Assembly (NCBI GenBank): GCA_937876465.1
Contig: CALEHV010000044.1
Coordinates: 9,841 to 73,840 of the forward strand
Direction: 5' to 3'
DNA from: an uncultured Bacillota bacterium
GTDB lineage: Bacteria; Bacillota_I; Bacilli_A; RFN20; CAG-826
Length of the DNA: 64,000 bases
In this document: piece after piece, positions 1-64,000 of the stretch
Numbering within the stretch: the first letter of the stretch is position 1
Layout of the letters: each line of letters opens with the position of its first letter
The notes under the pieces: model-generated
What the model saw: the letters and a program-made list of their open reading frames with translations, nothing else
The model's database searches: none
Told to the model about the DNA's origin: nothing
Translations under genes and position numbers: made by a program

Positions 1-938
1 TTCAAATTAGAGAAAATCCTAAACATGTTATTTATGTTTGGATGGATGCTTTAACAAACTACATCACCGCTTTAGGTTACGATTCAGATAATCCAGAAAA
101 ATTTGAAAAATTCTGGGAAGATCCTGAATGTGAAATTGTTCATATTGTTGGAGCTGATATTTCACGTTTTCATGTTATTTATTGGCCTATGTTTTTAAAA
201 GGTCTTGGATTAAGACTTCCTAACAGAGTTTTTGTTCATGGACTTTTAGATATGAATGGCGAAAAAATGTCTAAATCTAGAGGCAATGTTGTTTCACCAC
301 TCCCAATGATTGACCGTTACGGCGTAGATACAGTTCGCTGGTTCTTAGCTAGAGAATTTGCTTTTGGAAGTGATGGAAGATTTACTCCAGAATTATTCTC
401 AGAACGCACAAATACAGATTTAGCTAACAACTTTGGTAACCTAATCAATCGTACTTCTGCAATGATTGTTAAGTATTTCAATGGCAAGGTTCCTTCACTC
501 TCAGAATTATCTGAAAAAGATAAAAATATGAGGGATTTGACGGAAAAAACAATCAAATCTTACGAAATTTTAATGGATGATTTGAAGATTTCTGAAGGTC
601 TAACCGCTGTTACTGAATTACTTGATGCAGGAAATAAGTATATTCAAGAAACAGAACCTTGGACATTAGCAAAAGAAGGAAAAACAGACGAATTAGGTAA
701 TGTTATGGCCATCCTTGTTAACACTATTATTGTTGGAACAAAATTATTGTCCCCTGTTCTAGTTGAAACATGTGAAAAGGTCTATGCCCAATTTGGAATT
801 AAAAAGGACCTTCAAAGCTATGATGTATGCAATAAGTTCTGCCCATTCGAAGGTGTTGAAGTTAGTAAGGGAAATCCTTTGTTCCCAAGACTTGATGTTG
901 CAGTTGAAACTGAGTTTATTAAATCAATTTCAAAATGA
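1..938 (+). CDS. metG: methionyl-tRNA synthetase, C-terminal ~310 aa (5' end off-window)
   Basis: The frame is open from the window edge (..HVIYVWMDALTNY..). The class I KMSKS loop is present as GEKMSKSRGN, followed by a helical anticodon-binding-type region. Stop at 936-938. Confidence 0.9.
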   Translation, partial: QIRENPKHVIYVWMDALTNYITALGYDSDNPEKFEKFWEDPECEIVHIVGADISRFHVIYWPMFLKGLGLRLPNRVFVHGLLDMNGEKMSKSRGNVVSPLPMIDRYGVDTVRWFLAREFAFGSDGRFTPELFSERTNTDLANNFGNLINRTSAMIVKYFNGKVPSLSELSEKDKNMRDLTEKTIKSYEILMDDLKISEGLTAVTELLDAGNKYIQETEPWTLAKEGKTDELGNVMAILVNTIIVGTKLLSPVLVETCEKVYAQFGIKKDLQSYDVCNKFCPFEGVEVSKGNPLFPRLDVAVETEFIKSISK

Positions 939-942
939 TAAC

Positions 943-972
943 AAAAAAGGTAGCTTTGCTACCTTTTTTATT
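943..972 (+). terminator. rho-independent terminator after metG
   Basis: Stem ggtagc (949-954) / gctacc (958-963), loop ttt, then a T-run at 964-969; A-run on the 5' side. Confidence 0.75.
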
Positions 973-1004
973 TTGTGATAAAATAAGTAAAAAGAGTTAA
1001 AATT

Positions 1005-1928
1005 ATGTTTATAAAAGTACCCGTTTCATTTATGGTTAAGAACATGGAAAAAGGTGACAAGAAATTTTTGAAAAACACCAAAAGTTTCGGAACATTTTCC
1101 ATTATGAAAGATTTGCCTTATATCGATGATGGAGACGAATATCATAAGCTTGACGTTCTTGCTCCTGTTTTAGGAAAAGAAAATAGTATTGTTTTGTTCT
1201 ATATTCATGGTGGAGCTTATCTTTATGGCAAAAAAGAATATGCTCAAATATTCAACTCTTGGTTTACCAATCAAGGATACACTGTTGTCTCTATTAACTA
1301 TCGTTTAATTGATCCAAGTGAAAATATTGATATTGAAGATCAAATTAGAGATGTCTTTACTGCAATTAAATTTGTTTATGAGTTTAGACACGAATATAAA
1401 TTAAACTTTGATAAATTTTGTTTGATGGGTGATTCTGCTGGAGGACACTTGTGCTTAATGACAGATTTAGTTATGCACTCAAAAGAACTCCAAAAATATT
1501 ACAAAATTAGTGATGTTCCACCAGTCAACATCAAATGCATTGCTTTGAATTCAACCATGTATAACTTTAAATCTCTTGTACCTTTAGCAAGAAAATATTT
1601 AACAAAAAAAGGCACGAAAAAAGTGCTTGGAAATCGTTGCTTTGATGACGATTTTATTAAACAAAATTCCCCAAAAAATTATGTAGAAAAAGGCTATAAA
1701 TTTTCACCTCTATTTAACTCGTCTTCATACCACGATTATTTCAATGGTCAATCCTTAGGATTGAAACATGACGCAAAAACATACAATTTAGATTTAGAAT
1801 TTTTGTTTGAAACAAGTCCACGTAAATGTATAGGACATATTTATAACCATTTCGTCTTTGACGATGAGGGTTTAAAGTGTAATAACGCAATGTCTGCTTT
1901 CTTTAAGAAACATTGCGGTGTTGAATAG
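1005..1928 (+). CDS. alpha/beta hydrolase, esterase/lipase (hormone-sensitive-lipase-like family)
   Basis: Oxyanion-hole motif HGGAY and nucleophile elbow GDSAGG in the right order and spacing. The start could also be an internal Met (1032 or 1044). Confidence 0.75.
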   Translation: MFIKVPVSFMVKNMEKGDKKFLKNTKSFGTFSIMKDLPYIDDGDEYHKLDVLAPVLGKENSIVLFYIHGGAYLYGKKEYAQIFNSWFTNQGYTVVSINYRLIDPSENIDIEDQIRDVFTAIKFVYEFRHEYKLNFDKFCLMGDSAGGHLCLMTDLVMHSKELQKYYKISDVPPVNIKCIALNSTMYNFKSLVPLARKYLTKKGTKKVLGNRCFDDDFIKQNSPKNYVEKGYKFSPLFNSSSYHDYFNGQSLGLKHDAKTYNLDLEFLFETSPRKCIGHIYNHFVFDDEGLKCNNAMSAFFKKHCGVE

Positions 1929-1956
1929 TCAAACAAACTTAAATATAATTACTCAT

Positions 1957-4584
1957 ATGAGTAAATTGAATCAGAATAAAACCCCTTATTTAGACGCTCT
2001 TAAAGAGTATGTAAATACAGATGTATTGCCACTTGATGTCCCTGGGCATCATATGGGAAATGTTTCAAACAAATTAAAAACTTTCCTTGGTGAAATGTCT
2101 TTTAGAGCTGATATTAACGCTCCAATTGGAATGGATAATTTAGCAAATCCACATGGAGTCCTTTTAGAAGCTGAAGAATTGATGGCAGATTTTTGCAATG
2201 CCGATAATGCATTCTTTTTAATCAATGGTACTTCTTCCGGAATCTTAGCAATGATTATGTCTGCTTGCAAAGCAAACGACAGAATCATTCTTCCAAGAAA
2301 CGTTCACAAATCAATCATTAGCGCATTAATTCTTTCTGGTGCTTCACCAGTTTATGTCGCACCTAAACTTGATGCCGAATTAGAGATTGCCAATCAACCA
2401 ACTGTTGAAGATTATATTAAAGCAATGCAACGTTATCCAACTGCTAAAGCAGTTTTTGTTATTAATCCGACATATTTCGGTGCAGTAAATGACTTAAAAC
2501 GCATTGTAAAAGAAGCACATTCTAGAGGAATGGCAGTTTTAGTTGATGAAGCCCACGGCGCTCATTATTATTTTGACGAAAAAGGACCTGTTTCAGCTAT
2601 GAAAGCAGGTGCTGATATGGCTTCGGTTTCATTCCACAAAACAGGCGGTTCACTTACTCAATCATCAGTCTTACTTTTAAAATCAGAAAAAATTACTAGA
2701 GAAAAGGTTCAAAAAACATTAAACATTTTAAATACAACCTCTCCATCAACAATTCTTATGGCATCTTTAGATGCGGCAAGACAATATCTTGCTACTAAAG
2801 GACAAGAAAATATAAATAGAGTTCATGAGTTGTCTGATTATGCTCGCGAAGAAATTGCAAAAATTAAAGGATTCATTCCAGTTAATAAAGAACACTTTAT
2901 CGAAAAAGGCTGTTATGATTACGATGAAACAAAATTAGTCATTCAACTTGAACATTTAGATATTGATGGTTTTGCTTTATACCACTTATTGAAAGAAAAA
3001 TATGATATCCAAGTTGAACTTGCAGAAACATATGTAATCATGGGCGTTTTGGCTATTGGAAATAACAAATCTCAGATGACACGCTTTATTAAAGCGTTGA
3101 AAGATGTTTCAAAGAATCACTACAACAAGAAAAATAAATTTAATAAACACGGATTTGGATGTGAATTCCCGTTCCAAATTATTCGTCCAAGAGCAGCTTT
3201 CCATGCTCCTGGAAAACGTGTTCCATTGAAGAAAGCAATCAATCAAATTTCTAAAGAATCCATTATGATTTATCCACCAGGAATACCTCTAATTGTTCCT
3301 GGAGAAGTTTTTACAAAAGAACTTGTTGAAAGAATTGAAGAATATAAGAAAATGAACTGCACAATCCTTAGTGATTATGGCGCAGATTTCGTAAACATAA
3401 TTGATACAGATCGTTGGAATATGTATCACGTCTATGCCCACAAACTTTCAGACTATCTCTTAAAGAGAATCTCTACTCCTAGAGGTGACGGATATGAAAT
3501 GCCATTTGAAGGCGATAAACACAGCGGAACTATTGTTCTTCTTCCATTTAGAAAAGATACTTGGAGAAATAACGCTGAACCAGCTTTAGCAAATTACAAA
3601 GAAGTAATCTATGCAATAGCTAAATATGAACCAGTTTATGTAGGTATCCATCCACTTATTTATAACAAAGTTATAAATGATTATACTGATAAGAAAAACA
3701 TTTTTCCAATTAAGATTAGATACAACGACGCTTGGGCAAGAGATAACACACCTATCTTTGTAATAAACGAAGATAAGATGCGTTTAGTTGATTTTAGATT
3801 CAATGCGTGGGGCGGAGAAGTTGACGGTCTTTATTCAAACTATAAAGATGACGATTTATTGTCTGGACGTTTGGCAAAACACTTTGGGGTTGAACGTTAT
3901 TATTTGGACGACTTCATTCTTGAAGGTGGATCTATTCATGTAGACGGCGAAAAAACATGTATGGTTACAAAAGCTTGTTTACTTTCAAAAGGAAGAAATC
4001 CACGCTTATCTCAAGTTGAAATTGAAGAACAATTAAAAGAATACTTGGGCGTAACTAAAGTTATTTGGCTTGAAAACGGAATTTATGAAGACGAAACAAA
4101 CGAACACGTTGATAATGTTGCATGCTTTATCAAACCTGGCGTTGTTGCACTAGCATGGACCGATGATAAAAACGATCCTCAGTATGAATTCTCATCAAAA
4201 GCTTATAAGTTATTGAAATCTGAAACAGATGCTATGGGTAGAAAGCTTCAAGTTATCAAAATTAAACTTCCTAAACCTATTTATATGTCAAAAGAAGAAG
4301 CTAATGGTATCAAAGCTAGTAAGTATGATGCAAAAGCAAGACTTACAGGTTCACGTTTAGCTGCTTCATATATCAACTTCTATCAAGGTGAAAAATTTGT
4401 TATCCTCCCTGCATTCGGAGTTCCTGAAGATAAGCTGGCTAAGGCTAAATTAGAGTCTTTATATCCGGACAAGGACATTATCCAAATTAAATCTAAAGAG
4501 ATTTTGTTAGGTGGAGGAAATATTCACTGCATTACTATGCAAATCCCATATCAAGAGGAGTTCAAAAAGAAAAATGAAAATTAA
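1957..4584 (+). CDS. bifunctional fusion: PLP-dependent arginine (Orn/Lys/Arg) decarboxylase N-terminal half + agmatine deiminase C-terminal half
   Basis: One uninterrupted ORF. The N-terminal half has the PLP-lysine motif SFHKTGGSLTQSS of the SpeA-type OKR decarboxylases. From about nt 3490 it has the typical AguA N-terminus (MPFEGDKH..TWRNNAEPA..YEPVYV) and the catalytic end GGGNIHCITMQIP. The ATG at 1957 is chosen because the track start at 1918 overlaps the upstream gene. Confidence 0.8.
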   Translation: MSKLNQNKTPYLDALKEYVNTDVLPLDVPGHHMGNVSNKLKTFLGEMSFRADINAPIGMDNLANPHGVLLEAEELMADFCNADNAFFLINGTSSGILAMIMSACKANDRIILPRNVHKSIISALILSGASPVYVAPKLDAELEIANQPTVEDYIKAMQRYPTAKAVFVINPTYFGAVNDLKRIVKEAHSRGMAVLVDEAHGAHYYFDEKGPVSAMKAGADMASVSFHKTGGSLTQSSVLLLKSEKITREKVQKTLNILNTTSPSTILMASLDAARQYLATKGQENINRVHELSDYAREEIAKIKGFIPVNKEHFIEKGCYDYDETKLVIQLEHLDIDGFALYHLLKEKYDIQVELAETYVIMGVLAIGNNKSQMTRFIKALKDVSKNHYNKKNKFNKHGFGCEFPFQIIRPRAAFHAPGKRVPLKKAINQISKESIMIYPPGIPLIVPGEVFTKELVERIEEYKKMNCTILSDYGADFVNIIDTDRWNMYHVYAHKLSDYLLKRISTPRGDGYEMPFEGDKHSGTIVLLPFRKDTWRNNAEPALANYKEVIYAIAKYEPVYVGIHPLIYNKVINDYTDKKNIFPIKIRYNDAWARDNTPIFVINEDKMRLVDFRFNAWGGEVDGLYSNYKDDDLLSGRLAKHFGVERYYLDDFILEGGSIHVDGEKTCMVTKACLLSKGRNPRLSQVEIEEQLKEYLGVTKVIWLENGIYEDETNEHVDNVACFIKPGVVALAWTDDKNDPQYEFSSKAYKLLKSETDAMGRKLQVIKIKLPKPIYMSKEEANGIKASKYDAKARLTGSRLAASYINFYQGEKFVILPAFGVPEDKLAKAKLESLYPDKDIIQIKSKEILLGGGNIHCITMQIPYQEEFKKKNEN

Positions 4585-5431
4585 AGTAGCAATCACTCAA
4601 ATGAGTTGTTCATCCAATTACGATGAAAATATTAAAAAAGCAATTTCTAACGTTGAAAAGTGCGCTAAAAAAGGTGCAAATATTGTACTTTTGCAGGAAT
4701 TATTCTCAAATTTGTATTTCTGCCAAGTAGAAGATTATGACAAATTTGAACTTGCTGAAGAACGCGCAAAATCACCACTTATCAAGATGTTTAAAGAGGT
4801 TGCAAAAAAGCATCATGTTGTTTTACCAATTTCATTTTTTGAAAAGAGTGGAAACAACTATTTTAATTCGCTAGTAATGATTGACGCAGACGGAAAAGAT
4901 TTAGGTTTATACAGAAAAACTCATATCCCAACTGGTCAATGTTATGAAGAAAAATTCTACTTCTCTCCAGGAGATACAGGATTTAAAGTTTTCAAAACAA
5001 AATTTGGTAAAGTTGGTATCGGAATATGCTGGGATCAATGGTTCCCTGAAACTGCAAGAATTTTAGCTCTAAAAGGTGCAGAAATTCTTCTTTATCCAAC
5101 CGCAATAGGAAGTGAACCAGTTTTAGTTCGTGATTCTATGCCACATTGGAGAAACACTATGTGTGGACATGCTGCTGCTAATATTATTCCAGTTTGCGCA
5201 TCCAACAGAGTTGGCGTTGAAAAAGCGCCAGGTTCAAGCATGGTATTCCAAGGCTATTCTTTTATTGCAAATCAATATGGTGAAGTTGTTGAATCAATGG
5301 ATCGTGAAGAAGAAGGCTTTAGAATTCACGAATTTGATTTAGATGAAATAAACAAAGAACGTGTATCATGGGGTGTTTTCCGTGATCGTCGTCCAGAATG
5401 CTATGGAGATTTAAAGAAATATTCAAAATAA
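4574..5431 (+). CDS. aguB: N-carbamoylputrescine amidase (nitrilase/CN-hydrolase superfamily)
   Basis: The E-K-C triad contexts are present (LLQELF, YRKTHIP, GIGICWDQWFPE). It lies directly downstream of the agmatine deiminase domain. The ATG at 4574 (MKIKVAITQ) overlaps the upstream stop by 11 nt. Confidence 0.85.
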   Translation: MKIKVAITQMSCSSNYDENIKKAISNVEKCAKKGANIVLLQELFSNLYFCQVEDYDKFELAEERAKSPLIKMFKEVAKKHHVVLPISFFEKSGNNYFNSLVMIDADGKDLGLYRKTHIPTGQCYEEKFYFSPGDTGFKVFKTKFGKVGIGICWDQWFPETARILALKGAEILLYPTAIGSEPVLVRDSMPHWRNTMCGHAAANIIPVCASNRVGVEKAPGSSMVFQGYSFIANQYGEVVESMDREEEGFRIHEFDLDEINKERVSWGVFRDRRPECYGDLKKYSK

Positions 5432-6397
5432 ATGAACAAGAACGATAAGAAAAAGGAACTTCATAAAGGGAAAGTGAATCCTAACTCGATTAAAGAGTTT
5501 AAAGTTCACGAGGAGTGCGAACTTCTTCCTTTTTTGATTTCAAAATTTCCACATCTTTCTCGTAACAGTGTTAAATCTATATTGTCTAACCATCAAATTG
5601 CTGTAGACGGTGCTCCAGTATCGCAATTTAATCTTAAATTAGCTAAAGATGACATAGTCATTGTTAGCAAAATGAGAATTTCTAAAAAACAAAGAAAAAA
5701 TCTTCCAATAATTTTTGAAAATAACGAATTTATTGTTATTAATAAACCTTCAGGATTGCTTAGTGTAGCTAGTGATACCGAAAAAGGTAGAACTGCTTAC
5801 CGCATGGTTTCTGATTATATGCAGCAACAGGATAAACATAACAGGATTTATGTCGTTCACAGACTTGATGAAGATACATCCGGAGTCCTTATGTTTGCAA
5901 AAAATCCAGAGATAAGAGATGCACTTCAAAAGGCATGGTCAGATATAGTTAAGTCTAGACGTTATTATGCAATTGTAGAAGGTGAGATGGAACAAAAAGA
6001 AGCCCATCTTGTGAATTATCTAAAAGAAAATTCACTTAACCTTATGTATGTAACTGCTAGAACAAATGATAAGGATGCAAAAAAATGTATAACCAATTAT
6101 AAGGTTGTACGTTCAAACGGCTCCTATTCACTCCTAGATATCAATATTGAAACTGGTCGTAAAAATCAGATTCGTGTTCAACTCGGAAATTTAGGACATT
6201 ATGTTATTGGTGATGATAAATATGGAGAACCGAGCGATCCGATTAAGAGATTAGGTTTACATTCATATGAATTAAGCTTTGTTCATCCAATTACTAATAA
6301 AATGTTTAAATTCACTGCACCAATGCCAGAGGAATTTAACAAAGTATTTAACAAACAAGAACCAAAACCACAATTTAAGAAAGGAAAGTCAAAATGA
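5432..6397 (+). CDS. RluA-family pseudouridine synthase with N-terminal S4-like domain
   Basis: Catalytic motif HRLDEDTSGVLMFAK, with KNQIRVQL near the C-terminus. The start abuts the aguB stop. Confidence 0.85.
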   Translation: MNKNDKKKELHKGKVNPNSIKEFKVHEECELLPFLISKFPHLSRNSVKSILSNHQIAVDGAPVSQFNLKLAKDDIVIVSKMRISKKQRKNLPIIFENNEFIVINKPSGLLSVASDTEKGRTAYRMVSDYMQQQDKHNRIYVVHRLDEDTSGVLMFAKNPEIRDALQKAWSDIVKSRRYYAIVEGEMEQKEAHLVNYLKENSLNLMYVTARTNDKDAKKCITNYKVVRSNGSYSLLDINIETGRKNQIRVQLGNLGHYVIGDDKYGEPSDPIKRLGLHSYELSFVHPITNKMFKFTAPMPEEFNKVFNKQEPKPQFKKGKSK

Positions 6398-7977
6398 TTA
6401 AAAACAGATATATAGCTGCATTCACATCATCTGCATTATCTATTGCTCCTATGATTGCGATCATTTTGATTTTGCATTTCACAGGTTTAGGAACAATTAC
6501 AATTGGAGATTCTTTAAATAATATTTGGTTGTTATTAATTGCAGCTGTTATTTTAATTTGCGGATTAGCTTTATTCCAAATCGGAGTTTCAAAAAGCTTG
6601 ACTAAAGTTGGAGAATATATGGGAGCTTCCCTTTCTAAACAGAAAAAACTTTTCGTCGTAATTATATTTACGTTTGCGTTAGGACTTTTAATTACTTGTG
6701 CTGAACCAAGTATTTTAGTCGTTTCAAAACAAGTAACCATTATAGATAATCCAACTCTTAATGCTGTTTTGCTAATTGGTGCAATTGCACTTGGTGTTGG
6801 TATCTTTGTTTCTATTGGTGTTATAAGAATTTTAAAACAAAAATCATTGAAGGTTTGTTACCTAATATTTTATGCTTTAACATTTATGTTAATTTGCATT
6901 ATTGCAATAGGTGACGAAAGTAAGAGAATGATGCTTCCATTTATCTTTGATTCCGGAGGAGTTACCACTGGTTCAGCGACTGTTCCTTTCATCCTTGCTA
7001 TGGGTGCTGGTGTTGCTGCTGTTCGTGGTGGCAAATATGCATCAGACGATTCCTTTGGTCTTGTTGGAATAGCTTCAGTTGGTCCAATTATTACAACTGC
7101 AATAATGATGCTCTTTTTAACAAAAATTCCACCATATGGTGAAATACATGTCGGTAATGCAGATGTATTGTCTTCCTTTTTAGCAGCATTATTACCTCAT
7201 AGTGATAACGGAACATTTGTTAACGGTTCGTTATTAGATGTTTTAATTGCTTTAGCACCAATAATGATTATTTTCTTCATTTACAACGCTTTGTTCTTAA
7301 AACTTCCAAGAAAACGTATTTATCAACTTTTATATGGATTTGGAATTACGTATGCTGGCTTATCATTGTTCCTTTGTGGAGCAAATGGCGGTATGACTCC
7401 AATTGGCAGACTTGTTGGACAAAACATCTCTGCACAAGATCCAATTGTGATTATTGTTGTCGCATTTATTATTGGTTTAGTTACAATCCTTTGTGAACCT
7501 GCTGTTCACGTATTAACCAAGCAAATCGTGGATATTTCTGCTGGTGGTATAAAGAAATTTACAGTCGTTGCAGTCTTATCACTTGGAGTTGGAACTGCTA
7601 TTTGTTTATCTGCAGTTAGAGCAATTTACAATTTCAGTATTTTGTATTATTTAATTCCGGGATACGCGATTGTTCTTATCTTAATGTTCTTCTGCCCAGA
7701 TATTTATACTGCAATGGCTTTTGACTCTGGCGGAACTGCATCAGGACCAATGTCATCGTCATTTGTTTTACCAATGATTATAGGTATCGTTGCAGCAAGA
7801 GAAGGAACAGATAAAATTTATGAAAACGGATTTGGCGTTGTGGCCTTAATTGCATTAACTCCGATTATTGCAATTGAACTCTTAGGAGTTGTTGAAACAA
7901 TTAAGAACCAAAAGAGACTTGCTATTATGAAGTCTGTTGTTTATGGTCCTGAAGACGCTCAGATTATTCACTTTTAA
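6394..7977 (+). CDS. DUF1538-family polytopic membrane protein (duplicated domain)
   Basis: 527 aa, almost entirely hydrophobic helices. The motif FDSGG(V/T)(T/A)(T/S)G occurs twice (internal duplication). It is followed by two P-II-like genes, the usual DUF1538 context. ATGA overlap with the upstream gene. Confidence 0.7.
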   Translation: MIKNRYIAAFTSSALSIAPMIAIILILHFTGLGTITIGDSLNNIWLLLIAAVILICGLALFQIGVSKSLTKVGEYMGASLSKQKKLFVVIIFTFALGLLITCAEPSILVVSKQVTIIDNPTLNAVLLIGAIALGVGIFVSIGVIRILKQKSLKVCYLIFYALTFMLICIIAIGDESKRMMLPFIFDSGGVTTGSATVPFILAMGAGVAAVRGGKYASDDSFGLVGIASVGPIITTAIMMLFLTKIPPYGEIHVGNADVLSSFLAALLPHSDNGTFVNGSLLDVLIALAPIMIIFFIYNALFLKLPRKRIYQLLYGFGITYAGLSLFLCGANGGMTPIGRLVGQNISAQDPIVIIVVAFIIGLVTILCEPAVHVLTKQIVDISAGGIKKFTVVAVLSLGVGTAICLSAVRAIYNFSILYYLIPGYAIVLILMFFCPDIYTAMAFDSGGTASGPMSSSFVLPMIIGIVAAREGTDKIYENGFGVVALIALTPIIAIELLGVVETIKNQKRLAIMKSVVYGPEDAQIIHF

Positions 7978-7988
7978 AGGAGGTATAT

Positions 7989-8387
7989 ATGGCTTTACTA
8001 AAAAAGAAGAAAAAAGACGAACAACAACCGTCATTAGACAAGGTTATTGATAAGAAGTTATGCTTATATATTTCCATTGTTAACGAAGGATATGCAAATT
8101 CGGTAATTGATGTCTTAAAGCATCAAGGATCCAGCGCTCAGTTTGTTCAAAAAGGACAAGGAACAGCAAAGAAAGAAATCAGAGATATTTTAGGTATTGA
8201 AGATAATGGAAAAGATATTGTTGTTTCTATAATTACTGAAGACAAAGTTAAAAACGCGAAAAATGCACTAAATGCAATTTTTATAGCAAACAAAAAGATA
8301 CAAGGTATTGCGTTTAAAGTCTCGCTATCAAGTATCATCGGTGTAAGGGTATATCAATTCCTTGCAGACATTATTAAGGAGAATTAG
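7989..8387 (+). CDS. P-II-like (GlnB-fold) small regulatory protein, N-terminally extended
   Basis: 132 aa. It has a beta-alpha-beta pattern resembling the next gene (..ISIVNEGYANSVIDVLK..GSSAQFV..GQGT..), with a good SD (aggaggt) 6 nt upstream. Confidence 0.55.
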   Translation: MALLKKKKKDEQQPSLDKVIDKKLCLYISIVNEGYANSVIDVLKHQGSSAQFVQKGQGTAKKEIRDILGIEDNGKDIVVSIITEDKVKNAKNALNAIFIANKKIQGIAFKVSLSSIIGVRVYQFLADIIKEN

Positions 8388-8389
8388 TT

Positions 8390-8704
8390 ATGGCAGAAAA
8401 AATTGAAATGGTAATCGCAATTGTAAACCGTGGTTTCTCAGAAGAAGTTATGGATGCTGCAAGAGCTGAAGGTGCTCGTGGCGGAACAATTATTAATGCT
8501 CGTGGAACAGGAACACCTGAACTCGAAAAGAAATATGGTATTTCAATCACTCCTGAAAAAGAAATGCTAATGATTTTAGTAAGTGCGGATATTGTTGATA
8601 ATGTTTTATCTGCAATCTATAAGAGAACAGGAATGGCGTCTAACGGCCAAGGTATTGTTTTCTCGGTTCCAGTTAGTGATGTTGTTGGAATTAAAGCTGC
8701 TTAA
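8390..8704 (+). CDS. P-II-like (GlnB-fold) small regulatory protein
   Basis: 104 aa. The pattern MVIAIVNRGFSEEVMDAARAEGARGGTIINARGTG...MLMILV...GIVFSVPV is a P-II-type fold pattern. Confidence 0.65.
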   Translation: MAEKIEMVIAIVNRGFSEEVMDAARAEGARGGTIINARGTGTPELEKKYGISITPEKEMLMILVSADIVDNVLSAIYKRTGMASNGQGIVFSVPVSDVVGIKAA

Positions 8705-8722
8705 TTCTTACCAAAAATATAT

Positions 8723-8750
8723 ACGCTCACACTGTGGGCGTTTTTATTTT
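8723..8750 (+). terminator. rho-independent terminator after the P-II-like genes
   Basis: Stem acgctca (8723-8729) / tgggcgt (8735-8741) including one G.U pair, loop cactg, then tttttatttt. Confidence 0.75.
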
Positions 8751-8788
8751 ATTCGCTCTAAACATTTATGTTGTGCTAAAATAACGCC

Positions 8789-11700
8789 ATGGGAAATTCT
8801 TTATCAACAGAATTATCTTTCAGAGAAAAACTTGCAAATAAGTTTGCCTTTTTAAAAGACATTCATTGTTTGTTTTATTTTGTACTTTTATTAATTGGTG
8901 TTGGTTTAGGATTTTTTGGTTACGCTTTATTTACTCAGAGATTTACAACTCCATATTCTGGAGATTTTGCTCAACAAGCCTATCAAGCTTATTATGATTT
9001 CTACGATGATTGGTGGACTTTCTTTAGAACAGGTAAGTTTCCTTTCTTTGATACCAATACTTTTTTAGGAGCAGACAACGTTGCTGCTAATACGTACTAT
9101 GGCCTTTTTTCGCCATTTACACTTCCAATTCTTTTTGTTCCAAGAAACTTCATTCCTCAAATGATGGCTATAGTCAGTATTGCTAGACTTGTAGTTGGAG
9201 GATTGCTCTTTAGAGTTTACTTAAAATATTTAGGTGCTAGCGAAAGAAGTGCGAGATTATTTGCCATTGCATATGCATTCACTGGTTGGATGGCATATTA
9301 CTTGTGGTTTAATCCATTTTACGAAGTAATGACTTTCTTCCCTTTAATAATGTTTGGTATTGAAAAAGTTATTAAAGAAAGAAAAATTTGGGCTGTCACA
9401 CTCGGCTTTTTCCTATTAGGTATTTCTAACTACTTCTTCCTTTTAACCGCCGGAGTATTTGGAGTTATTTACGCAGGTTTTAGATATTTCCAAACATTAA
9501 AGCAAAGAAACGTTAAAGAAAATCTTCTTGTAATTCTTTATGGCTTCTTAGGTTTCTTATTTGGCTTTGGTATGACAATGTTTTGTGTGTTACCGGCCGT
9601 TTTATCTAGTTTCTCTATAAATAGAGCAACAGAATCAAAGTATTTGCCTACATTGATAGAAGCATTTAAAAGCGGCAATTTACAACAAGCTTTCAAAATC
9701 ATTTTTACATGTTGGCGTGGAGATGTTGTTACCGGAACCGACTATAATGCTTACAAGTTCTCTTTTGCGTTTCCATTAGCAGAATATTTCTTCCCACCAA
9801 TATCGGATAGATTTGTTAATGTAATGCATTATCAATATTTCGAAAACACCGGATCCAGCATCTTTATCTATACCCCATGTATGATTTTGTTTGGATGTTC
9901 CATTTATCGTTCGTTTAAGAACAAGAAGATTTCACATTTTATAGCAATAATTCTTGGAACAGCATGCTTGTTTATTCCTTTCCTATATTTCCTTTGTGGT
10001 GCATTCGTAACTGCATACGGAAGATGGGAAATTGTTATCCCAATAATGATTTATGCTTACCTCGCTCTGAACTACGATCATTTGGATGAAATTAAGAGAC
10101 CTGTTGTAATTGTTTCTGGTGCACTCACTTGTGCTTGCATGATGGGAACCATTTTCTTAGCAAAGGCTGTTATCTCAACTTATGAGAATTTCTTAGACTT
10201 TGGCGAAGTGGTTTATATGATTATCTACGAAGTCGTTTTATGCGCTGCAGAAACCGCTCTATTTGCAGGCCTTTGGAAGAAAAAAAGCTTGCATCTCTCC
10301 ATTAAATTAACATTAATTGGCGAAATTATTGTTGTAGGAACATTAGTTGCAAACATCCACTGTTTACAAGACATTGATACCTCTGTTGGAGGTGGAATGC
10401 CATATGTCGAAATGGAAAGTGCTTTGGTTCAAAGAATTAACGAAATTGATAACTCTTACTTTAGAGTTCATAACTCAAGAGCATATGATGGGAATTTCAA
10501 TGTTCAAATGTTAGAAAACTATAACGGACTCGCTTGTTTCCATAGCTTCTATAACAACGATGTAGATGATTTCTTAAGATTCTCGCAAATAATGATGCAA
10601 GATTATTCATGGACAGGTGGCGATTTCTTTAAACGTGCCAACTTAGATGAATTCCTTGGAGTTAAGTACTACATTTCTAAAGATAGCGAAATGACTTTCT
10701 ACTATCCTGATGCAAACGGAAATATGCAACCTGTTGTATTTGATTTCAATGTTCCATTAAATTACGAAAAGATTGATAGCGGAGTCGAAGGCTATTCATT
10801 ATATAGAAACACACAACAGATTGAATTAGGTACTTCATACGACACAATTTATTACAAACGTAATTGTTCTGAAGGAATAGGAAATGCGTTCTATCCAGGT
10901 GGTAGTGCAGAAGCACTTATTCGTAACGAAGAAGCATACTTTAAGGGTGCGATCTTAAATGATGCTGATGTCTATGACATCCACGATACATATGGAGACA
11001 TCTTCTCTTATGAAGAAGCACCATCTATTTATTCTATGGATGCTATTAAAGTTAATTATGAAACTGAAGGCGTTTATAGAAACAAAGATAACAATTATTT
11101 TGATCCTCTCGACCCATATAGGGATATAAATGAAGATTGCAGAATTGCTGATCCAAACAATCCTGGCGATCCTATAAATAGAATTCAGATTTCATTTAAA
11201 CCTACTGGAAGTGAATATTTCCCATTAGGTGCTGAAGGATCTTATTACATGTTTGACTATCCAATTAGAGGCTGGAGCCGTGATTATAATGCAACAGTTT
11301 ATTTGATTGGCGAAGATGATTTAGGAAATCCAAAAGTAATAACATTTGATAACACAAGAAACGGTTATAGGGACAATTCAAAGTGTGTTAGAGCTTTATA
11401 TTCTAAAGAAAAAGTAAAACGTATTATTGTTTGCGTTGACGGAAACGCATTCTATTGGAGAGCTACTTCACCATATAGTCCTGAACAACTTATTAAGTTG
11501 TATTATGAACCATTTGAAAATGTTTCCGCACGTTTCCAAAAAGCAATTGATAATGGTTTGCAAAATATTGCATATGATGTGAATCGTTATACATTCTCAA
11601 CAAATTATTCTTCAAATCGTTTTGTTATTACTCAATTAGCTCATACAAAAGGTTGGAAGGTTGTCGGAACCGATTCAAATGGAGTAAAGCATAACCTTAA

Positions 11701-11887
11701 AACATATAATGCTCAAGGTGGATTTGTAGGGTTTGTTGCTCTTAAAGGTAACGCTACATATGAGATGACATATGCAACACCTAACTTTAATAAAGGATTG
11801 CTTATTAGTGTTTGTTCATTTATTGGTGCAGTTGGTTTATCGGTTGTAACTGCAGTAATTCAAAATAAAAAGAAAAAAGAGATATAA
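8789..11887 (+). CDS. YfhO-family large membrane protein (putative glycosyltransferase for cell-envelope polymer glycosylation)
   Basis: 1032 aa. About 12 N-terminal TM helices are followed by a large extracytoplasmic domain and one C-terminal TM, and the YfhO-like N-terminal region (..TPYSGDFAQQ..FFDTNTFLGADN..YYGLFSPF) is present. Confidence 0.7.
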   Translation: MGNSLSTELSFREKLANKFAFLKDIHCLFYFVLLLIGVGLGFFGYALFTQRFTTPYSGDFAQQAYQAYYDFYDDWWTFFRTGKFPFFDTNTFLGADNVAANTYYGLFSPFTLPILFVPRNFIPQMMAIVSIARLVVGGLLFRVYLKYLGASERSARLFAIAYAFTGWMAYYLWFNPFYEVMTFFPLIMFGIEKVIKERKIWAVTLGFFLLGISNYFFLLTAGVFGVIYAGFRYFQTLKQRNVKENLLVILYGFLGFLFGFGMTMFCVLPAVLSSFSINRATESKYLPTLIEAFKSGNLQQAFKIIFTCWRGDVVTGTDYNAYKFSFAFPLAEYFFPPISDRFVNVMHYQYFENTGSSIFIYTPCMILFGCSIYRSFKNKKISHFIAIILGTACLFIPFLYFLCGAFVTAYGRWEIVIPIMIYAYLALNYDHLDEIKRPVVIVSGALTCACMMGTIFLAKAVISTYENFLDFGEVVYMIIYEVVLCAAETALFAGLWKKKSLHLSIKLTLIGEIIVVGTLVANIHCLQDIDTSVGGGMPYVEMESALVQRINEIDNSYFRVHNSRAYDGNFNVQMLENYNGLACFHSFYNNDVDDFLRFSQIMMQDYSWTGGDFFKRANLDEFLGVKYYISKDSEMTFYYPDANGNMQPVVFDFNVPLNYEKIDSGVEGYSLYRNTQQIELGTSYDTIYYKRNCSEGIGNAFYPGGSAEALIRNEEAYFKGAILNDADVYDIHDTYGDIFSYEEAPSIYSMDAIKVNYETEGVYRNKDNNYFDPLDPYRDINEDCRIADPNNPGDPINRIQISFKPTGSEYFPLGAEGSYYMFDYPIRGWSRDYNATVYLIGEDDLGNPKVITFDNTRNGYRDNSKCVRALYSKEKVKRIIVCVDGNAFYWRATSPYSPEQLIKLYYEPFENVSARFQKAIDNGLQNIAYDVNRYTFSTNYSSNRFVITQLAHTKGWKVVGTDSNGVKHNLKTYNAQGGFVGFVALKGNATYEMTYATPNFNKGLLISVCSFIGAVGLSVVTAVIQNKKKKEI

Positions 11888-11899
11888 AATATCTCTTTT
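11876..11899. terminator. bidirectional terminator between convergent yfhO-like gene and rsmI
   Basis: Palindrome aaagagata-taaaa-tatctcttt with A/T runs on both sides; it overlaps both stop codons. Confidence 0.6.
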
Positions 11900-12743
11900 A
11901 TTTGTGGTATGTTTCGTAAACTTTGCTTTTTCGAATATTTTTATCTTCGCTAACTTTTTTAATTGCGTCTTTAGCAGATAATCCGTTATTGATAAGTTCG
12001 TCTACTAATTTTTTAATGTCTTCATCTTTTAATTCAGTTTGAATTTCTTTTGGACATCCTTCAACAATTATCACCATTTCTCCCTTAAGCGTTTCAGGAT
12101 CAATTTGAACTAGTTCTTCTAGTGTTCCGCGGATGTACTCCTCATGTAATTTTGTTAATTCCCTAGCAATACAAGCATTACGGTTTCCTAATACATCTAG
12201 AAGAGATTTAACGATTTTATCTATTCGATGAGGAGCCTCGTAGAATATTAAAGTTTCTTTTTTGGATTTAAGTTCTGACAATTCATCTTTTCTTTCTTTT
12301 TCCTTAGGACTTAAAAATCCGTGGAAATAGAAATGGTCACATGGTAAACCTGATGCAACTAAAGCATTTAAACCTGCATTAGGACCGCTAATAGTTGAAA
12401 CATTAATTCCTGCTTCAATAGCGAGCTTAACAAGCTTTGCTCCTGGGTCAGAAATGCAAGGATATCCTGCATCAGACATATAAACAACTTTTGTTCCTGA
12501 AAGAATCTTAGGAATTAAGTTTTGAGCCTCGTTTACTTCGTTATGCTCTCTAAGAGAGACTGTTTGTTTTGATATACCTAAATAAGAAAGTAATTTGCCT
12601 GTTACTCTAGTATCTTCGCAGGCAATGATATCCGCGTCTTTAATTACTTCAATTGCTCTTGGTGAAATATCTCCAAGATTACCTATTGGAGTGGCGACTA
12701 AATAGATTAATGGTTTTGATTTATCAAAATTTAATGATCTCAT
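11898..12743 (-). CDS. rsmI: 16S rRNA (cytidine1402-2'-O)-methyltransferase
   Basis: N-terminus LYLVATPIGNLGDISPRAIEVIKDADIIACEDTR is typical of RsmI (tetrapyrrole-methylase fold). It sits in the conserved position next to yaaT/holB. Confidence 0.9.
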   Translation of the reverse strand: MRSLNFDKSKPLIYLVATPIGNLGDISPRAIEVIKDADIIACEDTRVTGKLLSYLGISKQTVSLREHNEVNEAQNLIPKILSGTKVVYMSDAGYPCISDPGAKLVKLAIEAGINVSTISGPNAGLNALVASGLPCDHFYFHGFLSPKEKERKDELSELKSKKETLIFYEAPHRIDKIVKSLLDVLGNRNACIARELTKLHEEYIRGTLEELVQIDPETLKGEMVIIVEGCPKEIQTELKDEDIKKLVDELINNGLSAKDAIKKVSEDKNIRKSKVYETYHK

Positions 12744-13564
12744 TTTTCTACTTTCTTAATCATTTGGTAGTCTTTTAAATCTTTAAGTGGAACGAATTCA
12801 ATGTCTTCTTCGTTTTCAAGTTTTACAACTCTAGAAAGAACGTTGATACCTGTAACTTTATAAATAACATCGTTTTTCTTGAATTGAGTTCCCATATAAG
12901 GGAAGTCTTTTTTGAGTTCTGTATAAGCGTCATCTTCGTATAAAAGACAGCAAATTAATTTGCCACAGTGACCACTTAATTTAGGAATGTTTAAAGATAA
13001 CATTTGGTTTTTGGCTCTATTAATAGAGATTCCTTCCATACTAGTAAGGAAAGTGGTACAGCAAAGTGGTAAACCACACATACCAATTCCACCAACCATT
13101 TTAGCTTTATCTCTAGAGCCTACTTGTCTTAATTCGATTCTGCAGTGAAATTTAGATGCAAGAACTTTTAAAAGTTCTCTGAAGTCAACACGATCATCTG
13201 CAACATACACAATAACCAATTTGCTTCCATCTAAGGCATATTCAGCGTCAATAGGGCGCATTTCAAGACCGAGCTTATTAATTTCTTCCATAGCAATTTT
13301 CATTGCTTCAGCGCTCTTTTTAATGTTTGTTTGATAAATAAGCAAATCATCATCACTAGCTCTTCTGATTAATGGCTTAAGCTCTAATTGGCTTTTGTAT
13401 TTTTTAATATTAATTAATTCTGTAGCTACAACACCAACTTGAAGTCCTCTAACGGATTCGGCGACAATTTTGTCGCCAATCTTAAGATCATCGATATCGG
13501 TGCCAAAGAAATAAGCTTTTCCTGAGCTAGAGAATTTGATTCCAACATAATATTTAGGATTCAT
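12740..13564 (-). CDS. ricT: PSP1-domain protein (YaaT/RicT-like)
   Basis: PSP1 C-terminal region with the cysteine cluster GMCGLPLCC..HCGKLICCLLYE; conserved synteny holB-yaaT-rsmI. Confidence 0.85.
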   Translation of the reverse strand: MNPKYYVGIKFSSSGKAYFFGTDIDDLKIGDKIVAESVRGLQVGVVATELINIKKYKSQLELKPLIRRASDDDLLIYQTNIKKSAEAMKIAMEEINKLGLEMRPIDAEYALDGSKLVIVYVADDRVDFRELLKVLASKFHCRIELRQVGSRDKAKMVGGIGMCGLPLCCTTFLTSMEGISINRAKNQMLSLNIPKLSGHCGKLICCLLYEDDAYTELKKDFPYMGTQFKKNDVIYKVTGINVLSRVVKLENEEDIEFVPLKDLKDYQMIKKVEK

Positions 13565-13566
13565 AT

Positions 13567-14547
13567 TTATTTCTCCTTTGCTATTTCATAAGCAATGTGG
13601 TCGAGAAGAAGACCGCGATTAACGTTCAACGATAATTTACTTATCGAAGACATAATTACATATAGGTCATCATCGACATGTTTTAACTTATTTTTCAATT
13701 CGTTTAGGTCATTTATAAGACTTAACAGAACAATATTTTCATAAACATCAACATTTAATATGTCTTGGAATAAAATTCCAAGTATTTTTAAGTATAATTT
13801 TGCAATATTGTTATCACCTAATTTAGGTGTGATGTAACTTTGATTAACATATATTGCTTCATCGGTGCTAATTTTAAGAGCTTCGATGAATGATAATAAG
13901 CAGTCTTTGACTGTTTGATATTCTTTAGAAGCTACTTTTTCTTTGATGCTTTCACCATCACTATAGAACGAACATAATAATTCAGCATCTAATTGTCCTA
14001 CTCCGCATCTTACTGCGTCTTGAATAACATCGTTTTTAGGTAAAGCCTTGAAACGAAGAATTTGAGATCTAGACATAATTGTTGGCAATATTTTTGATTC
14101 GTTTTCTGTGGTTAAGAAAGCATAAATATTATTATCTGGTTCTTCTAAGAATTTTAGAAGAGAGTTTACTGCTACAGCAGTCATATTTTCTACTAAATGT
14201 AGAACATAAATCATTATTCCTTTGGAATTGTGAGAAGTTTTTTCAAACTCATTCATTAATTCCTCGATATCGCCAGTTTTTATAGTTTCTTCTGAACCAT
14301 CGATGATGGCAATATCAGGATAAGAACCAGAATCGATTGCTAAGCAAGTCATACATGAGTCGCATGCAAGCGGAGACGGGTTATCACACACTATAGATTT
14401 TGCTAAATAAATAGCAGAATCTTTCAAGCGCATGCCTGGAGCACCAGAGAGCAAGTAGGCATGTGAAAGATGATCGCTTTTCAAAGCGTTAATAAAGGTT
14501 TTATAAATAACCGATTGATATTGTTCTAAATAATCCTTTACTTGCAT
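13567..14547 (-). CDS. holB: DNA polymerase III delta' subunit
   Basis: AAA+-like N-terminus lacking an intact P-loop (LLSGAPGMRLKD), a Cys-rich insert (CDNPSPLACDSCMTC) and SRSQ (sensor) in ILPTIMSRSQ. It sits between tmk and yaaT. Confidence 0.85.
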   Translation of the reverse strand: MQVKDYLEQYQSVIYKTFINALKSDHLSHAYLLSGAPGMRLKDSAIYLAKSIVCDNPSPLACDSCMTCLAIDSGSYPDIAIIDGSEETIKTGDIEELMNEFEKTSHNSKGIMIYVLHLVENMTAVAVNSLLKFLEEPDNNIYAFLTTENESKILPTIMSRSQILRFKALPKNDVIQDAVRCGVGQLDAELLCSFYSDGESIKEKVASKEYQTVKDCLLSFIEALKISTDEAIYVNQSYITPKLGDNNIAKLYLKILGILFQDILNVDVYENIVLLSLINDLNELKNKLKHVDDDLYVIMSSISKLSLNVNRGLLLDHIAYEIAKEK

Positions 14548-15164
14548 TGAGCTAATCTATCTTTAATTGCTTTATAAGCATCATTAACAACCTCATCGAA
14601 AGATTTTGATGCATCTAAAACGACATATCTATCAGGGAAACGTTTTGCTAAATCTAAGAATGTTCTTCTTACGCTTTTATGGAATTCAATTTTCTCTAAA
14701 TCGAGACGATTGACTTCTCTATTTTTGTTTGCTGCAATACGTGCTAAACCTATCTCGGGTTCAAGGTCAAATAAAAGTGTTAATTCTGGAAAATAACCGT
14801 CAGTTGCAAACATATTTAATGCTAAGACCCTATCAATTCCAAGTCCTCTAGCACCACCTTGATATGCAAGTGATGAGTCAATAAATCTATCTGAGATAAC
14901 GATTTTTCCTTCTTTTGATAAAGGCCAAACTTTTTCAACTAAGTGTTGTCTACGACTAGCAGCATAAAGTAATGCTTCAGTCATACTATCCATTTTTGTA
15001 TTTGCTTTGTCTAAGATAACGTTGCGGATTTCCTCTGCAATTGGAGTTCCTCCAGGTTCTCTTGTCAAAATAACTTCCAAGCCTTCTTTTTCTAAAAGTT
15101 CAGTAACGCGTTTTGTGACGCTTGATTTTCCTGATCCTTCTGGACCTTCAATAGTAACAAACAT
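14538..15164 (-). CDS. tmk: thymidylate kinase
   Basis: P-loop FVTIEGPEGSGKSS, DRF motif (SDRFIDSSLAYQG) and a LID region. Confidence 0.95.
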   Translation of the reverse strand: MFVTIEGPEGSGKSSVTKRVTELLEKEGLEVILTREPGGTPIAEEIRNVILDKANTKMDSMTEALLYAASRRQHLVEKVWPLSKEGKIVISDRFIDSSLAYQGGARGLGIDRVLALNMFATDGYFPELTLLFDLEPEIGLARIAANKNREVNRLDLEKIEFHKSVRRTFLDLAKRFPDRYVVLDASKSFDEVVNDAYKAIKDRLAQCK

Positions 15165-15176
15165 ATATTTCCCCCA

Positions 15177-15773
15177 TTAAATTTTCTTTCTTCCTTCTAA
15201 GGCTTTTGACAAAGTCAAAGAGTCTGCGTATTCTAGGTGCCCGCCCATAGGAAGACCATAAGCGAGACGTGAAACATTAATGCTCTTTGATTCAAGGATT
15301 TTAGCGATATATAAAGCAGTTGTTTCACCTTCTACAGTAGGATTGGTAGCAAGGATAACTTCAGTTACTTTATCTTTTTCAATTCTCTTTAAAAGAGCAT
15401 CGATTGTAAGATCTTCAACACCAACCCCGTTAATAGCGGATAAAACTCCGCCAAGAACATGGTATGAGCCGTTGAACGTTCTTAATTTTTCAAAACCTAA
15501 AATATCTTTTGAATCTGAAACAACGATAATTTTTGTTTTGTCTCTATTTGGATCTTTGCAGATATCACAGATATCGTCTTCGGTATAATTTCCACAAATA
15601 GGACATTTATGAACGTTGTTTTTAACCGCTATCAAAGCATCAGAAAAATCCTGAATTGCTTCTTTTTTCATTTGCAAAACAGAATAAGCCATTTTTTCAG
15701 CAGATTTACGGCCTACGCCAGGTAATCTTTGAAAAGAATCGGCTAAAATTGAGATGCTTTTTAGTTCTTTCAT
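15177..15773 (-). CDS. recR: recombination protein RecR
   Basis: HhH N-terminus (LPGVGRKSAEKMA), C4 zinc finger CPICGN..CDIC and a Toprim domain (IIVVSDSKD). Confidence 0.95.
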   Translation of the reverse strand: MKELKSISILADSFQRLPGVGRKSAEKMAYSVLQMKKEAIQDFSDALIAVKNNVHKCPICGNYTEDDICDICKDPNRDKTKIIVVSDSKDILGFEKLRTFNGSYHVLGGVLSAINGVGVEDLTIDALLKRIEKDKVTEVILATNPTVEGETTALYIAKILESKSINVSRLAYGLPMGGHLEYADSLTLSKALEGRKKI

Positions 15774-15776
15774 TAA

Positions 15777-16076
15777 TTAGAACATTCCTCCAGAACGTCC
15801 TGTGATTGCTTCGCTTGCAGCATTCATTTCTTCATCGATTTTTTCGCAAGCTTCATTGACTGCCATAACAATCATTTCTTCAATCATTTCTTTGTTTTCT
15901 TCTGAAAGTGCATCTTTATCGATATCGACTAATTTGAGTTCTTTGCTGCCCATAACGATAACAGTTACTGCACCACCTTTTGAAACTTTAAATTCTTTAG
16001 CTCTAATAGCATCTTGTGCTTTTTGTAATTCTCTTTGCATCTTTTGTGCTTGAGCTACTAATTGTTGCATGTTCAT
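15777..16076 (-). CDS. ybaB: YbaB/EbfC nucleoid-associated protein
   Basis: 99 aa. MQQLVAQAQKMQRELQKAQ is a typical N-terminus, and it lies in the conserved dnaX-ybaB-recR order. Confidence 0.9.
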   Translation of the reverse strand: MNMQQLVAQAQKMQRELQKAQDAIRAKEFKVSKGGAVTVIVMGSKELKLVDIDKDALSEENKEMIEEMIVMAVNEACEKIDEEMNAASEAITGRSGGMF

Positions 16077-16077
16077 A

Positions 16078-17814
16078 TTACTTTAATTCCTCCATGTTAA
16101 TTTCAATACCATCTATATTTGGCAATTTAGAAATTTGATTCAAATTGCTGAATAACTTTGTTAATTGAACTTTCTTATCTACATCAATAGAGTAAACAAG
16201 ATAATCGTGTCCAAATACTCTAGAGATAACATAGTTAATTGCTTCTTGATTTGCTTTAATGTTTGCTTTGTCAACATCCTTTGGCAAATTGAAATATAAG
16301 ATTAATATTTGATCGCCAATAACCCAAGGCATACTGTTTTGTAGCAAAGCTACAGTCTCACCAATATTTGGATCAAATATATAATTGCTTAATTCCCTCC
16401 AACGAGTTGCAAGTTCAATTCTTTCTTCTTTGTGTTTTGTTCCAAGAACAAGTAACTTGATTAACAAATCATCATCGAAGTTATACTTTTCTCCTTCATC
16501 TACTAATGCGTTCACATCAATATGTTCGTCAAAAACAGATGGCTTTTGAGGTTCAACAGGTTTAACTTCTTCAACAACAACCGGTTCAGGTTTTGGTTCC
16601 TCAATCTTAATCTCTTCTTTAGGTTGCTCAACAATAGGTTCAATCTTAATTTCAGGTTTAACTTCTTGTTGTACAACTGGAGCTGGAGCAGGTTTCGGCT
16701 CGCTAACCGGTTTAGCAATTTCCTTCTGAACATTTATTGAATCTGCGGTGCAAAGTTCAAGAACTTTAACCTCGAACATTGCTTTAATATCGTTAACAAC
16801 TTTATAGCTTGTTTGTGCCTTCATTAAAGCGTTAATCATCGTTATAACTTTAATATCATTAAACTCAGTTAAAGTTTCAGCGGCAGTAATTTCATCTAAA
16901 ACAGTTAAACAAGATTCGTCTTTAGTTCTAGAGAAAATAAGAATGTCTTTTAGGATATCCAATAAATCATTTGTTAAACGTTTAATGTCTACCCCGCCTT
17001 CTGAGAAAGCGTTAATTTTGCTTAGACAAGTGTTGATATCGCCGCGATTAATTGCTTTCAAGAAATTAACCTTTTCTTCAATTGATGTAAGACCAAACAA
17101 CAAGTTAACATCTTCAACTTTGATGGTGTTACCACTATAAGCTAATACTTGATCAAGAATTGACAAAGCGTCACGAACGCCTCCATCTGCAAGAGAAATA
17201 ATCAAACCTAATGCAGTTGGATCATAAGTAACTTTTTCTTTATCAAGAATTTCGGTCATCCTTGTGTAAATATCTGCATTACTTACTTTTGTAAAATCAT
17301 ATCTTTGGCAACGAGAAATAATTGTTGGAAGAATTGAATGTGGTTCAGTAGTTGCAAGAATAAATACAACATATTCAGGTGGTTCTTCTAATGTTTTAAG
17401 CAAAGCGTTAAATGCTTCTGCGGAAAGCATATGAACTTCGTCAATAATGTATATTTTCTTCTTACCCTTGATTGGAAGATAATTAACTCTGCTAATTAAG
17501 TTACGAGCTTGCTCGATACCTCTATTACTTGCAGCATCAATTTCAATTACATCAGGATGTGAACCTTCTGTAATATCAACACAGTTTGAGCATTTATTGC
17601 ATTGGCAGCCTTGTCCTTCTTCACAGTTAAGAGCTTTAGCAAACAATCTTGCCATAGTTGTCTTTCCTGTTCCACGAGGACCGCAAAAAAGATAAGCATG
17701 GGCAACTTTGTTGAGCTTCAATGCGTTCTTCAATGTTTTAATAATATGCTTTTGACCAGCTACTTCTTCAAAAGTTTGAGGTCTATATGTTCTGTATAAT
17801 GCTTTATATGCCAT
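16078..17814 (-). CDS. dnaX: DNA polymerase III gamma/tau subunit
   Basis: YRPQTFEEVAGQ, Walker A GPRGTGKTT, zinc module CQCNKCSNC and SRCQ. It contains a P/E/K/V-rich linker encoded at about 16520-16700. Confidence 0.95.
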   Translation of the reverse strand: MAYKALYRTYRPQTFEEVAGQKHIIKTLKNALKLNKVAHAYLFCGPRGTGKTTMARLFAKALNCEEGQGCQCNKCSNCVDITEGSHPDVIEIDAASNRGIEQARNLISRVNYLPIKGKKKIYIIDEVHMLSAEAFNALLKTLEEPPEYVVFILATTEPHSILPTIISRCQRYDFTKVSNADIYTRMTEILDKEKVTYDPTALGLIISLADGGVRDALSILDQVLAYSGNTIKVEDVNLLFGLTSIEEKVNFLKAINRGDINTCLSKINAFSEGGVDIKRLTNDLLDILKDILIFSRTKDESCLTVLDEITAAETLTEFNDIKVITMINALMKAQTSYKVVNDIKAMFEVKVLELCTADSINVQKEIAKPVSEPKPAPAPVVQQEVKPEIKIEPIVEQPKEEIKIEEPKPEPVVVEEVKPVEPQKPSVFDEHIDVNALVDEGEKYNFDDDLLIKLLVLGTKHKEERIELATRWRELSNYIFDPNIGETVALLQNSMPWVIGDQILILYFNLPKDVDKANIKANQEAINYVISRVFGHDYLVYSIDVDKKVQLTKLFSNLNQISKLPNIDGIEINMEELK

Positions 17815-17910
17815 AATTAATTACCGATTTTGATTATACTATTTTTGTTAGTTTCTTAAAAGCGAAAATGTCTTCTTTTAATATATTATTAACTTATGCC
17901 TTCTAACTCT

Positions 17911-17938
17911 TTATGAAAAAGTCTAAGTATGCTATAAT
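17911..17938 (+). promoter_or_regulatory. candidate sigma-A promoter for prfA operon
   Basis: ttatga (17911-16), a 16-nt spacer, then an extended -10 tgctataat (17930-38). Its position implies a very short leader, which argues against the GTG at 17941 as the start. Confidence 0.4.
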
Positions 17939-17940
17939 TC

Positions 17941-19026
17941 GTGGCGATTATGGAAACAAGTATGTTAAAAAGACTTGAAGCATCAAAAGTCAGACTTCAA
18001 GAAATCGACAAAGAATTATGTGACGAAAATGTAACTAGGGATATTAAAAGATTCCGCGAAATTTCACGTGAAAGAAAATATCTTGAACCAATTGTTGAGA
18101 GTTACGAAAAGTATATTAAATTACAAAACGATTTTGATGACACCGAATTGCTTATTGCTGATTCAGATCCATCAATGGTTGAATTTGGACACGAAGAACG
18201 TAAGAGATTAGGTGAAGAAATTGATAAGTTAGTTGAAGAAACAAAAGTGTTACTTTTGCCTAAAGATCCAGATGATGACAAAAATATAATTGTTGAGATT
18301 AGAGGCGCTGCAGGAGGAAACGAAGGGAACATCTTTGCTGGTGACCTTTTCAGAATGTATGTTCGTTATGCTGAAACACAAGGATGGAAGATTCAAATGA
18401 TTGATGAAAGTCCATCAGAAGCAGGCGGATATTCAAACGTATCTTTCATGATTAAAGGTGAAGGTGCTTATTCAAAATTAAAATTTGAAAGTGGTGCTCA
18501 TCGTGTTCAACGTGTTCCGAAAACTGAAGCATCAGGTAGAATTCACACCTCAACAGCTACAGTTTTAGTTATGCCTGAAGCAGAAGAAATCGATGTAGAA
18601 ATCAATATGGCTGATGTCCAAGTTGATACTTATCGTTCACAAGGCGCTGGCGGACAAAACGTTAATAAAACAGAATCAGCTGTTCGTATGACACATATTC
18701 CAACAGGTGTTGTTGTTTCTTGCCAAACAGAAAAATCTCAAATCCAAAATAGAGAAATCTGTATGCAAATGCTTAGAGCAAAGATTTATGCAAAGATGCA
18801 AGAAGAACAACAAGAGAAAATTGGTAATGAAAGGAAATTAAAAGTTGGTACAGGCGAGAGAAGTGAAAAGATTAGGACTTATAACTATCCTCAAAACCGT
18901 GTTACCGATCACCGTGTAGGTTTTACAATTCAAAAACTTGATCGTGTTATGGAAGGCGACTTAGAAGAAGTTTTAGAAGCTTTGATTCACTACGATCAAG
19001 AAATGAAGATGCTTAACGAGCATTAA
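17941..19026 (+). CDS. prfA: peptide chain release factor 1
   Basis: GGQ motif ([11 protein letters not shown]) and RF1-type PxT tripeptide (VPKTE). The likely true start is the ATG at 17962 (MLKRLE.., the usual RF1 N-terminus). Confidence 0.95.
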   Translation: MAIMETSMLKRLEASKVRLQEIDKELCDENVTRDIKRFREISRERKYLEPIVESYEKYIKLQNDFDDTELLIADSDPSMVEFGHEERKRLGEEIDKLVEETKVLLLPKDPDDDKNIIVEIRGAAGGNEGNIFAGDLFRMYVRYAETQGWKIQMIDESPSEAGGYSNVSFMIKGEGAYSKLKFESGAHRVQRVPKTEASGRIHTSTATVLVMPEAEEIDVEINMADVQVDTYRSQGAGGQNVNKTESAVRMTHIPTGVVVSCQTEKSQIQNREICMQMLRAKIYAKMQEEQQEKIGNERKLKVGTGERSEKIRTYNYPQNRVTDHRVGFTIQKLDRVMEGDLEEVLEALIHYDQEMKMLNEH

Positions 19027-19027
19027 G

Positions 19028-19885
19028 ATGGCAACATTATTTGAAGTATATAAAGAAGCCTTAAAAAAGCTTGAAAATCCAAACAAAGACGAAATCAATA
19101 TTCGTATGCTTTTGTGTGAAATTAATGGCCTCAATTCAATGACCGAATTTTACATCAAGAAAAATGAAAATATTAGGGATTTGCAAAGATTTAATGAGAA
19201 TTTATCGAGGTTTTTGAGTGGCGAACCAATTCAATATATTATTGGAAAAGCCGACTTTTTTGGGTCTACTTTTAAGGTTGATAGAAGAGTACTAATTCCT
19301 CGTCAGGAGACCGAAGAAGTGGCACTGTACGCACTACAAAAAATTGTTAAAGTTTTCCCAAATAAAAAAGTAAGATTAGCGGATGTTTGCTGTGGCTCAG
19401 GATGTATTGGAATCTCTCTTTCAAAACACATCAATACAGAAGTTTTATATTTGAGTGATATTTCAAAAGACGCATGCGATGTAGCTTTAGAAAATATAGC
19501 TTTGAATAACATAACAGGATATGTCGTTAACGGCGATTGCTTAAAGTCATTTATTAAACATGGTATTAAATTAGATGTTATTGTTTCTAATCCACCATAC
19601 ATTTTAAAAAAAGAAGACGTAGATAAATCTGTTTTAGATTACGAACCACATAACGCTTTGTTCACAAACGACGATTTAAGTGTTTATAGGTCTATTTTAG
19701 AGGATGCATATCAAGTAATGGATGACAAATTACTAATAGTTTTTGAAATAGGCTACTACTTAAGAGAGAAATTGATAAATCTTCTCCAAGAATTACAATT
19801 AGATTGTGTTTTCACATTTAGGAAAGATATGAATGATAAAGATCGTATATTCTCCGTTCTTTTGGAGCGTAAAATGGAATCATGA
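19028..19885 (+). CDS. prmC: release-factor glutamine N5-methyltransferase
   Basis: SAM-binding DVCCGSGCIG and catalytic NPPY (IVSNPPYI); immediately downstream of prfA. Confidence 0.9.
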   Translation: MATLFEVYKEALKKLENPNKDEINIRMLLCEINGLNSMTEFYIKKNENIRDLQRFNENLSRFLSGEPIQYIIGKADFFGSTFKVDRRVLIPRQETEEVALYALQKIVKVFPNKKVRLADVCCGSGCIGISLSKHINTEVLYLSDISKDACDVALENIALNNITGYVVNGDCLKSFIKHGIKLDVIVSNPPYILKKEDVDKSVLDYEPHNALFTNDDLSVYRSILEDAYQVMDDKLLIVFEIGYYLREKLINLLQELQLDCVFTFRKDMNDKDRIFSVLLERKMES

Positions 19886-20481
19886 AAATATTAAAACAAA
19901 ATGAATATAAAATAGGCGCTGAAATTCTTAAAAAAGGTGGAATTATTGCCTTTCCTACAGAAACAGTATTCGGGGTTGGAGTTATTTGGAATAATTTAAA
20001 TTCGTATAAACGCTTAATTGATGTTAAAAGAAGACCTCCAGAAAAGCCATTCACACTTATGTGTGGTAAAGTATCTGACATCGATAAATATGCTATTGTT
20101 AACGACATAGCAAGAAAACTTATAAATAAGTTTATGCCAGGTCAATTTACAATAATTCTTCCTGCAAAAGAAGGAATCGGAAATAATGCAGTTGCTAATG
20201 GTGTTATTGGAATCAGAGTTTCATCTGATAAATTGGTAGCTGATTTAATTAACGAAGTCGGAGAACCGTTATTCGTACCTTCTGCAAATAAAGCTGGGGA
20301 AAAGCCAGCAACAAAGACTGAAGAAGTAATAGATGCATTCCACGAAGAGTTGGATGCAATTATTGAAGGAGAATCTACTAGTAACGTTCCTTCTACAATA
20401 GTAATTGTTGATAAGGATGTAAAAATTGTTAGACTAGGATTAGTTACTGAAGAAGAAATTGCACAAGCAATAAAGGAGTAA
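19882..20481 (+). CDS. tsaC: L-threonylcarbamoyladenylate synthase (YrdC/TsaC-type, single domain)
   Basis: GGIIAFPTETVFGVG and KRRPPEKPFTLM are YrdC-domain motifs. 199 aa, with no Sua5 C-terminal domain. Confidence 0.85.
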   Translation: MKILKQNEYKIGAEILKKGGIIAFPTETVFGVGVIWNNLNSYKRLIDVKRRPPEKPFTLMCGKVSDIDKYAIVNDIARKLINKFMPGQFTIILPAKEGIGNNAVANGVIGIRVSSDKLVADLINEVGEPLFVPSANKAGEKPATKTEEVIDAFHEELDAIIEGESTSNVPSTIVIVDKDVKIVRLGLVTEEEIAQAIKE

Positions 20482-20483
20482 AT

Positions 20484-20912
20484 ATGAAATTATCAATCGC
20501 ATGTGACCATGCAGGTTACAACTATAAAGAAGAAGTTAAAAAATATCTTGAAAATAAAGGCCATCAAGTCATTGACTGTGGCACTTATTCACTTGAATCT
20601 TGTGACTATCCAATTTTTGGAAAAGAAGCAGCTAGAAAAGTAGCAAATAAAGAAGTAGATTTTGGTATCTTAATTTGCTCTTCAGGTGAGGGCATTATGA
20701 TTGCTGCAAATAAAGTTCCTGGAGTTCGTGCAGGCCTTGCTTACAATGACGATGTTGCTCGTTTAATAAGACAACACAATAATGCAAACATGATTGCTTT
20801 TGGTGCTAACTTCATGGCGCTTGAAGATGTTAAGAGAAGAATTGATATTTTCTTAGCTACAGAATTTGAAGGCGGTCGTCACGAAAGACGCGTTAACGAA
20901 ATCGAACAATAA
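20484..20912 (+). CDS. rpiB: ribose-5-phosphate isomerase B
   Basis: MKLSIACDHAGY.., ILICSSGEGIMIAANK and RHERRV are RpiB/LacAB family hallmarks. Confidence 0.9.
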   Translation: MKLSIACDHAGYNYKEEVKKYLENKGHQVIDCGTYSLESCDYPIFGKEAARKVANKEVDFGILICSSGEGIMIAANKVPGVRAGLAYNDDVARLIRQHNNANMIAFGANFMALEDVKRRIDIFLATEFEGGRHERRVNEIEQ

Positions 20913-20919
20913 GCAAAAC

Positions 20920-20941
20920 ACACGGCTATGCCGTGTTTTTT
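20920..20941 (+). terminator. rho-independent terminator after rpiB
   Basis: Stem acacggc (20920-26) / gccgtgt (20930-36), loop tat, then ttttt. Confidence 0.85.
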
Positions 20942-20984
20942 ATTGTCTGAAAAAAAGATTCCAAAATTGTAAATATGATTATTG

Positions 20985-22127
20985 ATGGAATCTTTTATTT
21001 GTCCGAGATGTGGAAACAAAAACAAACGCTATATTGGATATAAAAACGGTAAACCTTACTGTCGATTATGCATTTCAATGAAAGGTGAAATGGCAAAGGA
21101 AAATATACCAAGCAAATATTATCCAGTTTTAAGTTTGCATTATTCTTTAAGTCCTGAACAAAAGAAAATTTCAGACAAAATAATATCAAATTTTAAGTCT
21201 GGAATAGATACCTTAGTTTATGCAGTTTGCGGTGCCGGAAAAACTGAGTTAATTTTTGGCGTTATTCAATATGCTCTAACTAAGAAAATGAATGTAGGTT
21301 TTGCTATTCCAAGAAGAGATGTCTGCATTGAACTTTTTCATAGAGTCAAAGAAGCGTTTCCGCACAACAAAGTTGTGTCGGTTTATGGTGGGCACACAAG
21401 CGAACTTAACGGAGACATTATAGTATTAACTACACATCAATTATTTCGATATCCAGAATTCTTTGATCTTCTCATTTTGGATGAAATTGATGCGTTTCCA
21501 TATAATGGAAATGCTTTGTTGAATTCTATGTTCAAAAAATCTTTAAAAGGATATTCTGTTTTGATGTCAGCAACTCCTTCTGAAGAAATTCTGAGTTTGT
21601 ATAGAAAAGGGAAGCGAGATATATTGGAACTTAACACAAGATTTCATAAACATCCATTACCAGTTCCTAAAATAGTAGTTAAAAAAGGAATATCGAGACT
21701 TATATCTTTAATTAAATATTTGAAATCGTTCAATAAGGAAAATAAACCCGTTTTCGTATTTGTTCCAACAATAGAAATGGCTGAAAATTTGTTCTCAATT
21801 TTAAGAATATTTTGCAAAGGTGGAAATATAGTTCATTCAAAGCAAATTTTTAGGCAAAAAATAATAGAAAATTTTAGAGAAAACAAATACAAATATCTGG
21901 TTACTACCGCAGTGTTGGAAAGAGGCGTAACAATTAAGAATTTACAGGTAATAATTTATAATTCCGATCACTGTTTGTATAACGAGTATTCATTAGTACA
22001 AATAGCAGGTCGAGTTGGGAGGAAATTTGATGCTCCAAAAGGTGAAGTTATTTTTCTCGCATCTAAAGAAACAAAAGACATGCGAAAAGCAAGAGAAAAA
22101 ATCATTTCAAAAAACAAATTTTTGTAA
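20985..22127 (+). CDS. comFA: ComFA-like DEAD/DEAH-box helicase (competence)
   Basis: N-terminal zinc ribbon CPRCGN..CRLC, Walker A CGAGKTE, motif II ILDEID and motif VI QIAGRVGR; followed by comFC. Confidence 0.8.
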   Translation: MESFICPRCGNKNKRYIGYKNGKPYCRLCISMKGEMAKENIPSKYYPVLSLHYSLSPEQKKISDKIISNFKSGIDTLVYAVCGAGKTELIFGVIQYALTKKMNVGFAIPRRDVCIELFHRVKEAFPHNKVVSVYGGHTSELNGDIIVLTTHQLFRYPEFFDLLILDEIDAFPYNGNALLNSMFKKSLKGYSVLMSATPSEEILSLYRKGKRDILELNTRFHKHPLPVPKIVVKKGISRLISLIKYLKSFNKENKPVFVFVPTIEMAENLFSILRIFCKGGNIVHSKQIFRQKIIENFRENKYKYLVTTAVLERGVTIKNLQVIIYNSDHCLYNEYSLVQIAGRVGRKFDAPKGEVIFLASKETKDMRKAREKIISKNKFL

Positions 22128-22737
22128 AATATGTTTCAACGAAATTGAAGACAATTCGTTACATAGTTTGATACATCAAAAAGTTACGATTTGTCATCGA
22201 TGTTTTAATAAATTTAAACCTATTTTTAAATATTTCAATGTAGGGAAAATAAAATGTTTAGCTTTGTATAATTATGATGAAATTATTAGGGAAAAATTAT
22301 ATCAATTTAAAGGATGCTTTGATATAGAATTAGGAACCGTTTTCTTAGAGTATTTTAGGCCATTTTTAAGGCACAAATTTTTCGGATATATTATGGTTCC
22401 AGCACCATCTTTTGAAGATAAGAATATTGAACGAGGTTTTAACCATGTTGAGGTTATTTTTTCTTCACTAAAAATGCCTATAGAAAAATGCTTCATAAAA
22501 ACAGAAGACATTAAGCAAGCAGACTTGTCTTCAGAAGAGAGAAAAAATGTTGGAAATTATCTAAAAATTGTTAACGGAAAAAAGCTATCAGGAAAGAAGA
22601 TATTAATTGTTGATGACGTATACACTACTGGTTCAACAGTTAAAGCAATGATAGAAATGATAAAAGCATACAATCCAAAAGAAATAAAAGTTTTAGTTAT
22701 GAGCAAAACAATCAATCCTGTAGAACGTATTAAATAG
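22015..22737 (+). CDS. comFC: ComFC-like phosphoribosyltransferase-domain protein
   Basis: N-terminal Cys pairs (CKICFNE..CHRCF) and the PRTase loop ILIVDDVYTTGST. The only in-frame ATGs (22015, 22030) overlap the comFA 3' end by about 100 nt, so the exact start is uncertain. Confidence 0.8.
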   Translation: MGGNLMLQKVKLFFSHLKKQKTCEKQEKKSFQKTNFCKICFNEIEDNSLHSLIHQKVTICHRCFNKFKPIFKYFNVGKIKCLALYNYDEIIREKLYQFKGCFDIELGTVFLEYFRPFLRHKFFGYIMVPAPSFEDKNIERGFNHVEVIFSSLKMPIEKCFIKTEDIKQADLSSEERKNVGNYLKIVNGKKLSGKKILIVDDVYTTGSTVKAMIEMIKAYNPKEIKVLVMSKTINPVERIK

Positions 22738-22801
22738 TATTTATTGTTTAAGCATTATATAAATGCTAACATAGTAAAGTCGCAATTAAGGAGTTTAGTT
22801 T

Positions 22802-25219
22802 ATGGCTAATTTTATTGAGAAGTTATTCAGAGTAGACCAAAGAGTATTGAGAAAATACGAAAAAGAAGCAGATAAAGTCATCGCTTATGAAAAGCAAATG
22901 AGAGCAATGAGTGATGAAGAATTACGTGCAAAAACCCCATATTTTAAGGATTTACTCGCAAAAGGTGCAACATTAAATGATATTAAATATGAAGCTATGG
23001 CTGTTGCTAGAGAAGCAGCATTCCGTACACTTCATCAATTCCCATACAAGGTTCAAATTATTGGTTCATTAGTTATGCATGATGGCGATGTCGCTGAAAT
23101 GAGAACTGGTGAAGGTAAGACTTTAACAGCCACAATGGCTATTTATTTGAACGCATTAGCAGGTAAAGGCGCTTATGTTGTTACGGTTAACGAATACTTA
23201 GCTTCTCGTGATGCTGACTGGATGGGTCAAATTTATAGATTCCTTGGTTTAACAGTTGGATGCAACTTAAGAGAATTAACTCCTCAACAAAAGAAAGAAG
23301 CCCACTTATGTGATATTTGTTATACTACAAACGCTGAATTAGGCTTTGATTACTTAAGAGATAACATGGCTACTACAAAAGATAGACGTGTTCTTCGTGG
23401 CTTAAACTACGCTGTTATTGATGAAGCCGACTCAATTCTAATTGACGAATCAAGAACACCATTAATTATTTCTGGTGGTGCTAAAGCAACTGCATCTCAA
23501 TATAAAGTTGCTGATCGTTTCGTCAAAACTTTAAGAAAAGATAAAGACTACGATATCGATATTAAAGACAAAACCGCTTCTTTAACTGAAGAAGGTTCTT
23601 TAAAAGCTGAAAAGATGTTTGGAATTCGTAATCTATACGATCCAGAACATCAAGATTTAGTTCACCGTATTTATCAAGCTTTAAAAGCTAACTACATCAT
23701 GTCTCGTGATGTTGAATATATGGTTGATGATGAAAATCAAATTCAATTAATTGACCAATTCACTGGTCGTATCTTAAAAGGCCGTGAATATTCCGATGGT
23801 TTACAACAAGCTATTCAAGCTAAGGAAAATGTTGAAATCAAACAAGAGACAGTTACTCTAGCAACTGTTACATATCAAAACTTCTTCCGTTTGTTTACAA
23901 AAATGTCAGGTATGACAGGTACTGCAAAAACTGAAGAAGAAGAATTCCAAAAGATTTACAACATGCGTGTTGTTACCATTCCTACAAATAGACCAATTCA
24001 AAGAATTGATGCTATCGACTACATCTACGCTCATAAAGATGAGAAATTAAAAGAATTAACTGAAGAAGTTAAGAGAAGACACGAAAAAGGACAACCAATT
24101 TTAATTGGTACTGTTTCAGTTGAATCTTCAGAAGAGATTTCAAATTTATTAACCGCAGCCGGTATTAAGCACGAAGTTTTGAACGCTAAGAACCATGCTC
24201 GTGAAGCTGAGATTATTTCACACGCTGGTGAAAAAGGTTCTGTAACAATTGCTACAAACATGGCTGGTCGTGGTACCGATATTAAGATTAACGACGAAGT
24301 CAAAGCACTTGGCGGATTATGTGTTTTAGGTACTGAACGTCACGAATCACGCCGTATTGACAACCAATTACGTGGACGTTCTGGACGTCAAGGCGATCCA
24401 GGCTTTTCAAGATTCTATATTTCATTTGACGACGATCTAATGAAAAGATTCGCTGCAGAATCTGTTCAAAAGAGAATTGAATCTTTTGGTCCAGGACCAT
24501 TAGAGTCAAAAATGTTCTCAAGCGTTATTACAAACGCTCAAAAACAAATTGAAGGTCAAAACTTTGATATTCGTAAGAATTTATTGGACTACGATGATGT
24601 TATTTCACGTCAAAGAAAAGCTATTTATGAAAAACGTGATGCAATCATGTTTGCTGAAAATATTGACGATTTAATTCGCGAATTCTTTACAACAGCAGGT
24701 TTAGTTTTAGCTCATAAAGCTGTTCCAACAGATAGTAAAGAAGGATTAATTGACGGCGAATCATTACGTAAAATTCTCGAACCAAAATTTGTTCCTGAAG
24801 GATCGTTTGATGCAAACGCATTTAACTTAGCACCAGTAGAAGAAGCTGGAGAAGATTTGGGCACACTTTTATATGATGCTTACCTAGTAAGACGTGGACA
24901 ATGGCCAGCAGAAATTGCTAACCAAGTTGAAAGAGAAGTTGCTCTTCAAACAATTGATCAAAACTGGACAAAACAAATCGACACAATGTCAAGATTACGT
25001 GAAGGTATTCACCTTCGTTCATATGGTAACGTTAACCCATTGCAAGATTATGTTAATGAAGGCCAAGCTCTCTTTAGAGAGTGCTTAGAGAATATTTCTG
25101 TTGAATCTGCATTTAAATTTTTAAATGTTGTCATTCAAATTAGAAAACAACCTCAACCACAACCAGAAACTCCAAAACAAGAAGCAACTGATGTAGAAAG
25201 CAAGGATGTAAAGGAATAA
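22802..25219 (+). CDS. secA: preprotein translocase ATPase SecA
   Basis: MRTGEGKTL (Walker A), DEADSILIDE, TNMAGRGTDI and LRGRSGRQGDPG. It lacks the C-terminal zinc-binding tail and ends in a P/Q-rich tail. Confidence 0.97.
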   Translation: MANFIEKLFRVDQRVLRKYEKEADKVIAYEKQMRAMSDEELRAKTPYFKDLLAKGATLNDIKYEAMAVAREAAFRTLHQFPYKVQIIGSLVMHDGDVAEMRTGEGKTLTATMAIYLNALAGKGAYVVTVNEYLASRDADWMGQIYRFLGLTVGCNLRELTPQQKKEAHLCDICYTTNAELGFDYLRDNMATTKDRRVLRGLNYAVIDEADSILIDESRTPLIISGGAKATASQYKVADRFVKTLRKDKDYDIDIKDKTASLTEEGSLKAEKMFGIRNLYDPEHQDLVHRIYQALKANYIMSRDVEYMVDDENQIQLIDQFTGRILKGREYSDGLQQAIQAKENVEIKQETVTLATVTYQNFFRLFTKMSGMTGTAKTEEEEFQKIYNMRVVTIPTNRPIQRIDAIDYIYAHKDEKLKELTEEVKRRHEKGQPILIGTVSVESSEEISNLLTAAGIKHEVLNAKNHAREAEIISHAGEKGSVTIATNMAGRGTDIKINDEVKALGGLCVLGTERHESRRIDNQLRGRSGRQGDPGFSRFYISFDDDLMKRFAAESVQKRIESFGPGPLESKMFSSVITNAQKQIEGQNFDIRKNLLDYDDVISRQRKAIYEKRDAIMFAENIDDLIREFFTTAGLVLAHKAVPTDSKEGLIDGESLRKILEPKFVPEGSFDANAFNLAPVEEAGEDLGTLLYDAYLVRRGQWPAEIANQVEREVALQTIDQNWTKQIDTMSRLREGIHLRSYGNVNPLQDYVNEGQALFRECLENISVESAFKFLNVVIQIRKQPQPQPETPKQEATDVESKDVKE

Positions 25220-26335
25220 TGAAAGAGCTACAAGAACTTAAGTTAGAATTAAACGAAATAACTGAACAAGTCTATAGACTCGGTGATTCTCTTTGACCTC
25301 GATTTCTTAAATAAAAAAGTCTCTAAATTAGAAATTGAACAAAACAAAGAAGACTTTTGGAACGACCAAAAAGCTGCTTTAGCAATTATTGATGAGTTTA
25401 ATGATGCGAAAGAAGAGCGCGATACTTATCTAAATATAACTAAAGCACATAAAGATATAACTGATTTGATTCAAGCTTGTACTGATAATGACGAAGATAC
25501 TAAAAATTTCATTGAAGAAATGCTTGATGATTTGAACAAAAGTGTTAAGAATTTTAGACAAAAACTCCTTTTTAAAGGAGAATTTGATAAATTAAATGCA
25601 ATTTTAGAAATTCATAGTGGTGCAGGCGGCACTGAAGCTCAAGACTGGGCAGATATGCTTTCTAGAATGTATGTAAGATGGTGTGAACGCCATAATATAA
25701 AGTTTTCTGTTGTTGATTCTCAACCAGGCGAAGAAGCTGGAATTAAATCAATGACATTAGCAATAAATGGTAAGAATGCATATGGCCTTTTAAAGAGTGA
25801 AAAAGGAGTACATCGTTTAGTAAGAATTTCTCCTTTTGACGCAAACAAAAGAAGACATACAAGTTTTGCTTCTGTAAACGTTGTCCCTCAATTTGACAAC
25901 AATGTCGATATCAAAATTGAAGATAAAGATTTAAGAATTGATACATACCGTTCAGGTGGTGCTGGCGGACAAAACGTTAATAAAGTTGAAACCGCAGTTA
26001 GAATCAGTCATATTCCTACAGGAATTGTTGTTTCTTGCCAAGTTGAACGTAGTCAATTATCAAATAGAGAAATGGCTATGAACATGTTAAAAAGTAAACT
26101 CTATCAATTAGAGATGGAGAAGAAAGAAAAGCAATTAGCCAACATAGTTGGAGAACAAAAAGATATTGAATGGGGCAGCCAAATTAGATCTTATGTTTTT
26201 TGCCCATACACATTAGTTAAAGACAATAGAACAAACTATTCTGAAAGTGGAATAGATGAAGTAATGGATGGCAACATTGATGGATTTATGTATTCATACC
26301 TTGAAATGTTATCTCGAAATGCTGAATTAAAATAA
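25219..26335 (+). CDS. prfB: peptide chain release factor 2, requires programmed +1 frameshift (join 25219..25293, 25295..26335)
   Basis: A short frame [25 protein letters not shown] ends at the in-frame TGA (25294-96) in the context CTT TGA C. The +1 frame continues DLDFLNKK.. and contains SPF (RISPFD) and GGQ ([11 protein letters not shown]). The ATG overlaps the secA stop (TAATG). Confidence 0.93.
25281..25297 (+). promoter_or_regulatory. RF2 autoregulatory +1 frameshift site
   Basis: cggtgattct CTT TGA C: an SD-like GGTGAT lies a few nt upstream of the slippery CTT followed by the poor-context stop TGA-C. Confidence 0.9.
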
Positions 26336-28314
26336 TGATTGAACGTAAGTTTGAACTAGTAAGCGATTATAAGCCTACTGGAGACCAACCTAAGGCCATT
26401 AAGGACTTAGTTGAAGGAATTGCTAATGGTAAACCATTACAAGTCCTATTAGGGGCTACCGGTACAGGCAAAACTTTTACAGTTGCTAATATTATCAAAA
26501 AAGTTCAAAAACCAACACTTGTTATAGTCCATAATAAAGTTCTTGCTGGACAACTATACGAAGAGCTTAAACAACTATTCCCAAATAATAGAGTTGAATA
26601 CTTTGTTTCAAACTTTGATTTCTATCAACCTGAAGCTTATATTCCTTCAAGCGATACATATATTGATAAAAATGCTGTAATGAATGAAGAAATTGAAATG
26701 ATGCGTACAAGCGCAATCAATTCAATTTTGGAAAGAAAAGATACAATAATTGTATCTTCAGTTGCTTCAATTTATGGTTTAACAGATCCTGACGAATATA
26801 AAAATTTAGCATTCGATATTCGCGTTGGAGAAGAGCTTGATAGAAAGAAATTTTTCCAAAGATTAGTTGATGCTCAATATGTTAGAAATAGCTTAGATTT
26901 AAAGCCCGGTTCATTTAGAGTTAGAGGGGACATTATTGAAGTTTGCCCACCTCACACAAATGAAATTGTTATAAGAATTGATACATTTGGTGATGAGATT
27001 GAACGAATCGATGCTGTTAATTTATTAACAGGAGAAGTCAAAGAATCGTTTAAAACCTATCCGTTTTTTCCTGCATACGACCATGCTTCAACTAGGGCAA
27101 GAATTGAAAAAGCAGTTCAAACAATTTCTGCTGAATTAGAAGAAAGACTAGCTTACTTCAAAAACGAAGGTAAATTGCTAGAGGCAGAACGTCTTGAAAT
27201 GCGTACAAAACAAGATATGGATTCAATGTTAGAATTTGGAACATGTCCAGGTATTGAAAATTATTCAAGACACATTGATGGCAGACCAGCAGGAAGTAGA
27301 CCGTTTTCGCTTATAGATTATTTTCCAAAAGATTTCCTTTTAATTGTTGATGAGTCACACGTTACTTTTCCTCAATTGAAGGGAATGTATAATGGAGATC
27401 GTTCTAGAAAAGAAACACTTGTGGAATATGGTTTTAGATTGCCTTCAGCGTTAGATAATAGACCTCTTAGATTTGAAGAGTTTGAGAAAATAGTTTCTCA
27501 AGTTATATGTACTTCTGCTACGCCAGGTGACTATGAATTAGAAAGATGCCACGGCGTTGTTGCAGAACAAATTATCCGTCCAACAGGACTTCTTGATCCA
27601 AAAATTGATGTACGTAAAACAATAGGTCAAATTGATGACTTAATTTATGAGATTAAAAAACGTACAGAAAAGAACGAGAAAGTTATGGTTGTTGCTTTGA
27701 CTGTTCGTATGGCGGAAGATTTAACAGCATTCCTTAAGGAAAGAGGTATAAAAGTTGCATATTTGCACCATGAAATTAAGACATTAGAACGTAATGAAAT
27801 TATCTATCAATTACGTAAAGGAAAATATGATGTTTTAGTTGGTATCAATTTGTTAAGAGAGGGACTTGATATTCCTGAAGTTTCTTTGATAACAATTTTG
27901 GATGCTGACAAAGAAGGTTTTTTACGTTCAACACGCTCCCTTATTCAAGTTATTGGACGTGCCGCAAGAAACAAAAATGGCAAAGTTATTATGTACGCCG
28001 ATACTATGACAGATTCGATGAAATCTGCAATTGAAGAAACAAATAGAAGAAGAGCAATTCAAAAAGCTTACAATGATGAAAATGGTATTGTTCCGACAAC
28101 AATTGTTAAACCAATTCATCCGCCAATAAAGAATACTCAAACAGAAAGAGATAAAGCAAATAAGATTTCTTTTAAATCTTCTCAAAGTGAAATTGAAAAA
28201 GAAATTAAGCGTCTCGAGAAGGAAATGCATGCTGCTGCAAAAGAATATGATTTCGAACGAGCAGCAGAAATTAGAGACATTATTATTGAATACAGAACAT
28301 CATTATCTAAATAA
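26335..28314 (+). CDS. uvrB: excinuclease ABC subunit B
   Basis: [16 protein letters not shown] and the C-terminal UVR motif ([15 protein letters not shown]). The start overlaps the prfB stop. Confidence 0.97.
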
Positions 28315-28380
28315 AGAGTTTGCTTTACACATTAGATTGTGTAATTATATTAAAGCGAACTTGTTGAAAGGAGAACAACT

Positions 28381-28611
28381 ATGCAATGGTATGACATTTT
28401 ATTCTTAATCGTCGCACTTATCATCGTTGTTTTATCTTTACTCCAAGGCGGTAAATCAGAAGGTGCTTCTGGTGCTATTACCGGTGGAGGAATGAACATT
28501 TTCGTTAAGACAAAAGAAAGAGGATCTGAGAAAATTATTACATGGCTTACATTTTCGTTTGTCATTGTATTCTTGTTCCTTGCAATCTTGATAAGCTGTT
28601 TACAAGGTTAA
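28381..28611 (+). CDS. secG: preprotein translocase subunit SecG
   Basis: 76 aa with two TM helices and the typical loop LLQGGKSEGASGAITGGG. Confidence 0.85.
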   Translation: MQWYDILFLIVALIIVVLSLLQGGKSEGASGAITGGGMNIFVKTKERGSEKIITWLTFSFVIVFLFLAILISCLQG

Positions 28612-28629
28612 TAACTTGTCTTAGAAGAG

Positions 28630-28653
28630 TACCGCAAATGGCGGTATTTTTTT
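28630..28653 (+). terminator. rho-independent terminator after secG
   Basis: Stem taccgc (28630-35) / gcggta (28641-46), loop aaatg, then ttttttt. Confidence 0.85.
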
Positions 28654-28707
28654 AAATTTAAAATTTCGCACGTATTTGATATAAAATAGTAAATTGAGGC
28701 AAGAAAT

Positions 28708-29934
28708 ATGAAGAAAAGTATGTTAAAGAAGTACGCAAAACTTATTACTAAAGTTGGTGCTAATGTTCAAAAAGGACAAGAAGTTGAATTGGTGATTAGC
28801 GTTCATCAAGAAGAACTCGCTTGTTATATCGTTGAGAATTGCTACAAACTTGGAGCAAGCAAAGTTAATGTTAGATGGTTTTCAGATAAGACCAGCAAAA
28901 TTACAACTGTAAAAGCTTCAATTAAAACTTTGTCTGAAGTTACAGAAGAAGAACTCGCTAAACAAGAAAGACTTTGCACAAAATTACCAGCCTTCATTTA
29001 CATTGAAGATGAAGATCCAGATGCAATGAAAGGTGTAGACCAAGCTAAGGTTGCTAAGATTAGACAAGCAACATATAAAATTATCAAACCTTATAGAGAT
29101 AGAAGAGAAAATAAATATCAATGGGTTATTGCTGGTGCTGCATCACCCGAATGGGCAACAAAAGTTTTCCCTGGCTTATCTAAGAAAAAAGCAGTGGAAG
29201 CATTGTGGGATGCAATTTTAAAAACATCTAGATGCACAGATGATCCAATTAAAGCTTGGGAAGAACATAACCGTGATTTAGCTAAACGTACAGCATACTT
29301 AAATTACTTGAATTTAGATTATTTACATTACACAAGTAAAAATGGCACCGATTTTAAAGTATGGATGTTGCCAAATGTTAACTGGCTTGCTGGCGGAGAA
29401 ACAACATTAGGAAGTAATGTCTATTACAACCCAAATATTCCATCAGAAGAATGCTTTACAAGCCCAGAAAGAGGAAAAGCAGAAGGCATCGTATTTTCAA
29501 CAAAACCACTTTCTTATCAAGGCGAATTAATTGAAAACTTCTCAATAAGATTCGAAAAAGGAAAAGCGGTAGAAGTTCATGCAGAAAAAGGTGAAGAGCT
29601 TTTAAAACAAATGATTGCTATGGACGAATATGCAGGTTACTTAGGCGAATGCGCTTTAGTTCCATTTGATTCACCAATTAACAATACTGGTATCTTATTC
29701 TTCAATACTCTTTATGATGAAAACGCAGCATGCCACTTAGCTTTAGGCGCCGGTTTTACAAACTGTGTTCAAAACTTTGAGAAATATACTTTAGAAGAAA
29801 TGACAAAAATGGGTATTAATGATTCTTCAATCCATGTCGATTTCATGATTGGTTCTGATGATCTTAATATTGTTGGCTATACAAGAGACGGAAAGAAAGT
29901 CCAAATCTTTAAAAACGGAAACTGGGCTTTCTAG
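28708..29934 (+). CDS. aminopeptidase, M29 (AmpS/PepS) family
   Basis: 408 aa. The N-terminus LKKYAKLITKVGANVQKGQEV and the C-terminal half (..ECALVPFDSPI..LYDENAACHLALG..IHVDFMIG) match my recollection of thermophilic-metalloprotease M29 proteins. Confidence 0.75.
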   Translation: MKKSMLKKYAKLITKVGANVQKGQEVELVISVHQEELACYIVENCYKLGASKVNVRWFSDKTSKITTVKASIKTLSEVTEEELAKQERLCTKLPAFIYIEDEDPDAMKGVDQAKVAKIRQATYKIIKPYRDRRENKYQWVIAGAASPEWATKVFPGLSKKKAVEALWDAILKTSRCTDDPIKAWEEHNRDLAKRTAYLNYLNLDYLHYTSKNGTDFKVWMLPNVNWLAGGETTLGSNVYYNPNIPSEECFTSPERGKAEGIVFSTKPLSYQGELIENFSIRFEKGKAVEVHAEKGEELLKQMIAMDEYAGYLGECALVPFDSPINNTGILFFNTLYDENAACHLALGAGFTNCVQNFEKYTLEEMTKMGINDSSIHVDFMIGSDDLNIVGYTRDGKKVQIFKNGNWAF

Positions 29935-30266
29935 AATTCATAAATATCGTTCGAAATATTTTCATCAACGATATCAATAATTTCATTTAAAGGTAATTTA
30001 CCTTCTGGAAGGATGAGTTGTTTATTTACTTCATCAATTCTTTTAACAATAGTTTTAACTGTATATAGATATCCGTCGTAAAAATATGTGATGGTTAATT
30101 CTTGTTTTTTATAGTTAAGTAAAATGCGGTTTATTTTTTCTGCTTTATCTATTGAAATTTTTGGTTTTTCAATTTTGTTTTTTTCATATCGCATTTTCTC
30201 TAGGCAAGTAGACTGTTCAATCAAAGAAGAATAAGGTGCCCATTTTTTCATTCCACGTTCGCTCAT
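29931..30266 (-). CDS. YolD-like protein
   Basis: 111 aa, starting RGMKKWAPYSSL. It is translationally coupled (4-nt overlap) downstream of a Y-family polymerase, the usual YolD context. Confidence 0.7.
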   Translation of the reverse strand: MSERGMKKWAPYSSLIEQSTCLEKMRYEKNKIEKPKISIDKAEKINRILLNYKKQELTITYFYDGYLYTVKTIVKRIDEVNKQLILPEGKLPLNEIIDIVDENISNDIYEF

Positions 30267-31510
30267 TTTCTATGTCCTCCAATTTGATTGTGTCTTTCTT
30301 TAGCAGTACTTTTCTCTAAAAGAGAAGAACCTCTTAATACAGAGTCTTGTCCGTACTTTCTTTTAATGTTGTCCATAGCCTTTTGCATTTTGGCTCTTTT
30401 GATTTGCTCTTCTGGATTATCAAATAAAGACATTTGAACAGGTTTATCGCTTGTTAATTGCCCATATGAAATATAAATTCCACGAGTTAAATGTTCCCCG
30501 ATATATTTAAGAAAAATTGATTTAATTTCTTTAAACAATACTTCGCTATCATCAGTTGGTATAGGTAGTTTACTTTGATGTGAGAAACCACCTTCCAAAT
30601 CATCATATGTATATCTAATTGATAGAGAAACACTTTCTGTTTGTTGTCCATGAGCACGTAATCTATTTGAAAGATCGTCATTCATTTCTCTTAAAAGTAT
30701 TAAAGTTTCTTCTTTTGTATAATCTTCATGCAATGTTTGACCTAACGAAAAACTATTTTCTTCTGGAATGTACTTGTCTCTAATATTTGTATCATCAATG
30801 CCGTTAGCGTGTTCCCAGAGTTGCTCTCCAATAACGCCAAACTTTTCTTTTAGGAATTGTTCAGAACAATTTGCTAATTGTCCAACAGTAAAAATACCTA
30901 GATTATTTAGTTTTCTTTCATATCCATGTGAGATACCCCACATTTTAGAAAGTGGTGTAACTTTCCATAATTTATTTTTGATATCTTCTTTTGTCCAAAT
31001 AGCAATGTAAGGCGCTCTTTTCTTACCGTCTAAATCTAGCGCAAGTTTTGCCATTAACATATTCTCTCCAATACCTGCAGTTGCAACTAATCCTAGCTCT
31101 TTAAGAATTCTTTCTTGGACCTTCATGACTAGTTGTCTTGGAGTGCAATTATACATTTTTAAGTAAGGAGTTAAATCGATAAACAATTCATCAATTGAAT
31201 AAACGTGAATATCGTCTTCTCCAAAGAAATCTAAGACAATTGAAACGACTTTTGCAGACTTTTCGACATATGTAGTCATTCTTGGAACAGCAAAAATTAA
31301 TCCTTCAATCTTAGGTAATTCTCTTTTTCTACAACGTGAAGGAACCCCCATTGCTTTTAAATATGGAGATACTGATAAAACAATAGTTCCTTCACCACGA
31401 GATTCATCACAAACAACTAGTGGAGTTTTGAAAGGGTCTAACTTGCGATCTACGCATTCGACAAATGCATAGAAGGCCTTCATATCAATAACAGCGAAAG
31501 TTCTCTTCAT
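30263..31510 (-). CDS. Y-family (translesion) DNA polymerase, UmuC/UvrX-like
   Basis: N-terminus FAVIDMKAFYAFVECVDR, palm motif YSIDELFIDLT and a little-finger region. Confidence 0.85.
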   Translation of the reverse strand: MKRTFAVIDMKAFYAFVECVDRKLDPFKTPLVVCDESRGEGTIVLSVSPYLKAMGVPSRCRKRELPKIEGLIFAVPRMTTYVEKSAKVVSIVLDFFGEDDIHVYSIDELFIDLTPYLKMYNCTPRQLVMKVQERILKELGLVATAGIGENMLMAKLALDLDGKKRAPYIAIWTKEDIKNKLWKVTPLSKMWGISHGYERKLNNLGIFTVGQLANCSEQFLKEKFGVIGEQLWEHANGIDDTNIRDKYIPEENSFSLGQTLHEDYTKEETLILLREMNDDLSNRLRAHGQQTESVSLSIRYTYDDLEGGFSHQSKLPIPTDDSEVLFKEIKSIFLKYIGEHLTRGIYISYGQLTSDKPVQMSLFDNPEEQIKRAKMQKAMDNIKRKYGQDSVLRGSSLLEKSTAKERHNQIGGHRK

Positions 31511-31595
31511 CCTATTCTCAATTCTACTTGATTCATTTGTAAATAATTAGTCGAAATTAAAAATTCGACGAATTAATGATATTATATGTTTTGTT

Positions 31596-32978
31596 ATGGA
31601 CGCATTTATCGAATGGGTTAAGACACAATTATTAAATTTAGTTGGCTTAGACAAAATTCTTGCTGGGGAAACAACTCCACTTGCAATTTTGAATCTTGTA
31701 ACTCGTTGTTTAACACTTGTTTTAGGCATCTGCGTTGCTTATAGATTTGTTTATACAATTATTGGTTTCTTTGGAAAGGCACCTAAATATCCCGAGGCAC
31801 CAAAGACAAAAAGATATTGTTTTATAATATGCGCTAGAAATGAAGAAAAGGTTATTGGAAATACTGTAGAATCGGTTTTAAAACAGAACTATCCGAAAGA
31901 ATTGCTTGATTGTATTGTATTAGCCCATAACTGTAACGAAGACGACCATACTGCAGAAATTGCACGTTCTAAAGGCGCTAAAGTATATGAATGCCAACAG
32001 CCAAATAAACGTCGTAAAGGTTGGGGACTTGAATATTTGTTTGAACAAATTGAAAAAGACATTGGAATTGACTATTATGACGCTTATTTATTTTTAGATG
32101 CAGATAACGTTGTTGATGTTAACTTCACAGCAAAGATGAATGATGCATATTCAACTGGTAAGTTTGATGTTATCTATGGATATAGAAACATTAAAAACTT
32201 TGGAGATAATATCATCTCATCAGCATATGGTTTTAGCTTCTATAGATATATCCTTTCATGTCATAGACCTAGATCCATTTTGGGTTCTGGAACAATGGCT
32301 GGTGGAACAGGATATTTAGCAAGCGCAGAAGTTCTTAAAGATGGTTGGCATTACTATGAACTTCTTGAAGATAATGAGATGGTCTTAAAAAATACCGCAA
32401 AAGGATACAGATTTGGTTATTGCGAAGAAGCTGTTACATATGACGAACAACCAACAAACTTTAAAATCTCGTGCAGACAAAGAATGAGATGGATTAAGGG
32501 TGGCTTTATTGTTTTCTTTAAGTATATTTGGATATTAATTGGCTCTGGATTTAAGAAACCTTCATGGACAAAATATGACATTTTTTGGGAACAATTTCCA
32601 TATTCATTTATTACCTTTATTTTTGGTTTTTCTTATCCAATCGCAGTATTAATAACAGCATTAGTTCAATTAGCAACAGGAGGCTCACTTTCTTATGCTG
32701 ATTTTGAACCTGTTGTTTCATATGTAATTGGCTCATTTGTAGGAACATGTGCATCCTGCTGGCTTTTATCTATCCTATGTTCTATTAGAGAAAGAAAGAA
32801 CATTAGATGTTCAGTGCCAAAACTCATTTTATATAACTTGGTTTGGCCATGGTATGACCTCATATCAATTCCATTAGCTCTCTTATCTTTATTTATGCAT
32901 ATTACTTGGAAACCAATTCCTCATAAGGATGCACGAAGCATAGAAGATATAGAGAAAGAAAATATTGTTGGTAAATAA
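31596..32978 (+). CDS. membrane-embedded processive family-2 glycosyltransferase (PgaC/IcaA/cellulose-synthase-like)
   Basis: N-terminal TM helices, a GT-A core (FIICARNEE.., DxD as FLDADN), the processive-synthase signature QRMRW (32478-32492) and 3-4 C-terminal TM helices. Confidence 0.75.
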   Translation: MDAFIEWVKTQLLNLVGLDKILAGETTPLAILNLVTRCLTLVLGICVAYRFVYTIIGFFGKAPKYPEAPKTKRYCFIICARNEEKVIGNTVESVLKQNYPKELLDCIVLAHNCNEDDHTAEIARSKGAKVYECQQPNKRRKGWGLEYLFEQIEKDIGIDYYDAYLFLDADNVVDVNFTAKMNDAYSTGKFDVIYGYRNIKNFGDNIISSAYGFSFYRYILSCHRPRSILGSGTMAGGTGYLASAEVLKDGWHYYELLEDNEMVLKNTAKGYRFGYCEEAVTYDEQPTNFKISCRQRMRWIKGGFIVFFKYIWILIGSGFKKPSWTKYDIFWEQFPYSFITFIFGFSYPIAVLITALVQLATGGSLSYADFEPVVSYVIGSFVGTCASCWLLSILCSIRERKNIRCSVPKLILYNLVWPWYDLISIPLALLSLFMHITWKPIPHKDARSIEDIEKENIVGK

Positions 32979-32991
32979 ACCAACATATTAT

Positions 32992-33067
32992 GGGTCTGTA
33001 GCTCACCTGGGAGAGCGTCTCGTTCGCAATGAGAAGGTAGCCGGTTCGATCCCGGTCAGATCCACCA
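32992..33067 (+). tRNA. tRNA-Ala (anticodon CGC), CCA encoded
   Basis: Manual cloverleaf: acceptor GGGTCTG/CAGATCC with the Ala identity pair G3:U70, a D-arm gctc..gagc, anticodon stem tctcg/tgaga, loop ttCGCaa, a T-arm ccggt-tcgatcc?-type GGTTCGATCC and 3' ACCA. Confidence 0.85.
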
Positions 33068-33308
33068 AACGCATTTTAACCAATCCTAAAAAAGTAAGTA
33101 TTCCTGTAACTTCAAATTCTACAAATAAAGAAGTAGGGATAGCGGGCTGGAACTGCCCTGATTTCAACACGCTGGAAAGCGTGCTTGAGTCGATACTCGG
33201 TAATTCAATTGCCGAGTAGTTCACCGGGGGTTATTAAATATCAGATAGACGGTACATTAAATCGTAATGAAATAATGGCCTTATTCGCAATTTTGTTTTG
33301 CAAAAAAT

Positions 33309-33366
33309 AAAAGCTCGTTTACAAACGAATGTTATTTGATTCGTTTTCTCTAACGAGCTTTTTCTT
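33309..33366. terminator. bidirectional compound hairpin terminator
   Basis: Outer stem gctcgtt (33313-19) / aacgagc (33352-58) encloses inner stem aaacgaat (33323-30) / attcgttt (33339-46). There is an A-run on one side and a T-run on the other. It ends the minus-strand permease gene. Confidence 0.7.
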
Positions 33367-34496
33367 TATATTTTCATGTCGCCTTCTTTAATCCAACCAA
33401 GTTTTCTAAATAATAAATCTATAAAGAAGACTAAGACTGCAGGACCAACTAATTCTAGAACAATAATTCCTACCCATGTTTGCCAGGAATCAACGCCCAT
33501 GCTAGTTATTGTTCCAATAATACCAACTAGTCCTGCGGTACCCATACCAGCGCTTGAACCCATACAAACTACTTTAATTAAGCATGTAGAGATTGGTCCA
33601 AGTATTGCTGAAGCAATAATTGTAGGAAGCCAAATTACAGGTCTCTTAATAATGTTTTTGAATTGGAGCATGCTTGTGCCAATTCCAATTGATATAACTG
33701 TTCCAATTGGATTGTCTTTACGTGATTGAATGGCAAAGCCAATCATTTGGGTGCAGCAACCAACAATAGCTGCACCAGAAGCAATCATTAAGCCTTCATT
33801 TGGTGTTTCGCTTGCTACAAATATCATTGCTGCAATTGCAGCGCTTGAAATTGGTGCAGTTAAAGCCATACCCATTAATACAGCAATAATGATGCCCATT
33901 AAGAATGGAACAACATTTGTTGCGTTACTAACGATCCATTGAACTCCATATGTAACATAAATTAATGGATATCTAACTAACATAGAAATTGTTGCACCAA
34001 CAATTACTGTGAACAAAGGAACAATTAATATATCAACAGGAGTTTTCTTAGTTAAAACTAATTTCATTAATAATGCAGTGCAAATAACTGCTACATAGAT
34101 TGTTAAAGGATCCCCTATTTGAATCTTAAATGCGGTGTGCATTGCAGGGTCATATGCACTTACAAATGCTGTGCTTAAAGAGAATATAGCGGCAAGCTCA
34201 CCTACAACAGCTAAGCAAATAACCTTTAACGGATCTAATTTTAAAGCTAATCCAATACCTACGCCTACGCCTATACCCGTCAATACTTGAAGGATATAAG
34301 AGATGGATATTACTTTGCCATCTCCAATAACTTTAAACATAAAGTCGCAGAAAGGATTTCCTGCTCCTAAATGAAATAATTGTCCAATTGCACCAAAAAT
34401 TGTTCCAACAATTAATGTTGCAAATAGTCCGTGTGCCATTCCATTAAGTGTGTTAATGAAGAATGATTGAATTTTTTTACCTATAGTCTCTTCCAT
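33366..34496 (-). CDS. polytopic membrane protein, PTS EIIC-like (EIIC_2-type) permease, tentative
   Basis: 376 aa, about 10 hydrophobic helices, Gly-rich. The N-terminus (IQSFFINTLNGMAHGLFATLIVGTI) resembles proteins annotated as PTS transporter subunit IIC. No EIIA/EIIB partner is in the window. Confidence 0.45.
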   Translation of the reverse strand: MEETIGKKIQSFFINTLNGMAHGLFATLIVGTIFGAIGQLFHLGAGNPFCDFMFKVIGDGKVISISYILQVLTGIGVGVGIGLALKLDPLKVICLAVVGELAAIFSLSTAFVSAYDPAMHTAFKIQIGDPLTIYVAVICTALLMKLVLTKKTPVDILIVPLFTVIVGATISMLVRYPLIYVTYGVQWIVSNATNVVPFLMGIIIAVLMGMALTAPISSAAIAAMIFVASETPNEGLMIASGAAIVGCCTQMIGFAIQSRKDNPIGTVISIGIGTSMLQFKNIIKRPVIWLPTIIASAILGPISTCLIKVVCMGSSAGMGTAGLVGIIGTITSMGVDSWQTWVGIIVLELVGPAVLVFFIDLLFRKLGWIKEGDMKI

Positions 34497-34585
34497 AGCA
34501 AGTAGATAATACTTATTCTTTATAAATAAAACAACATATTGTTTGTGTAAGCGAATACACTAAGTGCTAAATTCTAACTAGAGGT

Positions 34586-34780
34586 ATCGAAATAAAATTT
34601 GAATTAAAAGACAAAGTTGTTACTCTTTGTGAAAGAGACGGAATTGCAAAAGGAAGCAAAGGAGAAGTTATTCAAGCTTTTGCATTCCCAACAGAGAATT
34701 ATATGGTTCAATTCAATGATGAATTTGGAGCATTAATTAAGTTGGTAACCTATTGCGATCACGAACTTAACAAAGCTTAA
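34586..34780 (+). CDS. small DUF4926-like ORF without canonical start codon (possible pseudogene or non-ATG start)
   Basis: The open frame after the stop at 34568-70 reads ..IEIKFELKDKVVTLCERDGIAKGSKGEVIQAFAFPTENYMVQFNDEFGALIKLVTYCDHELNKA*. agagg lies just upstream of ATC (34586) and ATA (34592), and there is no ATG/GTG/TTG. A terminator-like hairpin follows. Confidence 0.35.
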   Translation: MEIKFELKDKVVTLCERDGIAKGSKGEVIQAFAFPTENYMVQFNDEFGALIKLVTYCDHELNKA

Positions 34781-34789
34781 TTAAAACTA

Positions 34790-34835
34790 AAGTATCCTAA
34801 CTGTTGAAGTACAAAAATAGGATACTTTTCTTTTA
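34790..34835 (+). terminator. hairpin + T-run after the small ORF
   Basis: Stem aagtatcct (34790-98) / aggatactt (34819-27), a 20-nt loop, then tttcttttaaa. Confidence 0.5.
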
Positions 34836-34855
34836 AATGATAAATAAATTGTATT

Positions 34856-34877
34856 CGCATACATGCGCATTATGCGT
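34856..34877. promoter_or_regulatory. overlapping inverted repeats CGCAT-AC-ATGCG and GCGCAT-T-ATGCG(t): candidate operator, site 1
   Basis: Read directly from the sequence. The same GCGCATTATGCG core recurs at 36317-36329, and a related palindrome lies at 49168-49179, each upstream of a promoter of the fibre locus. Confidence 0.5.
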
Positions 34878-34904
34878 AATAAAGCTACTTTTATTTTTGT
34901 ATTC

Positions 34905-34933
34905 TGATAACAAATTTTCTTGCATGATATATA
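34905..34933 (+). promoter_or_regulatory. candidate promoter of the 35080 gene
   Basis: tgataa (34905-10), a 17-nt spacer, then an extended -10 tg-a-tatata (34925-33). This is a weak -35; other registers are possible. Confidence 0.3.
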
Positions 34934-35079
34934 AAATTAAATCTATAATAAAAATGCACATAGGAAATAACTAGCAATCGTCCCAAGTTGTTGTTTATTT
35001 CTGCATATCCCTATCATCCACTCAATAAAAATATTAAATGTTGAGTGATTTAGTCATTCAACGAAAGGAATTATTAAAA

Positions 35080-35763
35080 ATGAAAAAATCAAAAATCTTA
35101 GTTCCAGCAATCGCACTTCTCGCATTAGGCGTCGCTGGTTCAACAGTTGGTACAGTTGCTTGGTTCCAAGCTACAGCTGCTTCAACTAGTGTTGCTGCAG
35201 ATACAGCTAATGTTGAAACTATTTCTGGCGTTACAAACACTGACGCATTTGAAGTTACAGCAGTTCTTACTGGTTCACTCGACAATATTTATTTAACAAA
35301 TGATGCTGGCGAAACAAAATTAATCGTTAACAATGAGAATGTTGTTGTTACACCGTCAGAAGGTACTGGTTATAAAACATTAACAGTTAATGCAAAAGTT
35401 GACTATACAGGTTCAGGTTCACCTGTTTCTGCAGATTATGTCTTAAGCGCATGGAAAGAAACAGTTAAGGCTAGTGGCATTAATTTTACAGTTACTGATA
35501 CTTCAACTGGACTCGGAGCAGGTGCAGGCTTAAAATTCTGGACTGCAGCTCCAACATCATCATGGGCAGGTGAAGCTAGTGTTTCCGTAAACTGCACAAA
35601 ACCTGTCGCAACCGCTGTTACATTTACTGGAAGTGGTAATGCTTATTCAGCAGATATCGAATGTAATTTAGCTGTTTATGTTGGTGTCAAAGGCGTTGAT
35701 GATCTTGTGCAAGAATCAACTGATGCATATCAATTAACAGTTACACCAGCATTTGGTGCATAA
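35080..35763 (+). CDS. secreted 227-aa protein with SipW-cognate-type signal peptide; candidate major fibre subunit
   Basis: MKKSKILVPAIALLALGVAGSTVGTVAWFQATA.. (K-rich n-region, hydrophobic core, GTVAWF). The mature part is T/S/A/G/V-rich with only two Cys. It is monocistronic, with its own promoter region and a strong terminator. SD aaagga lies 10 nt upstream of the ATG at 35080; the track start at 35038 lies inside a hairpin loop and lacks an SD. Confidence 0.65.
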   Translation: MKKSKILVPAIALLALGVAGSTVGTVAWFQATAASTSVAADTANVETISGVTNTDAFEVTAVLTGSLDNIYLTNDAGETKLIVNNENVVVTPSEGTGYKTLTVNAKVDYTGSGSPVSADYVLSAWKETVKASGINFTVTDTSTGLGAGAGLKFWTAAPTSSWAGEASVSVNCTKPVATAVTFTGSGNAYSADIECNLAVYVGVKGVDDLVQESTDAYQLTVTPAFGA

Positions 35764-35785
35764 TTAGTTAAAGATTAATAAAACT

Positions 35786-35812
35786 GGTCACATTAAAAAT
35801 GTGACCTTTTTT
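35786..35812 (+). terminator. rho-independent terminator after the 35080 gene
   Basis: Stem ggtcacat (35786-93) / atgtgacc (35799-806), loop taaaa, then tttttt. Confidence 0.9.
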
Positions 35813-35881
35813 ATATTCATTTAAAAAATTATTTAATAATGTTAGACTATGTTATCATTAATAAAGAAAAGGGAATTTTAT

Positions 35882-36259
35882 ATGAACAAAACAACGAAAC
35901 GAATCTTAATTTTCACAGGATTAGGCCTTGATATCGCGGCTATGGTTTTCCTTCTTGTAATCGCTATAATTATGCTCGCTACAATGCCACAGATAATTGA
36001 TCCAGCGCATCCTGAATGGGTTATTTCCAAGAATGGTGAATTTATAGGAAACCTTCAATTAAATCCGACTCTTTATTTTTGCACTTGCGTTCTTCCTTTA
36101 ATCCTTCTTTTTATTGCAAATATTGTTGGTGTTATTCTTTATGTTAAGAAACACGCCTCAAAGAAAGCCATTCTTGCAGATCTTAGCGATGCTCAAAAAG
36201 AAGCTCTTAGAGCAGAACTTCTTAAAGAGATGAACAGCAAAGAAGAAGACAAAAAATAA
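35882..36259 (+). CDS. small two-TM membrane protein with charged C-terminal helix, unknown function
   Basis: MNKTTKRILIFTGLGLDIAAMVFLLVIAIIMLA.., a second TM LYFCTCVLPLILLFIANIVGVILYV and the tail LSDAQKEALRAELLKEMNSKEEDKK. SD aaaaggga lies upstream of the ATG at 35882. Confidence 0.6.
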   Translation: MNKTTKRILIFTGLGLDIAAMVFLLVIAIIMLATMPQIIDPAHPEWVISKNGEFIGNLQLNPTLYFCTCVLPLILLFIANIVGVILYVKKHASKKAILADLSDAQKEALRAELLKEMNSKEEDKK

Positions 36260-36277
36260 CAAATATTTAAGTTTATA

Positions 36278-36310
36278 AAGGACGTTTCGAAAGAGGCGTC
36301 CTTTCTTTAT
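36278..36310 (+). terminator. rho-independent terminator
   Basis: Stem aaggacg (36278-84) / cgtcctt (36297-303), a 12-nt loop, then tctttat (a weak T-run). Confidence 0.6.
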
Positions 36311-36316
36311 ACATAT

Positions 36317-36329
36317 GCGCATTATGCGC
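36317..36329. promoter_or_regulatory. perfect palindrome GCGCAT-T-ATGCGC: candidate operator, site 2
   Basis: It ends 12 nt upstream of the -35 hexamer of the operon promoter; its centre is about 54 nt upstream of the predicted TSS. Confidence 0.5.
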
Positions 36330-36340
36330 GAAACAAATAT

Positions 36341-36370
36341 TTGACAGAAAAATATCCTTTTTCATATAAT
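36341..36370 (+). promoter_or_regulatory. sigma-A promoter of the ten-gene operon
   Basis: Consensus TTGACA (36341-46), an 18-nt spacer and consensus TATAAT (36365-70). The predicted TSS is about 36377, immediately 5' of the riboswitch aptamer. Confidence 0.8.
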
Positions 36371-36380
36371 TAAATTAGTC

Positions 36381-36446
36381 AAATGGCAAAGCTACAGCAA
36401 TGTAGTGACGCAAAACTATAGGGTCTCTCTGAGATAGCCAGGTGCC
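36381..36446 (+). promoter_or_regulatory. c-di-GMP-I (GEMM-I) riboswitch aptamer, copy 1
   Basis: aaatGGCAAA, then hairpin gctaca-GCAA-tgtagt (GNRA tetraloop), the linker GACGCAAAAC, a second hairpin cta-taggg-tctc-tct-gaga-tag with a 5' internal loop, and gccaggtgcc. This is the two-hairpin GEMM-I layout with the conserved GCAAA/ACGCAAA elements. It lies in a 5' UTR 98 nt upstream of the ATG at 36544. Confidence 0.8.
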
Positions 36447-36543
36447 TAGATTTATGGAAGATCGTTTAACCGGATGATAGGTGATCGATTCCTTAGTAAA
36501 TCGTTGGGACAACATAATCTATTACTAATATTGGAAGTATTAT

Positions 36544-37359
36544 ATGGTTGATTTCAAGTTGCTTTACAAACGCAAGGCGAAAAAGATCGTTCCAATAGTT
36601 GGAGGTTGCTGCCTCGGTGTTATTGCAGTCTTTATTGGAGTAGCACTATTGGGCCAACGTTCAGCTCCACTTACAGTATCTTTAAATAACTCTGGTGCAT
36701 CACTTGCATTAAGTAGTTCACAAAAAGAAGGTTCACCTAAGACTTCATTCCTTTTAACTAAAGGTGTTCCTGGATATACAGAAATTGACGGAAGATCTAT
36801 TTCTTCATATGAACAAACTATGGAGATTGATAGTGAATTCTCAGAATCTGTTTTGTCACAGGATAAAAAGTCTACACTATTTTTTAAATACACTTTCTTT
36901 GTTCACAATACTGGAAGTAAGAACGCAACTTATACCTTGAGTTTAAATGTATCAAATCCTAATAGAACAGCAGATAATTTTGATCTTGCCGATATTTTAC
37001 GTGTACGTTTTTATGAGAATGCAGATGAAAATACACACACATATAAGACATACGCAAAAGCAACAACATATTTTGATCCAAATGCTGGAACATATGTTGA
37101 AGGTAAGGAACATATATCTGGTGCTGATACACCTCTTGTTGACGAAAACTTTGTAAGTAATAAAACAATTCTTACAAGTACAACTGAAAACTTTGAACCA
37201 AATGCTGTAAAACGTTATACATTCCTTTTCTGGCTTGAAGGAAACGATCCTGATAGCGATGGAAAAGAAGAACCTATTGGTAGTAGTTTAGCTTTAGGAG
37301 TAGGCGTAGACGCACATGAAGCAGACCAACCAAGCGAAGAAACATCTCAAGAAGAATAG
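36544..37359 (+). CDS. N-terminally membrane-anchored TasA/camelysin-like protein (tentative), acidic C-terminus
   Basis: One N-terminal TM (IVPIVGGCCLGVIAVFIGVALL) without the AWF motif. It has beta-rich stretches (STLFFKYTFFVHNTGSKNATYTLSLNVS) and the C-terminal motif FLFWLEGNDPDSDG..SSLALGVGV, which is related to the (Y/I)(L/I)EGWD motif of the next two proteins. Confidence 0.5.
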   Translation: MVDFKLLYKRKAKKIVPIVGGCCLGVIAVFIGVALLGQRSAPLTVSLNNSGASLALSSSQKEGSPKTSFLLTKGVPGYTEIDGRSISSYEQTMEIDSEFSESVLSQDKKSTLFFKYTFFVHNTGSKNATYTLSLNVSNPNRTADNFDLADILRVRFYENADENTHTYKTYAKATTYFDPNAGTYVEGKEHISGADTPLVDENFVSNKTILTSTTENFEPNAVKRYTFLFWLEGNDPDSDGKEEPIGSSLALGVGVDAHEADQPSEETSQEE

Positions 37360-38377
37360 TTTAATCGCTTGTCTTTCAACAACCATCTTAGCATTGTCTC
37401 TCACAGCTGGTACCTGTGGGACTTTTGCTTGGTTCACGTATGCGACACGTACCTATGTTGAATACGAGGGCGTAACGATTGGAATGGGTGGTTCAATCCA
37501 ATTAGGCTTTGATCCACATTTAGATCTTACAAACTATGCAAACTATGGTTTAGAAAGAGAAGAATATGAAGGTCGTTATCTTTATTGGTCAAATGGCGAT
37601 GCTGATGAAAATACATTGAATTATATTCTTTCGTCTATGGGCTATGCTACAGATAAAATGAGTCCTGTTTCCAGCGGTTCTTATTCATATGGAGACAGTG
37701 ATTTTTCTTTGCATCGCGCGCCTCGCTTATACGAAGCAATACAACCAGAAGCAGAGAAAAAAGAATACATTTTCTTGCCTATGGTATTTAGAGTAACCGG
37801 AGATTTAGAACCTGATACATATGTTCCAAATCAATCAATCTATCTTTTAACCGCAAATGTTAAGAGTGAAGAGAATATTCGCAAGAGTATCCGCATACAT
37901 ACTTCAAATGCAGACAGCACACACTTAATTAATCCAACTATAGAAACTGATGGATCAATTAAAGTAGGTGGAGCATTAGATTTGAATGGTGATGGATACT
38001 ACGATACTTACGACGAAAATATTAATGTTTATGAGTTTATGTACGGTGAATACGAGGGCGACAAAGTCCATAAAAACACACCGGAAGCTCAAGATTCTGA
38101 CGTTCCTGAAAGCGAACGCACAACATTCTTAGCGCGCCATAAAATGGGTACATATGCGGTAGATGATACATTAAGCACTCCTAAAACTGCAGATTACGAA
38201 GGCTTTAGAAAATTTGCTAAGAAACAAACCCCAATTGCAAAGACCAACGAAGAGACATCAAATTATGCATTCGTTGATTTAACTGCATTTATTGAGGGTT
38301 GGGACTTATCTGTTATTGAAGCCGAAAAGGGCAATCAGTTTAGCCTAGAATTAAAATTTGGAATAGCTGAATTATGA
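37316..38377 (+). CDS. secreted protein with SipW-cognate-type signal peptide, paralogue A (minor fibre component candidate)
   Basis: ..LALSLTAGTCGTFAWFTYA... It shares LDLNGDGYYDTYDEN and C-terminal FIEGWDLS..FSLELKFG with the next ORF. It overlaps the upstream ORF by 44 nt. Confidence 0.6.
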   Translation: MKQTNQAKKHLKKNSLIACLSTTILALSLTAGTCGTFAWFTYATRTYVEYEGVTIGMGGSIQLGFDPHLDLTNYANYGLEREEYEGRYLYWSNGDADENTLNYILSSMGYATDKMSPVSSGSYSYGDSDFSLHRAPRLYEAIQPEAEKKEYIFLPMVFRVTGDLEPDTYVPNQSIYLLTANVKSEENIRKSIRIHTSNADSTHLINPTIETDGSIKVGGALDLNGDGYYDTYDENINVYEFMYGEYEGDKVHKNTPEAQDSDVPESERTTFLARHKMGTYAVDDTLSTPKTADYEGFRKFAKKQTPIAKTNEETSNYAFVDLTAFIEGWDLSVIEAEKGNQFSLELKFGIAEL

Positions 38378-39411
38378 GAAAAAGAACTGTTATTGGAATT
38401 GGTACATGTTTAATTGCGATTGCGTTATCTGCAAGCGTACTTTCAACAGTCGCGTGGTATAACGGTTCATCACACTTACAAATCGAGAACTTTAACATTG
38501 GTTTTTCGTCTAAGGAACTTAAAATTTCTACAGATAACGTAGATTTCAAGGATCGCTTAGGTAAAAACGATTTAAACCAAGTTGATAAGTTCATACCTGT
38601 AAGCAGCATGTTTTCATCATTCTGGTTAAATTCTAAACAGGAACAACCTGTATTTAGAAAAGGCTTTGATGAAGAAGAAGTTAGAAAAACTACTTATACA
38701 TCTATTGATGATTACGCAGTTGCTGAAAGTGGATTCTTGTCACAGGTTCTATATTTGAAAAGTGATACAGATGCATCTGCAACTCTAGACATAGAAAAAA
38801 CCTATGTCCGCCCTAACGAAGATGCAAATAATGATATTGCTAATAAATTAGCAAGTAAATATCCTGAAATGTCTCATGAACAGATTGTTAATAATTTAAA
38901 CAAGATTTCTGATTCATTACGTATGTCAATTCTTGTACTTGATGAGGAACAAGAACATGAATTAGACGATTATGCTTATTACATTATCGATCCACATAAA
39001 AATGGAGACACCCTCTATGGTGGACTTTTAGATAATGATTTAGACGGATATTACGATAATTACGATGGAAAAGAAGTGCTCTTTGGTGAAGCGAATAATG
39101 TTAGTGAGTCTACACTTGTGTACACTGATGAAAAAGCTCACCACGAAGGCAAATCTTATTCTATATTTGAAGCATCAACAAAAGATAATGTAAAACATTT
39201 AGACTTAGGAAAATCTGTTGATGCTGGTTTGCAAATTGCAAAAGAAAATTCTCTCAGTTTAGTTGAGTCTCAAGACATTCGAATCTCCCTTAAGACTAAT
39301 GTATCTAAACGAATTGTCTTCTCCCTTTACTTAGAAGGTTGGGATTTAGACAATACAAATTTATCAATGTATGCGCATTTTTATATGAGCCTTGTGTTCA
39401 AACTTGCGTAA
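38374..39411 (+). CDS. secreted protein with SipW-cognate-type signal peptide, paralogue B
   Basis: ..IAIALSASVLSTVAWYNGS.., LDNDLDGYYDNYDGK and C-terminal YLEGWDLDN..FYMSLVFK; ATGA overlap with the upstream ORF. Confidence 0.6.
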   Translation: MRKRTVIGIGTCLIAIALSASVLSTVAWYNGSSHLQIENFNIGFSSKELKISTDNVDFKDRLGKNDLNQVDKFIPVSSMFSSFWLNSKQEQPVFRKGFDEEEVRKTTYTSIDDYAVAESGFLSQVLYLKSDTDASATLDIEKTYVRPNEDANNDIANKLASKYPEMSHEQIVNNLNKISDSLRMSILVLDEEQEHELDDYAYYIIDPHKNGDTLYGGLLDNDLDGYYDNYDGKEVLFGEANNVSESTLVYTDEKAHHEGKSYSIFEASTKDNVKHLDLGKSVDAGLQIAKENSLSLVESQDIRISLKTNVSKRIVFSLYLEGWDLDNTNLSMYAHFYMSLVFKLA

Positions 39412-39434
39412 GGAGAAAAGGAGGCAAATAAAAT

Positions 39435-40970
39435 ATGGAAGACTATTTCGCATATTTAGGAAAAATGATTGTCCAATTTTTCCAAGATGTTGGACAGTGG
39501 TTTTGTGATTGGGTAGCTTTTAAATATTCAAGACTACCTGGTAATTTCGCCCGTTATGGTGATTATTTTGGTTCATATAGCGGCGGATTTGGCGTTGGAG
39601 GATGGATTATGTTCGTCGTCTTCGCCATTGTATTTGTTGGACTTATAGGAGCGATTTGTTATGGATTGTTCTTGTTGATTCGCAAATATGTTCGTTTCGT
39701 TAAAGGTGAACTCGATAAAGACGCTTTAAAGCTTCAAGTTGAAAGACTTAATTACGAACTCTATCAAATCATGCAAGAAAGAGATCGTATCTTGGATTTA
39801 AAAGTCAAAGCTCTTGGTATTAATACCAAAAAGCCAGCTGGAGAAGAAGGCGAGAAATCTGAAGAAGAAGAAACAGTTGAAGAAATTGCTTCCCGTTTCC
39901 CAAAGCTTACTCATGTTGACCACGAGTATGCTGGTAAGAACATGGAGATTCCAGAAGTTGAAGGCTTAACATTGAGACAATTATGTGAAAATTTTAGAAA
40001 CTTTGCTGCCTCTCAACTTGGTTTGTACTACACAATTACAACTATCCGTCAATTATTTGCCGGTATGGGCGCAGGTAAATTAGTTATTCTCGAAGGTATT
40101 TCTGGTACTGGTAAAACTTCCATGCCATATGCCTTAGGTAAATTCTTTGCTCACGATGCAGAAATCTGTTCAGTTCAACCAAACTGGAAAGATAGATCAG
40201 AACTTCTTGGTTATTACAACGAATTTACTAAGAAATTCAACGAATCTGAATTCTTACGTGCTTTATATACATGTAACTACAGAAGAGACTTTAACCTTAT
40301 CGTTCTCGATGAAATGAACTTGGCTCGTGTTGAATACTACTTTGCTGAATTCCTTTCTGTTTTGGAAATGCCTAACCCAAATGAATGGAACGTTGAAATG
40401 ATTGGTAGCCACGATCCAAACGATCCTAAGTTATTTAAAAACGGTAAACTCAAAATTCCTCAAAACGTTGTCTTCTTCGGAACAGCTAACAACGATGACT
40501 CTACATTTACTATTTCCGATAAAGTTTACGACCGTGCTATTTGTTTGTTCTTTGATAACAAAGGTATTGCTTTTGAAGCACCATACCAAGCACCAATGGT
40601 TATTCCGTTCTCACAAGTCCAAAAACTTTATGATGAAGCAGACGCTAAGTACCAAGTTGATGAAAAGACACTTGCTAAGTTTGCAACTCTTGATGACTTT
40701 GTTATTAAGAAATTCAGACTCGCATTTGGTAACCGTATTTTAAAACAATTGAAAAAATTCGTTCCATGCTTTGTTGCTTGTGGTGGAACAGAATTAGATG
40801 GAATTGACTTCATCTTTACAAATAAAATTCTTAAGAAATTCGAATCTTTAAACATTGGCTTCCTTAAAAACGAACTTAAAGAACTTGACGCAATGCTCAA
40901 TAAATTATTCGGATCAGGAACATTCCCAATGGCTCACAAATTCATCGAAAACATGCTTAGAATGAACTAA
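39435..40970 (+). CDS. membrane-tethered McrB-family (AAA_5-type) AAA+ NTPase
   Basis: An N-terminal TM helix (GGWIMFVVFAIVFVGLIGAICYGLFLLI) and a coiled-coil (LKLQVERLNYELYQIMQERDRILDLK). Walker A is GISGTGKTS (40095-40118) and Walker B IVLDEMNLARVEYYFAEFLSVLE (from 40299). FFGTANNDDSTFTISDKVYDRA is the McrB-clade pattern DEMNLA..VEYYF..GT(A/V)N.D(D/E)(S/T). Strong SD aggagg. Confidence 0.7.
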   Translation: MEDYFAYLGKMIVQFFQDVGQWFCDWVAFKYSRLPGNFARYGDYFGSYSGGFGVGGWIMFVVFAIVFVGLIGAICYGLFLLIRKYVRFVKGELDKDALKLQVERLNYELYQIMQERDRILDLKVKALGINTKKPAGEEGEKSEEEETVEEIASRFPKLTHVDHEYAGKNMEIPEVEGLTLRQLCENFRNFAASQLGLYYTITTIRQLFAGMGAGKLVILEGISGTGKTSMPYALGKFFAHDAEICSVQPNWKDRSELLGYYNEFTKKFNESEFLRALYTCNYRRDFNLIVLDEMNLARVEYYFAEFLSVLEMPNPNEWNVEMIGSHDPNDPKLFKNGKLKIPQNVVFFGTANNDDSTFTISDKVYDRAICLFFDNKGIAFEAPYQAPMVIPFSQVQKLYDEADAKYQVDEKTLAKFATLDDFVIKKFRLAFGNRILKQLKKFVPCFVACGGTELDGIDFIFTNKILKKFESLNIGFLKNELKELDAMLNKLFGSGTFPMAHKFIENMLRMN

Positions 40971-40974
40971 TTTT

Positions 40975-42843
40975 ATGGCTAAGAAATTATCTACTTATCA
41001 AAAATTGCAACGTAGTTACGTAAAGAAAACTAGTTCTTTGTATTCTAAAAACGAAGGCAAAGAAGTTTTCGATATGCTCTCCAAGGGTGAAAACAAATAT
41101 TTAAAACTAAATAGAATGGAAACATCTTCAATGGATATGACATGGATCAAACGTATTGAAGATTGTTTGGGTTCTATTGGAGAAATTGTTCAAAACCCAA
41201 AGAAGACCATTCAAACGTTAACAGAAGTTGTTCAAGTTGAAAAAGTTAAGAAAATTGGAATTGAAACAGTCCAACACCTTTCAAGCCATACTCAATTCAT
41301 TAAGACAGTTGATGAAAACGGAAATGTTACTCCGTCAAAATTATTAAACGTTTTCAATGATGACTACTATGCCATCTACGAAAACAAATTTATTGCTACA
41401 TTATTAAGACATTTAATTGTGTTCGTTGAAAAACGTTACGAATTCGTTATGCAACAAGCAAAAATGACTGATGTCTCTTTGCTTTGGGCTAAGAATCGTA
41501 CTCAAGTAGGCGATGCAGTTATTGAAATTGAAACAAAGGTTCGTTATTCTCAACCAGCTGAACAAGCAGCTGCTGATAAACTCAAAGGTTACATTAAGCA
41601 AATTAAAGATATTAGAAAATATCTCAAATTCTATATGCGAAGTGAATTTATGAATATCTTGAGAAGAGAAAAAGATGTTCGTAATCCAATTTTGCAAACT
41701 AACATTATTCGTAAAAACCCAAAATATCATAAATGTTATTTATTATGGTTATTCATCGAACGTTATAGAGAAGCAGGAATTGAAGCAAAGGTAGAAGAAA
41801 ACTATGCTGATTTAACTAAACAAGAAATTGAAGAATTAAATCAAGTTATGTGTTCTAACTTCTTAGCTTTAAAAGGAAAAGACTTTAAAAAATCTAACAA
41901 GAAACAAAAAGTTTATAAGCCAAAAATCCTTAATACCTATGATGATGTTATCTATAAACCTGCTTATTATGATGGACCGATAGAGTACATTCGTGTGGAT
42001 GATAAATATAGAGAATATAGTGAATCCTTACACGATCTTCCACTTCATCCAACTCGTAAAGTAGCTGAATACGAAGAAGAAAAATACCAAGAGAATAAAG
42101 CCACTAGAGAAAAGACAAAACAAATTGATAGCTTGTTAAAACGTAAAGAAGCTGAAAAAGCAAATTACGAAAAACAAGAAGCTTTAGCTGAGATTAGAGA
42201 AAAAGAAAAAGACGAATACATCAAGGCTAGAGCAGAAAAAGAAATACGTGAAGAAGCAATCGAAAAAGTTGATAAAGCACGTAAAGAATTAATTAAGAAG
42301 GCTAAGAAAACTTCTACAAAGAAAGCCAAACCTGTGGTTAAAAAGGAAGAGCCTAAGAAAGAAGAGGTAAAACCAGAAGTTAAGGTTGAAGAACCTAAAC
42401 CAAAAGTTGAACCTAAGAAAGAAGTTAAGGCAGAACAACCAAAACCAAAGAAGGCTAAACCAAAAGCCGCTCCTAAGAAAGTTAGTAAACCTAAAAAACA
42501 AGTAGAGGAGAAGAAGAGAGAACCAAAACCAGAGGTAAAACCTGAGGTCAAGGTTGAAAAACCAAAGGCAGAGCCAAAGAAGGCTAAACCAAAAGCTGCT
42601 CCTAAGAAAGCAGTCAAGAAGGAAGAGCCTAAAAAAGAAGTTAAGAAGGCTGAACCTAAGAAAGAAGTTAAGGTTGAAAAACCAAAACCAGCTCCTAAGA
42701 AAGTTGTTAAACCAAAAGAACAACCTAAGGAGAAAAAAGTTGAACCTAAAGTACAAGCAAAACCTGTTGTTAAACAAGAAGAACCAAAACAGGTTAAGAA
42801 ACCTTTTGTATTAATTGGAAATTATAGAAACAAGGTGAAATAG
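40975..42843 (+). CDS. McrC/DUF2357-like N-terminal domain protein lacking a recognisable nuclease, with coiled-coil and lysine/proline-rich (histone-H1-like) tail
   Basis: 622 aa with no signal peptide. The N-terminal ~330 aa contain ..VEKVKKIGIETVQHLSSHTQFI..YAIYENKFIATLLRHLIVFVEKRY.., resembling the DUF2357 partner of McrB-like ATPases. Then comes an E/K coiled coil and about 160 aa of KPK/KKE/PKKA repeats. No PD-(D/E)xK motif was found by eye. Confidence 0.45.
   Translation: MAKKLSTYQKLQRSYVKKTSSLYSKNEGKEVFDMLSKGENKYLKLNRMETSSMDMTWIKRIEDCLGSIGEIVQNPKKTIQTLTEVVQVEKVKKIGIETVQHLSSHTQFIKTVDENGNVTPSKLLNVFNDDYYAIYENKFIATLLRHLIVFVEKRYEFVMQQAKMTDVSLLWAKNRTQVGDAVIEIETKVRYSQPAEQAAADKLKGYIKQIKDIRKYLKFYMRSEFMNILRREKDVRNPILQTNIIRKNPKYHKCYLLWLFIERYREAGIEAKVEENYADLTKQEIEELNQVMCSNFLALKGKDFKKSNKKQKVYKPKILNTYDDVIYKPAYYDGPIEYIRVDDKYREYSESLHDLPLHPTRKVAEYEEEKYQENKATREKTKQIDSLLKRKEAEKANYEKQEALAEIREKEKDEYIKARAEKEIREEAIEKVDKARKELIKKAKKTSTKKAKPVVKKEEPKKEEVKPEVKVEEPKPKVEPKKEVKAEQPKPKKAKPKAAPKKVSKPKKQVEEKKREPKPEVKPEVKVEKPKAEPKKAKPKAAPKKAVKKEEPKKEVKKAEPKKEVKVEKPKPAPKKVVKPKEQPKEKKVEPKVQAKPVVKQEEPKQVKKPFVLIGNYRNKVK
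42330..42800 (+). repeat. degenerate in-frame tandem repeats encoding the K/P/E/A/V-rich tail
   Basis: aaggctaaaccaaaagc(c/t)gctcctaagaaag occurs at 42451 and 42580 (129-nt period). The EVKVE(E/K)PKP-coding unit recurs near 42374, 42541 and 42662. Confidence 0.8.
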
Positions 42844-42846
42844 TTG

Positions 42847-43680
42847 ATGGCAAAAAAGCAAAAGAAACCAAAAAGCAAACAACGAAAAATACTTGAGTGG
42901 GTTGCCACTGGTGTCTTTTTAGCTTTAATAGGCACAGTTGCTGGTTTTAGAATTTATCAAGCAGCATCTGGCGATCATGCTATTTTTGGAACTCAGTTTC
43001 CAGTCGTTTTAACAGATTCTATGGAAACCGACTATATGGTCGGCGATGTATTGAAGGTTAAAGCAGTTTCTCCTCAAGAAGTAAAAGAAGCTTTTGATAA
43101 AGGCGAAACTATTGATATTTCATTCAAATGGAATATTGGAACAGCTTCAAAACCAAATATTCAAATGATGACCCATAGAATCATCGATGTAATGTACTTT
43201 GTAAATACAGAAGACAACTACTCTTCTAATTACAAATACAATGCAAATACTTATTCATTTAATAACGATCAATACCATTACACCTTTGTTACTCACGGAA
43301 TCAACAAACATTCTAGCCAAACAAAAGAAGGCGAAGATTTAACAAATCAACTTCAATTTTCAAATGAATCACAATTCGTTGGAAGAGTTACTGGAAAGTC
43401 ACAATTCCTAAGAGTAGCAAACCAAATATTTACATCTGTTTGGACCCTTATCCTTTTAATACTAATTCCTGGATTATATATAGTGATCACCTCTGTTATC
43501 GATTTATTTAAAGCATTTGACGATGACGAGGATACAGAGAAACTTGTTTTAGAAGGCGGTGGAACTACACCCCCTCTAGAAGAGAAGAAGGAAGATCCTT
43601 TAAAAGGGTTAAGCGAAGAAGATAAAGAAAGACTTAAAAAAGAAATGCTTGAAGAACTTTTAAAGAGAGGAAAGAAATAA
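42847..43680 (+). CDS. sipW: archaeal/ER-type signal peptidase I (SipW-like) with C-terminal TM and charged tail
   Basis: An N-terminal TM, the catalytic Ser box VVLTDSMETDYMVGDVLKV (Ser codon 43018-20), the His box MMTHRIIDV, a later FVTHGINK..FVGRV region and a C-terminal TM (VWTLILLILIPGLYIVITSVI). It follows directly after the upstream stop (tag ttg ATG). Confidence 0.7.
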   Translation: MAKKQKKPKSKQRKILEWVATGVFLALIGTVAGFRIYQAASGDHAIFGTQFPVVLTDSMETDYMVGDVLKVKAVSPQEVKEAFDKGETIDISFKWNIGTASKPNIQMMTHRIIDVMYFVNTEDNYSSNYKYNANTYSFNNDQYHYTFVTHGINKHSSQTKEGEDLTNQLQFSNESQFVGRVTGKSQFLRVANQIFTSVWTLILLILIPGLYIVITSVIDLFKAFDDDEDTEKLVLEGGGTTPPLEEKKEDPLKGLSEEDKERLKKEMLEELLKRGKK

Positions 43681-45218
43681 TGCCTACTGTCCGCAAATAT
43701 ACTCGTAAAAGACGTTTAGGTATTGCTTTAGCAGTCATTGTTTGGCTTGCTGTAATAGGTGCTTTTGCAGCCTACCTCATTTTAGATTTGTTCAAAGATA
43801 TAATATGGATAAAAATACTGTTTGCAGTTGTTATCCCTACTGTATCTTTCGGATTACTTGGAATAATTTTAGGTGCAATTCAAAAAAAGAAAGAGCTTGA
43901 AGCTTTGATTGATGATAACGAATATAGATTTGGTAAAGAAACATATTTTTACGACCAAAGTATGTTCATCAAAAAGGTTAATAATTTACGTAAATACAAA
44001 TTTAGAAAACAAGAATGCTATTTAATTACTTTTGTTGTAACTCCAAAGAAGGAATTAAATTCACGCAATCCATATTTCACTCAATTAAATGGCTATATAT
44101 CAGATTACTTTATTGATACTTTCTCAACAAAGAAGATGTTTGGCAAACATAGAGTGGTATATTGCTATGCAAGAGATCATTTCACATTTGCCACATTTAT
44201 GCCTTTAGAAAAAACAATCGAAGTGGTTGATTTAATTAATAGACAAATTTTTGAATTAGTTAAAACTAGAGACATTAAGATTTTCGTTTCTCCTCATTTC
44301 GGTATCGAAAAGATTTCGTGTCCATCATTTAGTAAGGACTATAACCAAGCCTTAGTTGCTCTTAATTACGCAGAACGACATTTTGAAGAATACGCAGTCT
44401 TCTCTAAAGAAATGGTTAAAGAAGCTAACGTTGATGAAATCTTAGAAATTGAAAAAGCTCTTAAAACAAATCAATTTGTTGTTTACTATCAGCCAAAATT
44501 CTCTCTTAAAACAAAAGAGTTTGTTGGAGCCGAAGCTTTAGTTAGATGGAACCATCCTCAAAAAGGAATACTTGGTCCTGGAAAGTTTATTGAAAAAGCC
44601 GAACTTGGTGGTCTTATCCACGATATTGACTTGTATGTCTTTAAAAAAGTTATTTCTGATCTTAAAGAGCAAAAGAAGAATGGCAAGCGCGTATTACCTG
44701 TTTCGACAAACTTCTCGCTATATGAATTTTATTTCCCTAACTTTATTGATGATTTAATTAAATTAGTTTATGACGCAAATATTCAAATTAATTTGCTTGA
44801 AATAGAAATTACAGAAACAACATCTCAAGCATCCACTCTATTAGCTGTTGGTATTTTAAAGAAGTTAAAAGATTATGGCTTTAGAATCTCAATGGATGAT
44901 TTCGGTAGCGGATTTTCTAACCTTTTAGAGTTAAATACACTTCCGATTGATACATTAAAAATTGATAAATCCTTCATAGACGGAATAGCAAGCGATAGAA
45001 AGACAGCAGAAATTGTTAAATACATTATCGCTATGTGTAAGGCAAATGGCCTTGAATCAATTGCTGAAGGGGTTGACTCAAAACAAAAAGTTGACATCTT
45101 ATCGAAGGCTAACTGTGATGTTGTCCAAGGATTTTACTATGCGCAACCAATGCCATTAGATAAATATTTAGAATTTCTTGAAGATAATGACTTTGAGAAG
45201 AAAGGAAACAAAAAATGA
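43680..45218 (+). CDS. membrane-bound degenerate-GGDEF / intact EAL protein (predicted c-di-GMP phosphodiesterase)
   Basis: Two N-terminal TM helices. All EAL-domain catalytic motifs are present: YQPKF..GAEALVRW (EAL codons 44532-40), STNFS, EIEITET, MDDFGSGFSNL, LKIDKSF, AEGVD and VQGFYYAQP. The GGDEF position reads ARDHF. TAATG overlap with sipW. Confidence 0.8.
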   Translation: MPTVRKYTRKRRLGIALAVIVWLAVIGAFAAYLILDLFKDIIWIKILFAVVIPTVSFGLLGIILGAIQKKKELEALIDDNEYRFGKETYFYDQSMFIKKVNNLRKYKFRKQECYLITFVVTPKKELNSRNPYFTQLNGYISDYFIDTFSTKKMFGKHRVVYCYARDHFTFATFMPLEKTIEVVDLINRQIFELVKTRDIKIFVSPHFGIEKISCPSFSKDYNQALVALNYAERHFEEYAVFSKEMVKEANVDEILEIEKALKTNQFVVYYQPKFSLKTKEFVGAEALVRWNHPQKGILGPGKFIEKAELGGLIHDIDLYVFKKVISDLKEQKKNGKRVLPVSTNFSLYEFYFPNFIDDLIKLVYDANIQINLLEIEITETTSQASTLLAVGILKKLKDYGFRISMDDFGSGFSNLLELNTLPIDTLKIDKSFIDGIASDRKTAEIVKYIIAMCKANGLESIAEGVDSKQKVDILSKANCDVVQGFYYAQPMPLDKYLEFLEDNDFEKKGNKK

Positions 45219-45955
45219 TTTTAATTGTTGGTTCAAATCGAGATGATGTTTTGTATTACGAAAGCATTGTTAAAGACGCTAAAGAAGTTGATATTTTAAG
45301 TCGATATCATGTTTTGATTGGCAAAATAGGTTCTCAAGAAATTATTGTTTTGCAAGATATTTACACATCATATGTTTCCTCCTCTGTCTTATGCTATTTA
45401 TTTGAGAAATACGTAATTGACATGGTTATTGTTGTTGGCCGCTGTTCATTGTTGAAAGGTTCAGGTCAGATTGGTGATGTCAGCTTGTGCAGATATTCAA
45501 TGTTTGGCGATGTAGATCAAATTGCTGCAGTTAAAGGAACTCTGTTAGGCCAGATTCCTAATTACCCTCCATACTTTACTGCATATCTAGATGCAAATAA
45601 CTCAATGAAGAAATGCTTGGAAGAAACTTTTGATGGTCAAGTTTTTGAATCAACATATATTTCTTCCTCTTTCTTTAGACAAAATAAAGAAGAAGTTAAA
45701 AATCTTTCTGAAAACGAATATGTTTCATCATTAAGTGGAAACATTGTTTTAGACGGAGAGACAGCAGGAGTTGCTCTTGCATGTAATTTATTTGATATTC
45801 CATTTATTTCTATAAAAGTTGTAGAAGCAAACGGTGGAGAATATACATCCTTAGAAAATTACTTACTTGCTTTGAAACAATATGGTAATGCTGGCAAAGC
45901 AGTAGTTAATTTCATTGTCGAAATGGCTAGAACGGATGTTAACCATCTTGAATAG
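45215..45955 (+). CDS. divergent nucleoside phosphorylase/MTA-SAH nucleosidase-fold (PNP_UDP_1-like) protein
   Basis: It is colinear with Pfs/MtnN (MILIVGSNRDDVL.., ..GETAGVALACNLFDIPFISIKVV..), but the GSAGG-type phosphate/ribose loop reads VGRCSL and the catalytic Asp region (RAISD) reads KVVEA. Confidence 0.5.
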   Translation: MILIVGSNRDDVLYYESIVKDAKEVDILSRYHVLIGKIGSQEIIVLQDIYTSYVSSSVLCYLFEKYVIDMVIVVGRCSLLKGSGQIGDVSLCRYSMFGDVDQIAAVKGTLLGQIPNYPPYFTAYLDANNSMKKCLEETFDGQVFESTYISSSFFRQNKEEVKNLSENEYVSSLSGNIVLDGETAGVALACNLFDIPFISIKVVEANGGEYTSLENYLLALKQYGNAGKAVVNFIVEMARTDVNHLE

Positions 45956-45960
45956 GAGGA

Positions 45961-48900
45961 ATGACTATGAAGAAAAATTCTAAACGAGATATTATTACTC
46001 TTAAAAGTTATCTAAAACGTCACGTTATTCTTCTTTTAGTGATGTGCCTTTTATTCTTGTTACTTATTGGCTTAGTTGTAGTTTCGTCAATCTTATTAAA
46101 AGACGACATGATTCTTTATGTCTTGTATGGTTGCTGTGGAGTATTCTTAATTGCTCTTGTGGTCATGTTTATAGTCTTTAATGTTAGATTCTTTAGAATC
46201 ATGTATAACGACGCATTAATGGTTTCTAAACGTAATTTTGAAGCATTAGCAAACTTTGATAAAGAATTAGAATATTGTTCACGTAACGACTTTGCAGAAT
46301 TTAGAGAACTAAATAGTTCTTTTAAAGACTTATCAAAGAACTTGGATGGAAGAACAATTATTTCTAAAGCGTTAAGCTACGACTCAATTGAACTTGAATA
46401 TTTAGATGAAGAAAAATATCAAGTCAAAGAATCTTCTTTAAAGAATAAAATCGGAGAATTGATTCTTGCTCGAGAATCCTTTAGAAACGCCTTAATTGAT
46501 ATTAGTTATGATTTACGTGACGAAACAATTAATGAGAAAGATCACGAAGTAATCTTAAAGTATATAAAGAATAATTTGCCGTATGATCACACATTAGTTG
46601 CTTTAAAAGATAACGCGCAAGGATATTTGATTTATATACCTGCTCTTGATAGCGTTTCTCAAATTAAAGAAGAACTATCTTCCTTGATGAAGAATATTTC
46701 ACTTATTAAAAAGGTTAACGCTAATAGAACAATTGTTAGCCCATCTGTTTCAATGGTTATGTATCCTTATTCAGACATAGACAATCTGTTTAATGATTTA
46801 AGCTATGCAAAGAGAAGCAAATTACCTCTTAATTTCTATATCCCTAAGCGTAAGGATGAGAAGAACAAAAAGATGCTTGTGTCTTCTTTAAACATGAACA
46901 ACGTCTTTAGATTGCAAGAACAAATATCTTCAATTGATACTTCTCCAGATAACTATGATAAGAATCTAAAACTTATTTATGAGATGGTTAAAGAAATCTC
47001 TAACTACTATAACTTCTCCTGTGGTGGATGTATTTTCTTCGATCACGAAAAGAATGGATTCTATTCCAAATTTAGTCATAGTCCAACGAATTCTTCCATA
47101 TTTAAAGATAACGTTCGTATAAACAAAGAATTCGTTAATGTTGTTGTTGAAGTAGCCGATATAGACAACAGTTATTACTTCTCATCTCGTAAACACGTTA
47201 ACGATGATTTTGCTCACTTTATGGACAAATATCATATTAAATCTGGATTGTTCTATGTTGTTAAAACTAATAATAACGTAATTGGACTTCTTTACTTTGT
47301 TAAGAAGTCATCAGATTTAATGTTTGATTCATTCATGAAAGAAAATTTAATTACTTCGTGTTCTTTAATTAGTAATTTCTTTAAGGAAACAAATTCAATT
47401 AAATTAGCTTCTGTCATGTCAAATAGATTTAACGACATGGTTAAATTCTCCAATTCGTTGATTTACTCAATTGATAAAGAAACATATGAAATTGCTATGT
47501 TAAGCGATTCGTTAAGACGCTTGCTACCGAAAGTTCAAGCTGGAGATAAATGTTATAAGGCGTTGTATGATTTAGACGCCCCATGTAAGAATTGTCCTTT
47601 ATTGAAGAACAAACATATGATTTCATCCTTGTGCGGTGGAAATTATGAATCTATGAGAATCTTGCAAATTAAGAATGATTCATCTGCTCATATCTTATTG
47701 AAATCAAACGATAATAAGTTCACATATGAACGTTATGACCAAGAAACGCTTCTTGCAACATTCTTCTCGTTTAAAGAAACGATGGAGAAATATTTGTCAG
47801 TTGGTTTATTAGGAAACGTTTTATTCGTCTCTGTAAAGAATATACAGGATATCATTAACGACATAGGAAATGCAGGTTTTGCTAACGCTTTGAAACAATT
47901 CTGTAATGGAGTAGTTGGCATCTATCAAAAAATGATTGATGTTTATTATTATTCTAAAGACACAATAGCTCTTATTATGCCTAATTCTTCTAGAGAAGAC
48001 TTAGTTAACCTTGCTGAGGCTATTTCAGATGGCGAAATAGAAGTTAAGGTCAATGATAAAGATATACGCTTGAATTTGGTTTATTTAGCAAAAGCCTATA
48101 CAAACGAACAAACATTTGAACAACTTGTTGAAACATTTGAAGAAAACCTTATTCAAGTACGTAGTATGCCAGTCGATGAGATTTACTTTGTTGATGCAAA
48201 TTACAAACGTAATGCTTCTAAAGAAGGTTACTTATTCGAAACCTTACAAGACGCATTCGAAAACAAAACATTCCAAGTCTATTTCCAACCAATTGTTAGA
48301 AACTCAGATCGTCTTATTGAAGGTTCGGAGTTGCTCTTAAAGGTCTTTGACCAAGAGGCAAATGCTTATATTGATATTGCACACGCTCTTCAAGTAGCTG
48401 AGAAGCGCGGATACACTTCTAATATCGCTTTAGGATTGCTTGATTACGTTGAAGGAATAATCAAAAAATATGGTTTTACATTCTTCTTAACAAGTGGACT
48501 TAATCACTTATCTTTAAACATTAATCACACATTCTTAAAAGATGGAAATTTCATCAATAAATGCTCAAAAATTGTATCTGAAAATTCACTTCCAAAAGGA
48601 TTCCTATCCTTCGAAATTGATGAAGAAGACGCAGCCAACAATTTAGATGTATTTACTTCAGTTAAGAAAGAAATTGAAGATGCTGGATGCTTGCTTTTAT
48701 GCGATAACTTTAGAGGTGAATTCACAAGTCCTAAAGTATTAGCTGAAGCCGGTTTCAGCGGAGTTAAGATTGACTCTAATCTCGTTGAAATCATTAGAGA
48801 TGGTGAAACAAATAAACGCATCATGAACATCTGGAGCGATGTTGTAAAAGCTCATATCAATATCTTCTTTACCGGTGTTGCAACACGTATTATTTCAGAA

Positions 48901-49026
48901 GAAATTGTCTTTGAAGATCATGATTCTTACGTTCAAGGAAACTACTTCTTCGCTCCTCAAAGTGAAGAGGAAATGTTTGAATCAATCCGTCAACGTAACA
49001 TGAAAGATAAGGAAATGGACAATTAG
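45961..49026 (+). CDS. large membrane protein: 2 TM + ~500-aa unknown region with Cys cluster + degenerate GGDEF + degenerate EAL (c-di-GMP receptor candidate)
   Basis: TM helices are at the N-terminus, with a Cys cluster CYKALYDLDAPCKNCP...LCGG (about 47551-47640). The GGDEF position reads YSKDT. The EAL domain is recognisable (FQVYFQPIV..) but reads ELL (48328-36) rather than EAL, DNFRG (48703-) rather than DDFG(T/S)G and FTGVAT rather than AEGVE. The better-spaced start is the ATG at 45967, after SD aggagg. Confidence 0.65.
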   Translation: MTMKKNSKRDIITLKSYLKRHVILLLVMCLLFLLLIGLVVVSSILLKDDMILYVLYGCCGVFLIALVVMFIVFNVRFFRIMYNDALMVSKRNFEALANFDKELEYCSRNDFAEFRELNSSFKDLSKNLDGRTIISKALSYDSIELEYLDEEKYQVKESSLKNKIGELILARESFRNALIDISYDLRDETINEKDHEVILKYIKNNLPYDHTLVALKDNAQGYLIYIPALDSVSQIKEELSSLMKNISLIKKVNANRTIVSPSVSMVMYPYSDIDNLFNDLSYAKRSKLPLNFYIPKRKDEKNKKMLVSSLNMNNVFRLQEQISSIDTSPDNYDKNLKLIYEMVKEISNYYNFSCGGCIFFDHEKNGFYSKFSHSPTNSSIFKDNVRINKEFVNVVVEVADIDNSYYFSSRKHVNDDFAHFMDKYHIKSGLFYVVKTNNNVIGLLYFVKKSSDLMFDSFMKENLITSCSLISNFFKETNSIKLASVMSNRFNDMVKFSNSLIYSIDKETYEIAMLSDSLRRLLPKVQAGDKCYKALYDLDAPCKNCPLLKNKHMISSLCGGNYESMRILQIKNDSSAHILLKSNDNKFTYERYDQETLLATFFSFKETMEKYLSVGLLGNVLFVSVKNIQDIINDIGNAGFANALKQFCNGVVGIYQKMIDVYYYSKDTIALIMPNSSREDLVNLAEAISDGEIEVKVNDKDIRLNLVYLAKAYTNEQTFEQLVETFEENLIQVRSMPVDEIYFVDANYKRNASKEGYLFETLQDAFENKTFQVYFQPIVRNSDRLIEGSELLLKVFDQEANAYIDIAHALQVAEKRGYTSNIALGLLDYVEGIIKKYGFTFFLTSGLNHLSLNINHTFLKDGNFINKCSKIVSENSLPKGFLSFEIDEEDAANNLDVFTSVKKEIEDAGCLLLCDNFRGEFTSPKVLAEAGFSGVKIDSNLVEIIRDGETNKRIMNIWSDVVKAHINIFFTGVATRIISEEIVFEDHDSYVQGNYFFAPQSEEEMFESIRQRNMKDKEMDN

Positions 49027-49040
49027 CCCAAAAATGAATA

Positions 49041-49073
49041 AAGATGTGTAAAATTACACATCTTTTTCTTTTG
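49041..49073 (+). terminator. rho-independent terminator ending the ten-gene operon
   Basis: Stem aagatgtgta (49041-50) / tacacatctt (49055-64), loop aaat, then tttctttt. Confidence 0.85.
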
Positions 49074-49167
49074 TTCGGATTTTATTGTTTTAGGCCAAAA
49101 TTAGCTTAAAAAAGCAAAAAATTTTTACATCGGTTTATTTATAAAATAAATAAGTTATGTTTCTCTC

Positions 49168-49179
49168 GCGTATATACGC
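49168..49179. promoter_or_regulatory. perfect palindrome GCGTAT-ATACGC: candidate operator, site 3
   Basis: It ends 11 nt upstream of the -35 hexamer, the same geometry as site 2, and has the same half-site family GCGYAT. Confidence 0.45.
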
Positions 49180-49189
49180 TATGTGAGAT

Positions 49190-49218
49190 TTGTATTTTGA
49201 TACCAATATATGTAATAT
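49190..49218 (+). promoter_or_regulatory. candidate sigma-A promoter of the giant-adhesin operon
   Basis: ttgtat (49190-95), a 17-nt spacer and taatat (49213-18). The predicted TSS is about 49225, just 5' of riboswitch copy 2. Confidence 0.55.
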
Positions 49219-49233
49219 ATAAGTAAAGATAGA

Positions 49234-49299
49234 AAATAGCAAAACTACAGCAATGTAGTGACGCAAAACTAAAGGGTCTCTAAGAGATAGCCAGCTGCC
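49234..49299 (+). promoter_or_regulatory. c-di-GMP-I (GEMM-I) riboswitch aptamer, copy 2
   Basis: It aligns without gaps to copy 1 with 6 substitutions in 66 nt (manual alignment), and has the same GCAA-capped hairpin, GACGCAAAAC linker and second hairpin. Confidence 0.8.
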
Positions 49300-49333
49300 T
49301 ATAAGAATTTGTCGGTGTCTGGCTTTTTAATTT
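49289..49333 (+). terminator. intrinsic terminator forming the expression platform of riboswitch copy 2
   Basis: agccag (49289-94, the 3' part of the aptamer) pairs with ctggct (49319-24). The stem is extended by tgcc/ggtg (C-G and G.U pairs) and followed by ttttaattt. Aptamer folding and terminator folding are therefore mutually exclusive. Confidence 0.65.
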
Positions 49334-49354
49334 ATAGCTAGAGAAAGGGTAGCA

Positions 49355-52300
49355 ATGAATCGTCTTCAAAAAAAGATTATTACAATTGCGTTAGCGTTAG
49401 GTAACATTGTTTTATCGTGCGTCGTTGCTGCTACTGCTACATACGCTTGGTTTAAAGCTAGTAATGCTACAATTACAACTCAATCCGCTTCTACAACAAT
49501 CAAATCTGAAGCTGGTGGTTCAACACTTCAATGGGAAATCTTAAAGTTTGATGATAACGAGAAGAAAGGAATTTCATATAGAGAAAACGATGAGTTCTTC
49601 CTTCAACCTTACGATCAATACTTAACTGCTAAAAATAAACATACAAACGTTATTCTTTGGGCCGATGTAATGGTTTCCAATTTTACTAGTGCAAATCAAT
49701 TGTATGTTGATATTGAGTGTTCTCCAGATCATGACCCTGTTTATTCAAGTACAGCCACACCTGAAGAAAAGGTTCCAAGCTATACCTCAAATATATGTCA
49801 ATTCAAATCGACAGTTTACTCATATACTGATGCAGATGATAACGAAGTTGTAGTTAATGATGTCTTAGATAACACAAACGCTGCTACTCGTTATGAAACC
49901 ACAACAAACTTCTTTGCCGGAATTAAAACTCCAGGGACACGATTTGTTGCATTACATAACAGCACTCCAAACAAAGATCATTCAATTACCCTTTGTCCAA
50001 ATTTTGATATTGGTGCATCAACTGCCAAGAAAATTACAATTGCAGTTGAATGTTCATATAACGAAAAATTAGTTGCTCACTATGCTAATGGTCGTTTAGG
50101 CACGATTAATTTAGCAGGCGACATTACAAGTTTTAATTTTCGCACAGGCGCATCATACAGTGGTGCATACGTCAAAGTCACAAATCAATCACAGTTAGAT
50201 ACATCAGGCCGTTATATGATTACTTATGACGGAACAGAGTATGCTGGTGATGATATGAAAGCTGCTTTTAATGGTAGCGGAACATCTTCAGAGGATTTCA
50301 CTGGAAAATTAAACTATCGAGATGTCTTTGCTCGTAAAGGTAGAATTACCGAGACCGAAGTTACTCATGCACAATCCTGGGATTACAACATCGCAGACAG
50401 TAAGTTAACATCCAATTCCGGATATGTAGTTGGTGCTACAGGTTCAGGAATGGGCGCTTCAAAATCCGGTTCTTATACAAACACACTTACTTACAATTCT
50501 GGATTAGTAGATACAGGATCTAATTCAAAATATTTAAATCACAATGCTACTGCTGGTGGCACCAAATATAACTATTACGATTCAGCTTCTGGAACAAAGA
50601 GAAAATCTCCAGAATTTTATCGTTATGATGCAAGCGCATTTGGTGACATGATTTTGTCCGGAATTCAATTAGGCGGTTCAATTAATCACCAATTAGAAAA
50701 GGGCCAACCATTTAGTTATGGTGGTACAGTTACTGCTGTTTATAACGAAGGCACAGCTTCTGAATTTACAGAGAATATTCCTGTTAACGATCCAAACTTA
50801 TCCTTTACTGGATACGATATGAATAATGACGGTAACTATCTTGTTACTGTTTCCTATACAGATGTAGAAGACAATATTACTGTTACAGCAAATTACAACT
50901 TAGAGGTTTATACTCCTGAAGCTACTTTAGTTAGCTTATCAATTGCTGGTCAACAAACCCAATTCGTTGAAGGAGATACATTTACTTTAGGCGATAATGC
51001 TGTTATTACTGCTCATTATAGTGATGGTACAAATCCTGTAATTCAAAACAACGATTCACGTTTGACTATTAATGGTCCTACACAACAGCAAATGGATACC
51101 GAAGGAACATATGAAGTTAATATCTCATTTAATGATGGTACAACAACTAAATCTATTGAACCTTATGATATTGAAGTTGTTGCTCAGACAGCAGCTGTAT
51201 ATCAAAGAATAACTTCTACTTCAGATTTAACAAATGGAACTTATCTTTTTGTCCATGAAAATAATAGTGTCGCATTAAATGGTGGACTTTCAACAATTGA
51301 TGTTGTGTCTAATACAATTTCTGTTTCAATTAGTAATTATCAAATTGAGGCAACAGCGGAAGTTGATGCTGCTGCTTTTACATATAATTCAACAACAAAG
51401 TATTTTATGAACGCTAATAATAAATATCTTTCAAACAGTAGCGATATTGATTTAGTTGATACTGGAGTTGCTCATAATGTTTCTTTTGATTCGGATAACG
51501 CAATTATTAAAATTGGAACAGAAAGTAGCTCACCTAGATTACGTTTTAACAATAATGATGGTCAAAAACGTTTTAGATATTATACAAATGACAACATGGA
51601 CGCAATCCAACTTTATAAAAAAGTAAATGTATCACCATTAACTTCCATCACTTTAAGTAACACAACAAACACATATTATACAGGTGATACTTTTGTTAAT
51701 CCTACAATCACTGCTCATTATAAAAATGGAACTCAAAACAACATTGATCCTTCTCAATGTAGTATTGTTGACCAAGCAACAGGCTCAAGCCCTGATTTAA
51801 CAACAGCTGGAGTAAAGACTATTGAAGTTTCATATACTGAAAATGGTGTTACAAAATCAGATACTTATGACATTACAGTTACACAGACATTGCCAATTTC
51901 TTTAACTAACCTCAGTGGTTATAAGACACAGTTCTATACAGGTGATACTTTTGTTATTGATTCTTCAGGAAATTCTTTCTCTGCTTTAGTTACTTATAAT
52001 AGTCCGGCTACAAAAACAGTCCATTCATCTGATGTCTCTCATTCAACTCCAGACATGAGTACAGCTGGACAAAAAACAATTACAATTTCCTATACAGAAA
52101 ACGGAACAACAGTTAGTGCTACATATAATATTACAGTTACTCAAAAAGCAATATCTTCAATTGCAGTAACTACAATGCCTAGTAAAACAACATATACTCA
52201 AGGTGAATCTCTAAGTACATCTGGTATCACTGTTACTGCAACATATAATAATGGCAGTCAAGAAAACGTTACATCTGGTTGTACATACAGCCCAACAACT

Positions 52301-53701
52301 TTAAATACTGTTGGCACACAAGCCATTACAGTTACACATACAGCATCTGGTAAGACAACTACATTCAATGTTACTGTCAAAGCTCCTGTAGTTTTAACTG
52401 GTATTGAATGTAGTGGATATACTGAAGAATATACTGTTGGAGATACATATCAATTTGATGCGACTGTAACAGCCAGCTATTCAGATGGTTCTTCACATAC
52501 AGTTACTCCAACCAGTGTTAATCCATCCACAATTGATACTTCGACAGATGGAGATCATACTATCACAGTCTCTTATACCGAAGGCAGTGTTACAAAAACT
52601 GATTCGTACACAGTTTCGGTTGTTGCAGGATCATCTACAACTTCTGTAACATTCGATTTCAAAAATAATAGTTACAGTTTAGCTACATCTCAAAGTGGAA
52701 GTAAAACTGCTGAAACTGGTGCTGCCAATATGACTATTAATAATTATGCATATAACACTTCAAACAAAGAAGTTCGATTGTATAAGTCAAATAGTAATTA
52801 TGGTGGAACCTCTAAAATGGTTTTCACAATTGATGAATCAAAGGTTATTAAATCAATTGTTATAACTGGAGCGGGTGCAGCCAACTTATCTCTTGGAGCT
52901 GGTGGCGGATCTTACAGCAATGGAACATGGACCGGTTCATCAACAAGTGTCACAATTCAAAACAACACTTCTTCAACGCAAGCCATTTATACAATTACAA
53001 TTACATACGAAAGTGGATCCACTCCTACCCCTGCAAGTATTTCTGTTAGCCCAACTACATTAAGCATGACTGTTGGCGGATCAGATCAAACTATTACTGC
53101 AACTACTTCAGGTGGCTCCGGAGGAAGTATTGAATGGTCTTCAACCAATACTTCTGTTGCAACAGTTGCAGGTGGAACCGTTCATGCTGTTGCTGCTGGT
53201 TCAGCGACAATTAAAGCCAATTATGAAGGCGCTGAAGCAACTTGCGAGGTTACAGTAACAGGAAGTTCTAGTGGAACAACAGTAAGTATTTCTTCATTTA
53301 GTTCTATATCAGGCAATATTGGTAGTGGTTCTATTGTTAGTTATTCGGCGTATAAAGGCGGAGGAACAAGTGGTCCAGCTGTAAATGATGGAGCAATTAG
53401 ACTATATCAAAATAGTAGTGGAAGTACCGGAGGATATGTTGTTATCGGAGTTTCGTCTGGACATAAAATTAAATCAGTAACCATTAAGTCTACAATGGGA
53501 ACAACAACTGGATATTATTTAGGAAATCCAGGAAGTACAACACCAAGTAAGAGTTCGTTTGAAGTAAGCAACTATAGTTTATCTGCAAATGCAGAATATA
53601 CTGTAAGCGACCTTGATACACAGTATATTACCTTTGCCTGTTTTGGTACATCAAGTAGCACACGATTGTACTTGTCATATATTTCTGTAACTTATTTATA
53701 A
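49355..53701 (+). CDS. giant (1448 aa) secreted multidomain adhesin-like protein with SipW-cognate-type signal peptide
   Basis: ..VVAATATYAWFKASNA... It carries six Ig-like repeats, one Big_2-type domain (ISVSPTTLSMTVGG..VHAVAAGSATIKA..CEVTV, about 53038-53262) and two copies each of two unassigned modules. No LPXTG or other wall-anchor motif is present. Confidence 0.75.
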   Translation: MNRLQKKIITIALALGNIVLSCVVAATATYAWFKASNATITTQSASTTIKSEAGGSTLQWEILKFDDNEKKGISYRENDEFFLQPYDQYLTAKNKHTNVILWADVMVSNFTSANQLYVDIECSPDHDPVYSSTATPEEKVPSYTSNICQFKSTVYSYTDADDNEVVVNDVLDNTNAATRYETTTNFFAGIKTPGTRFVALHNSTPNKDHSITLCPNFDIGASTAKKITIAVECSYNEKLVAHYANGRLGTINLAGDITSFNFRTGASYSGAYVKVTNQSQLDTSGRYMITYDGTEYAGDDMKAAFNGSGTSSEDFTGKLNYRDVFARKGRITETEVTHAQSWDYNIADSKLTSNSGYVVGATGSGMGASKSGSYTNTLTYNSGLVDTGSNSKYLNHNATAGGTKYNYYDSASGTKRKSPEFYRYDASAFGDMILSGIQLGGSINHQLEKGQPFSYGGTVTAVYNEGTASEFTENIPVNDPNLSFTGYDMNNDGNYLVTVSYTDVEDNITVTANYNLEVYTPEATLVSLSIAGQQTQFVEGDTFTLGDNAVITAHYSDGTNPVIQNNDSRLTINGPTQQQMDTEGTYEVNISFNDGTTTKSIEPYDIEVVAQTAAVYQRITSTSDLTNGTYLFVHENNSVALNGGLSTIDVVSNTISVSISNYQIEATAEVDAAAFTYNSTTKYFMNANNKYLSNSSDIDLVDTGVAHNVSFDSDNAIIKIGTESSSPRLRFNNNDGQKRFRYYTNDNMDAIQLYKKVNVSPLTSITLSNTTNTYYTGDTFVNPTITAHYKNGTQNNIDPSQCSIVDQATGSSPDLTTAGVKTIEVSYTENGVTKSDTYDITVTQTLPISLTNLSGYKTQFYTGDTFVIDSSGNSFSALVTYNSPATKTVHSSDVSHSTPDMSTAGQKTITISYTENGTTVSATYNITVTQKAISSIAVTTMPSKTTYTQGESLSTSGITVTATYNNGSQENVTSGCTYSPTTLNTVGTQAITVTHTASGKTTTFNVTVKAPVVLTGIECSGYTEEYTVGDTYQFDATVTASYSDGSSHTVTPTSVNPSTIDTSTDGDHTITVSYTEGSVTKTDSYTVSVVAGSSTTSVTFDFKNNSYSLATSQSGSKTAETGAANMTINNYAYNTSNKEVRLYKSNSNYGGTSKMVFTIDESKVIKSIVITGAGAANLSLGAGGGSYSNGTWTGSSTSVTIQNNTSSTQAIYTITITYESGSTPTPASISVSPTTLSMTVGGSDQTITATTSGGSGGSIEWSSTNTSVATVAGGTVHAVAAGSATIKANYEGAEATCEVTVTGSSSGTTVSISSFSSISGNIGSGSIVSYSAYKGGGTSGPAVNDGAIRLYQNSSGSTGGYVVIGVSSGHKIKSVTIKSTMGTTTGYYLGNPGSTTPSKSSFEVSNYSLSANAEYTVSDLDTQYITFACFGTSSSTRLYLSYISVTYL
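50650..51186 (+). repeat. two Ig-like (Big_3-like) protein repeats, ~85-90 aa each
   Basis: Pattern ..G(D/Q).F....V(T/I)A.Y..GT........(L/F)...G.D.....G.Y.V.(V/I)S(Y/F)......(T/S).......(V/I)(E/V)V. Confidence 0.6.
51626..52625 (+). repeat. four tandem Ig-like (Big_3-like) protein repeats, ~80-85 aa each
   Basis: A recurrent motif, e.g. YTGDTF...ITAHYKNGT...PDLTTAGVKTIEVSYTENGVTKSDTYDITVTQ, PDMSTAGQKTITISYTENGTTVSATYNITVTQ, LNTVGTQAITVTHTASGKTTTFNVTV and IDTSTDGDHTITVSYTEGSVTKTDSYTVSV. Confidence 0.7.
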
Positions 53702-53716
53702 AATGAAAGGAGAGAC

Positions 53717-56700
53717 ATGCTTAGATTATTAAAAAAGAACAAATTAATTATAGCACTATCATTATTCTTAATGAGTGGCGTAACAGCAGTAGTAGTTTCT
53801 ACTATTGCATGGTTTAAGGATGTCAGCATGTTTTCTCCATCAAATGCTTCTAGCTCTGTTATCACTAATTACTTTGACTCAGGAAAAGGAACACAAGCTG
53901 ATCCTCTCGTTATAACAAGACCAATACATTATTACAATCTCGTTTATCTACAAGAAACAAATCCTACTATTGAAGCAATTAGCGCTCAACCATTTGCTGA
54001 TTCAGTACTTTATTTCCAATTTGGTAAAAAAGATATTGACGGCAATGGTGGAACAGGCGATGAGAATATTTACAAATTCTATAACTATGGAGACGATGGA
54101 ACATTGCAATATAACGCTCAAGGCGATGAAACATATTCTCCAATTCTAAATATGAATTACTATAGTGGAACACGCGCTTTACCTCCATTAGGTTCAAGCA
54201 CACATCCATTTAAAGGACATATTGTTGGAAACAACTTAACTGTTTCAAAATTACACATTAATGGTGAAGGGTATTCAGATATTGGTATTTTTGGTTATGT
54301 AGCTCAAGGCGCTACTGTTTCAAATTTATATTTTGAAGCACCTTATATTGATGCCGGCAAAAATGATTGTACTAAGACCGGATCAAGTGGACACGATCCA
54401 CATCCAACCCACACATATATTGGGTATTTGGCTGGTCACGTTTACCAAGCTAACTCATCGTTCTCTAACGTTTACGTTAATAACTGTGAATTAGAAAATA
54501 CAACAGGCAATCAAAGTGAAATGATTAATACTTATGGTTATTTCGGCCACGTTGATTTGCCATCTGATATTCAAACAGAATCAGCAAGCTATTCTGCGGA
54601 AGCAAAAGCAAGCGATATCTATAACGCTGTAAACGGCTCTTATTCTGATGCAAGTAGTCAATCGGTTGTTTCAAGAAATACTTCTTACACTCCTAGCGGA
54701 ACATATGGTTCAGCGGTTACTAATTCCGGTGGCACTTATAATATGGGAAGTTATTCAGCCAACAATCCATATTCTTTATCAACCATCGGATATACTGGCG
54801 GCGAATCAGTTAACATGAATATCCGTTATAAGATTTCCGAAGGAAATCTAAACCCATTAGACATTAATACTACTCAATTAGATTCAAAACCAACCGAAGA
54901 AGAGTGGAAACAAAAAGATGATGGATCATATGTTTATTGGGATTCAGCAAATAGTAAATGGACTTATGCAAAAGTTGAATCGCATTCTTCTGGAGAAGAA
55001 GTAACGGTAGATTACAATTGCTTTACAATTTCATATACTTATAATTCAAAGAATTACTTCTTGAGATACGATAATGGTAATTTAGGATGCGCTCAAATCG
55101 ATTTGAATGCAAGCGGTGACCCAGTAACAACTTTAGGTGACGATTATTATTTCGTCTTTAAGAAAACCGAAGGCTCTAAAGGTATTGAAGAATTTACTTC
55201 AAATTCAAATAGTGCCTCCGTATACATTTACTCTCCTGCATATCAAAAGTATCTGTATATACAAGAAGTGTCTTCTAGTAATGAATATACTCCTCAATTT
55301 ATTGATACAGCAGAATTGAAGTTTAATATTTCCGGACAACCAACAACAGAAATTTCAACAGTTTTAGGTTCCTACACCGATGCTCTCCATGGTGAAAGCC
55401 ATGTTTGGAGTAATAGAAAAACATCTACAAATCCAGGCACAACATTTACAATTGGAAAACCTGGCACTAGATCAAGTGTTGTTGGTTCAGAATATAATCT
55501 TATTACTAGTTCAACTGGTGTTCACGCTGGTGATGTTGTTGTTATTGCAACAGGATTTGATGTTGGTAAGAGCCATTCGTATAGTGGCTATTATGTAATG
55601 ACTGGTCAAAACACAAATAACCGTTCAGCCGAATTAACTACTGTAGTTAATAATAAATTAACACCGATACCAGGAGCTGCCGAATTCCTTATTGGAGACG
55701 GTTCCAGTGTTGTAGAAGATTCCTATACTTTCTTTGATCAATCTTCTACTTATAAAGAAGATAATAGTGGTTATCTTTATGCTTCTAGTAGTAACAGCAA
55801 CTATATGAACACCAACAAATTAAGTACTGCTGGAGATAACGCCTATGCAACCATTAATATTGACGCAAACGGATATGCTGAAATACGTTTCCAAGGTCCA
55901 AGTACGCGTGACTATATGTATTTTAACTCAAACACTCAGGGCACATATCCAAATTATTCTCAATTTAGTCCTTTATTCTCATGTTATGGATATAAATCTG
56001 TGGGTAGTAGTTTAACTGCTATTGGATATGATGATTCGCATAACCAATTCCATTATCCTAAATTATTTAAAAAGACAGAAATTCACGGTAGTGATGAAGA
56101 TTATTCAACTTGTGTTGTTAGAAGATACACTTCATACGCCCCTATTGAACAGACCGTAACACCATACGATATGTTTACCGCCCCATTATCTGCAGATGCT
56201 GATAATCCAGCAAGTTATTCGTCTACCCCATTTAACGTTAATCCTGATAAAGATGTCACGTTTATATTCGCTTCTTCAAGAGTTTCTTTTACTGGTTCTA
56301 GCGAAACATATTGGGCAAAAGTTACTAACCAATCAGAGATTACTTCAGGCGATAAATATTTAATTGTTAGTGAAGACGATGGAGTTGCGTTTGATGGCTC
56401 TTTAACAGCGCTTGATGCGGGTAAAAACAAGATTTCGGTTACAATTTCAGATTCTAAGATTACTGAAAATGCCACCGCTTTAATTGCAAGTTCGTTTACA
56501 ATTTCAACAGTAACTGGAGGATATTCAATCCAATCTTCCAGCGGATATTATATTGGCTCCTCATCTACTGGTAATCAACTTAAAACAAGTACATCATATA
56601 GTGCTAGTACCTATCTGAATACAATTTCTATTGACACAAATTCTAATGCAACAATTAAGGCAGGTGGAACAGAAAATCAAACATTGGCTTATAACTCTGT

Positions 56701-57637
56701 ATCAGGGGATACAAACGAACGTTTTAGATATTATAAAACAGCAGGAGGTACCAGCAATAACCATTACCCTCAATTATTTAAATTGATTGAAGCTCAAGGT
56801 AGCACAGAAACATATATTGGTGACTTAGTCGGCAATAGATATAATCCAAATCGTATTGATGTTGTAGGTCCAGTTTCTTTCAGTTCGAATTCTTATAGCT
56901 TTACAGGAACCAGTTCAGTTACAAGTTCACCAAGTGGAAAATATTACACTACGTCATTTATTAAGAGTGGTATTTCTATCCTTGTAGATAAAAACGGATC
57001 AAGAGATCTTGGACATTTAATTGTTGATTATAGCGGTTCTTCAGAACCATACTTATTTAGCACTTCAGGAAGTTCTACAACATTATCTACTGCAGGTGCT
57101 AGAGATACAGACGGAAATGCAGGCGATAACGTCCACAGTTACTTATTGAACTTTAACAATACAAATATTTTGACGCTTGCATATTGCGGAATTGATTCAA
57201 GTGGCAATATTGTATCGTTAAATAGTGGTTCATTAGAAAAATATGTATTAGTCGTTGGTGCTGCAACTAGTGTTGCATTTAGTAACGTACAATATAACTT
57301 CCTTAAACCTCAGGGCAATGTCGGAAACTTTGGAAGTGTCGATTATAGAACAGCTCAATATGATAGCAACGGAGTTATAACTCAAGCATCGCTAAATGAG
57401 CAAGTTGCTAACTCTAATATCTCGATTTTCTATGATATAACAAATGAGAACCATGTATTCTCGATGACTGTTTTATACGACTCATCTACTCAAACATATA
57501 ATTTAACAGTAGAAACCAATATGGATATTGTTATAACCGTCTTCCTCTACGATAACACTTCAAAGGTTATTGTTAACGGAGATACATCACATACATATAT
57601 GGCATCCTCAAATGTAATTCCTATCATAGTGAATTAG
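53717..57637 (+). CDS. giant (1306 aa) secreted adhesin-like protein with SipW-cognate-type signal peptide and GLUG-like beta-helix region
   Basis: ..GVTAVVVSTIAWFKDVS... There is a GLUG-like stretch (HPFKGHIVGNNLTVSKLHING..IGIFGYVAQGATVSNLYFE..YIGYLAGHV..FSNVYVNNCEL, about 54190-54500) and two copies of the module shared with the preceding protein. No LPXTG. SD aaaggag lies 15 nt after the upstream stop. Confidence 0.7.
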   Translation: MLRLLKKNKLIIALSLFLMSGVTAVVVSTIAWFKDVSMFSPSNASSSVITNYFDSGKGTQADPLVITRPIHYYNLVYLQETNPTIEAISAQPFADSVLYFQFGKKDIDGNGGTGDENIYKFYNYGDDGTLQYNAQGDETYSPILNMNYYSGTRALPPLGSSTHPFKGHIVGNNLTVSKLHINGEGYSDIGIFGYVAQGATVSNLYFEAPYIDAGKNDCTKTGSSGHDPHPTHTYIGYLAGHVYQANSSFSNVYVNNCELENTTGNQSEMINTYGYFGHVDLPSDIQTESASYSAEAKASDIYNAVNGSYSDASSQSVVSRNTSYTPSGTYGSAVTNSGGTYNMGSYSANNPYSLSTIGYTGGESVNMNIRYKISEGNLNPLDINTTQLDSKPTEEEWKQKDDGSYVYWDSANSKWTYAKVESHSSGEEVTVDYNCFTISYTYNSKNYFLRYDNGNLGCAQIDLNASGDPVTTLGDDYYFVFKKTEGSKGIEEFTSNSNSASVYIYSPAYQKYLYIQEVSSSNEYTPQFIDTAELKFNISGQPTTEISTVLGSYTDALHGESHVWSNRKTSTNPGTTFTIGKPGTRSSVVGSEYNLITSSTGVHAGDVVVIATGFDVGKSHSYSGYYVMTGQNTNNRSAELTTVVNNKLTPIPGAAEFLIGDGSSVVEDSYTFFDQSSTYKEDNSGYLYASSSNSNYMNTNKLSTAGDNAYATINIDANGYAEIRFQGPSTRDYMYFNSNTQGTYPNYSQFSPLFSCYGYKSVGSSLTAIGYDDSHNQFHYPKLFKKTEIHGSDEDYSTCVVRRYTSYAPIEQTVTPYDMFTAPLSADADNPASYSSTPFNVNPDKDVTFIFASSRVSFTGSSETYWAKVTNQSEITSGDKYLIVSEDDGVAFDGSLTALDAGKNKISVTISDSKITENATALIASSFTISTVTGGYSIQSSSGYYIGSSSTGNQLKTSTSYSASTYLNTISIDTNSNATIKAGGTENQTLAYNSVSGDTNERFRYYKTAGGTSNNHYPQLFKLIEAQGSTETYIGDLVGNRYNPNRIDVVGPVSFSSNSYSFTGTSSVTSSPSGKYYTTSFIKSGISILVDKNGSRDLGHLIVDYSGSSEPYLFSTSGSSTTLSTAGARDTDGNAGDNVHSYLLNFNNTNILTLAYCGIDSSGNIVSLNSGSLEKYVLVVGAATSVAFSNVQYNFLKPQGNVGNFGSVDYRTAQYDSNGVITQASLNEQVANSNISIFYDITNENHVFSMTVLYDSSTQTYNLTVETNMDIVITVFLYDNTSKVIVNGDTSHTYMASSNVIPIIVN

Positions 57638-57641
57638 ATAC

Positions 57642-57672
57642 AAAAAATACGCACATAGTTGCGTATTTTTTT
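57642..57672. terminator. bidirectional terminator between the adhesin operon and convergent xdhC-like gene
   Basis: Stem atacgc (57647-52) / gcgtat (57661-66) with an A-run 5' and tttttt 3'. Confidence 0.8.
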
Positions 57673-57680
57673 AAACTCGT

Positions 57681-58532
57681 TTATTTGAAATATTTTATAT
57701 TTTCAGGAACATTATTTCTCATATGAGAATTGATATCTTCTTTTCCATAGAATACAGATAATATTTCACCTGCAATTGATATAGCAACTTCTTCAGGAGA
57801 ATCTCCTCCAGTGACTAATCCAATAGGAGAATAGAAGTTTGATAGATCTATATCTTTTCCATGCGCTTCGTAAGAGCGTTCAAGATAGTCTCCAACCTTC
57901 TTTTTGCTGCAAAGCATTCCGAAGTATTTGGGTTTAATATTTAGTCTTAATATTGCATCTAATACGTTGTAGTCGTTTGTATGACTTGGTGTGCATACGA
58001 CAACGAACCTATTATTAGGTATTCCGTGTTTTTCTATGTATTCAACAAAGCCTTCGTTTACTTTAATGTCTGCAGAGTCATCTAATGCATCTAAAACTTC
58101 TTTTCTTTCATCAATGATTGTTACAAAGAAATTTAATGGTTTTAAGACTCTAGCAAGTGCAGCTCCACAATGTCCTGCACCAAATATATATACGTATTGT
58201 TTAGGACCTACAAACTCATAGAAAAGTGTTACCTTTCCGCCACAAGCCATAGGCAATTGAACTTCGCCATTATCAACATAAATATCTCTTTCGCATAAAA
58301 CATATCTTTCTGTAAAAGATTGGCGATTTACAAGGATTTCTGCACATTTATTACGTGCATAGAACTCAATTGCGCCGCCACCTACAGTACCCCAAGCAAC
58401 ATTGCCTTCGGTTACTAACATTTTCTTACCTACATCAGCTGGACCTTGTCCTTCTTTTTCGGTAACTGTGACTAAAACACAATCTTTTCCCTGTGCTCTT
58501 AATTCTGTTATTTTTGAAAATAAATCTACCAT
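57681..58532 (-). CDS. XdhC/CoxI-family accessory protein (XdhC_CoxI N-domain + Rossmann-like C-domain)
   Basis: N-terminus ..LRAQGKDCVLVTVTEKEGQGPADVGKKMLV..WGTVGGGAIE and C-domain YIFGAGHCGAAL.. are typical of XdhC-like proteins. Confidence 0.7.
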   Translation of the reverse strand: MVDLFSKITELRAQGKDCVLVTVTEKEGQGPADVGKKMLVTEGNVAWGTVGGGAIEFYARNKCAEILVNRQSFTERYVLCERDIYVDNGEVQLPMACGGKVTLFYEFVGPKQYVYIFGAGHCGAALARVLKPLNFFVTIIDERKEVLDALDDSADIKVNEGFVEYIEKHGIPNNRFVVVCTPSHTNDYNVLDAILRLNIKPKYFGMLCSKKKVGDYLERSYEAHGKDIDLSNFYSPIGLVTGGDSPEEVAISIAGEILSVFYGKEDINSHMRNNVPENIKYFK

Positions 58533-58712
58533 AATTGTCTTGGTTATATTTTACAAAAAAACACTAATAAAATATACAAAATTTTATGCTTTGAGTTTCG
58601 TTACTCTTACCGAACCAAATAATTTGTTTTTGAATAATGGTAAAAAATTATTTAATTTTTACTATAAATGTATAAAATATAAGTGCATTTATTTTAATAA
58701 AGGAGAAATACT

Positions 58713-59684
58713 ATGCCATTAGTAAATTCAAAAGAATTATTTAAAAAAGCATACGAAGGTGGCTACGCAATTGGTGCATTTAACTGCAACAATATGGAAA
58801 TTGTCCAAGCTATTACAGAAGCCGCTAAAGAATGCAATTCACCAGTTATTCTTCAAGTATCTGCTGGTGCAAGAAAATATGCCAAAGCATGTTATTTAAG
58901 ACATATGGTTGAAGCTGCTGTTGAAGACACAAACTTACCAATCGTCTTACACCTTGATCACGGTGCAGACTTTGAAATTTGTAAAGATTGTATCGATGGT
59001 GGATTCACATCAGTTATGATTGATGCTTCAAGCAAATCATTTGAAGAAAACATCGCAATCACAAAGAAAGTTGTTGAATATGCACACAATCACGTTCCAT
59101 ACGTTACAGTTGAGGCTGAATTAGGAACATTAGCTGGCATTGAAGATGAAGTTAAAGTTGAACATGGTGCAGAATCATACACAAACCCAGACCAAGTCGA
59201 AGAATTCGTCAAACGTACAGGTGTTGATAGCTTAGCTATTGCTATTGGTACTTCACATGGTGCATACAAATTCAAACCAGAACAATGCACACGCAATAAA
59301 GACGGCGTCTTATGCCCACCTCCATTAAGATTTGATATTCTTGAAGAAGTTAGCAAGCGTCTTCCAGGATTCCCAATCGTTTTACACGGTTCAAGCTCAG
59401 TTAACCAAGAATACGTTGAAATTATCAACGCACATGGTGGTAAATTAGTTGATGCTGTTGGTGTTCCAGAGGAGCAATTACGTCAAGCTGCAAGATTAGC
59501 AGTTTGCAAAATCAACATTGACTCAGATTTACGTTTAGCAATGACTGCTGGTATTCGTGAACACATGGAAAATCATCCAGACCATTTCGATCCACGTCAA
59601 TACGTTGGTGATGGTCGTGCTTATGTTAAGAAATTAGTTGAACATAAGATAAGAGACGTTTTAGGTTCAGTTGACAAAATCTAA
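58713..59684 (+). CDS. fba: class II fructose-1,6-bisphosphate aldolase
   Basis: GGYAIGAFNCNNME, VILQVS, HLDHG, GTSHGAYKF and LHGSSSV. Strong SD aaaggag. Confidence 0.95.
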   Translation: MPLVNSKELFKKAYEGGYAIGAFNCNNMEIVQAITEAAKECNSPVILQVSAGARKYAKACYLRHMVEAAVEDTNLPIVLHLDHGADFEICKDCIDGGFTSVMIDASSKSFEENIAITKKVVEYAHNHVPYVTVEAELGTLAGIEDEVKVEHGAESYTNPDQVEEFVKRTGVDSLAIAIGTSHGAYKFKPEQCTRNKDGVLCPPPLRFDILEEVSKRLPGFPIVLHGSSSVNQEYVEIINAHGGKLVDAVGVPEEQLRQAARLAVCKINIDSDLRLAMTAGIREHMENHPDHFDPRQYVGDGRAYVKKLVEHKIRDVLGSVDKI

Positions 59685-59702
59685 TTAAATAAAATTTAAA
59701 AA

Positions 59703-59740
59703 AGATTAACCTCAACTTGCGAGGTTAATCTTTTGTTTTA
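59703..59740 (+). terminator. rho-independent terminator after fba
   Basis: Stem agattaacctc (59703-13) / gaggttaatct (59721-31), then tttgtttt. Confidence 0.9.
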
Positions 59741-59762
59741 ATCCTTAAAAGGTAGAAAAGTT

Positions 59763-60485
59763 ATGAAAATTATTACAGGAACTATAGAAGAATTAGATGC
59801 ATTAGTTGCACAAGAATTTGTTAAGGTTGTTAACAAGAAACCAAATGCAGTTTTAGGCCTTGCTACAGGCACGACTCCAATTGGTGTTTACGCAAATTTA
59901 AGTAAAATGTGTAAAGAACACAAAGTGTCCTTTACAGGTGTTAAAACATATAACCTTGACGAATATAAAGGAATTGATCCTGAAAACGATCAATCATATC
60001 GTTACTTCATGAACAAATATCTTTTCAGCTGTATTGATGTAAAAATCGAAAATACACATGTTCTTTCTGGCAAGATTGCTAGTGATGCAGAAGCTGAAAA
60101 ATACGATGAAGAAATCGCTAATGCAGGTGGAATTGATATTCAAATTTTAGGTATTGGTTCAAACGGTCATATCGCTTTTAACGAGCCAGGTACTAAGTTT
60201 GATAGCAAGACGCATATTGTTGCTCTTACTGAATCCACAATTAAAGATAATTCTCGTTTATTTAAGTCAATCGATGAGGTTCCTACCCATGCTATTACAA
60301 TGGGTTTAGCAACAATTGTGAAAGCTAAGAAAATTGTCTTAGTTGCCTATGGCAAAAACAAAGCCCTAGCTATTAAGAAACTTATTGAAGATGAACCAAG
60401 TGAATCACTTCCATGTTCAATATTGAAAAAGCATCCAGATTGCACAATATATGTAGATGAGGATGCTTACTCATTGATGAAATAA
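59763..60485 (+). CDS. nagB: glucosamine-6-phosphate deaminase
   Basis: LGLATGTTPIG, NLDEY, ILGIGSNGHIAFNEPG. Confidence 0.95.
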   Translation: MKIITGTIEELDALVAQEFVKVVNKKPNAVLGLATGTTPIGVYANLSKMCKEHKVSFTGVKTYNLDEYKGIDPENDQSYRYFMNKYLFSCIDVKIENTHVLSGKIASDAEAEKYDEEIANAGGIDIQILGIGSNGHIAFNEPGTKFDSKTHIVALTESTIKDNSRLFKSIDEVPTHAITMGLATIVKAKKIVLVAYGKNKALAIKKLIEDEPSESLPCSILKKHPDCTIYVDEDAYSLMK

Positions 60486-61444
60486 TCTTTAATAAATTTT
60501 TCCCAAGGAACTCCGTTTAATTCGAGAGTTCCTTTCTTTTTGAGAATCTTTAATGAATTTTTACATTCAACTTTTAATTTTTTGTATTCTTCTTTGGTAT
60601 ATCCAGATTTAATTATTTGTCTATCTCCCCAAATTAGAAGATGTCTTCTCGCATTTAAATTTAAATACATTTTTAATAGAGTTGGTTCTTTCTTTTCGAT
60701 TAAAAATCTTTCAGTAGCAAATATCTTAATAAACCAAGGAATACGAGTGGTGTCTTTTGCACTTGTGGTCGATTCGTATGTTTTATCGTAATAGTAAATT
60801 GGTTTAGAAATTAAGACTAATTTTGAACAATTCATGAATATTTGGAAATTTGTCAAAACGTCCTCTCTTATTATGTTTTCTGGTGGCAAAATGAATGATT
60901 TTCCTTGCAAAAGTTCTGTTTTATAGATTTTGTTCCACATGAAACCATGCATGAAACTATCTTGCATTAAGGCTTTCAACATGCCTTTTCGATCATATGT
61001 TTTATTTTTAGAAAAGAAGTTCTTTTTTGCTTTTCCGTTTCTAACATAATAGTAACTTGAAGCAACAATATCAGCATTGGTTTCTTTTATCTTGCTAACC
61101 ATTATTTCTACAGCGTCTTCTCTATAGTAATCGTCGCCATCTATAAACATTAGGTATTCACCTTTAGCTTCTTTTATTCCACGCAATCTAGCAAAGCCAA
61201 CAGAGCGAGTTGTAACATCAATATTTTTAATGTTTGAGTTTTTCTCAATGAAAGAATTAATAATGCTTAAAGTATTATCCTTACAAGGATCTGAAACGCA
61301 AATAACTTCAAATGAATAGGAAGTCTTTTGGTTAAGAATTGATTCTAAACAACGAGTAATACTTCTTTCGTTGTTATAGACAGGGATAATAATTGAAACA
61401 TCATATTCCATAACTTCTTTATTATAAATGGTATTTGATTGCAT
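60467..61444 (-). CDS. family-2 glycosyltransferase (soluble, non-processive type)
   Basis: VSIIIPVYNNERSITRCLESILNQ and the DxD motif as FIDGDD. The start is taken as the ATG at 61444 (or 61411) because the longer track ORF would overlap the divergent lipoprotein gene. Confidence 0.8.
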   Translation of the reverse strand: MQSNTIYNKEVMEYDVSIIIPVYNNERSITRCLESILNQKTSYSFEVICVSDPCKDNTLSIINSFIEKNSNIKNIDVTTRSVGFARLRGIKEAKGEYLMFIDGDDYYREDAVEIMVSKIKETNADIVASSYYYVRNGKAKKNFFSKNKTYDRKGMLKALMQDSFMHGFMWNKIYKTELLQGKSFILPPENIIREDVLTNFQIFMNCSKLVLISKPIYYYDKTYESTTSAKDTTRIPWFIKIFATERFLIEKKEPTLLKMYLNLNARRHLLIWGDRQIIKSGYTKEEYKKLKVECKNSLKILKKKGTLELNGVPWEKFIKDYFINE

Positions 61445-61490
61445 ATCACTAAAGTAAAGTGTTATATTTAAAAAAACTAAGGATTTAATT

Positions 61491-61976
61491 ATGAAAAGAT
61501 CGTTGTTCGTGTTGTGTTCCGCATTTGCATTAGTCTCTTTGTGTGGCTGCAATAATGGTGGAACAACAACTAGTGAAAGTCCTATAACTTCTACTTCAGC
61601 TTTTATTACAGATTGGACTCAAGAAGAAAAAGAAATGATGTCTTCTAACTTGTTTGGACAAATAGTTCCTTTTTATTATGTTATGGGTCAAAAAATGGAA
61701 AACAAAATGGATTCTGAATATCCACATATACATATAGGTGCTGAAAGAGGTACTATACAGCACGCACAAGGTTTACAAACTATATTGCGTGATGGTGGTT
61801 GGACAATTGCGTTAGCATTAGGAGAATATGCTCCTTGGCCTTCATTTTTCTCTGCTCAAAAGAATGTTGGTTCTGATAAGCATCTAGAAATTCAAGTTTT
61901 TCTTGGAGTTGAAGGCGAAGAACCTACTGCAGGAAAATGGAATTACGATATATTCCCTTGTAATGGTTTAATGTAA
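61491..61976 (+). CDS. small lipoprotein, unknown function
   Basis: Signal peptide MKRSLFVLCSAFALVSLCGC with the lipobox-like L-C-G-C, followed by an NNGGTTTSES linker. Confidence 0.65.
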   Translation: MKRSLFVLCSAFALVSLCGCNNGGTTTSESPITSTSAFITDWTQEEKEMMSSNLFGQIVPFYYVMGQKMENKMDSEYPHIHIGAERGTIQHAQGLQTILRDGGWTIALALGEYAPWPSFFSAQKNVGSDKHLEIQVFLGVEGEEPTAGKWNYDIFPCNGLM

Positions 61977-62041
61977 TAGTAAAAAGATTTTTATTAAATC
62001 TTTTTATTGAATATAAGAAAAGTATTGTTTAAAATAAATGT

Positions 62042-63283
62042 GTGCAAAAACCTTTAGCTGATTTATTAAGACCAACTTCTTTAGATGAAATGTTTGGCCA
62101 AAAGCACCTTTTAAATAAAGGTAGTGTTTTCCGTAAAGTAATTGAAGCTAATCATGTTCCAAATATGATTTTTTATGGACCTCCAGGAGTTGGAAAGACA
62201 ACGATGGCTAACATCATTGCTAATTCAACAAATAAAGCCTTATATAAATTAAACGGAACAACCGCATCTACTGAAGATATAAAAGAAGTAATTGGAGAAA
62301 TTAATTCTGTATTCTCACAAAATGGAATCCTTCTATATCTAGACGAGATTCAATATTTAAACAAAAAGCAACAACAATCATTATTAGAGTTTGTTGAAAG
62401 CGGTGATATTACTTTAATTGCTTCAACTACTGAAAATCCTTATTTCTATATCTACCCAGCATTACTTTCTAGATGTACAGTTTTTGAGTTTAAACCTATA
62501 GAAATTGATGAGATTAAAAAAGGTTTATTAGCCGCTTCTAAAAAGCAAAATATTAAGGTTGAAGAAGACGCTTTAGAATTATTAGCTTTGTCTGCTAATG
62601 GAGATATGAGAAAAGCCTTTAATAATTTCGATTTTCTTTGCAAATCTCTAACAAAATCCGAAAAAATTACCAAAGAAATGGTCGATAATATCGTAATTAA
62701 AGCCAATATTTCATATGACCGTAGCAAGGACCATCATTTCGATAATTTATCTGCTTTTATGAAGTCTTTGAGAGGCTCTGATCCAGATGCAGCAATCTTC
62801 TATTTATGTAAGTTGTTGGAAGGCGGAGATCTTATAGCAGCTAGCCGTAGATTATTGTGTTCTGTAAATGAGGATGTTGGTTTAGCTTATCCTCAACTAA
62901 TTCCTATAGTTAAAGCATGCGTTGACAGTGCTCTTCAACTTGGAATGCCAGAAGCCAGATTGCCTTTATCTAACGCAACTTTATTAATTGCAAATGCACC
63001 TAAATCCAATTCTTCTTATAAAGCATATGCCGCCGCAGAATTTGATATTAAGATGGGCAAAGGAACAAGCGTTCCAAGACAATTGCAAAATACACACTAT
63101 GATGGTGAAGATGCTTCTATTAAAGGACAGAACTATAAGTATCCTCACGATTACAAAAATCATTATGTGAAACAGCAATATTTACCAGATGATTTAAAAG
63201 ATAGCGTTTATTATGTTCCACAAGATAATAAAAACGAGAATCTTACAAAGGAATTCTGGTCAAAAATTAAAAACAAAAAATAG
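62042..63283 (+). CDS. rarA: replication-associated recombination protein A (AAA+ ATPase)
   Basis: PLADLLRPTSLDEMFGQKHL, Walker A GPPGVGKTT, LYLDEIQ (Walker B) and a MgsA C-terminal region. GTG start. Confidence 0.9.
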   Translation: MQKPLADLLRPTSLDEMFGQKHLLNKGSVFRKVIEANHVPNMIFYGPPGVGKTTMANIIANSTNKALYKLNGTTASTEDIKEVIGEINSVFSQNGILLYLDEIQYLNKKQQQSLLEFVESGDITLIASTTENPYFYIYPALLSRCTVFEFKPIEIDEIKKGLLAASKKQNIKVEEDALELLALSANGDMRKAFNNFDFLCKSLTKSEKITKEMVDNIVIKANISYDRSKDHHFDNLSAFMKSLRGSDPDAAIFYLCKLLEGGDLIAASRRLLCSVNEDVGLAYPQLIPIVKACVDSALQLGMPEARLPLSNATLLIANAPKSNSSYKAYAAAEFDIKMGKGTSVPRQLQNTHYDGEDASIKGQNYKYPHDYKNHYVKQQYLPDDLKDSVYYVPQDNKNENLTKEFWSKIKNKK

Positions 63284-63376
63284 GACAAATTGTCCTCCTA
63301 AAGAAAAGTAAAGGGGACAAAATGTCCTTTTTTTATTTACAAATGAGGACAAAATGGGTATTCTATTAATAGAACT

Positions 63377-63856
63377 ATGGGATTAAGAGAATTTAGAAAA
63401 CTGAATTTTGTTACTCAAAAGGATGCTGCCTTAATTTTAGGGATACCTGTTAGGACGTTAAGACGATATGAAAATAATGAATCGTACGGAAACATTCATA
63501 AACGTTCTATGTTTCTTAAAATTTTGGAAGAAAATTGTTCTATAACAGAAACAAAGGGTTTATTAACAATAGAACAAATAAAACAAAAAATCAGCGAACT
63601 TTTTGATAACGAATACAAAAACCTGGTGGATTTTTGTTATTTGTTTGGAAGTTATGCAAAAGGGAACGCCAAAGAAAACAGTGATGTTGACTTATATATT
63701 TCTTCTTCTTTGACAGGATTTGATTTTGTGGGGTTAATTGAGAGAGTAAGACAAGTCTTACACAAAAATGTTGATATGTTGCGTACAAGCGAATTAATCA
63801 ACAACACAATTTTAATGAATGAAATAATGAAAGAAGGAATCAAAATTTATGGATGA
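63377..63856 (+). CDS. fusion of XRE-type HTH domain and MNT-type nucleotidyltransferase (MntA-like antitoxin)
   Basis: N-terminus FRKLNFVTQKDAALILGIPVRTLRRYEN (HTH). The C-terminal half carries the NTase signature FGSYAKGNAKENSDVDLYI (GSx10DxD). Confidence 0.75.
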   Translation: MGLREFRKLNFVTQKDAALILGIPVRTLRRYENNESYGNIHKRSMFLKILEENCSITETKGLLTIEQIKQKISELFDNEYKNLVDFCYLFGSYAKGNAKENSDVDLYISSSLTGFDFVGLIERVRQVLHKNVDMLRTSELINNTILMNEIMKEGIKIYG

Positions 63857-64000
63857 AAAGTCAGATGGTTTTTACATTAGAAAAGCGTTAACTGAGATAG
63901 AAATAATTATTAACTATACGAAAGATATAACATTTGAAGAATTTGTTAATGATGTTAAAACAATTGATGCATCAATGTTTAGATTGCAACAAATGTGCGA
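63849..64000 (+). CDS. HepT-like / DUF86 (HEPN) toxin, N-terminal 50 aa (3' end off-window)
   Basis: ATG at 63849 overlaps the upstream gene by 8 nt. MDEKSDGFYIRKALTEIEIIINYTKDITFEEFVNDVKTIDASMFRLQQM fits the DUF86 N-terminal pattern. The RX4HXY motif would lie off-window. Confidence 0.55.
   Translation, partial: MDEKSDGFYIRKALTEIEIIINYTKDITFEEFVNDVKTIDASMFRLQQMC

Follow-up and report, generated by a model that had tools for sequence, protein, structure and literature searches.

The window analyzed here, 64,000 nt of the forward strand from an uncultured Bacillota bacterium (RFN20; CAG-826; assembly GCA_937876465.1, contig CALEHV010000044.1, positions 9,841 to 73,840), holds a locus (Table 1) that is conserved as a gene cassette among uncultured gut Bacilli with small genomes. 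The cassette combines a SipW-type signal peptidase and TasA/AbpA-like secreted proteins with a c-di-GMP riboswitch and a membrane-tethered McrBC-derived GTPase pair. The open reading frames and gene junctions of the original prediction agree with our ORF analysis, except that it counted ten genes at 36544-49026, where the ORFs give nine, and omitted the conserved gene g02, with its two transmembrane (TM) helices. Its consensus promoter is present (12/12 positions). Of the bidirectional terminators said to bound three transcription units, those following g01 and g11 were located, but a sequence scan of the window found none downstream of 57637. The hairpin 3' of g02 was read directly from the sequence, its loop of more than 8 nt having kept it off the output of the terminator scan. 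Both g02 and g01, the candidate major subunit, lie outside the riboswitch-controlled unit.

Table 1. Genes and regulatory features of the cassette (window coordinates; ↓ marks the predicted cleavage site)
Feature	Description	Coordinates	Strand	Basis
g01	Secreted ~24-kDa protein, SipW-type signal …GTVA↓WF; candidate major subunit	35080..35763	+	ORF, monocistronic
Terminator	Bidirectional intrinsic terminator, 3' of g01	35786..35806	.	Terminator scan
g02	Small membrane protein, two hydrophobic helices	35849..36259	+	ORF
Hairpin	Terminator-like hairpin and T-run, 3' of g02	36277..36309	+	Direct sequence reading
Promoter	Consensus sigma-70, TTGACA-18-TATAAT	36341..36370	+	12/12 match
Riboswitch 1	c-di-GMP-I (GEMM-I) aptamer heading the nine-gene operon	36375..36449	+	Rfam RF01051, 53.6 bits
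g03	N-terminally membrane-anchored jelly-roll protein, AbpA/TasA-like fold; candidate fiber base or nucleator	36544..37359	+	AF2 model and Foldseek
g04	Secreted β-rich subunit, signal GTFA↓WF, D-x-N-x-D-G-x-x-D loop, C-terminal EGWD motif	37316..38377	+	ORF, AF2 model
g05	g04 paralog, signal STVA↓WY	38374..39411	+	hhalign 99.9%, E 4.9e-34
g06	Membrane-tethered McrB-like AAA+ GTPase: N-terminal segment, one TM helix, coiled coil, AAA+ domain	39435..40970	+	AAA_5 match, profile search
g07	McrC-like partner: DUF2357 N-domain, coiled coil, variable charged disordered tail	40975..42843	+	Pfam PF09823
g08	SipW/archaeal-type signal peptidase I, C-terminal TM helix, cytoplasmic tail with LSxxDKExLKKEMLEE	42844..43680	+	Profile search
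g09	Membrane EAL phosphodiesterase, catalytic motifs intact	43680..45218	+	Pfam EAL, E 1.1e-65
g10	Divergent PNP_UDP_1 (MTAN-like) superfamily protein	45215..45955	+	PNP_UDP_1, E 4e-10
g11	1021-aa membrane protein, degenerate EAL domain; candidate c-di-GMP receptor	45961..49026	+	ORF, domain search
Terminator	Bidirectional, closing the nine-gene operon	49040..49065	.	Terminator scan
Riboswitch 2	Second c-di-GMP-I aptamer (49228-49302) with overlapping terminator	49228..49324	+	Rfam, 57.2 bits
g12	1448-aa secreted protein, signal ATYA↓WF, Big_3/Big_2 domains; putative cargo or adhesin	49355..53701	+	ORF, domain and motif search
g13	1306-aa secreted protein, signal STIA↓WF; putative cargo or adhesin	53717..57637	+	ORF, motif search

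Conservation was scored on one genome per species, counting colinear homologs in those loci with room for them. The order of the genes is preserved in 60 of 64 species loci, and colinear homologs were recovered for g03 (39/39), g04 (48/48), g05 (66/66), g07 (66/66), g08 (55/55), g09 (54/54), and g10 (42/42), as well as for g02 in 29 of 34 loci; most loci also have a g01-like gene with GTVAW[FY] upstream.

Both of the GEMM-I aptamers previously proposed score above the Rfam gathering score of 35 for c-di-GMP-I. In riboswitch 2, the 3' strand of the aptamer doubles as the 5' arm of a terminator (dG -14.2) that ends near 49324 and is followed by a T-run; the scan places the start of this terminator 25 nt within the aptamer, and the GCCAG... 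arm starts about 13 nt within it, so that the riboswitch has ON-switch architecture. The same arrangement (AGCCAGUUGCC...GGCAACUGGCU, then Us; terminator dG -15 to -30) occurs in most, indeed nearly all, of the 30 orthologous leaders sampled, and an aptamer precedes the g03 ortholog, the first gene of the operon, in 54/54 loci. Gating by c-di-GMP, as claimed, thus appears to be a fixed feature of the cassette, with the response to the ligand expected from membership in the riboswitch family. In this genome, gating of the nine-gene operon is uncertain because riboswitch 1 has lost to decay the canonical expression-platform terminator that orthologous leaders have.

The motif [GSA]T.AW[FY] follows a hydrophobic stretch in exactly five ORFs on the two strands of the 64-kb window, all of them within the locus (starts at 35080, 37316, 38374, 49355, and 53717), in agreement with the five signal-bearing proteins of the original prediction. 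The T-x-A↓x-[FY] site of these N termini resembles that of TasA, and its P2' position is aromatic, the feature that makes TasA a substrate of SipW and not of LepB (PMC10269814). The same signal motif is seen again in all related loci, and the signal anchors are better conserved than the mature domains. The start of g01 was set by the conserved N terminus of its orthologs (MKKSKILVPA…GTVAWF). No LPxTG motif was found in g12.

To what extent these proteins resemble TasA differs among them. The AF2 model of g03 (pLDDT 81.9) is a jelly-roll whose top Foldseek match is AbpA (7ueg_A; E 5.6e-4, prob 0.95) and which also matches the TasA fiber (8aur_A; prob 0.89), although the TM-scores are low (0.23-0.33) despite the high probabilities. 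These best PDB matches, a bundling pilus and a fiber, both belong to the TasA superfamily, and the proposal of a TasA-like anchor at this position is upheld by the model. The high-confidence model of g04 (pLDDT 87.8) had no significant match, and no TasA hit, in the Foldseek comparison with the PDB. Nor did any subunit have a Pfam, NCBIfam, or PDB sequence match to TasA/Peptidase_M73; within the g01 family, TIGR04088 hits a single member of 18 (E 0.022). The larger subunits are remotely homologous but match no PDB entry significantly. Because g04 lacks a structural match and sequence models find none, any TasA-likeness of the major and minor subunits would be only transitive, through a chain of remote homology from g03 to g01 (85%), from the g01 family to g04 (hhalign 97%, E 6.9e-11), and from g04 to g05 (99.9%).

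The assignment of g08 as an archaeal/ER (SipW)-type peptidase agrees with its best matches, NF046067 (E 1.6e-10) and TIGR02228 (E 5.5e-5), both below curated cutoffs, and with the conservation in 69 orthologs of a DSME motif (Ser) and a THR motif (His). Its C-terminal peptide recurs in g02 (DLSxxxKExLRxELL) but in no other family of the cassette.

The description of g06 as a TM-anchored McrB-family protein is borne out by a profile search in which McrB structures (6hz4, E 1.5e-4; 6ut6; 7vsr) are the sole PDB matches; its motifs are GISGTGKTS (Walker A), VLDEMN (Walker B), and ANNDDST (sensor, NxD+D), the last of which is kept as N-x-D-[DE]-S-T in its relatives. Its partner g07 matches DUF2357 (PF09823) at E 2.2e-7 and 30.8 bits, above the gathering score of 23.3, only after removal of the low-complexity tail, and the match recurs in 21 of 41 orthologs. 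No nuclease domain was detected in g07, consistent with the nuclease-less McrC-like partner proposed. The lysine-rich tail described for it is peculiar to this genome, with the net charge of the tail ranging from -157 to +39 among 70 orthologs.

Such a pair could be a defense module co-transcribed in the operon, a CoCoNuT-like, type IV restriction-related system targeting nucleic acids. The sensor places g06 in the NxD branch set out by Bell et al. 2024 (PMC11090510), which includes CoCoNuTs; g06 matches the PADLOC candidate defense protein PDC-M26A (E 4.5e-39), and no SipW gene lies near its closest relatives with long coiled coils (L085-L101). However, no nuclease, HEPN, or DNA-reader domain was found in g06, g07, or the rest of the cassette, and g06 is anchored in the membrane. 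Both genes of the pair occur in colinear order in 66/66 orthologous species loci with room, in a housekeeping region of the chromosome (SecA, UvrB, and DnaX lie nearby), unlike patchy defense islands, and g06, a relative of which is encoded in 544 species genomes, is the most conserved and slowest-evolving gene of the cassette (64% mean identity versus 32-44% for the others). We regard a defense role as very improbable. The predicted coupling of the pair to the fiber locus, by contrast, is what this synteny indicates: the pair belongs to the system and is not an unrelated insertion.

Among AAA_5 relatives, MoxR, CbbQ, and GvpN, for example, are cytoplasmic maturation chaperones, and the ring and its DUF2357 partner could likewise act outside export and assembly, remodeling or holding a cytoplasmic factor (pre-Sec precursors or a c-di-GMP signaling component) or controlling expression. 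The cytoplasmic location of g07, with its long coiled coil and disordered tails of variable charge, is compatible with such a role, as are the three c-di-GMP-related proteins of the cassette. The TM anchor of g06 is nevertheless invariant throughout the clade, and distant relatives have multi-TM or extracellular N-terminal domains, which indicates action at the membrane. Moreover, SipW directly adjoins the AAA+ gene in other lineages, and SipW-AAA-McrC_N neighborhoods with other gene orders occur in distant metagenomic lineages. A chaperone or regulator of this kind seems to us quite unlikely.

The remaining proteins of the operon largely match their earlier description, with an intact EAL phosphodiesterase (g09, conserved catalytic motifs) and a divergent MTAN-fold protein (g10). 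Of the doubly degenerate GGDEF-EAL protein, the degenerate EAL domain of g11 stands, with ELL, DNF, and TGVA replacing EAL, DDF, and EGVE, but Pfam detected no GGDEF domain in the g11 of the window, although it did so in an ortholog. This domain state makes g11, which is fixed in the cassette, a candidate c-di-GMP receptor.

On balance, we lean toward a c-di-GMP-induced, SipW-processed surface fiber/adhesin system in which the GTPase ring controls processing or assembly. Binding of c-di-GMP to the leader aptamers would block the overlapping terminators and so switch on the nine-gene operon and, as an independent unit, the cargo genes. The g01, g04, g05, g12, and g13 products would then be exported by Sec and held in the membrane by signal anchors ending in T-x-A↓W-[FY], where g08 would cut and release new N termini. 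The freed N-terminal strands may polymerize by donor-strand exchange onto membrane-anchored g03, the giant g12 and g13 proteins joining the fiber through the same strand. The g06 ring would be suspended beneath the membrane, with the TM helix and coiled coil as its tether and g07 as its activator, and could be coupled to g08 and g02 through their common cytoplasmic C-terminal helices, such that GTP hydrolysis would gate or drive a processing or assembly step; this coupling is the weakest step of the proposal. Negative feedback would come from g09, which would lower c-di-GMP, and g11 may sense c-di-GMP post-translationally.

The locus could also serve without a fiber, if the β-rich proteins were monomeric or laterally packed on wall-less cells and if the SipW-like peptidase were governed from inside by the GTPase pair together with the degenerate EAL protein, so that its substrates would either remain anchored (uncleaved) or be released, much as LapD/LapG control LapA. 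Such control would fit the greater conservation of the signal anchors, the conserved cytoplasmic tail that g08 has in common with g02, the fixation of g11, the lack of a fiber-like structural neighbor for g04, and hosts that, predicted to be wall-less and sortase-less, need other means of retaining surface proteins. We nonetheless consider it unlikely: the structures that g03 matches best are those of two donor-strand-exchange fibers, pilus loci typically have, as here, more than one paralogous subunit and a further subunit gene that is transcribed on its own and looks abundant, and the region after the cleavage site in the g04 monomer model (residues 45-56) is of low confidence (pLDDT <50), as expected of a donor strand.

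As a fiber system, the cassette would differ from the TasA, AbpA, thread, and cannula fibers characterized to date, all of which, to our knowledge, assemble without an NTPase, whereas this locus encodes a GTPase pair. The original prediction of an undescribed system is only partly correct; the association of McrBC with a signal peptidase had already been named CoCoPALM and presented as pilus-assembly-linked, in two sentences with description deferred (Bell et al. eLife 2024; PMC11090510), but it was never characterized there. The locus most likely belongs to these CoCoPALM-type, McrBC-linked, signal-peptidase-associated systems, of which it would be a chromosomal example from gut Bacilli with small genomes, switched by c-di-GMP and producing a surface fiber or adhesin. 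Pfam did not detect the FtsB homology that has been claimed for CoCoPALM. The host order is without sortases, and some host families (RFN20 CAG-288) are predicted to be without peptidoglycan. A membrane-anchored, sortase-independent fiber would suit such hosts.

The locus lies in the chromosomal core and not on an island, since the genes that flank it are housekeeping genes (among them those for SecA, UvrB, DnaX, and fructose-bisphosphate aldolase). TGA serves as a stop codon in the window, so the standard genetic code applies and genetic code 4 is ruled out. Elsewhere in the window, a single ORF of 888 aa (1918-4584) fuses an Orn/Lys/Arg decarboxylase domain (OKR_DC_1) to an agmatine-deiminase-type domain (PAD_porph), possibly forming an enzyme of an arginine-to-carbamoylputrescine pathway.

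The original prediction was right about the anatomy in nearly every point: its aptamers, promoter, and ORFs were found, as were bidirectional terminators at two places (see the table), and both GEMM-I aptamers score above the Rfam gathering score. The packed operon, however, counts nine genes (g03 to g11) and not the ten assigned to 36544-49026, and although the ORFs are as described, a conserved gene for a small membrane protein, g02, had been overlooked together with its terminator-like hairpin. The prediction of five proteins with a SipW-type N-terminal motif also holds: when all ORFs of 80 aa or longer on either strand were searched for [GSA]T.AW[FY] behind a hydrophobic stretch, exactly five matched, all of them in the locus. 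The start of the secreted subunit g01 is backed by the N-terminus MKKSKILVPA, which is kept in orthologs. Because g01 and g02 are transcribed separately (35080-36310), upstream of the promoter and riboswitch, it is apparently the machinery and the cargo that are under c-di-GMP riboswitch control, with g02 and the candidate major subunit g01 outside it.

Features of the locus, in window coordinates, and conservation of its genes (loci with a colinear homolog/loci with room for the gene)
Feature	Position	Description	Conservation
g01	35080-35763	Secreted subunit	
Bidirectional terminator	35786-35806		
g02	35849-36259	Small membrane protein (2 TM helices), conserved; own terminator-like hairpin	29/34
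Promoter TTGACA-18-TATAAT	36341-36370	12/12 consensus match	
c-di-GMP-I aptamer 1	36375-36449	Rfam RF01051, 53.6 bits (gathering score 35)	
g03		Candidate anchor	39/39
g04		Secreted subunit	48/48
g05		Secreted subunit	66/66
g06		McrB-like AAA+ protein	
g07		DUF2357 partner	66/66
g08		SipW-like peptidase	55/55
g09		EAL protein	54/54
g10	45215-45955	PNP_UDP_1 protein	42/42
g11		Degenerate EAL protein	
Bidirectional terminator	49040-49065		
c-di-GMP-I aptamer 2	49228-49302	Rfam RF01051, 57.2 bits (gathering score 35)	
g12	49355-53701	Giant secreted protein	
g13	53717-57637	Giant secreted protein	

Relatives of the AAA+ protein g06 number at least 8,000 among metagenome proteins at an E value of ≤0.001 (61 to 91% identity among the 120 matches listed), and one is encoded in 544 of some 185,000 genomes that each represent a species. 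Synteny was counted as colinear same-strand homologs in the 80 best species loci, each gene being scored only where a locus has room for it. The genes keep a colinear order in 60 of the 64 loci, and g06 is the slowest-evolving gene of the cassette, with a mean identity of 64% versus 32 to 44% for the others. This synteny rules out the AAA+ pair as an unrelated insertion: far from being absent from orthologous loci, the pair decisively belongs to them, as had been predicted, g07 being present wherever there is room for it.

The identification of g06 (39435-40970) as a TM-anchored member of the McrB family was borne out. Its Pfam match, to AAA_5, is weak, and the only PDB protein found by its family profile is McrB (6hz4, with an E value of 1.5e-4, plus 6ut6 and 7vsr). 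The protein is laid out as one TM helix, a conserved juxtamembrane helix (largely invariant as ELDKDxLxxQVERLNYEL), and then the AAA+ motifs, namely Walker A (GISGTGKTS), Walker B (VLDEMN), and an invariant sensor (GTANNDDST); the TM helix at about residues 57 to 82 and the heptad-rich helix that follows at about residues 88 to 128 are both visible in the sequence and conserved. Full-length g07 has no match in Pfam; with its low-complexity C-terminal tail removed, it scores above the gathering score for DUF2357 (PF09823), as do 21 of 41 orthologs; past the domain comes a charged helical segment, with a coiled coil judged from the sequence. Thus, the description of g07 as a nuclease-less, DUF2357/McrC-like protein stands, but the lysine-rich tail ascribed to it is not general: across orthologs, the net charge of the tail has a median of -4.5 and ranges from -157 to +39. 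Since this charge is not conserved, a histone-like DNA-binding tail, as in a DNA-uptake scheme, is ruled out, and the idea of DNA binding by g07 was dropped. In three loci (L079, L019, and L032), the g07 orthologs reach 2,240 to 2,331 aa; in the proteins of L019 and L079, a long N-terminal extension puts the start of the DUF2357 region at about residue 400 or later, and the long C-terminal extension in L079 includes nonrepetitive sequence past the coiled coil.

Like Escherichia coli McrB/McrC (6HZ4), the pair joins an AAA+ GTPase bearing the family sensor motif to a DUF2357 partner encoded immediately downstream, but it differs in that the GTPase is membrane tethered and that Pfam and PADLOC find neither a nuclease (PD-(D/E)xK in McrBC) nor a DNA-reader domain in g06 or g07. 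Given that g06 matches the PADLOC candidate defense protein PDC-M26A (E value of 4.5e-39), automated defense finders may mislabel this pair. A defense module that is merely cotranscribed with the other genes is nevertheless highly improbable, in view of the membrane anchor, the total lack of a nuclease, and a synteny that is fixed in the core chromosome, and the embedding of the pair in a secretion or fiber operon makes a nondefense role likely.

The locus was originally put forward as a candidate undescribed system. Bell, Makarova, Wolf, and Koonin (eLife 2024, PMC11090510) have described the NxD branch of McrB and, under the name CoCoPALM, systems whose GTPase carries an FtsB-like TM helix and a coiled coil as a fusion; to these they devote two sentences, deferring the analysis to a forthcoming paper, and a search of later papers and of supplementary files found no use of the term. 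From the features stated in that paper, we infer that the locus belongs to the CoCoPALM clade. In both, an McrB-like GTPase of the NxD type has a TM helix and coiled coil at its N-terminus, a DUF2357 McrC homolog has a coiled coil and no nuclease, and the operon includes a signal-peptidase-family gene. The g06 sensor N-N-D-D-S-T (N-x-D-[DE] in relatives, such as ANRDES, ANDDDS, and ANTDDS) fits their "NxD followed by D/E," although HMMER aligns the NNDD of g06 to NTAD without a gap, so that an NxxD reading is formally possible. The exception among the listed features is the FtsB homology of the g06 N-terminus, which was not reproduced with Pfam, the DivIC/FtsB models giving no match even at E values of up to 1. 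The system is therefore already named but uncharacterized, and several of its parts go beyond the paper: riboswitch control; the genes for the EAL, degenerate-EAL, and PNP proteins; the signal motif of the substrates; the AbpA/TasA-like anchor; and the host clade.

An exhaustive search with the g06 profile recovered 925 clusters (at 50% identity) at an E value of ≤1e-30 and 7,001 at ≤1e-10, and the N-terminal halves of these relatives are of four types: one TM helix with a short coiled coil, as in the window; a signal peptide, ectodomain, and TM helix; multi-TM domains; and very long coiled coils lacking a TM helix. Three relatives (P0209, P0236, and P0311) have a signal peptide with an extracellular domain of about 280 aa or multi-TM N-terminal domains. 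Judging from the ectodomain and multi-TM relatives, the family may transmit something across the membrane; the rival proposal that the GTPase is a cytoplasmic chaperone or regulator strikes us as improbable.

Distant metagenomic loci, collected with the long-coiled-coil type as the query, fall into four groups: the AAA+ and DUF2357 genes alone, with no SipW; about 20 loci ordered SipW-AAA-DUF2357, with other cargo; loci ordered EAL-EAL-g03-(g04/g05-like, two to five copies)-SipW-AAA-DUF2357-SipW2; and the AAA+ and DUF2357 genes with flanks lacking SipW. That the link between GTPase and peptidase recurs in different gene orders argues for function and not for the inheritance of one arrangement. 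One metagenomic locus (L134:2499-17927, contig Ga0116189_1000072), whose order of EAL-EAL-g03-subunits-SipW-AAA-DUF2357-SipW is unlike that of the window, encodes five tandem proteins of about 300 aa with GTTTFAWFTL, up to three SipW-like proteins (HMM E values of 1e-25, 3e-13, and 1e-4), and further small proteins with AWF or AWL motifs.

In the window, the peptidase gene g08 (42844-43680) lies two genes downstream of g06. The best matches of its product are the SipW/archaeal signal peptidase I models NF046067 (E value of 1.6e-10) and TIGR02228 (5.5e-5), both below the equivalog cutoffs, and the motifs VLTDSME (Ser) and mTHR (His) show conservation of 90% or more across 69 orthologs, in agreement with its earlier assignment to the archaeal/ER (SipW) type; a search of PDB with g08 alone found nothing. 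The model of the SipW-cognate signal, TIGR04088, matched a single protein among 18 from the g01 family (E value of 0.022) and none of the window proteins. The predicted cleavage site of the substrates, T-x-A↓W-[FY], has an aromatic residue at P2' and resembles that of TasA, which we take to be T-W-A↓A-F. According to one study (PMC10269814), it is an aromatic P2' residue that makes TasA a substrate of SipW and not of the general peptidase. A mechanism of the type IV pilin kind is ruled out, there being no prepilin-type cleavage motif and the active site of the SipW-type peptidase lying outside the membrane.

Past their last TM helices, g08 and the small membrane protein g02 end in a common cytoplasmic peptide, (D/N)L(S/T)xExKExL(K/R)xELLx(D/E)(L/M), in essentially all loci. 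The strict pattern occurs in 25 of 43 g02 and 24 of 68 g08 proteins and in none of eight other cassette families, which suggests a shared docking partner, and the juxtamembrane helix of g06 is similar in character to this peptide. We envisage a membrane complex in which g08 and g02 would dock, by way of their C-terminal helices, either on the GTPase ring or on its partner.

Whether the secreted subunits are TasA-like, as predicted, has a divided answer. Full-length g01, g03, g04, and g05 match nothing in Pfam or NCBIfam, including TasA/Peptidase_M73 (PF12389) and camelysin; the Peptidase_M73/TasA models match none of 18 g01-family members; and profile searches of PDB sequences found no TasA with g03 or g05 and nothing relevant with g03, g05, or g07. 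The model of g04 (pLDDT of 87.8 and pTM of 0.78) is β-rich, with a low-confidence segment after the cleavage site, and has no significant Foldseek neighbor in PDB (best E value of 0.064); TasA is absent from the list, whose insignificant matches include jelly rolls and the Sulfolobus thread subunit 7pnb. On the other side of the prediction, the model of g03 (pLDDT of 81.9) has as its top PDB match the Pyrobaculum bundling pilin AbpA (7ueg_A; E value of 5.6e-4, probability of 0.95), and the TasA fiber 8aur_A (E value of 7.7e-3) ranks second by probability (0.89) and leads the list in TM-scores. AbpA, whose homology to TasA is established, polymerizes by donor-strand exchange, and its AlphaFold monomer self-complements (PMC9245690); the first strand of the g03 model likewise appears self-complementing. 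This strand and the low-confidence segment of g04 are the sole hints at donor-strand exchange in the cassette. The model thus supports a TasA-superfamily fold for the membrane-anchored g03.

The remaining subunits are connected to g03 by profile-profile comparisons: g04 and g05 are paralogs (99.9%, E value of 4.9e-34), the g01 family is homologous to g04 along its full length (97%, 6.9e-11), g03 is distant kin of the g01 family (85%, 5.9e-6), and a C-terminal strand motif, hh(W/Y)hEG(W/E/N)D, is common to g03 and the g01, g04, and g05 families. Membership of these subunits in the TasA superfamily is plausible only through such transitive remote homology, and they are candidates for fiber formation. 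A conserved loop, LDLNGDGYYD(T/N)YD, at about residues 221 to 232 of g04 and 219 to 230 of g05 (window positions 37316-39411) fits the EF-hand-like calcium-binding pattern D-x-N-x-D-G-x-x-D.

Of the two giant secreted proteins, g12 contains Big_3 and Big_2 domains, and both g12 and g13 lack an LPxTG motif as well as a C-terminal anchor. The hosts of g06 relatives are gut and rumen "Bacilli bacterium," "Erysipelotrichaceae," Candidatus Onthovivens, Candidatus Enterosoma, which belongs to order RFN20, family CAG-288 (PMC8035907), and Clostridium sp. CAG:288, which is itself among the cassette loci; the nearest relatives of the window locus come from horse-feces and rumen "Bacilli" MAGs. Some of the host families are predicted to lack peptidoglycan and sortases, and in such hosts a membrane-anchored, sortase-independent display would make sense.

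The EAL proteins and g10 were for the most part correctly foreseen. From its domain match and conserved catalytic motifs, g09 is an intact EAL enzyme; g10 belongs to the PNP_UDP_1 superfamily, in line with the divergent MTAN-fold protein proposed for it; this gene is fixed between g09 and g11 in all 42 loci with room for it. The supposed doubly degenerate GGDEF-EAL protein, g11, is degenerate in its EAL domain (E value of 4e-28), with ELL, DNF, and TGVA in place of EAL, DDF, and EGVE, but Pfam detects no GGDEF domain in the window protein, although it finds one in an ortholog. There is an analogy here to LapD/LapG/LapA, in which a degenerate c-di-GMP-binding membrane receptor is likewise encoded with a surface-protein protease and giant adhesins. 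The locus might also be read as a nonfiber surface coat or adhesin system whose peptidase is under LapD/LapG-like inside-out control; we regard this as unlikely, and the likeness is one of analogy only, and protease class and receptor architecture both differ.

A covariance model built from 12 aptamers and searched against the ≤400 nt upstream of g03 orthologs finds an aptamer in all 54 loci with enough upstream sequence, and RF01051 gives ten further matches (51.7 to 65.9 bits) in seven loci. Most of 30 sampled leaders form a strong hairpin (dG of -15 to -30 kcal/mol) ahead of a U-run, and the 5' arm of this hairpin is the aptamer's own 3' strand, AGCCAGUUGCC, so the ligand-stabilized aptamer fold should block termination. 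By this architecture, in which the terminator overlaps the aptamer 3' strand, riboswitch control of the cassette is predicted to be universal and of the ON type, and the aptamers are candidates for a c-di-GMP response. In about nine loci, a second aptamer directly follows g11, and where the sequence continues, the genes that come next are again for T-x-A-W-[FY] proteins. Riboswitch 2 of the window, before the cargo, retains the overlap. In the leader of riboswitch 1 (36450-36543), the aptamer is intact, and the complementary terminator arm, which in most of the sampled orthologous leaders is GGCAACUGGCU followed by Us, is mutated to GGTGATCGATTCC; the window leader after aptamer 1 folds no better than shuffled sequence. 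With this arm lost, gating of the operon is less certain in this genome than in its relatives.

In Clostridia, c-di-GMP-I ON riboswitches control pili and adhesins, e.g., Clostridioides difficile pilA1. Such riboswitches resemble those of the locus in that the 3' strand of a GEMM-I aptamer competes with a terminator upstream of surface-appendage genes, but here the switch controls a SipW/McrBC-type cassette instead of type IV pili or sortase substrates, and a second copy controls the cargo.

Close counterparts of the locus are the sipW matrix fiber operons (tapA-sipW-tasA of Bacillus subtilis, sipW-tasA-calY of B. cereus, and sipW-bsaA of Clostridium perfringens), with which the locus shares a dedicated ER/archaeal-type signal peptidase, T-x-A↓x-[FY] substrate sites with an aromatic P2' residue, a jelly roll modeled with a TasA-superfamily fold (g03), and several accessory secreted paralogs. 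It differs from them in its subunits, which are not TasA/Peptidase_M73 by sequence, are larger, and have no PDB neighbor; in having an McrB-like GTPase and its DUF2357 partner as obligatory components, along with two EAL proteins and a PNP-like protein; and in its use of a c-di-GMP riboswitch where those operons use SinR/BsaRS, some of its hosts moreover being predicted to be wall-less. The archaeal bundling pili AbpA/AbpB (7UEG; PMC9245690) provide the best structural match of g03, being TasA-superfamily donor-strand-exchange fibers whose AlphaFold monomer folds the donor strand back as the g03 model does, but they are archaeal, rely on a general signal peptidase, and have no conserved NTPase or c-di-GMP control.

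Proceeding from the observed parts, their synteny, the riboswitch architecture, and the modeled fold of g03, we find best supported, at somewhat better than even odds, a c-di-GMP-induced surface system with SipW-type processing, strand-exchange assembly, and gating by a GTPase. Sec-exported subunits and giant cargo would be held by their conserved signal anchors and cleaved by g08 at T-x-A↓W-[FY]; they would then polymerize on g03, the AbpA/TasA-like anchor, through strand exchange, with the g06/g07 GTPase module gating or powering a step of processing or assembly, g09 providing feedback, and g11 acting as a posttranslational sensor of c-di-GMP. The original interpretation is partly supported, and we take the locus for a SipW/TasA-type fiber operon with an obligatory McrBC-derived GTPase, within the named but undescribed CoCoPALM group.

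A stronger version, which we advance only tentatively and consider rather doubtful, makes the GTPase an obligatory membrane-embedded, McrBC-derived motor in an uncharacterized, c-di-GMP-riboswitch-switched pathway that processes or assembles TasA/AbpA-superfamily donor-strand-exchange fibers and giant adhesins on partly wall-less gut Bacilli. To our knowledge, TasA-type, archaeal bundling, thread, and cannula fibers are thought to self-assemble extracellularly without an energy source, and we know the McrBC family only from restriction and defense; if true, an otherwise chaperone-free fiber class would gain its first NTP-driven member, and the McrBC family its first nondefense function. The fixation of a GTPase ring beside a dedicated peptidase in hundreds of species suggests an unstudied energy- or signal-gated step, and the coupling of GTPase to fiber would surprise specialists in either biofilm fibers or McrBC. 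The analysis turns the CoCoPALM label into a concrete parts list (riboswitch, T-x-A↓W-[FY] substrates, AbpA/TasA-like anchor, shared docking peptide, EAL feedback enzyme, and degenerate EAL receptor) that makes this coupling directly testable. The cassette would give the McrBC family a function at the cell surface, and in its hosts, which are abundant uncultured Bacilli of the gut and rumen, it may be the main means of adhesin display and a c-di-GMP-controlled colonization factor.

Follow-up and report, generated by a model that had tools for sequence, protein, structure and literature searches.

A membrane-anchored McrB-like GTPase and its McrC-like partner are an invariant, co-diverging part of the core of a locus that also encodes a SipW-like signal peptidase, the conserved single-TM protein p271 and secreted proteins with a T-x-A-W-F signal motif. 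The locus was analyzed in a 64-kb stretch of DNA (the window) from an uncultured Bacillota bacterium, and related loci were surveyed in other Bacillota. The best explanation overall, to which we assign a probability of about 55%, is that the pair belongs to the architecture named CoCoPALM, lies in a SipW-fiber locus and would work there by a motor mechanism. The CoCoPALM idea is not new, as two sentences of Bell et al. (2024, eLife, PMC11090510) give the architecture its name and connect it with pilus assembly. The literature search turned up neither a follow-up nor an experimental study of CoCoPALM after that paper, and nothing relevant beyond it on SipW with McrB, on PDC-M26 or on TasA-like proteins with a GTPase. 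The window gene adds a member together with a parts list of the locus, namely the GTPase, the DUF2357 partner, one or two SipW-like peptidases, p271, the T-x-A-W-F subunits and often EAL proteins. Such a list gives a concrete basis for a first experimental test of a system that is so far a name in one paper. The features are collected in Table 1.

Table 1. Genes, motifs and signals of the fiber locus, in window coordinates
Feature	Position	Strand	Size	Basis or remark
Putative major fiber subunit, SipW-type signal GTVAWF	35038..35763	+		signal motif
Small 2-TM protein tm136	35849..36259	+		
Perfect match to a sigma-70-type promoter, TTGACA-18-TATAAT, upstream of p271	36341..36370	+		
p271, conserved single-TM protein, beta-rich ectodomain, motif RYT..WLEGNDP	36544..37359	+		35/35 well-flanked loci
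Two further T-x-A-W-[FY] signal proteins, putative minor subunits	37316-38377, 38374-39411	+		
McrB-like (NxD-clade) AAA+ GTPase, probable CoCoPALM member	39435..40970	+	511 aa	open frame; homology, AlphaFold2, hhalign
Single strong TM helix, residues 56-82, WIMFVVFAIVFVGLIGAICYGLFLLI	39600..39680	+		Kyte-Doolittle; kept in 37/37 aligned homologues
Juxtamembrane helix, putative coiled-coil stalk, residues 83-126	39681..39812	+		AlphaFold2 and conservation
Variable acidic disordered linker, including GEEGEKSEEEETVEE	39813..39884	+		pLDDT <50; indels in alignment
Walker A GISGTGKTS, residues 221-229	40095..40121	+		invariant among 37 aligned homologues
Walker B IVLDEM, residues 289-294 (D292, E293)	40299..40316	+		
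McrB signature/sensor-1 N352-N-D-D355 (NxD then D)	40488..40499	+		
McrC-like partner	40975..42843	+	622 aa	Pfam DUF2357, AlphaFold2 model, tail composition
SipW-like (archaeal-type) signal peptidase I, C-terminal TM helix, acidic tail	42844..43680	+		NCBIfam matches below cut-offs
EAL phosphodiesterase	43680-45218	+		overlapping gene string
PNP_UDP_1-like protein	45215-45955	+		overlapping gene string
EAL protein	45961-49026	+	1021 aa	same gene string as 43680-45955
Two giant T-x-A-W-F-signal proteins, the first with Big_2/Big_3 domains	49355..57637	+	1448 aa, 1306 aa	putative fiber-associated adhesins

From the N- to the C-terminus, the GTPase consists of an aromatic-rich segment of 55 residues, a TM helix, a juxtamembrane helix, an acidic linker and the GTPase domain with its lid (residues ~190-511). 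The ATG at 39435 lies 23 nt beyond the stop of the preceding gene (39411), and this gap contains an AAGGAG...GGAGG ribosome-binding site; at the other end, 4 nt separate the stop at 40970 from the ATG of the partner at 40975. Both distances agree exactly with those of the first-pass annotation, which had also listed Walker A, Walker B and sensor motifs, and all of these were located, at residues 221-229, within IVLDEMNLARVEYYFAEFLSVLE (residues 289-311, including Walker B) and within FFGTANNDDSTF..KVYDRA (residues 347-368). The catalytic positions G221-S229, D292, E293, N352, N353, D354, D355 and R367 were invariant in an alignment of 37 homologues with 62-92% identity. V290 and L291 of Walker B were likewise invariant in this alignment, and I289 and M294 were conserved at 90% or more. 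The sensor pattern N-x-D-[D/E/Q/A]-S was common to 93 representative relatives.

Placement of the GTPase in the McrB clade, as had been proposed from its motifs, is supported by sequence and profile comparisons, and its sensor motif puts it in the NxD branch. Escherichia coli McrB was the sole AAA+ match when the PDB sequences were searched with phmmer (E 0.0084), and hhalign of the family profile against E. coli McrB gave a probability of 95.3% (E 2.3e-8) over residues 191-461 and McrB 176-429, an alignment that spans the whole GTPase domain. The NxD motif aligned with NTAD of E. coli McrB in both comparisons, and the N-x-D-[D/E] signature and the DUF2357 domain of the partner point to the same clade. 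A Pfam AAA_5 match stayed below threshold (18.4 bits vs 22), and a PHROGs search returned nothing. Foldseek, run with the full-length model against the PDB, returned generic clade-7 AAA+ proteins (MCM, RavA, dynein, BrxL, NorQ) with McrB outside the top 50, a result that is uninformative for the clade, probably because of the long N-terminal helix. Identity as a MoxR protein or a secretion ATPase was rejected because the sequence matches are specific to McrB, the sensor motif is NxD and the partner carries DUF2357.

No domain match, such as to a DNA or modified-base reader, was found for the N-terminus of the GTPase; a membrane anchor and a helix stand there. The W/F-rich segment described earlier was evident, since 16 of residues 1-55 are aromatic compared with 15% over the whole protein. 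The one strong TM helix of that description was also recovered as the only hydrophobic segment, with a Kyte-Doolittle maximum of 2.81 and no other segment above 1.6. The basic stretch RKYVRFVK comes directly after it, and under the positive-inside rule the C-terminal part of the GTPase would lie in the cytoplasm. AlphaFold2 modeled one unbroken helix over residues 53-126 (pLDDT 54-81), and Y85, F88, E92, K95, L98, L105, E108, E115, I119 and L120 are invariant in its juxtamembrane part. The earlier claim of a coiled coil was sustained in part, as the helix is long, conserved and in partial heptad register, but a crude heptad scan of the GTPase did not rise above shuffled sequences (145/200 shuffles equalled the score). 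Predicted disorder (pLDDT <50) begins at residues 121-140 and extends into the acidic linker GEEGEKSEEEETVEE, which had been noted as such. All of the best 120 homologues have kept the N-terminal module, as have loci of at least 598 GTDB species, and it is therefore not a chance feature.

The partner is laid out as a DUF2357 region (~59-220, with a beta-hairpin at 165-194), a conserved middle, a long helix (368-449) and a tail (441-622) that is rich in Lys, Pro, Glu and Val and carries a net charge of +41. The Lys-rich tail is very variable, and a short basic C-terminus is conserved. With the tail trimmed, the partner matched Pfam DUF2357 (PF09823, the McrC N-terminal domain) at E 2.5e-7 with 30.6 bits (gathering score 23.3), while the full-length protein gave no Pfam match; the domain was matched in 12 of 32 partner homologues. 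No match to E. coli McrC was obtained by hhalign. In the PDB, Foldseek found nothing below E 0.4 for the partner model, and a profile built on the partner alignment yielded only low-complexity proteins through the Lys-rich tail. The partner had been read at first as free of a nuclease, and indeed none was recognized by Pfam, NCBIfam, PADLOC or the fold search. The gene adjoins that of the GTPase in 80 of 83 loci, and in 33/35 of those for which 5 kb or more of flanking sequence is available on both sides (the well-flanked loci).

Membership of the GTPase in CoCoPALM is, in our judgement, highly probable. The window locus shares with that architecture an NxD-clade GTPase, a TM segment and long helix at the N-terminus where a DNA reader would otherwise stand, signal-peptidase genes and a Bacillota host, and its DUF2357 McrC homologue carries a long helix, predicted by AlphaFold2 at residues 368-449. 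No feature of the locus contradicts membership. The anchor of the CoCoPALM GTPase was reported to be FtsB-like (Bell et al., PMC11090510), a homology that hmmscan did not reproduce here: eight N-terminal fragments gave no significant match to the FtsB/DivIC Pfam families, the best being FtsL_2 at E 0.05 with one fragment. Beyond the published description, the peptidase is SipW-like, p271 is always present, T-x-A-W-F proteins nearly always and EAL proteins often, and the partner has a hypervariable Lys/Pro/Glu tail.

The peptidase gene starts at 42844, where the stop of the partner gene abuts it. Its product matched the NCBIfam SipW model NF046067 at E 1.6e-10 and 40.9 bits, against a cut-off of 190, and TIGR02228 at E 5.5e-5, also below cut-off; its sequence shows SM and HR motifs. 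From p271 (36544) to the 1021-aa EAL gene (49026), the genes overlap or lie at most 23 nt apart between the consensus promoter and a strong terminator-like hairpin at 49040-49065, and this promoter likely starts the transcription unit containing the GTPase. The window has five T-x-A-W-[FY] ORFs, and every one of them falls in the fiber locus. The putative subunits had no Pfam, NCBIfam or PDB sequence match, their N-terminal fragments had no match to an NCBIfam SipW-cognate signal, and a likeness to TasA could not be demonstrated; the shared T-x-A-W-[FY] signal motif is the one feature that suggests a SipW/TasA type. The p271 family likewise had no Pfam or PDB match.

Full-length homologues of the GTPase were present in at least 598 GTDB species. 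The surveyed loci came from Erysipelotrichaceae, Acholeplasmatales (Acholeplasmataceae), Izemoplasmatales and Clostridia including Oscillospiraceae and Ruminococcus, among others. In the 35 well-flanked loci, SipW was found in 35/35, p271 in 35/35, T-x-A-W-F proteins in 33/35 and EAL proteins in 26/35. The SipW-like peptidase often occurs in two copies per locus. Normalised similarity to the window copy was correlated between the GTPase and its neighbors, at rho 0.73-0.81 for the partner, SipW, subunit and EAL genes and at rho 0.45 for p271. A reciprocal survey seeded with p271 found the GTPase at E <1e-10 in 71/80 loci and its start at the contig end in 3 more. One further locus has ~2 kb downstream of p271 with no SipW or GTPase, and the other 5 are cut too near p271. 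Since this sample (a Clostridial subset) is of low diversity, mostly one human-gut Ruminococcus-like species, these counts are taken as weak support.

The first-pass annotation had weighed a co-opted motor against a defense module that had landed in the operon. From gene context the co-opted motor is strongly favored: the associations hold in 33 to 35 of 35 well-flanked loci from Bacilli, Mollicutes-like lineages and Clostridia, the genes co-diverge, and the locus is flanked by housekeeping genes and not by a defense island. The most probable role, which is inferred and which we put at even odds, is that of a cytoplasmic, GTP-driven motor for the assembly or gating of SipW-processed fibers. 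The GTPase would assemble into a hexamer like that of McrB at the cytoplasmic membrane face, tethered by the TM helices and the helical stalk, and the McrC-like partner would dock into the ring and stimulate GTP hydrolysis as McrC does. The stalk and TM helices could then carry conformational work to the membrane-embedded machinery (SipW, p271), and the step driven or gated would be that in which subunits processed by SipW leave the membrane and enter the surface fiber.

Several known systems resemble parts of this arrangement. E. coli McrBC (PDB 6hz4 and related entries) has a homologous GTPase domain with Walker A and B motifs and an N..D signature, and a partner directly downstream with the McrC N-domain. 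The window GTPase differs from McrB in carrying a membrane anchor where McrB has its DNA-binding domain and NxD instead of NxxD; the partner has no detectable PD-(D/E)xK nuclease, and the context is a surface-fiber operon, neither a restriction-modification locus nor a defense island. The type IV pilus and Tad systems (PilB/TadA, PilC, PilD) offer a likeness in function only, with a cytoplasmic hexameric NTPase, a dedicated peptidase and membrane subunits with an N-terminal motif, whereas PilB, a RecA-like secretion ATPase, belongs to an unrelated superfamily, and the peptidase and subunit signal also differ. The pair may accordingly be regarded as a candidate functional analogue of the type IV pilus cytoplasmic ATPase, built from a restriction-enzyme motor. 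Like the window locus with its SipW-like peptidase, the tapA-sipW-tasA locus of Bacillus subtilis and sipW-bsa of Clostridium perfringens encode a SipW-type peptidase together with secreted proteins that have a common signal motif, T-x-A-W-F in the window and G-T-W-A-A-F in TasA. Neither system is known to include an NTPase, whereas the McrB/McrC-like pair and p271 are universal in loci of the window type. Assembly of the TasA fibers of B. subtilis is not known to involve an NTPase, and a motor is therefore not obviously required.

A conflict or defense system linked to the pilus, in which the McrBC-derived pair has kept an immune function like its CoCoNuT relatives, seems unlikely. The pair might in that case act as a membrane sensor of infection by fiber-dependent phages that sets off an abortive response or a shutdown of fiber export. 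The effector would be encoded elsewhere in the locus or be the partner itself. The ancestry of the GTPase speaks for it, as the closest relatives outside its clade are predicted defense systems. PADLOC PDC-M26A matched the GTPase core at E 4.5e-39 (its residues 195-312 align with positions 313-431 of the 724-position profile), and this match and the gene contexts identify CoCoNuT-type McrBC pairs as the closest soluble relatives. The GTPase domain shows 34-36% identity to plasmid-borne AAA + DUF2357 pairs, and the neighbors of the soluble relatives (helicase, kinase, PP2C and VWA genes) are CoCoNuT-like. Multi-TM relatives were found in other envelope contexts, which speaks against the motor reading, and one multi-TM relative adjoins two C5-methyltransferases. 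The beta-hairpin of the partner bears a conserved D166...E186-T-K188, a D...ExK arrangement that could be a nuclease relic, and the operon includes the PNP_UDP_1-like gene. PNP-family effectors occur in some defense systems.

The rest of the locus argues against an immune function. Only the GTPase core matched PDC-M26; the partner had no PADLOC match, and the two components of the system were thus not both detected. No nuclease, HEPN or other recognized effector domain was found in the partner or the conserved neighbors, and the locus is kept as a unit across Bacillota classes with its genes co-diverging and with housekeeping flanks, unlike patchy defense islands. CoCoNuT and PDC-M26 systems resemble the window pair in their long helical N-terminal extensions and in having McrC homologues whose nuclease is lost or inactive. 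Their GTPases, however, are soluble proteins of ~750 aa with a coiled-coil region of ~450 aa and have helicases, HEPN or other nucleases, kinases and VWA proteins as neighbors, whereas the window GTPase is membrane-anchored and lacks such neighbors. CoCoNuTs without the McrC nuclease always have an adjacent nuclease (Bell et al., PMC11090510), and there is none here.

It is also improbable, to a similar degree, that the pair serves as a regulatory or quality-control module instead of a polymerization motor. It could be a checkpoint, possibly tied to c-di-GMP through the EAL proteins, that controls SipW, extracts mis-inserted or uncleaved subunits, or positions the fiber machinery, perhaps at the septum in view of the FtsB-like anchor that has been claimed. 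The reported anchor homology (Bell et al., PMC11090510) would fit such a role but was not reproducible with hmmscan for FtsB/DivIC. EAL genes belong to the same operon in the window and occur in 26/35 well-flanked loci, yet they are missing from about a quarter of loci while the pair, SipW and p271 are universal; the dispensability of the EAL genes ties the function of the pair to the structural core and not to c-di-GMP. The variable Lys-rich tail of the partner with its short conserved basic C-terminus resembles a tether or adaptor, and TasA-type fibers elsewhere are not known to need a motor, which would suit a regulator. No regulatory domain was detectable in the GTPase or the partner.

That a mobile McrBC-type defense cassette landed in the fiber operon by chance, for which nothing speaks except the restriction-enzyme ancestry of the domains, is effectively refuted by the synteny survey, given an insertion point and gene order that recur across these Bacillota lineages at 43-83% identity, the co-divergence of the genes, gaps of 23 and 4 nt and a partner stop abutting the SipW start that suggest translational coupling, and no mobile-element genes nearby.

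With the motor reading preferred, a broader proposal can be put forward tentatively and as a whole, namely that CoCoPALM is a distinct GTP-powered fiber route in Bacillota, apart from sortase, type IV/Tad and TasA self-assembly. The McrB hexamer and nuclease-less McrC would have been re-tooled as a membrane-anchored mechanotransducer that, with SipW and p271, extrudes subunits with the T-x-A-W-F signal and giant adhesins; the hypervariable Lys/Pro/Glu tail of the partner may act as a tether or ruler. Its carriers would be spread widely among the uncultured Erysipelotrichales, Acholeplasmatales, Izemoplasmatales and Clostridia of the gut and rumen. If the motor reading holds, a defense motor (McrBC) has been exapted for a housekeeping envelope function, McrB-type rings act on something besides nucleic acid, and many abundant uncultured gut and rumen Bacillota, wall-less lineages included, have an energy-dependent route of fiber assembly.

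Upstream of the promoter, the gene for the putative major subunit is followed by a terminator-like hairpin at 35786-35806, and then by the tm136 gene. Members of the tm136 family were recovered in 68 loci by an iterated HMM, and at E <1e-10 in 13/35 well-flanked loci, mostly in the Bacilli subset.

Related loci were surveyed as the key test between a co-opted motor and a stray defence module, the two readings offered in the first-pass annotation. Eighty loci were drawn from GTDB genomes (Erysipelotrichaceae, other Bacilli MAGs, Acholeplasmataceae, Anaeroplasmataceae, Izemoplasmatales, Oscillospiraceae, Ruminococcus, Christensenellaceae and Lachnospiraceae; GTPase identity 42-83%) and three from metagenomes, giving 83. 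The McrC-like partner was encoded directly downstream of the McrB-like GTPase in 80 of the 83. Thirty-five loci had 5 kb or more of flanking sequence to either side; a SipW-like peptidase, often in two copies flanking the GTPase/partner pair, and p271, a conserved membrane protein, were each present in 35/35 of these, an adjacent partner and T-x-A-W-F-signal proteins (putative subunits) each in 33/35, and EAL proteins in 26/35. Across loci, the normalised similarity of each GTPase to the copy in the window rose and fell with the corresponding values for the partner, SipW, subunit and EAL genes (rho 0.73-0.81) and for p271 (rho 0.45), indicating that the genes of the locus diverged together. 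When p271 was the query of a reciprocal search, most hits came from a single gut species, and the pair lay downstream wherever the contig was long enough, with the sole exception of locus L129. The pair is obligately linked to SipW, p271 and the signal-motif proteins.

At L129 (9935-12687), an ArsR-like regulator and a transporter come after p271 where SipW and the GTPase would be expected; this contig may represent a deletion variant or a chimeric assembly. Clostridia and Acholeplasma/Izemoplasma-like genomes (L032, L046, L051, L055, L062, L066 and L078) usually have a SipW paralogue on each side of the pair; the window and its close relatives have kept only the downstream copy.

The 511-aa GTPase ORF was confirmed as real, and the three motif stretches quoted for it in the first-pass annotation were present exactly as written. 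The gaps claimed on either side were also found: the preceding gene stops at 39411, leaving 23 nt that contain an AAGGAG/GGAGG ribosome-binding site, and the partner starts 4 nt past the GTPase stop. As described there, the first 150 aa or so contain a W/F-rich segment (F, W or Y at 16/55 residues), one strong TM helix (a single strongly hydrophobic segment at residues 56-82, then RKYVRFVK) and an acidic linker, a disordered stretch beyond a continuous helix at residues 53-126 (AlphaFold2 model, mean pLDDT 76). The proposed coiled coil stood in part: the term rests on the long predicted helix and its strong conservation, because a crude heptad scan did no better than shuffles. The whole N-terminal module was kept in all of the best 120 database homologues (61-91% identity, about 505 aa) and in loci of at least 598 GTDB species. 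Since its catalytic residues are all invariant, the sequences indicate that selection maintains the GTPase as a working NTPase.

Four independent results supported the assignment to the McrB clade: a phmmer search, hhalign, the sensor-1 signature and the DUF2357 partner. E. coli McrB was the sole AAA+ match by phmmer among all PDB sequences, and the family profile aligned with it over the whole GTPase and lid region (hhalign, probability 95.3%, E 2.3e-8). Sensor-1 reads N-N-D-D, and the pattern N-x-D-[D/E/Q/A]-S was found there across 93 representative relatives. One major McrB branch is defined by "NxD, usually followed by E or a second D" (Bell et al., 2024, PMC11090510), and N-N-D-D is, judged by sequence, this variant. 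The AAA_5 match was sub-threshold, with no other Pfam match, and the full-length model matched MCM, RavA, dynein and BrxL by Foldseek, which is not specific. Bell et al. (2024, PMC11090510) named CoCoPALM, an NxD GTPase fused to an FtsB-like transmembrane/coiled-coil domain, and deferred its analysis to a later paper; no later paper on it was found in the literature. Every listed feature fits the window's gene, the coiled coils as predicted long helices, except FtsB homology, which hmmscan did not reproduce for the N-terminus, so the FtsB-like feature is present in architecture only. The protein is very probably a CoCoPALM member; the kind was already named and is experimentally uncharacterised, and the gene adds a member to it, not a novel concept.

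With its low-complexity tail trimmed, the partner matched DUF2357, the McrC N-terminal domain in Pfam (30.6 bits, gathering score 23.3), as did 12/32 of its homologues. In the AlphaFold2 model the DUF2357 domain includes a long beta-hairpin (165-194), and a long helix spans 368-449; the middle of the protein is conserved, and the tail is 180 aa long. The model had no fold match in the PDB, and hhalign against E. coli McrC was negative. The partner had been said to lack a nuclease, and domain and defence-model searches returned no nuclease family. The predicted hairpin carries an invariant K173 and the pattern D166...E186-T-K188 (D in 28/32, E in 32/32 and K in 27/32 homologues); these residues may be part of the McrC "finger" that reaches into the McrB ring or contacts the GTPase, or be a PD-(D/E)xK nuclease relic. 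The hypervariable, PEVK-like tail (Lys 37%, Pro 16%, Glu 15%, Val 14%; net charge +41) varies among homologues: it can be short or missing, and in some loci it far exceeds 1000 aa. It often ends in a short basic motif that is conserved (..FRSKKK or AKILxVKNSRTGKKFGRR) and in some homologues in a small 'IVKTNDGYYV...GGKVVKL' domain. Antisense ORFs at 42165-42617(-) and 42289-42777(-) were rejected as artefacts of the tail repeat. The pair comprises a catalytically intact, conserved McrB-type NTPase with a membrane anchor and a McrC-type partner without a detected nuclease.

Searched exhaustively, a set of 1.8 billion representatives yielded 8314 GTPase relatives, 725 of them at E <=1e-30. Among the best 150 of the 8314, one TM helix, as in the window protein, was found in 24, two in 17 and three or more in 43, and 56 were soluble (about 755 aa, N-terminal extension about 450 aa). 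Soluble relatives occurred in contexts like those of CoCoNuT, related McrBC-type systems, including one with VWA, Ser/Thr kinase, PP2C, UPF1-like helicase, McrB-like and McrC-like genes (L088); others formed AAA + DUF2357 pairs on plasmids, matching PADLOC PDC-M26A. Multi-TM relatives, whose helices number from two to five or more, occurred in various other envelope contexts, so membrane anchoring is recurrent in this branch. A 5-TM relative (L090) had a SipW-like gene and two 'TGF[SA]AWV' proteins, adjoining two C5 DNA methyltransferases; of the other loci with membrane-anchored relatives, L095 was an exopolysaccharide cluster (GT4, Bac_transf, GH114), L092 had two GTPase/partner pairs in tandem next to a giant LRR protein, and L094 had an LDcluster4 gene. 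The one-TM clade is the clade tied to SipW loci.

The constant SipW and p271 neighbours and the co-divergence of the locus support, without proving, the co-opted motor preferred in the first-pass annotation. McrBC forms a hexameric ring into which McrC inserts, stimulating GTP hydrolysis (summarised in Bell et al., 2024, PMC11090510). By analogy, the GTPase ring would be anchored at the cytoplasmic side of the membrane through a helical stalk and six TM helices, and would be activated by the partner; hydrolysis-driven movement would be transmitted to membrane components, and SipW-processed subunits would thereby be released or handed to the growing fibre, or that step gated. We give a fibre assembly or gating motor a probability of about 0.5. 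A pilus-linked defence function seems unlikely, and a regulatory or quality-control role is equally doubtful. Chance insertion of a defence cassette into the operon is effectively excluded by the survey.

Within the window, T-x-A-W-[FY] occurred in the first 70 residues of exactly five ORFs, all inside the locus, and the flanking genes are housekeeping (M29 aminopeptidase, Y-family polymerase, glycosyltransferases, PTS EIIC, FBP aldolase). From p271 through the 1021-aa EAL gene, neighbouring genes overlap or lie no more than 23 nt apart. The two terminator-like hairpins and the promoter match suggest that a subunit gene is transcribed on its own at a high level, ahead of a single long operon for assembly.

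Features of the locus, the GTPase and the partner in the window
Feature	Position	Detail
Putative major subunit	35038-35763	own terminator-like hairpin
Small 2-TM protein		near putative major subunit gene
Terminator-like hairpin	35786-35806	9-bp stem, after putative major subunit gene
Promoter match	36341-36370	perfect TTGACA-18-TATAAT, 12/12 sigma-70, upstream of p271
p271	36544-37359 (+)	single-TM, beta-rich ectodomain
Two further subunit-like proteins		same locus
GTPase	39435-40970 (+)	511 aa
Walker A	GTPase residues 221-229	GISGTGKTS
Walker B	GTPase residues 289-311	IVLDEMNLARVEYYFAEFLSVLE
Sensor region	GTPase residues 347-368	FFGTANNDDSTF..KVYDRA
Partner	40975-42843 (+)	622 aa
Partner hairpin pattern	41470-41541	D166...E186-T-K188
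Partner tail	42295-42843	residues ~441-622, Lys/Pro/Glu/Val-rich
Tandem repeat in tail	42601-42678	27 nt
SipW-like signal peptidase	42844-43680 (+)	NF046067 E 1.6e-10, sub-threshold
PNP_UDP_1-like protein	45215-45955	sub-threshold
Two EAL proteins	one ends at 49026	that one 1021 aa
Terminator-like hairpin	49040-49065	11-bp stem, after last EAL gene
Two giant proteins		1448 aa and 1306 aa
Family-2 glycosyltransferases	31596-32978; 60467-61552	some distance either side of locus

The p271 family had no Pfam or PDB match, and p271 may serve as a base or platform subunit anchored in the membrane. Its motif 'RYT..WLEGNDP' resembles the 'EGWD' close to the C-termini of the T-x-A-W-F subunits. The PNP_UDP_1 / MTA-SAH-nucleosidase-like gene has start/stop overlaps with both adjoining EAL phosphodiesterase genes and was present in 21 surveyed loci, mainly of the Bacilli subset; it may have a role in nucleotide signalling. 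The upstream family-2 glycosyltransferase (460 aa, Glyco_tranf_2_3) may act as a polysaccharide synthase under shared control with the c-di-GMP genes.

Follow-up and report, generated by a model that had tools for sequence, protein, structure and literature searches.

McrBC is the textbook GTP-dependent restriction enzyme, and the locus described here raises the question of what an McrC homologue does when its nuclease is gone, a long lysine-rich tail has taken its place, and its gene sits in an operon for a putative surface fibre. The locus lies in a 64,000-nt window of DNA from an uncultured Bacillota bacterium (contig CALEHV010000044.1, positions 9,841 to 73,840), to which all coordinates below refer. 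The original prediction had described the open reading frame at 40975-42843 as an McrC/DUF2357-like partner whose nuclease is replaced by a coiled coil and a histone-H1-like tail that could bind polyanions. The reading frame is genuine, and nearly all of the features noted for it were found again. Homologue sets for the 622-aa protein comprised 562 found and 1378 representative clusters at E<=0.001. The gene and its surroundings are as follows:

36341-36370, + strand: consensus sigma-70 promoter, heading the operon
36375-36449, + strand: c-di-GMP-I riboswitch (RF01051, 53.6 bits), heading the operon
36544..39411, + strand: three putative TasA-like fibre-subunit genes (reading of the sequence)
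39435..40970, + strand: partner McrB-like NTPase with N-terminal TM helix and putative coiled coil (sequence, AAA_5, PADLOC)
40975..42843, + strand: McrC-like (DUF2357) protein of a probable CoCoPALM system, 622 aa (ORF list)
42844..43680, + strand: SipW-like signal peptidase (NF046067, E 1.6e-10)
49040-49065: terminator-like hairpin closing the operon

The McrB-like open reading frame ends 4 nt upstream of the McrC-like one and is co-oriented with it, and the pairing is retained in all related loci examined. The pairing of the two proteins proposed originally is borne out by this adjacency, by the motifs of the NTPase (Walker A GISGTGKT, Walker B VLDEMN with its DEMN, and ANNDD with its NNDD) and by matches to AAA_5 (E 0.002) and to the PADLOC candidate defence family PDC-M26A (E 4.5e-39). 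On the other side, the stop codon TAG (42841-42843) is contiguous with the TTG at 42844 and the ATG at 42847 of the SipW-like gene, the abutment that had been noted before, and the ribosome-binding site of that gene, AAGGTGA (42832-42838), falls within the final codons of the McrC-like frame, an arrangement from which the two genes appear to be translationally coupled. The SipW-like gene also matches TIGR02228, its NF046067 score being below the model's curated 190-bit cut-off, and in many related loci a SipW-like gene comes after the McrC-like one. Two of the three TasA-like genes encode SipW-type signal peptides (..GTFAWFT.., ..STVAWYN..); none of the three matches a fibre or TasA family, the weak sub-threshold matches being unrelated (e.g. 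DUF2613, SwrA, HMW1), and such genes are conserved upstream of McrB-like/McrC-like pairs. The gene order, three TasA-like genes, McrB-like GTPase, McrC-like protein, SipW and EAL genes, is conserved in full in relatives down to 49% identity, and other families of the order, at ~28-34% identity, retain its core, in which a TasA-like gene precedes the McrB-like/McrC-like pair and SipW and/or EAL genes come after it. Co-transcription under a c-di-GMP-I riboswitch with TasA-like, SipW and c-di-GMP phosphodiesterase-type proteins argues for a role connected with the fibre. The McrC-like protein itself is cytoplasmic; as had been stated, it carries no signal peptide, its N-terminus on reading being free of a hydrophobic segment.

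A name for this arrangement, missed by the original prediction, exists in the literature. Bell, Makarova, Wolf & Koonin (eLife 2024, PMC11090510) introduced CoCoPALM in a few sentences, with analysis deferred, for NxD McrB-like GTPases fused to an FtsB-like TM segment and a coiled coil, associated with signal peptidases and bearing coiled coils on both subunits. The McrB-like protein has, by reading, a TM helix at ~55-80, a heptad-like helix at ~90-126 and the string GTANNDDST, which was aligned by eye to GTVNIDETT of the McrB-like protein of a second, same-genus locus (L017); the signal peptidase is supplied by the downstream SipW-like gene. The locus resembles CoCoPALM in its McrB-like GTPase with N-terminal TM segment and putative coiled coil, its DUF2357 homologue with a long helix, and the tight linkage of a signal-peptidase-family gene in Bacillota, and the McrC-like gene probably belongs to this named but uncharacterised system. 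Nothing was found in Bell et al. 2024 (PMC11090510) on the disordered tail, its polymorphism among strains or its reversal of charge from clade to clade, nor on the C-terminal peptide or domain or the c-di-GMP riboswitch/EAL context. In a literature search, no other paper mentioned CoCoPALM or tied McrB to SipW; the single match combining McrB and SipW was an E. coli genotype string, not a link between the two.

The protein can be divided into the following segments:

41149..41478, + strand: Pfam DUF2357 (PF09823) match, residues 59-168, profile positions 86-197 of 251
41467..41556, + strand: long beta-hairpin 'stalk', residues 165-194 (AlphaFold2 strands E165-178 and E181-194)
41686..41727, + strand: most conserved block of the family, PILQTNIIRKNPKY, residues 238-251 (alignment of homologues)
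41935..42012, + strand: TYDDVIYKPAYYDGPIEYIRVDDKYR, residues 321-346, possible vestige of a PD...DxK beta-hairpin (hhalign)
42076..42318, + strand: continuous charged alpha-helix of ~80 residues, residues 368-448 (AlphaFold2, pLDDT 84-90)
42310..42804, + strand: PEVK-type polyampholyte tail, predicted disordered, residues 446-610 (composition)
42445..42610, + strand: 37-nt near-exact repeat pair, 42445-42481 / 42574-42610, at an offset of 129 nt (codon-shuffle test)
42601..42672, + strand: 27-nt tandem repeat, 2.7 copies (TRF)
42805..42840, + strand: conserved C-terminal hydrophobic/basic peptide FVLIGNYRNKVK, residues 611-622 (homologue comparison)

Evidence for an McrC-type N-domain emerged once the tail had been removed. 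The full-length protein gave no match in Pfam, NCBIfam or PADLOC scans, while residues 1-400 matched Pfam DUF2357 with 32.7 bits (E 5.9e-8, cut-off 23.3), indicating that the tail masks the match; a six-frame search of the genome agreed (32.3 bits). The McrC/DUF2357 likeness on which the original prediction had staked itself was therefore detected, and the strings quoted in its favour were all located (VEKVKKIGIETVQHLSSHTQFI at 88-109, YAIYENKFIATLL at 132-144 and NPKYHKCYLLWLFIERY at 248-264). Y135-E136-N137 and R154 within the DUF2357 segment are family-invariant, as are T242 and N243 in the PILQTNIIRKNPKY block (134 sequences). The PF09823 match is precomputed for many homologues, two of which bear the name 'DUF2357 domain-containing protein'. 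Searched alone, the N-domain had no match in PADLOC or NCBIfam. In the AlphaFold2 models a helical bundle with the long hairpin stalk (pLDDT about 85-90) is followed by ~60 poorly ordered residues and the 80-residue charged helix; from the published description of DUF2357 (PMC11090510), the hairpin would insert into the McrB-like hexamer. In Foldseek searches of the PDB, neither model matched an McrC chain or had any match at E<=0.001, and phmmer and hmmsearch profile searches of PDB sequences gave low-complexity noise and no McrC. When hhalign was used to compare the family with a canonical DUF2357-nuclease protein and the 30 sequences of its family, the alignment was confined to a 14-18-column DxKYR stretch and was not significant. 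The case for a connection to McrC is therefore made by the Pfam HMM, the gene pairing and the published census.

The ancestral PD-(D/E)xK nuclease is gone. No PF04411 nuclease was found in the whole genome at E<=10, no nuclease appeared among the Foldseek matches, and the stretch between the bundle and the charged helix amounts to only ~60 low-confidence residues, with no compact fold in the models at residues 300-360. The loss asserted in the original prediction is in this respect confirmed, but its failure to find a PD-(D/E)xK pattern needs one correction: a D...DxK string (D323/D324 ... R340-V-D342-D-K344-Y) is present, although a nuclease domain is undetectable. At most, a ~25-residue D...DxK hairpin is left. 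The TYDDVIYKPAYYDGPIEYIRVDDKYR region gave the sole hhalign match to the HFDAKYR catalytic motif of DUF2357-nucleases (E 0.046, probability 1%, not significant); its pLDDT is <55, and K344 is retained in 43 of 60 close homologues but in only 20 of 134 distant ones.

Compared with canonical McrC (E. coli, Thermococcus gammatolerans) and with the DUF2357-PDDEXK_7 protein of L017, the protein shares an N-terminal DUF2357 domain and a gene immediately 3' of an McrB-family NTPase. Unlike canonical McrC, it lacks a nuclease domain and shows no fold match to solved McrC structures (Foldseek), its partner is membrane-anchored, and the genes around it form a fibre operon and no defence locus. It also resembles the CnuC proteins of CoCoNuT systems. 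These McrC homologues, which go with the NxD McrB clade, often have a missing or inactivated nuclease and bear coiled coils; CoCoNuTs, however, always come with an accessory nuclease (HEPN and others) as well as RNA-binding domains, and nothing of either kind was seen here.

Beyond the N-domain, the E/K-rich helix quoted originally was located at 392-432, within a helix in which K/E/R/D make up 59% of residues 376-445. A long charged helix does follow the N-domain as proposed, but a simple, and crude, a/d heptad scan did not flag residues 368-448 as the coiled coil that had been claimed; the modelled helix may form a coiled coil or else serve as a single-alpha-helix spacer.

The tail that follows consists of K (37%), P (18%), E (17%), V (14%) and A (8%), P/E/V/K summing to 86%, with a net charge of +34. 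Its fraction of charged residues is 0.55, its charges are well mixed (kappa about 0.12 versus 0.19 +/- 0.03 in shuffles), and prolines are regularly spaced, with at least one every 10 residues. A disordered, extended chain is probable on this composition. No family match (Pfam, NCBIfam), PDB sequence match or known nucleic-acid-binding domain was found in it. Like the C-terminal domain of histone H1, the tail is Lys/Pro/Ala-rich, probably disordered and composed of short repeats, but the label 'histone-H1-like' did not survive: glutamate at 17%, well mixed with lysine, and valine at 14% hold the net charge to +0.21 per residue, and neither a winged-helix globular domain nor a sequence match to H1 is present. 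Titin PEVK segments and the Pro-rich (Glu-Pro/Lys-Pro) spacer of TonB are extended, non-folding polyampholytes, and by a physical analogy that implies no homology the tail would appear closer to these than to histone H1. The similar P/E/K/V linker in DnaX, mentioned earlier as a compositional habit of the lineage, is indeed present in the DnaX-like ORF, one of only five ORFs of the 1.37-Mb genome with such a segment.

The tail is made of diverged in-frame duplications. The quoted repeats KAEPKKAKPKAAPKK and EVKVEKPKP were located at residues 531-545 and 564-572, respectively. The two 37-nt copies differ by one mismatch and are embedded in a 92-nt repeat that is 75% identical; a repeat of this length was reached in 0 of 300 codon shuffles (maximum 27). 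Of the 129-nt duplication reported previously (42451/42580), the 129-nt offset stands, but the complete units are just 64% identical. Other diverged repeats of 56, 92 and 110 nt occur in the tail.

As the original prediction anticipated, repeat number varies between strains, judged here from assembled contigs: a strain with 97% identity is shorter by exactly one 27-nt unit (42634-42660), and within 90% clusters the only indels seen in the protein fall past residue 445, in the tail, where substitution density is also higher. Across the family, tail length ranges from 0 to ~1600 aa and net charge from -177 to +64 (about 230 of 265 homologues retrieved), tails of >100 aa being the rule. The closest relatives (64-76% identity) have tails that are nearly always net positive (+16 to +64, exceptions to -3), so a clade-specific electrostatic function is possible. 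Two same-genus orthologues (L009 and L010) carry tails of 12 and 39 aa yet retain the McrB-like gene upstream and SipW downstream, strongly acidic tails (to -177) occur in orthologues that are more distant but whose operon context is the same, and a sister clade has 2-9 'RGGARPGAGR(K/P)(P/R)K' repeats resembling AT-hooks. Tail charge showed no covariation or complementarity with the linker of the McrB-like protein or with the cytoplasmic tail of SipW.

Past the variable tail, the C-terminus of most homologues is formed by a conserved peptide of a few residues or by a small domain. The peptide FVLIGNYRNKVK, absent from the original prediction, has counterparts in relatives (..LGTFRSKKK, ..LSSFRSKKK, ..ILNVKNSRTGKKFxRR); the C-terminal 50-aa domain of distant homologues has no Pfam match. 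FtsZ has the same layout, in which a linker that varies in length leads to a short, conserved peptide at the terminus. Mimicry of the FtsZ C-terminal peptide was considered, but the end of this genome's FtsZ, ..DEFLPSFLKSKHIG, is only loosely like FVLIGNYRNKVK, and the idea was left as speculation.

We consider it reasonably probable that the protein is a nuclease-less McrC-like partner of the membrane-anchored McrB-like GTPase in a surface-fibre operon, with the tail as a flexible tether. By homology with McrBC, the DUF2357 bundle with its ~30-residue hairpin would dock into the membrane-anchored GTPase ring and stimulate NTP hydrolysis there. In place of the nuclease, the protein has the 80-residue charged helix, the 165-residue K/E/V polyampholyte with prolines and the 12-residue C-terminal peptide. 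The tail would probably present this peptide and probably also hold the motor complex at a steric distance, and replication slippage of in-frame repeats would let its sequence, length and sign of charge drift freely; being net positive in this clade, it may also have some unspecific affinity for the anionic membrane or for nucleic acid, a property that is not conserved. The module most likely serves assembly or regulation of the SipW-processed fibre rather than DNA restriction, and the tail is best seen as a disordered spacer that most likely evolves fast and can be dispensed with.

Other readings of the tail fit part of these data. That it is a functional polyanion-binding module, keeping DNA, RNA, polyphosphate, anionic lipids or teichoic-acid precursors close to the motor on the membrane, is unlikely: its net charge and lysine content, the nearly uniform positive charge among the closest relatives, the AT-hook-like repeats of the sister clade and the DNA substrates of McrBC ancestors are in keeping with such a role, but the interspersed glutamate dilutes its charge density, a nucleic-acid-binding domain or family match is missing from it, and distant orthologues in the same context are acidic or tailless. 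With charges from -177 to +64, and with the whole operon maintained around tailless same-genus orthologues, the polyanion binding suggested originally is not supported as a conserved role of the tail. We regard as improbable that the tail is functionally neutral, a low-complexity slippage product of an AT-rich genome tolerated at a C-terminus; fast indels and substitutions, tailless orthologues and similar linkers in four other proteins of the genome would suit this, but in most homologues the frame and the conserved peptide are preserved past the tail, prolines are regularly spaced, charges are mixed more than in shuffles, and lengths >100 aa are usual.

A Type IV restriction-like defence function, in which residues ~280-360 would form a cryptic minimal PD-(D/E)xK nuclease, draws on the McrB and McrC homology, the match of the McrB-like protein to PDC-M26A, and the canonical spacing of D323/D324 ... 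D342-x-K344 in the sole region that hhalign aligns to HFDAKYR. It is nevertheless very improbable, given that this alignment is not significant, PF04411 is absent, ~60 residues modelled as disordered are too few for an alpha-beta-beta-beta-alpha-beta core, K344 is unconserved in the wider family, the N-domain has no PADLOC match, and the surroundings of the genes are a conserved fibre operon under riboswitch control and no defence island. The tether reading can also be extended, in a form that we hold to be rather unlikely, to a hitherto unrecognised GTP-driven, c-di-GMP-gated cytoplasmic motor for the SipW-processed TasA-like fibre, the tail being a length-tunable tether that couples the motor to a second partner. 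Coupling would run through the terminal peptide, or through tandem small domains or AT-hook-like repeats in other lineages, and candidate partners are a conserved cytoplasmic helix of SipW, the division machinery and DNA. If this were true, the repeats gained or lost by slippage from strain to strain would adjust fibre output or coupling.

Because the low-complexity tail suppresses the Pfam match, annotation systematically labels such proteins 'hypothetical'. For the McrC-like subunit, the analysis adds an anatomy of invariant residues, stalk hairpin, possible nuclease vestige, charged helix, and hypervariable tether with conserved peptide. Its polycationic tail appears as a lineage-specific flavour of a drifting spacer, which shifts attention to the C-terminal peptide and to the interface between the N-domain and the GTPase. 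Both McrBC subunits, with the nuclease lost, are now fixed in a riboswitch-controlled surface-fibre operon of small-genome gut Bacilli.

The McrC-like gene under study (40975-42843, + strand) is uninterrupted and encodes a protein of 622 aa, whose translation contains every peptide string quoted in the original prediction. Scanned at full length against Pfam, NCBIfam and PADLOC, the protein returned no match. Once the tail was removed, residues 59-168 matched DUF2357 (PF09823), the N-terminal domain of McrC, with 32.7 bits and an E value of 5.9e-8 (cut-off 23.3); a match above the cut-off was also regained when the first 300-400 residues were scanned alone, and a six-frame search of the genome recovered it again. 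The low-complexity tail thus suppresses the DUF2357 match, and most homologues are therefore annotated "hypothetical". On this profile evidence the N-domain is homologous to DUF2357, as had been proposed. A homologue search retrieved 562 proteins, many of them with a precomputed PF09823 match and two named "DUF2357 domain-containing protein", and an exhaustive search of 50%-identity representatives gave 1378 clusters. Seven residues (P120, Y135, E136, N137, R154, T242 and N243) are invariant in 134 sequences, down to ~23% identity. Two AlphaFold2 models (mean pLDDT 74-76) share the same main features, among them a predicted stalk hairpin and long helix:

Residues 129-162, 197-221, 249-267 and 282-299: helices of a helical bundle
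Residues 165-194: long beta-hairpin
Residues 368-448: long helix

With either model, Foldseek retrieved no solved McrC structure and gave no match below E 0.001, and a profile search of PDB sequences with the McrC-like family was empty.

The gene belongs to a riboswitch-headed operon, in the following order:

36341-36370: perfect sigma-70 promoter (12/12 consensus)
36375-36449: c-di-GMP-I riboswitch (RF01051, 53.6 bits)
Three TasA-like genes, two with SipW-type signal peptides
39435-40970 (+): TM-anchored McrB-like NTPase gene
40975-42843 (+): McrC-like gene
42844-43680 (+): SipW gene
EAL protein gene
PNP_UDP protein gene
45961-49026: long EAL-domain protein gene
49040-49065: terminator-like hairpin

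The McrB-like gene ends 4 nt 5' of the McrC-like ATG. As anticipated, the McrC-like stop codon (42841-42843) directly abuts the TTG/ATG of the SipW-like gene, whose ribosome-binding site, AAGGTGA, sits within the final McrC-like codons. The McrC-like protein is paired with a McrB-type NTPase. Relatives with 69% and 49% identity retain the full gene order, and several other families of the same order retain the core order (TasA-like upstream, McrB-like, McrC-like, then SipW and/or EAL) at 28-34% identity. Among 151 genomes from this order, half contain a DUF2357 match, almost always of the McrC-like type described here.

Outside the operon, a second c-di-GMP-I aptamer (49228-49302, RF01051, 57.2 bits) lies 5' of a gene for a 1448-aa protein at 49355. 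At a variant locus, L050 (G032:C15, 8085-12525), a DUF2357 protein has a McrB-like gene on either side (McrB-McrC-McrB), and neither SipW nor TasA-like matches lie nearby. The SipW-like C-terminus (43519-43680) forms a ~50-aa cytoplasmic tail past the last TM helix, ending in a conserved amphipathic helix (..DPLKGLSxxDKERLKKEMLEELLKxGKK) that is retained in the loci of closer relatives whatever the charge of the McrC-like tail. The cytoplasmic McrB/McrC-like module may dock at this helix.

In canonical proteins DUF2357 is accompanied by PF04411 (PDDEXK_7), for which the whole genome gave no match even at E<=10. Only ~60 residues, modelled at pLDDT 47-64, separate the last bundle helix (~residue 299) from the long helix (368), a predicted gap too short for an alpha-beta-beta-beta-alpha-beta nuclease core. 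When the family profile was compared with that of L017, a genuine DUF2357-PDDEXK_7 protein (814 aa) from a same-genus genome, and 30 of its relatives, the sole aligned stretch paired GPIEYIRVDDKYR (333-346) with GAVSYIHFDAKYR, the nuclease strand that carries the catalytic DxK, at a non-significant E of 0.046 and probability of 1%. TYDD (321-324), upstream of GPIEYIRVDDKYR, stands at the place of the "PD" aspartate, and K344 is retained in 43 of 60 close homologues and in only 20 of 134 distant ones. The protein has no detectable nuclease, in agreement with the original prediction; residues 321-346 are read as a possible vestige of a lost one, and a cryptic enzyme within residues 150-400 is unlikely.

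The charged segment after the N-domain (59% charged at residues 376-445) is indeed predicted as a single helix (368-448, pLDDT 84-90), but its proposed coiled-coil nature drew no flag in a simple a/d heptad scan. A coiled coil has been described for McrC homologues of the CoCoPALM class (Bell et al., eLife 2024, PMC11090510), and the modelled helix may be either a coiled coil or a single alpha-helix spacer.

The tail proper (residues 446-610, the 165 residues before the last 12) contains 37% K, 18% P, 17% E, 14% V and 8% A, with a net charge of +34, a charged fraction of 0.55 and at least one proline every 10 residues. Its kappa is ~0.12, compared with 0.19 +/- 0.03 in shuffles. By composition it is an expanded polyampholyte, expected neither to fold nor to collapse. 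Its physical character resembles that of titin PEVK or TonB spacers more than that of histone H1; the histone-H1-like description fails on the mixing of glutamate with lysine and on a net charge per residue of only +0.21.

Tail DNA is more repetitive than its restricted codon set predicts: a 37-nt repeat with one mismatch occurs at 42445 and 42574, whereas the longest in 300 codon shuffles was 27 nt. The supposed 129-nt duplication survives as this near-exact repeat at a 129-nt offset, but was overstated, as the complete units are only 64% identical. Further diverged repeat families of 56, 92 and 110 nt were found, together with a tandem repeat:

42601-42672: 27-nt period, 2.7 copies (TRF)

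The predicted copy-number variation between strains is visible on assembled contigs. L016, a contig from another sample (~97% nucleotide identity), codes for the same protein but lacks exactly 27 nt (42634-42660), one tandem-repeat unit. Among full-length members of eight 90%-identity clusters, lengths vary within clusters (613/622, 612-622, 627/632, 749-834, 846/887 and 634-650 aa) through indels of 1-84 aa, all beyond residue 445 and none in the N-domain or helix. The comparable P/E/K/V linker noted in DnaX is present; the genome (1.37 Mb, 33% GC) contains five segments of this kind, this linker included. P/E/K/A/V-rich low-complexity segments in three more ORFs, on contigs C25 (+23470), C3 (-1041) and C23 (+41171), comprising KPAEKK repeats, an acidic EP-rich stretch and AKKAPAKK, support a lineage habit of such linkers.

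Tails were scored in the ~230 of 265 retrieved proteins whose match reaches the long helix, where the post-helix region spans 0 to ~1600 aa and net charges of -177 to +64:

Closest clade, at 64-76% identity: rich in K/P/E/V, net charge mostly +16 to +64
Sister clade P0028-P0088 (51-59% identity): acidic E/P/V spacers with 2-9 AT-hook-like RGGARPGAGR(K/P)(P/R)K repeats
More distant clades: purely acidic

Two same-genus orthologues, L009 and L010, have tails of 12 and 39 aa and retain McrB-like upstream and SipW downstream. This charge range argues against a polyanion-binding tail, and a search for a charge-complementary partner was negative for both the linker of the McrB-like protein and the cytoplasmic tail of SipW; polyanion binding is left only as a clade-specific possibility. 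One relative, L049, carries four GRYVTFYDRKGxFHKFKL units in place of the plain tail. Two homologues from same-genus genomes replace it with 5-7 folded-looking tandem repeats of ~200 aa each (YRYxYSYSARLIRSGEERQDFYN...KVKGKTLCVYLPL...), with P/E/V linkers between:

L051, 10137-15356 (+): 1740 aa
L052, 6123-10385 (-): 1421 aa

In the closest clades the variable region is followed by a conserved short peptide of hydrophobic/basic character at the terminus, FVLIGNYRNKVK in the window protein and ..LGTFRSKKK, ..LSSFRSKKK or ..ILNVKNSRTGKKFxRR in relatives. A ~50-aa terminal domain ending GGKVVKL is conserved in 35 proteins among P0105-P0243 and has no Pfam match; its consensus is KIPGKFIVKTxxGYYVxxxKYSxxKxDAKIFDDFNLANDIKKxxGGKVVKL. 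FVLIGNY, at the end of the window protein, may be what is left of the first strand of this domain.

The observation behind the original prediction is confirmed and its interpretation supported in part. The protein probably belongs to CoCoPALM, a system that has been named but not characterised (Bell, Makarova, Wolf & Koonin, eLife 2024, PMC11090510) and whose analysis Bell et al. deferred to a later publication; a literature search found no such paper, and the supplementary text of Bell et al. adds nothing on it. What appears new is a hypervariable tether with a conserved end and charge inversion between clades, as well as the possible nuclease vestige and the Pfam match masked by the tail. 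We propose that hairpin 165-194 would dock in the NTPase ring and stimulate hydrolysis, as in McrBC, that helix 368-448 would serve in pairing or spacing, and that the tail is most likely a flexible tether by which the terminal peptide is displayed. The McrB/McrC-like module probably functions in assembling or regulating the fibre and not in restriction.
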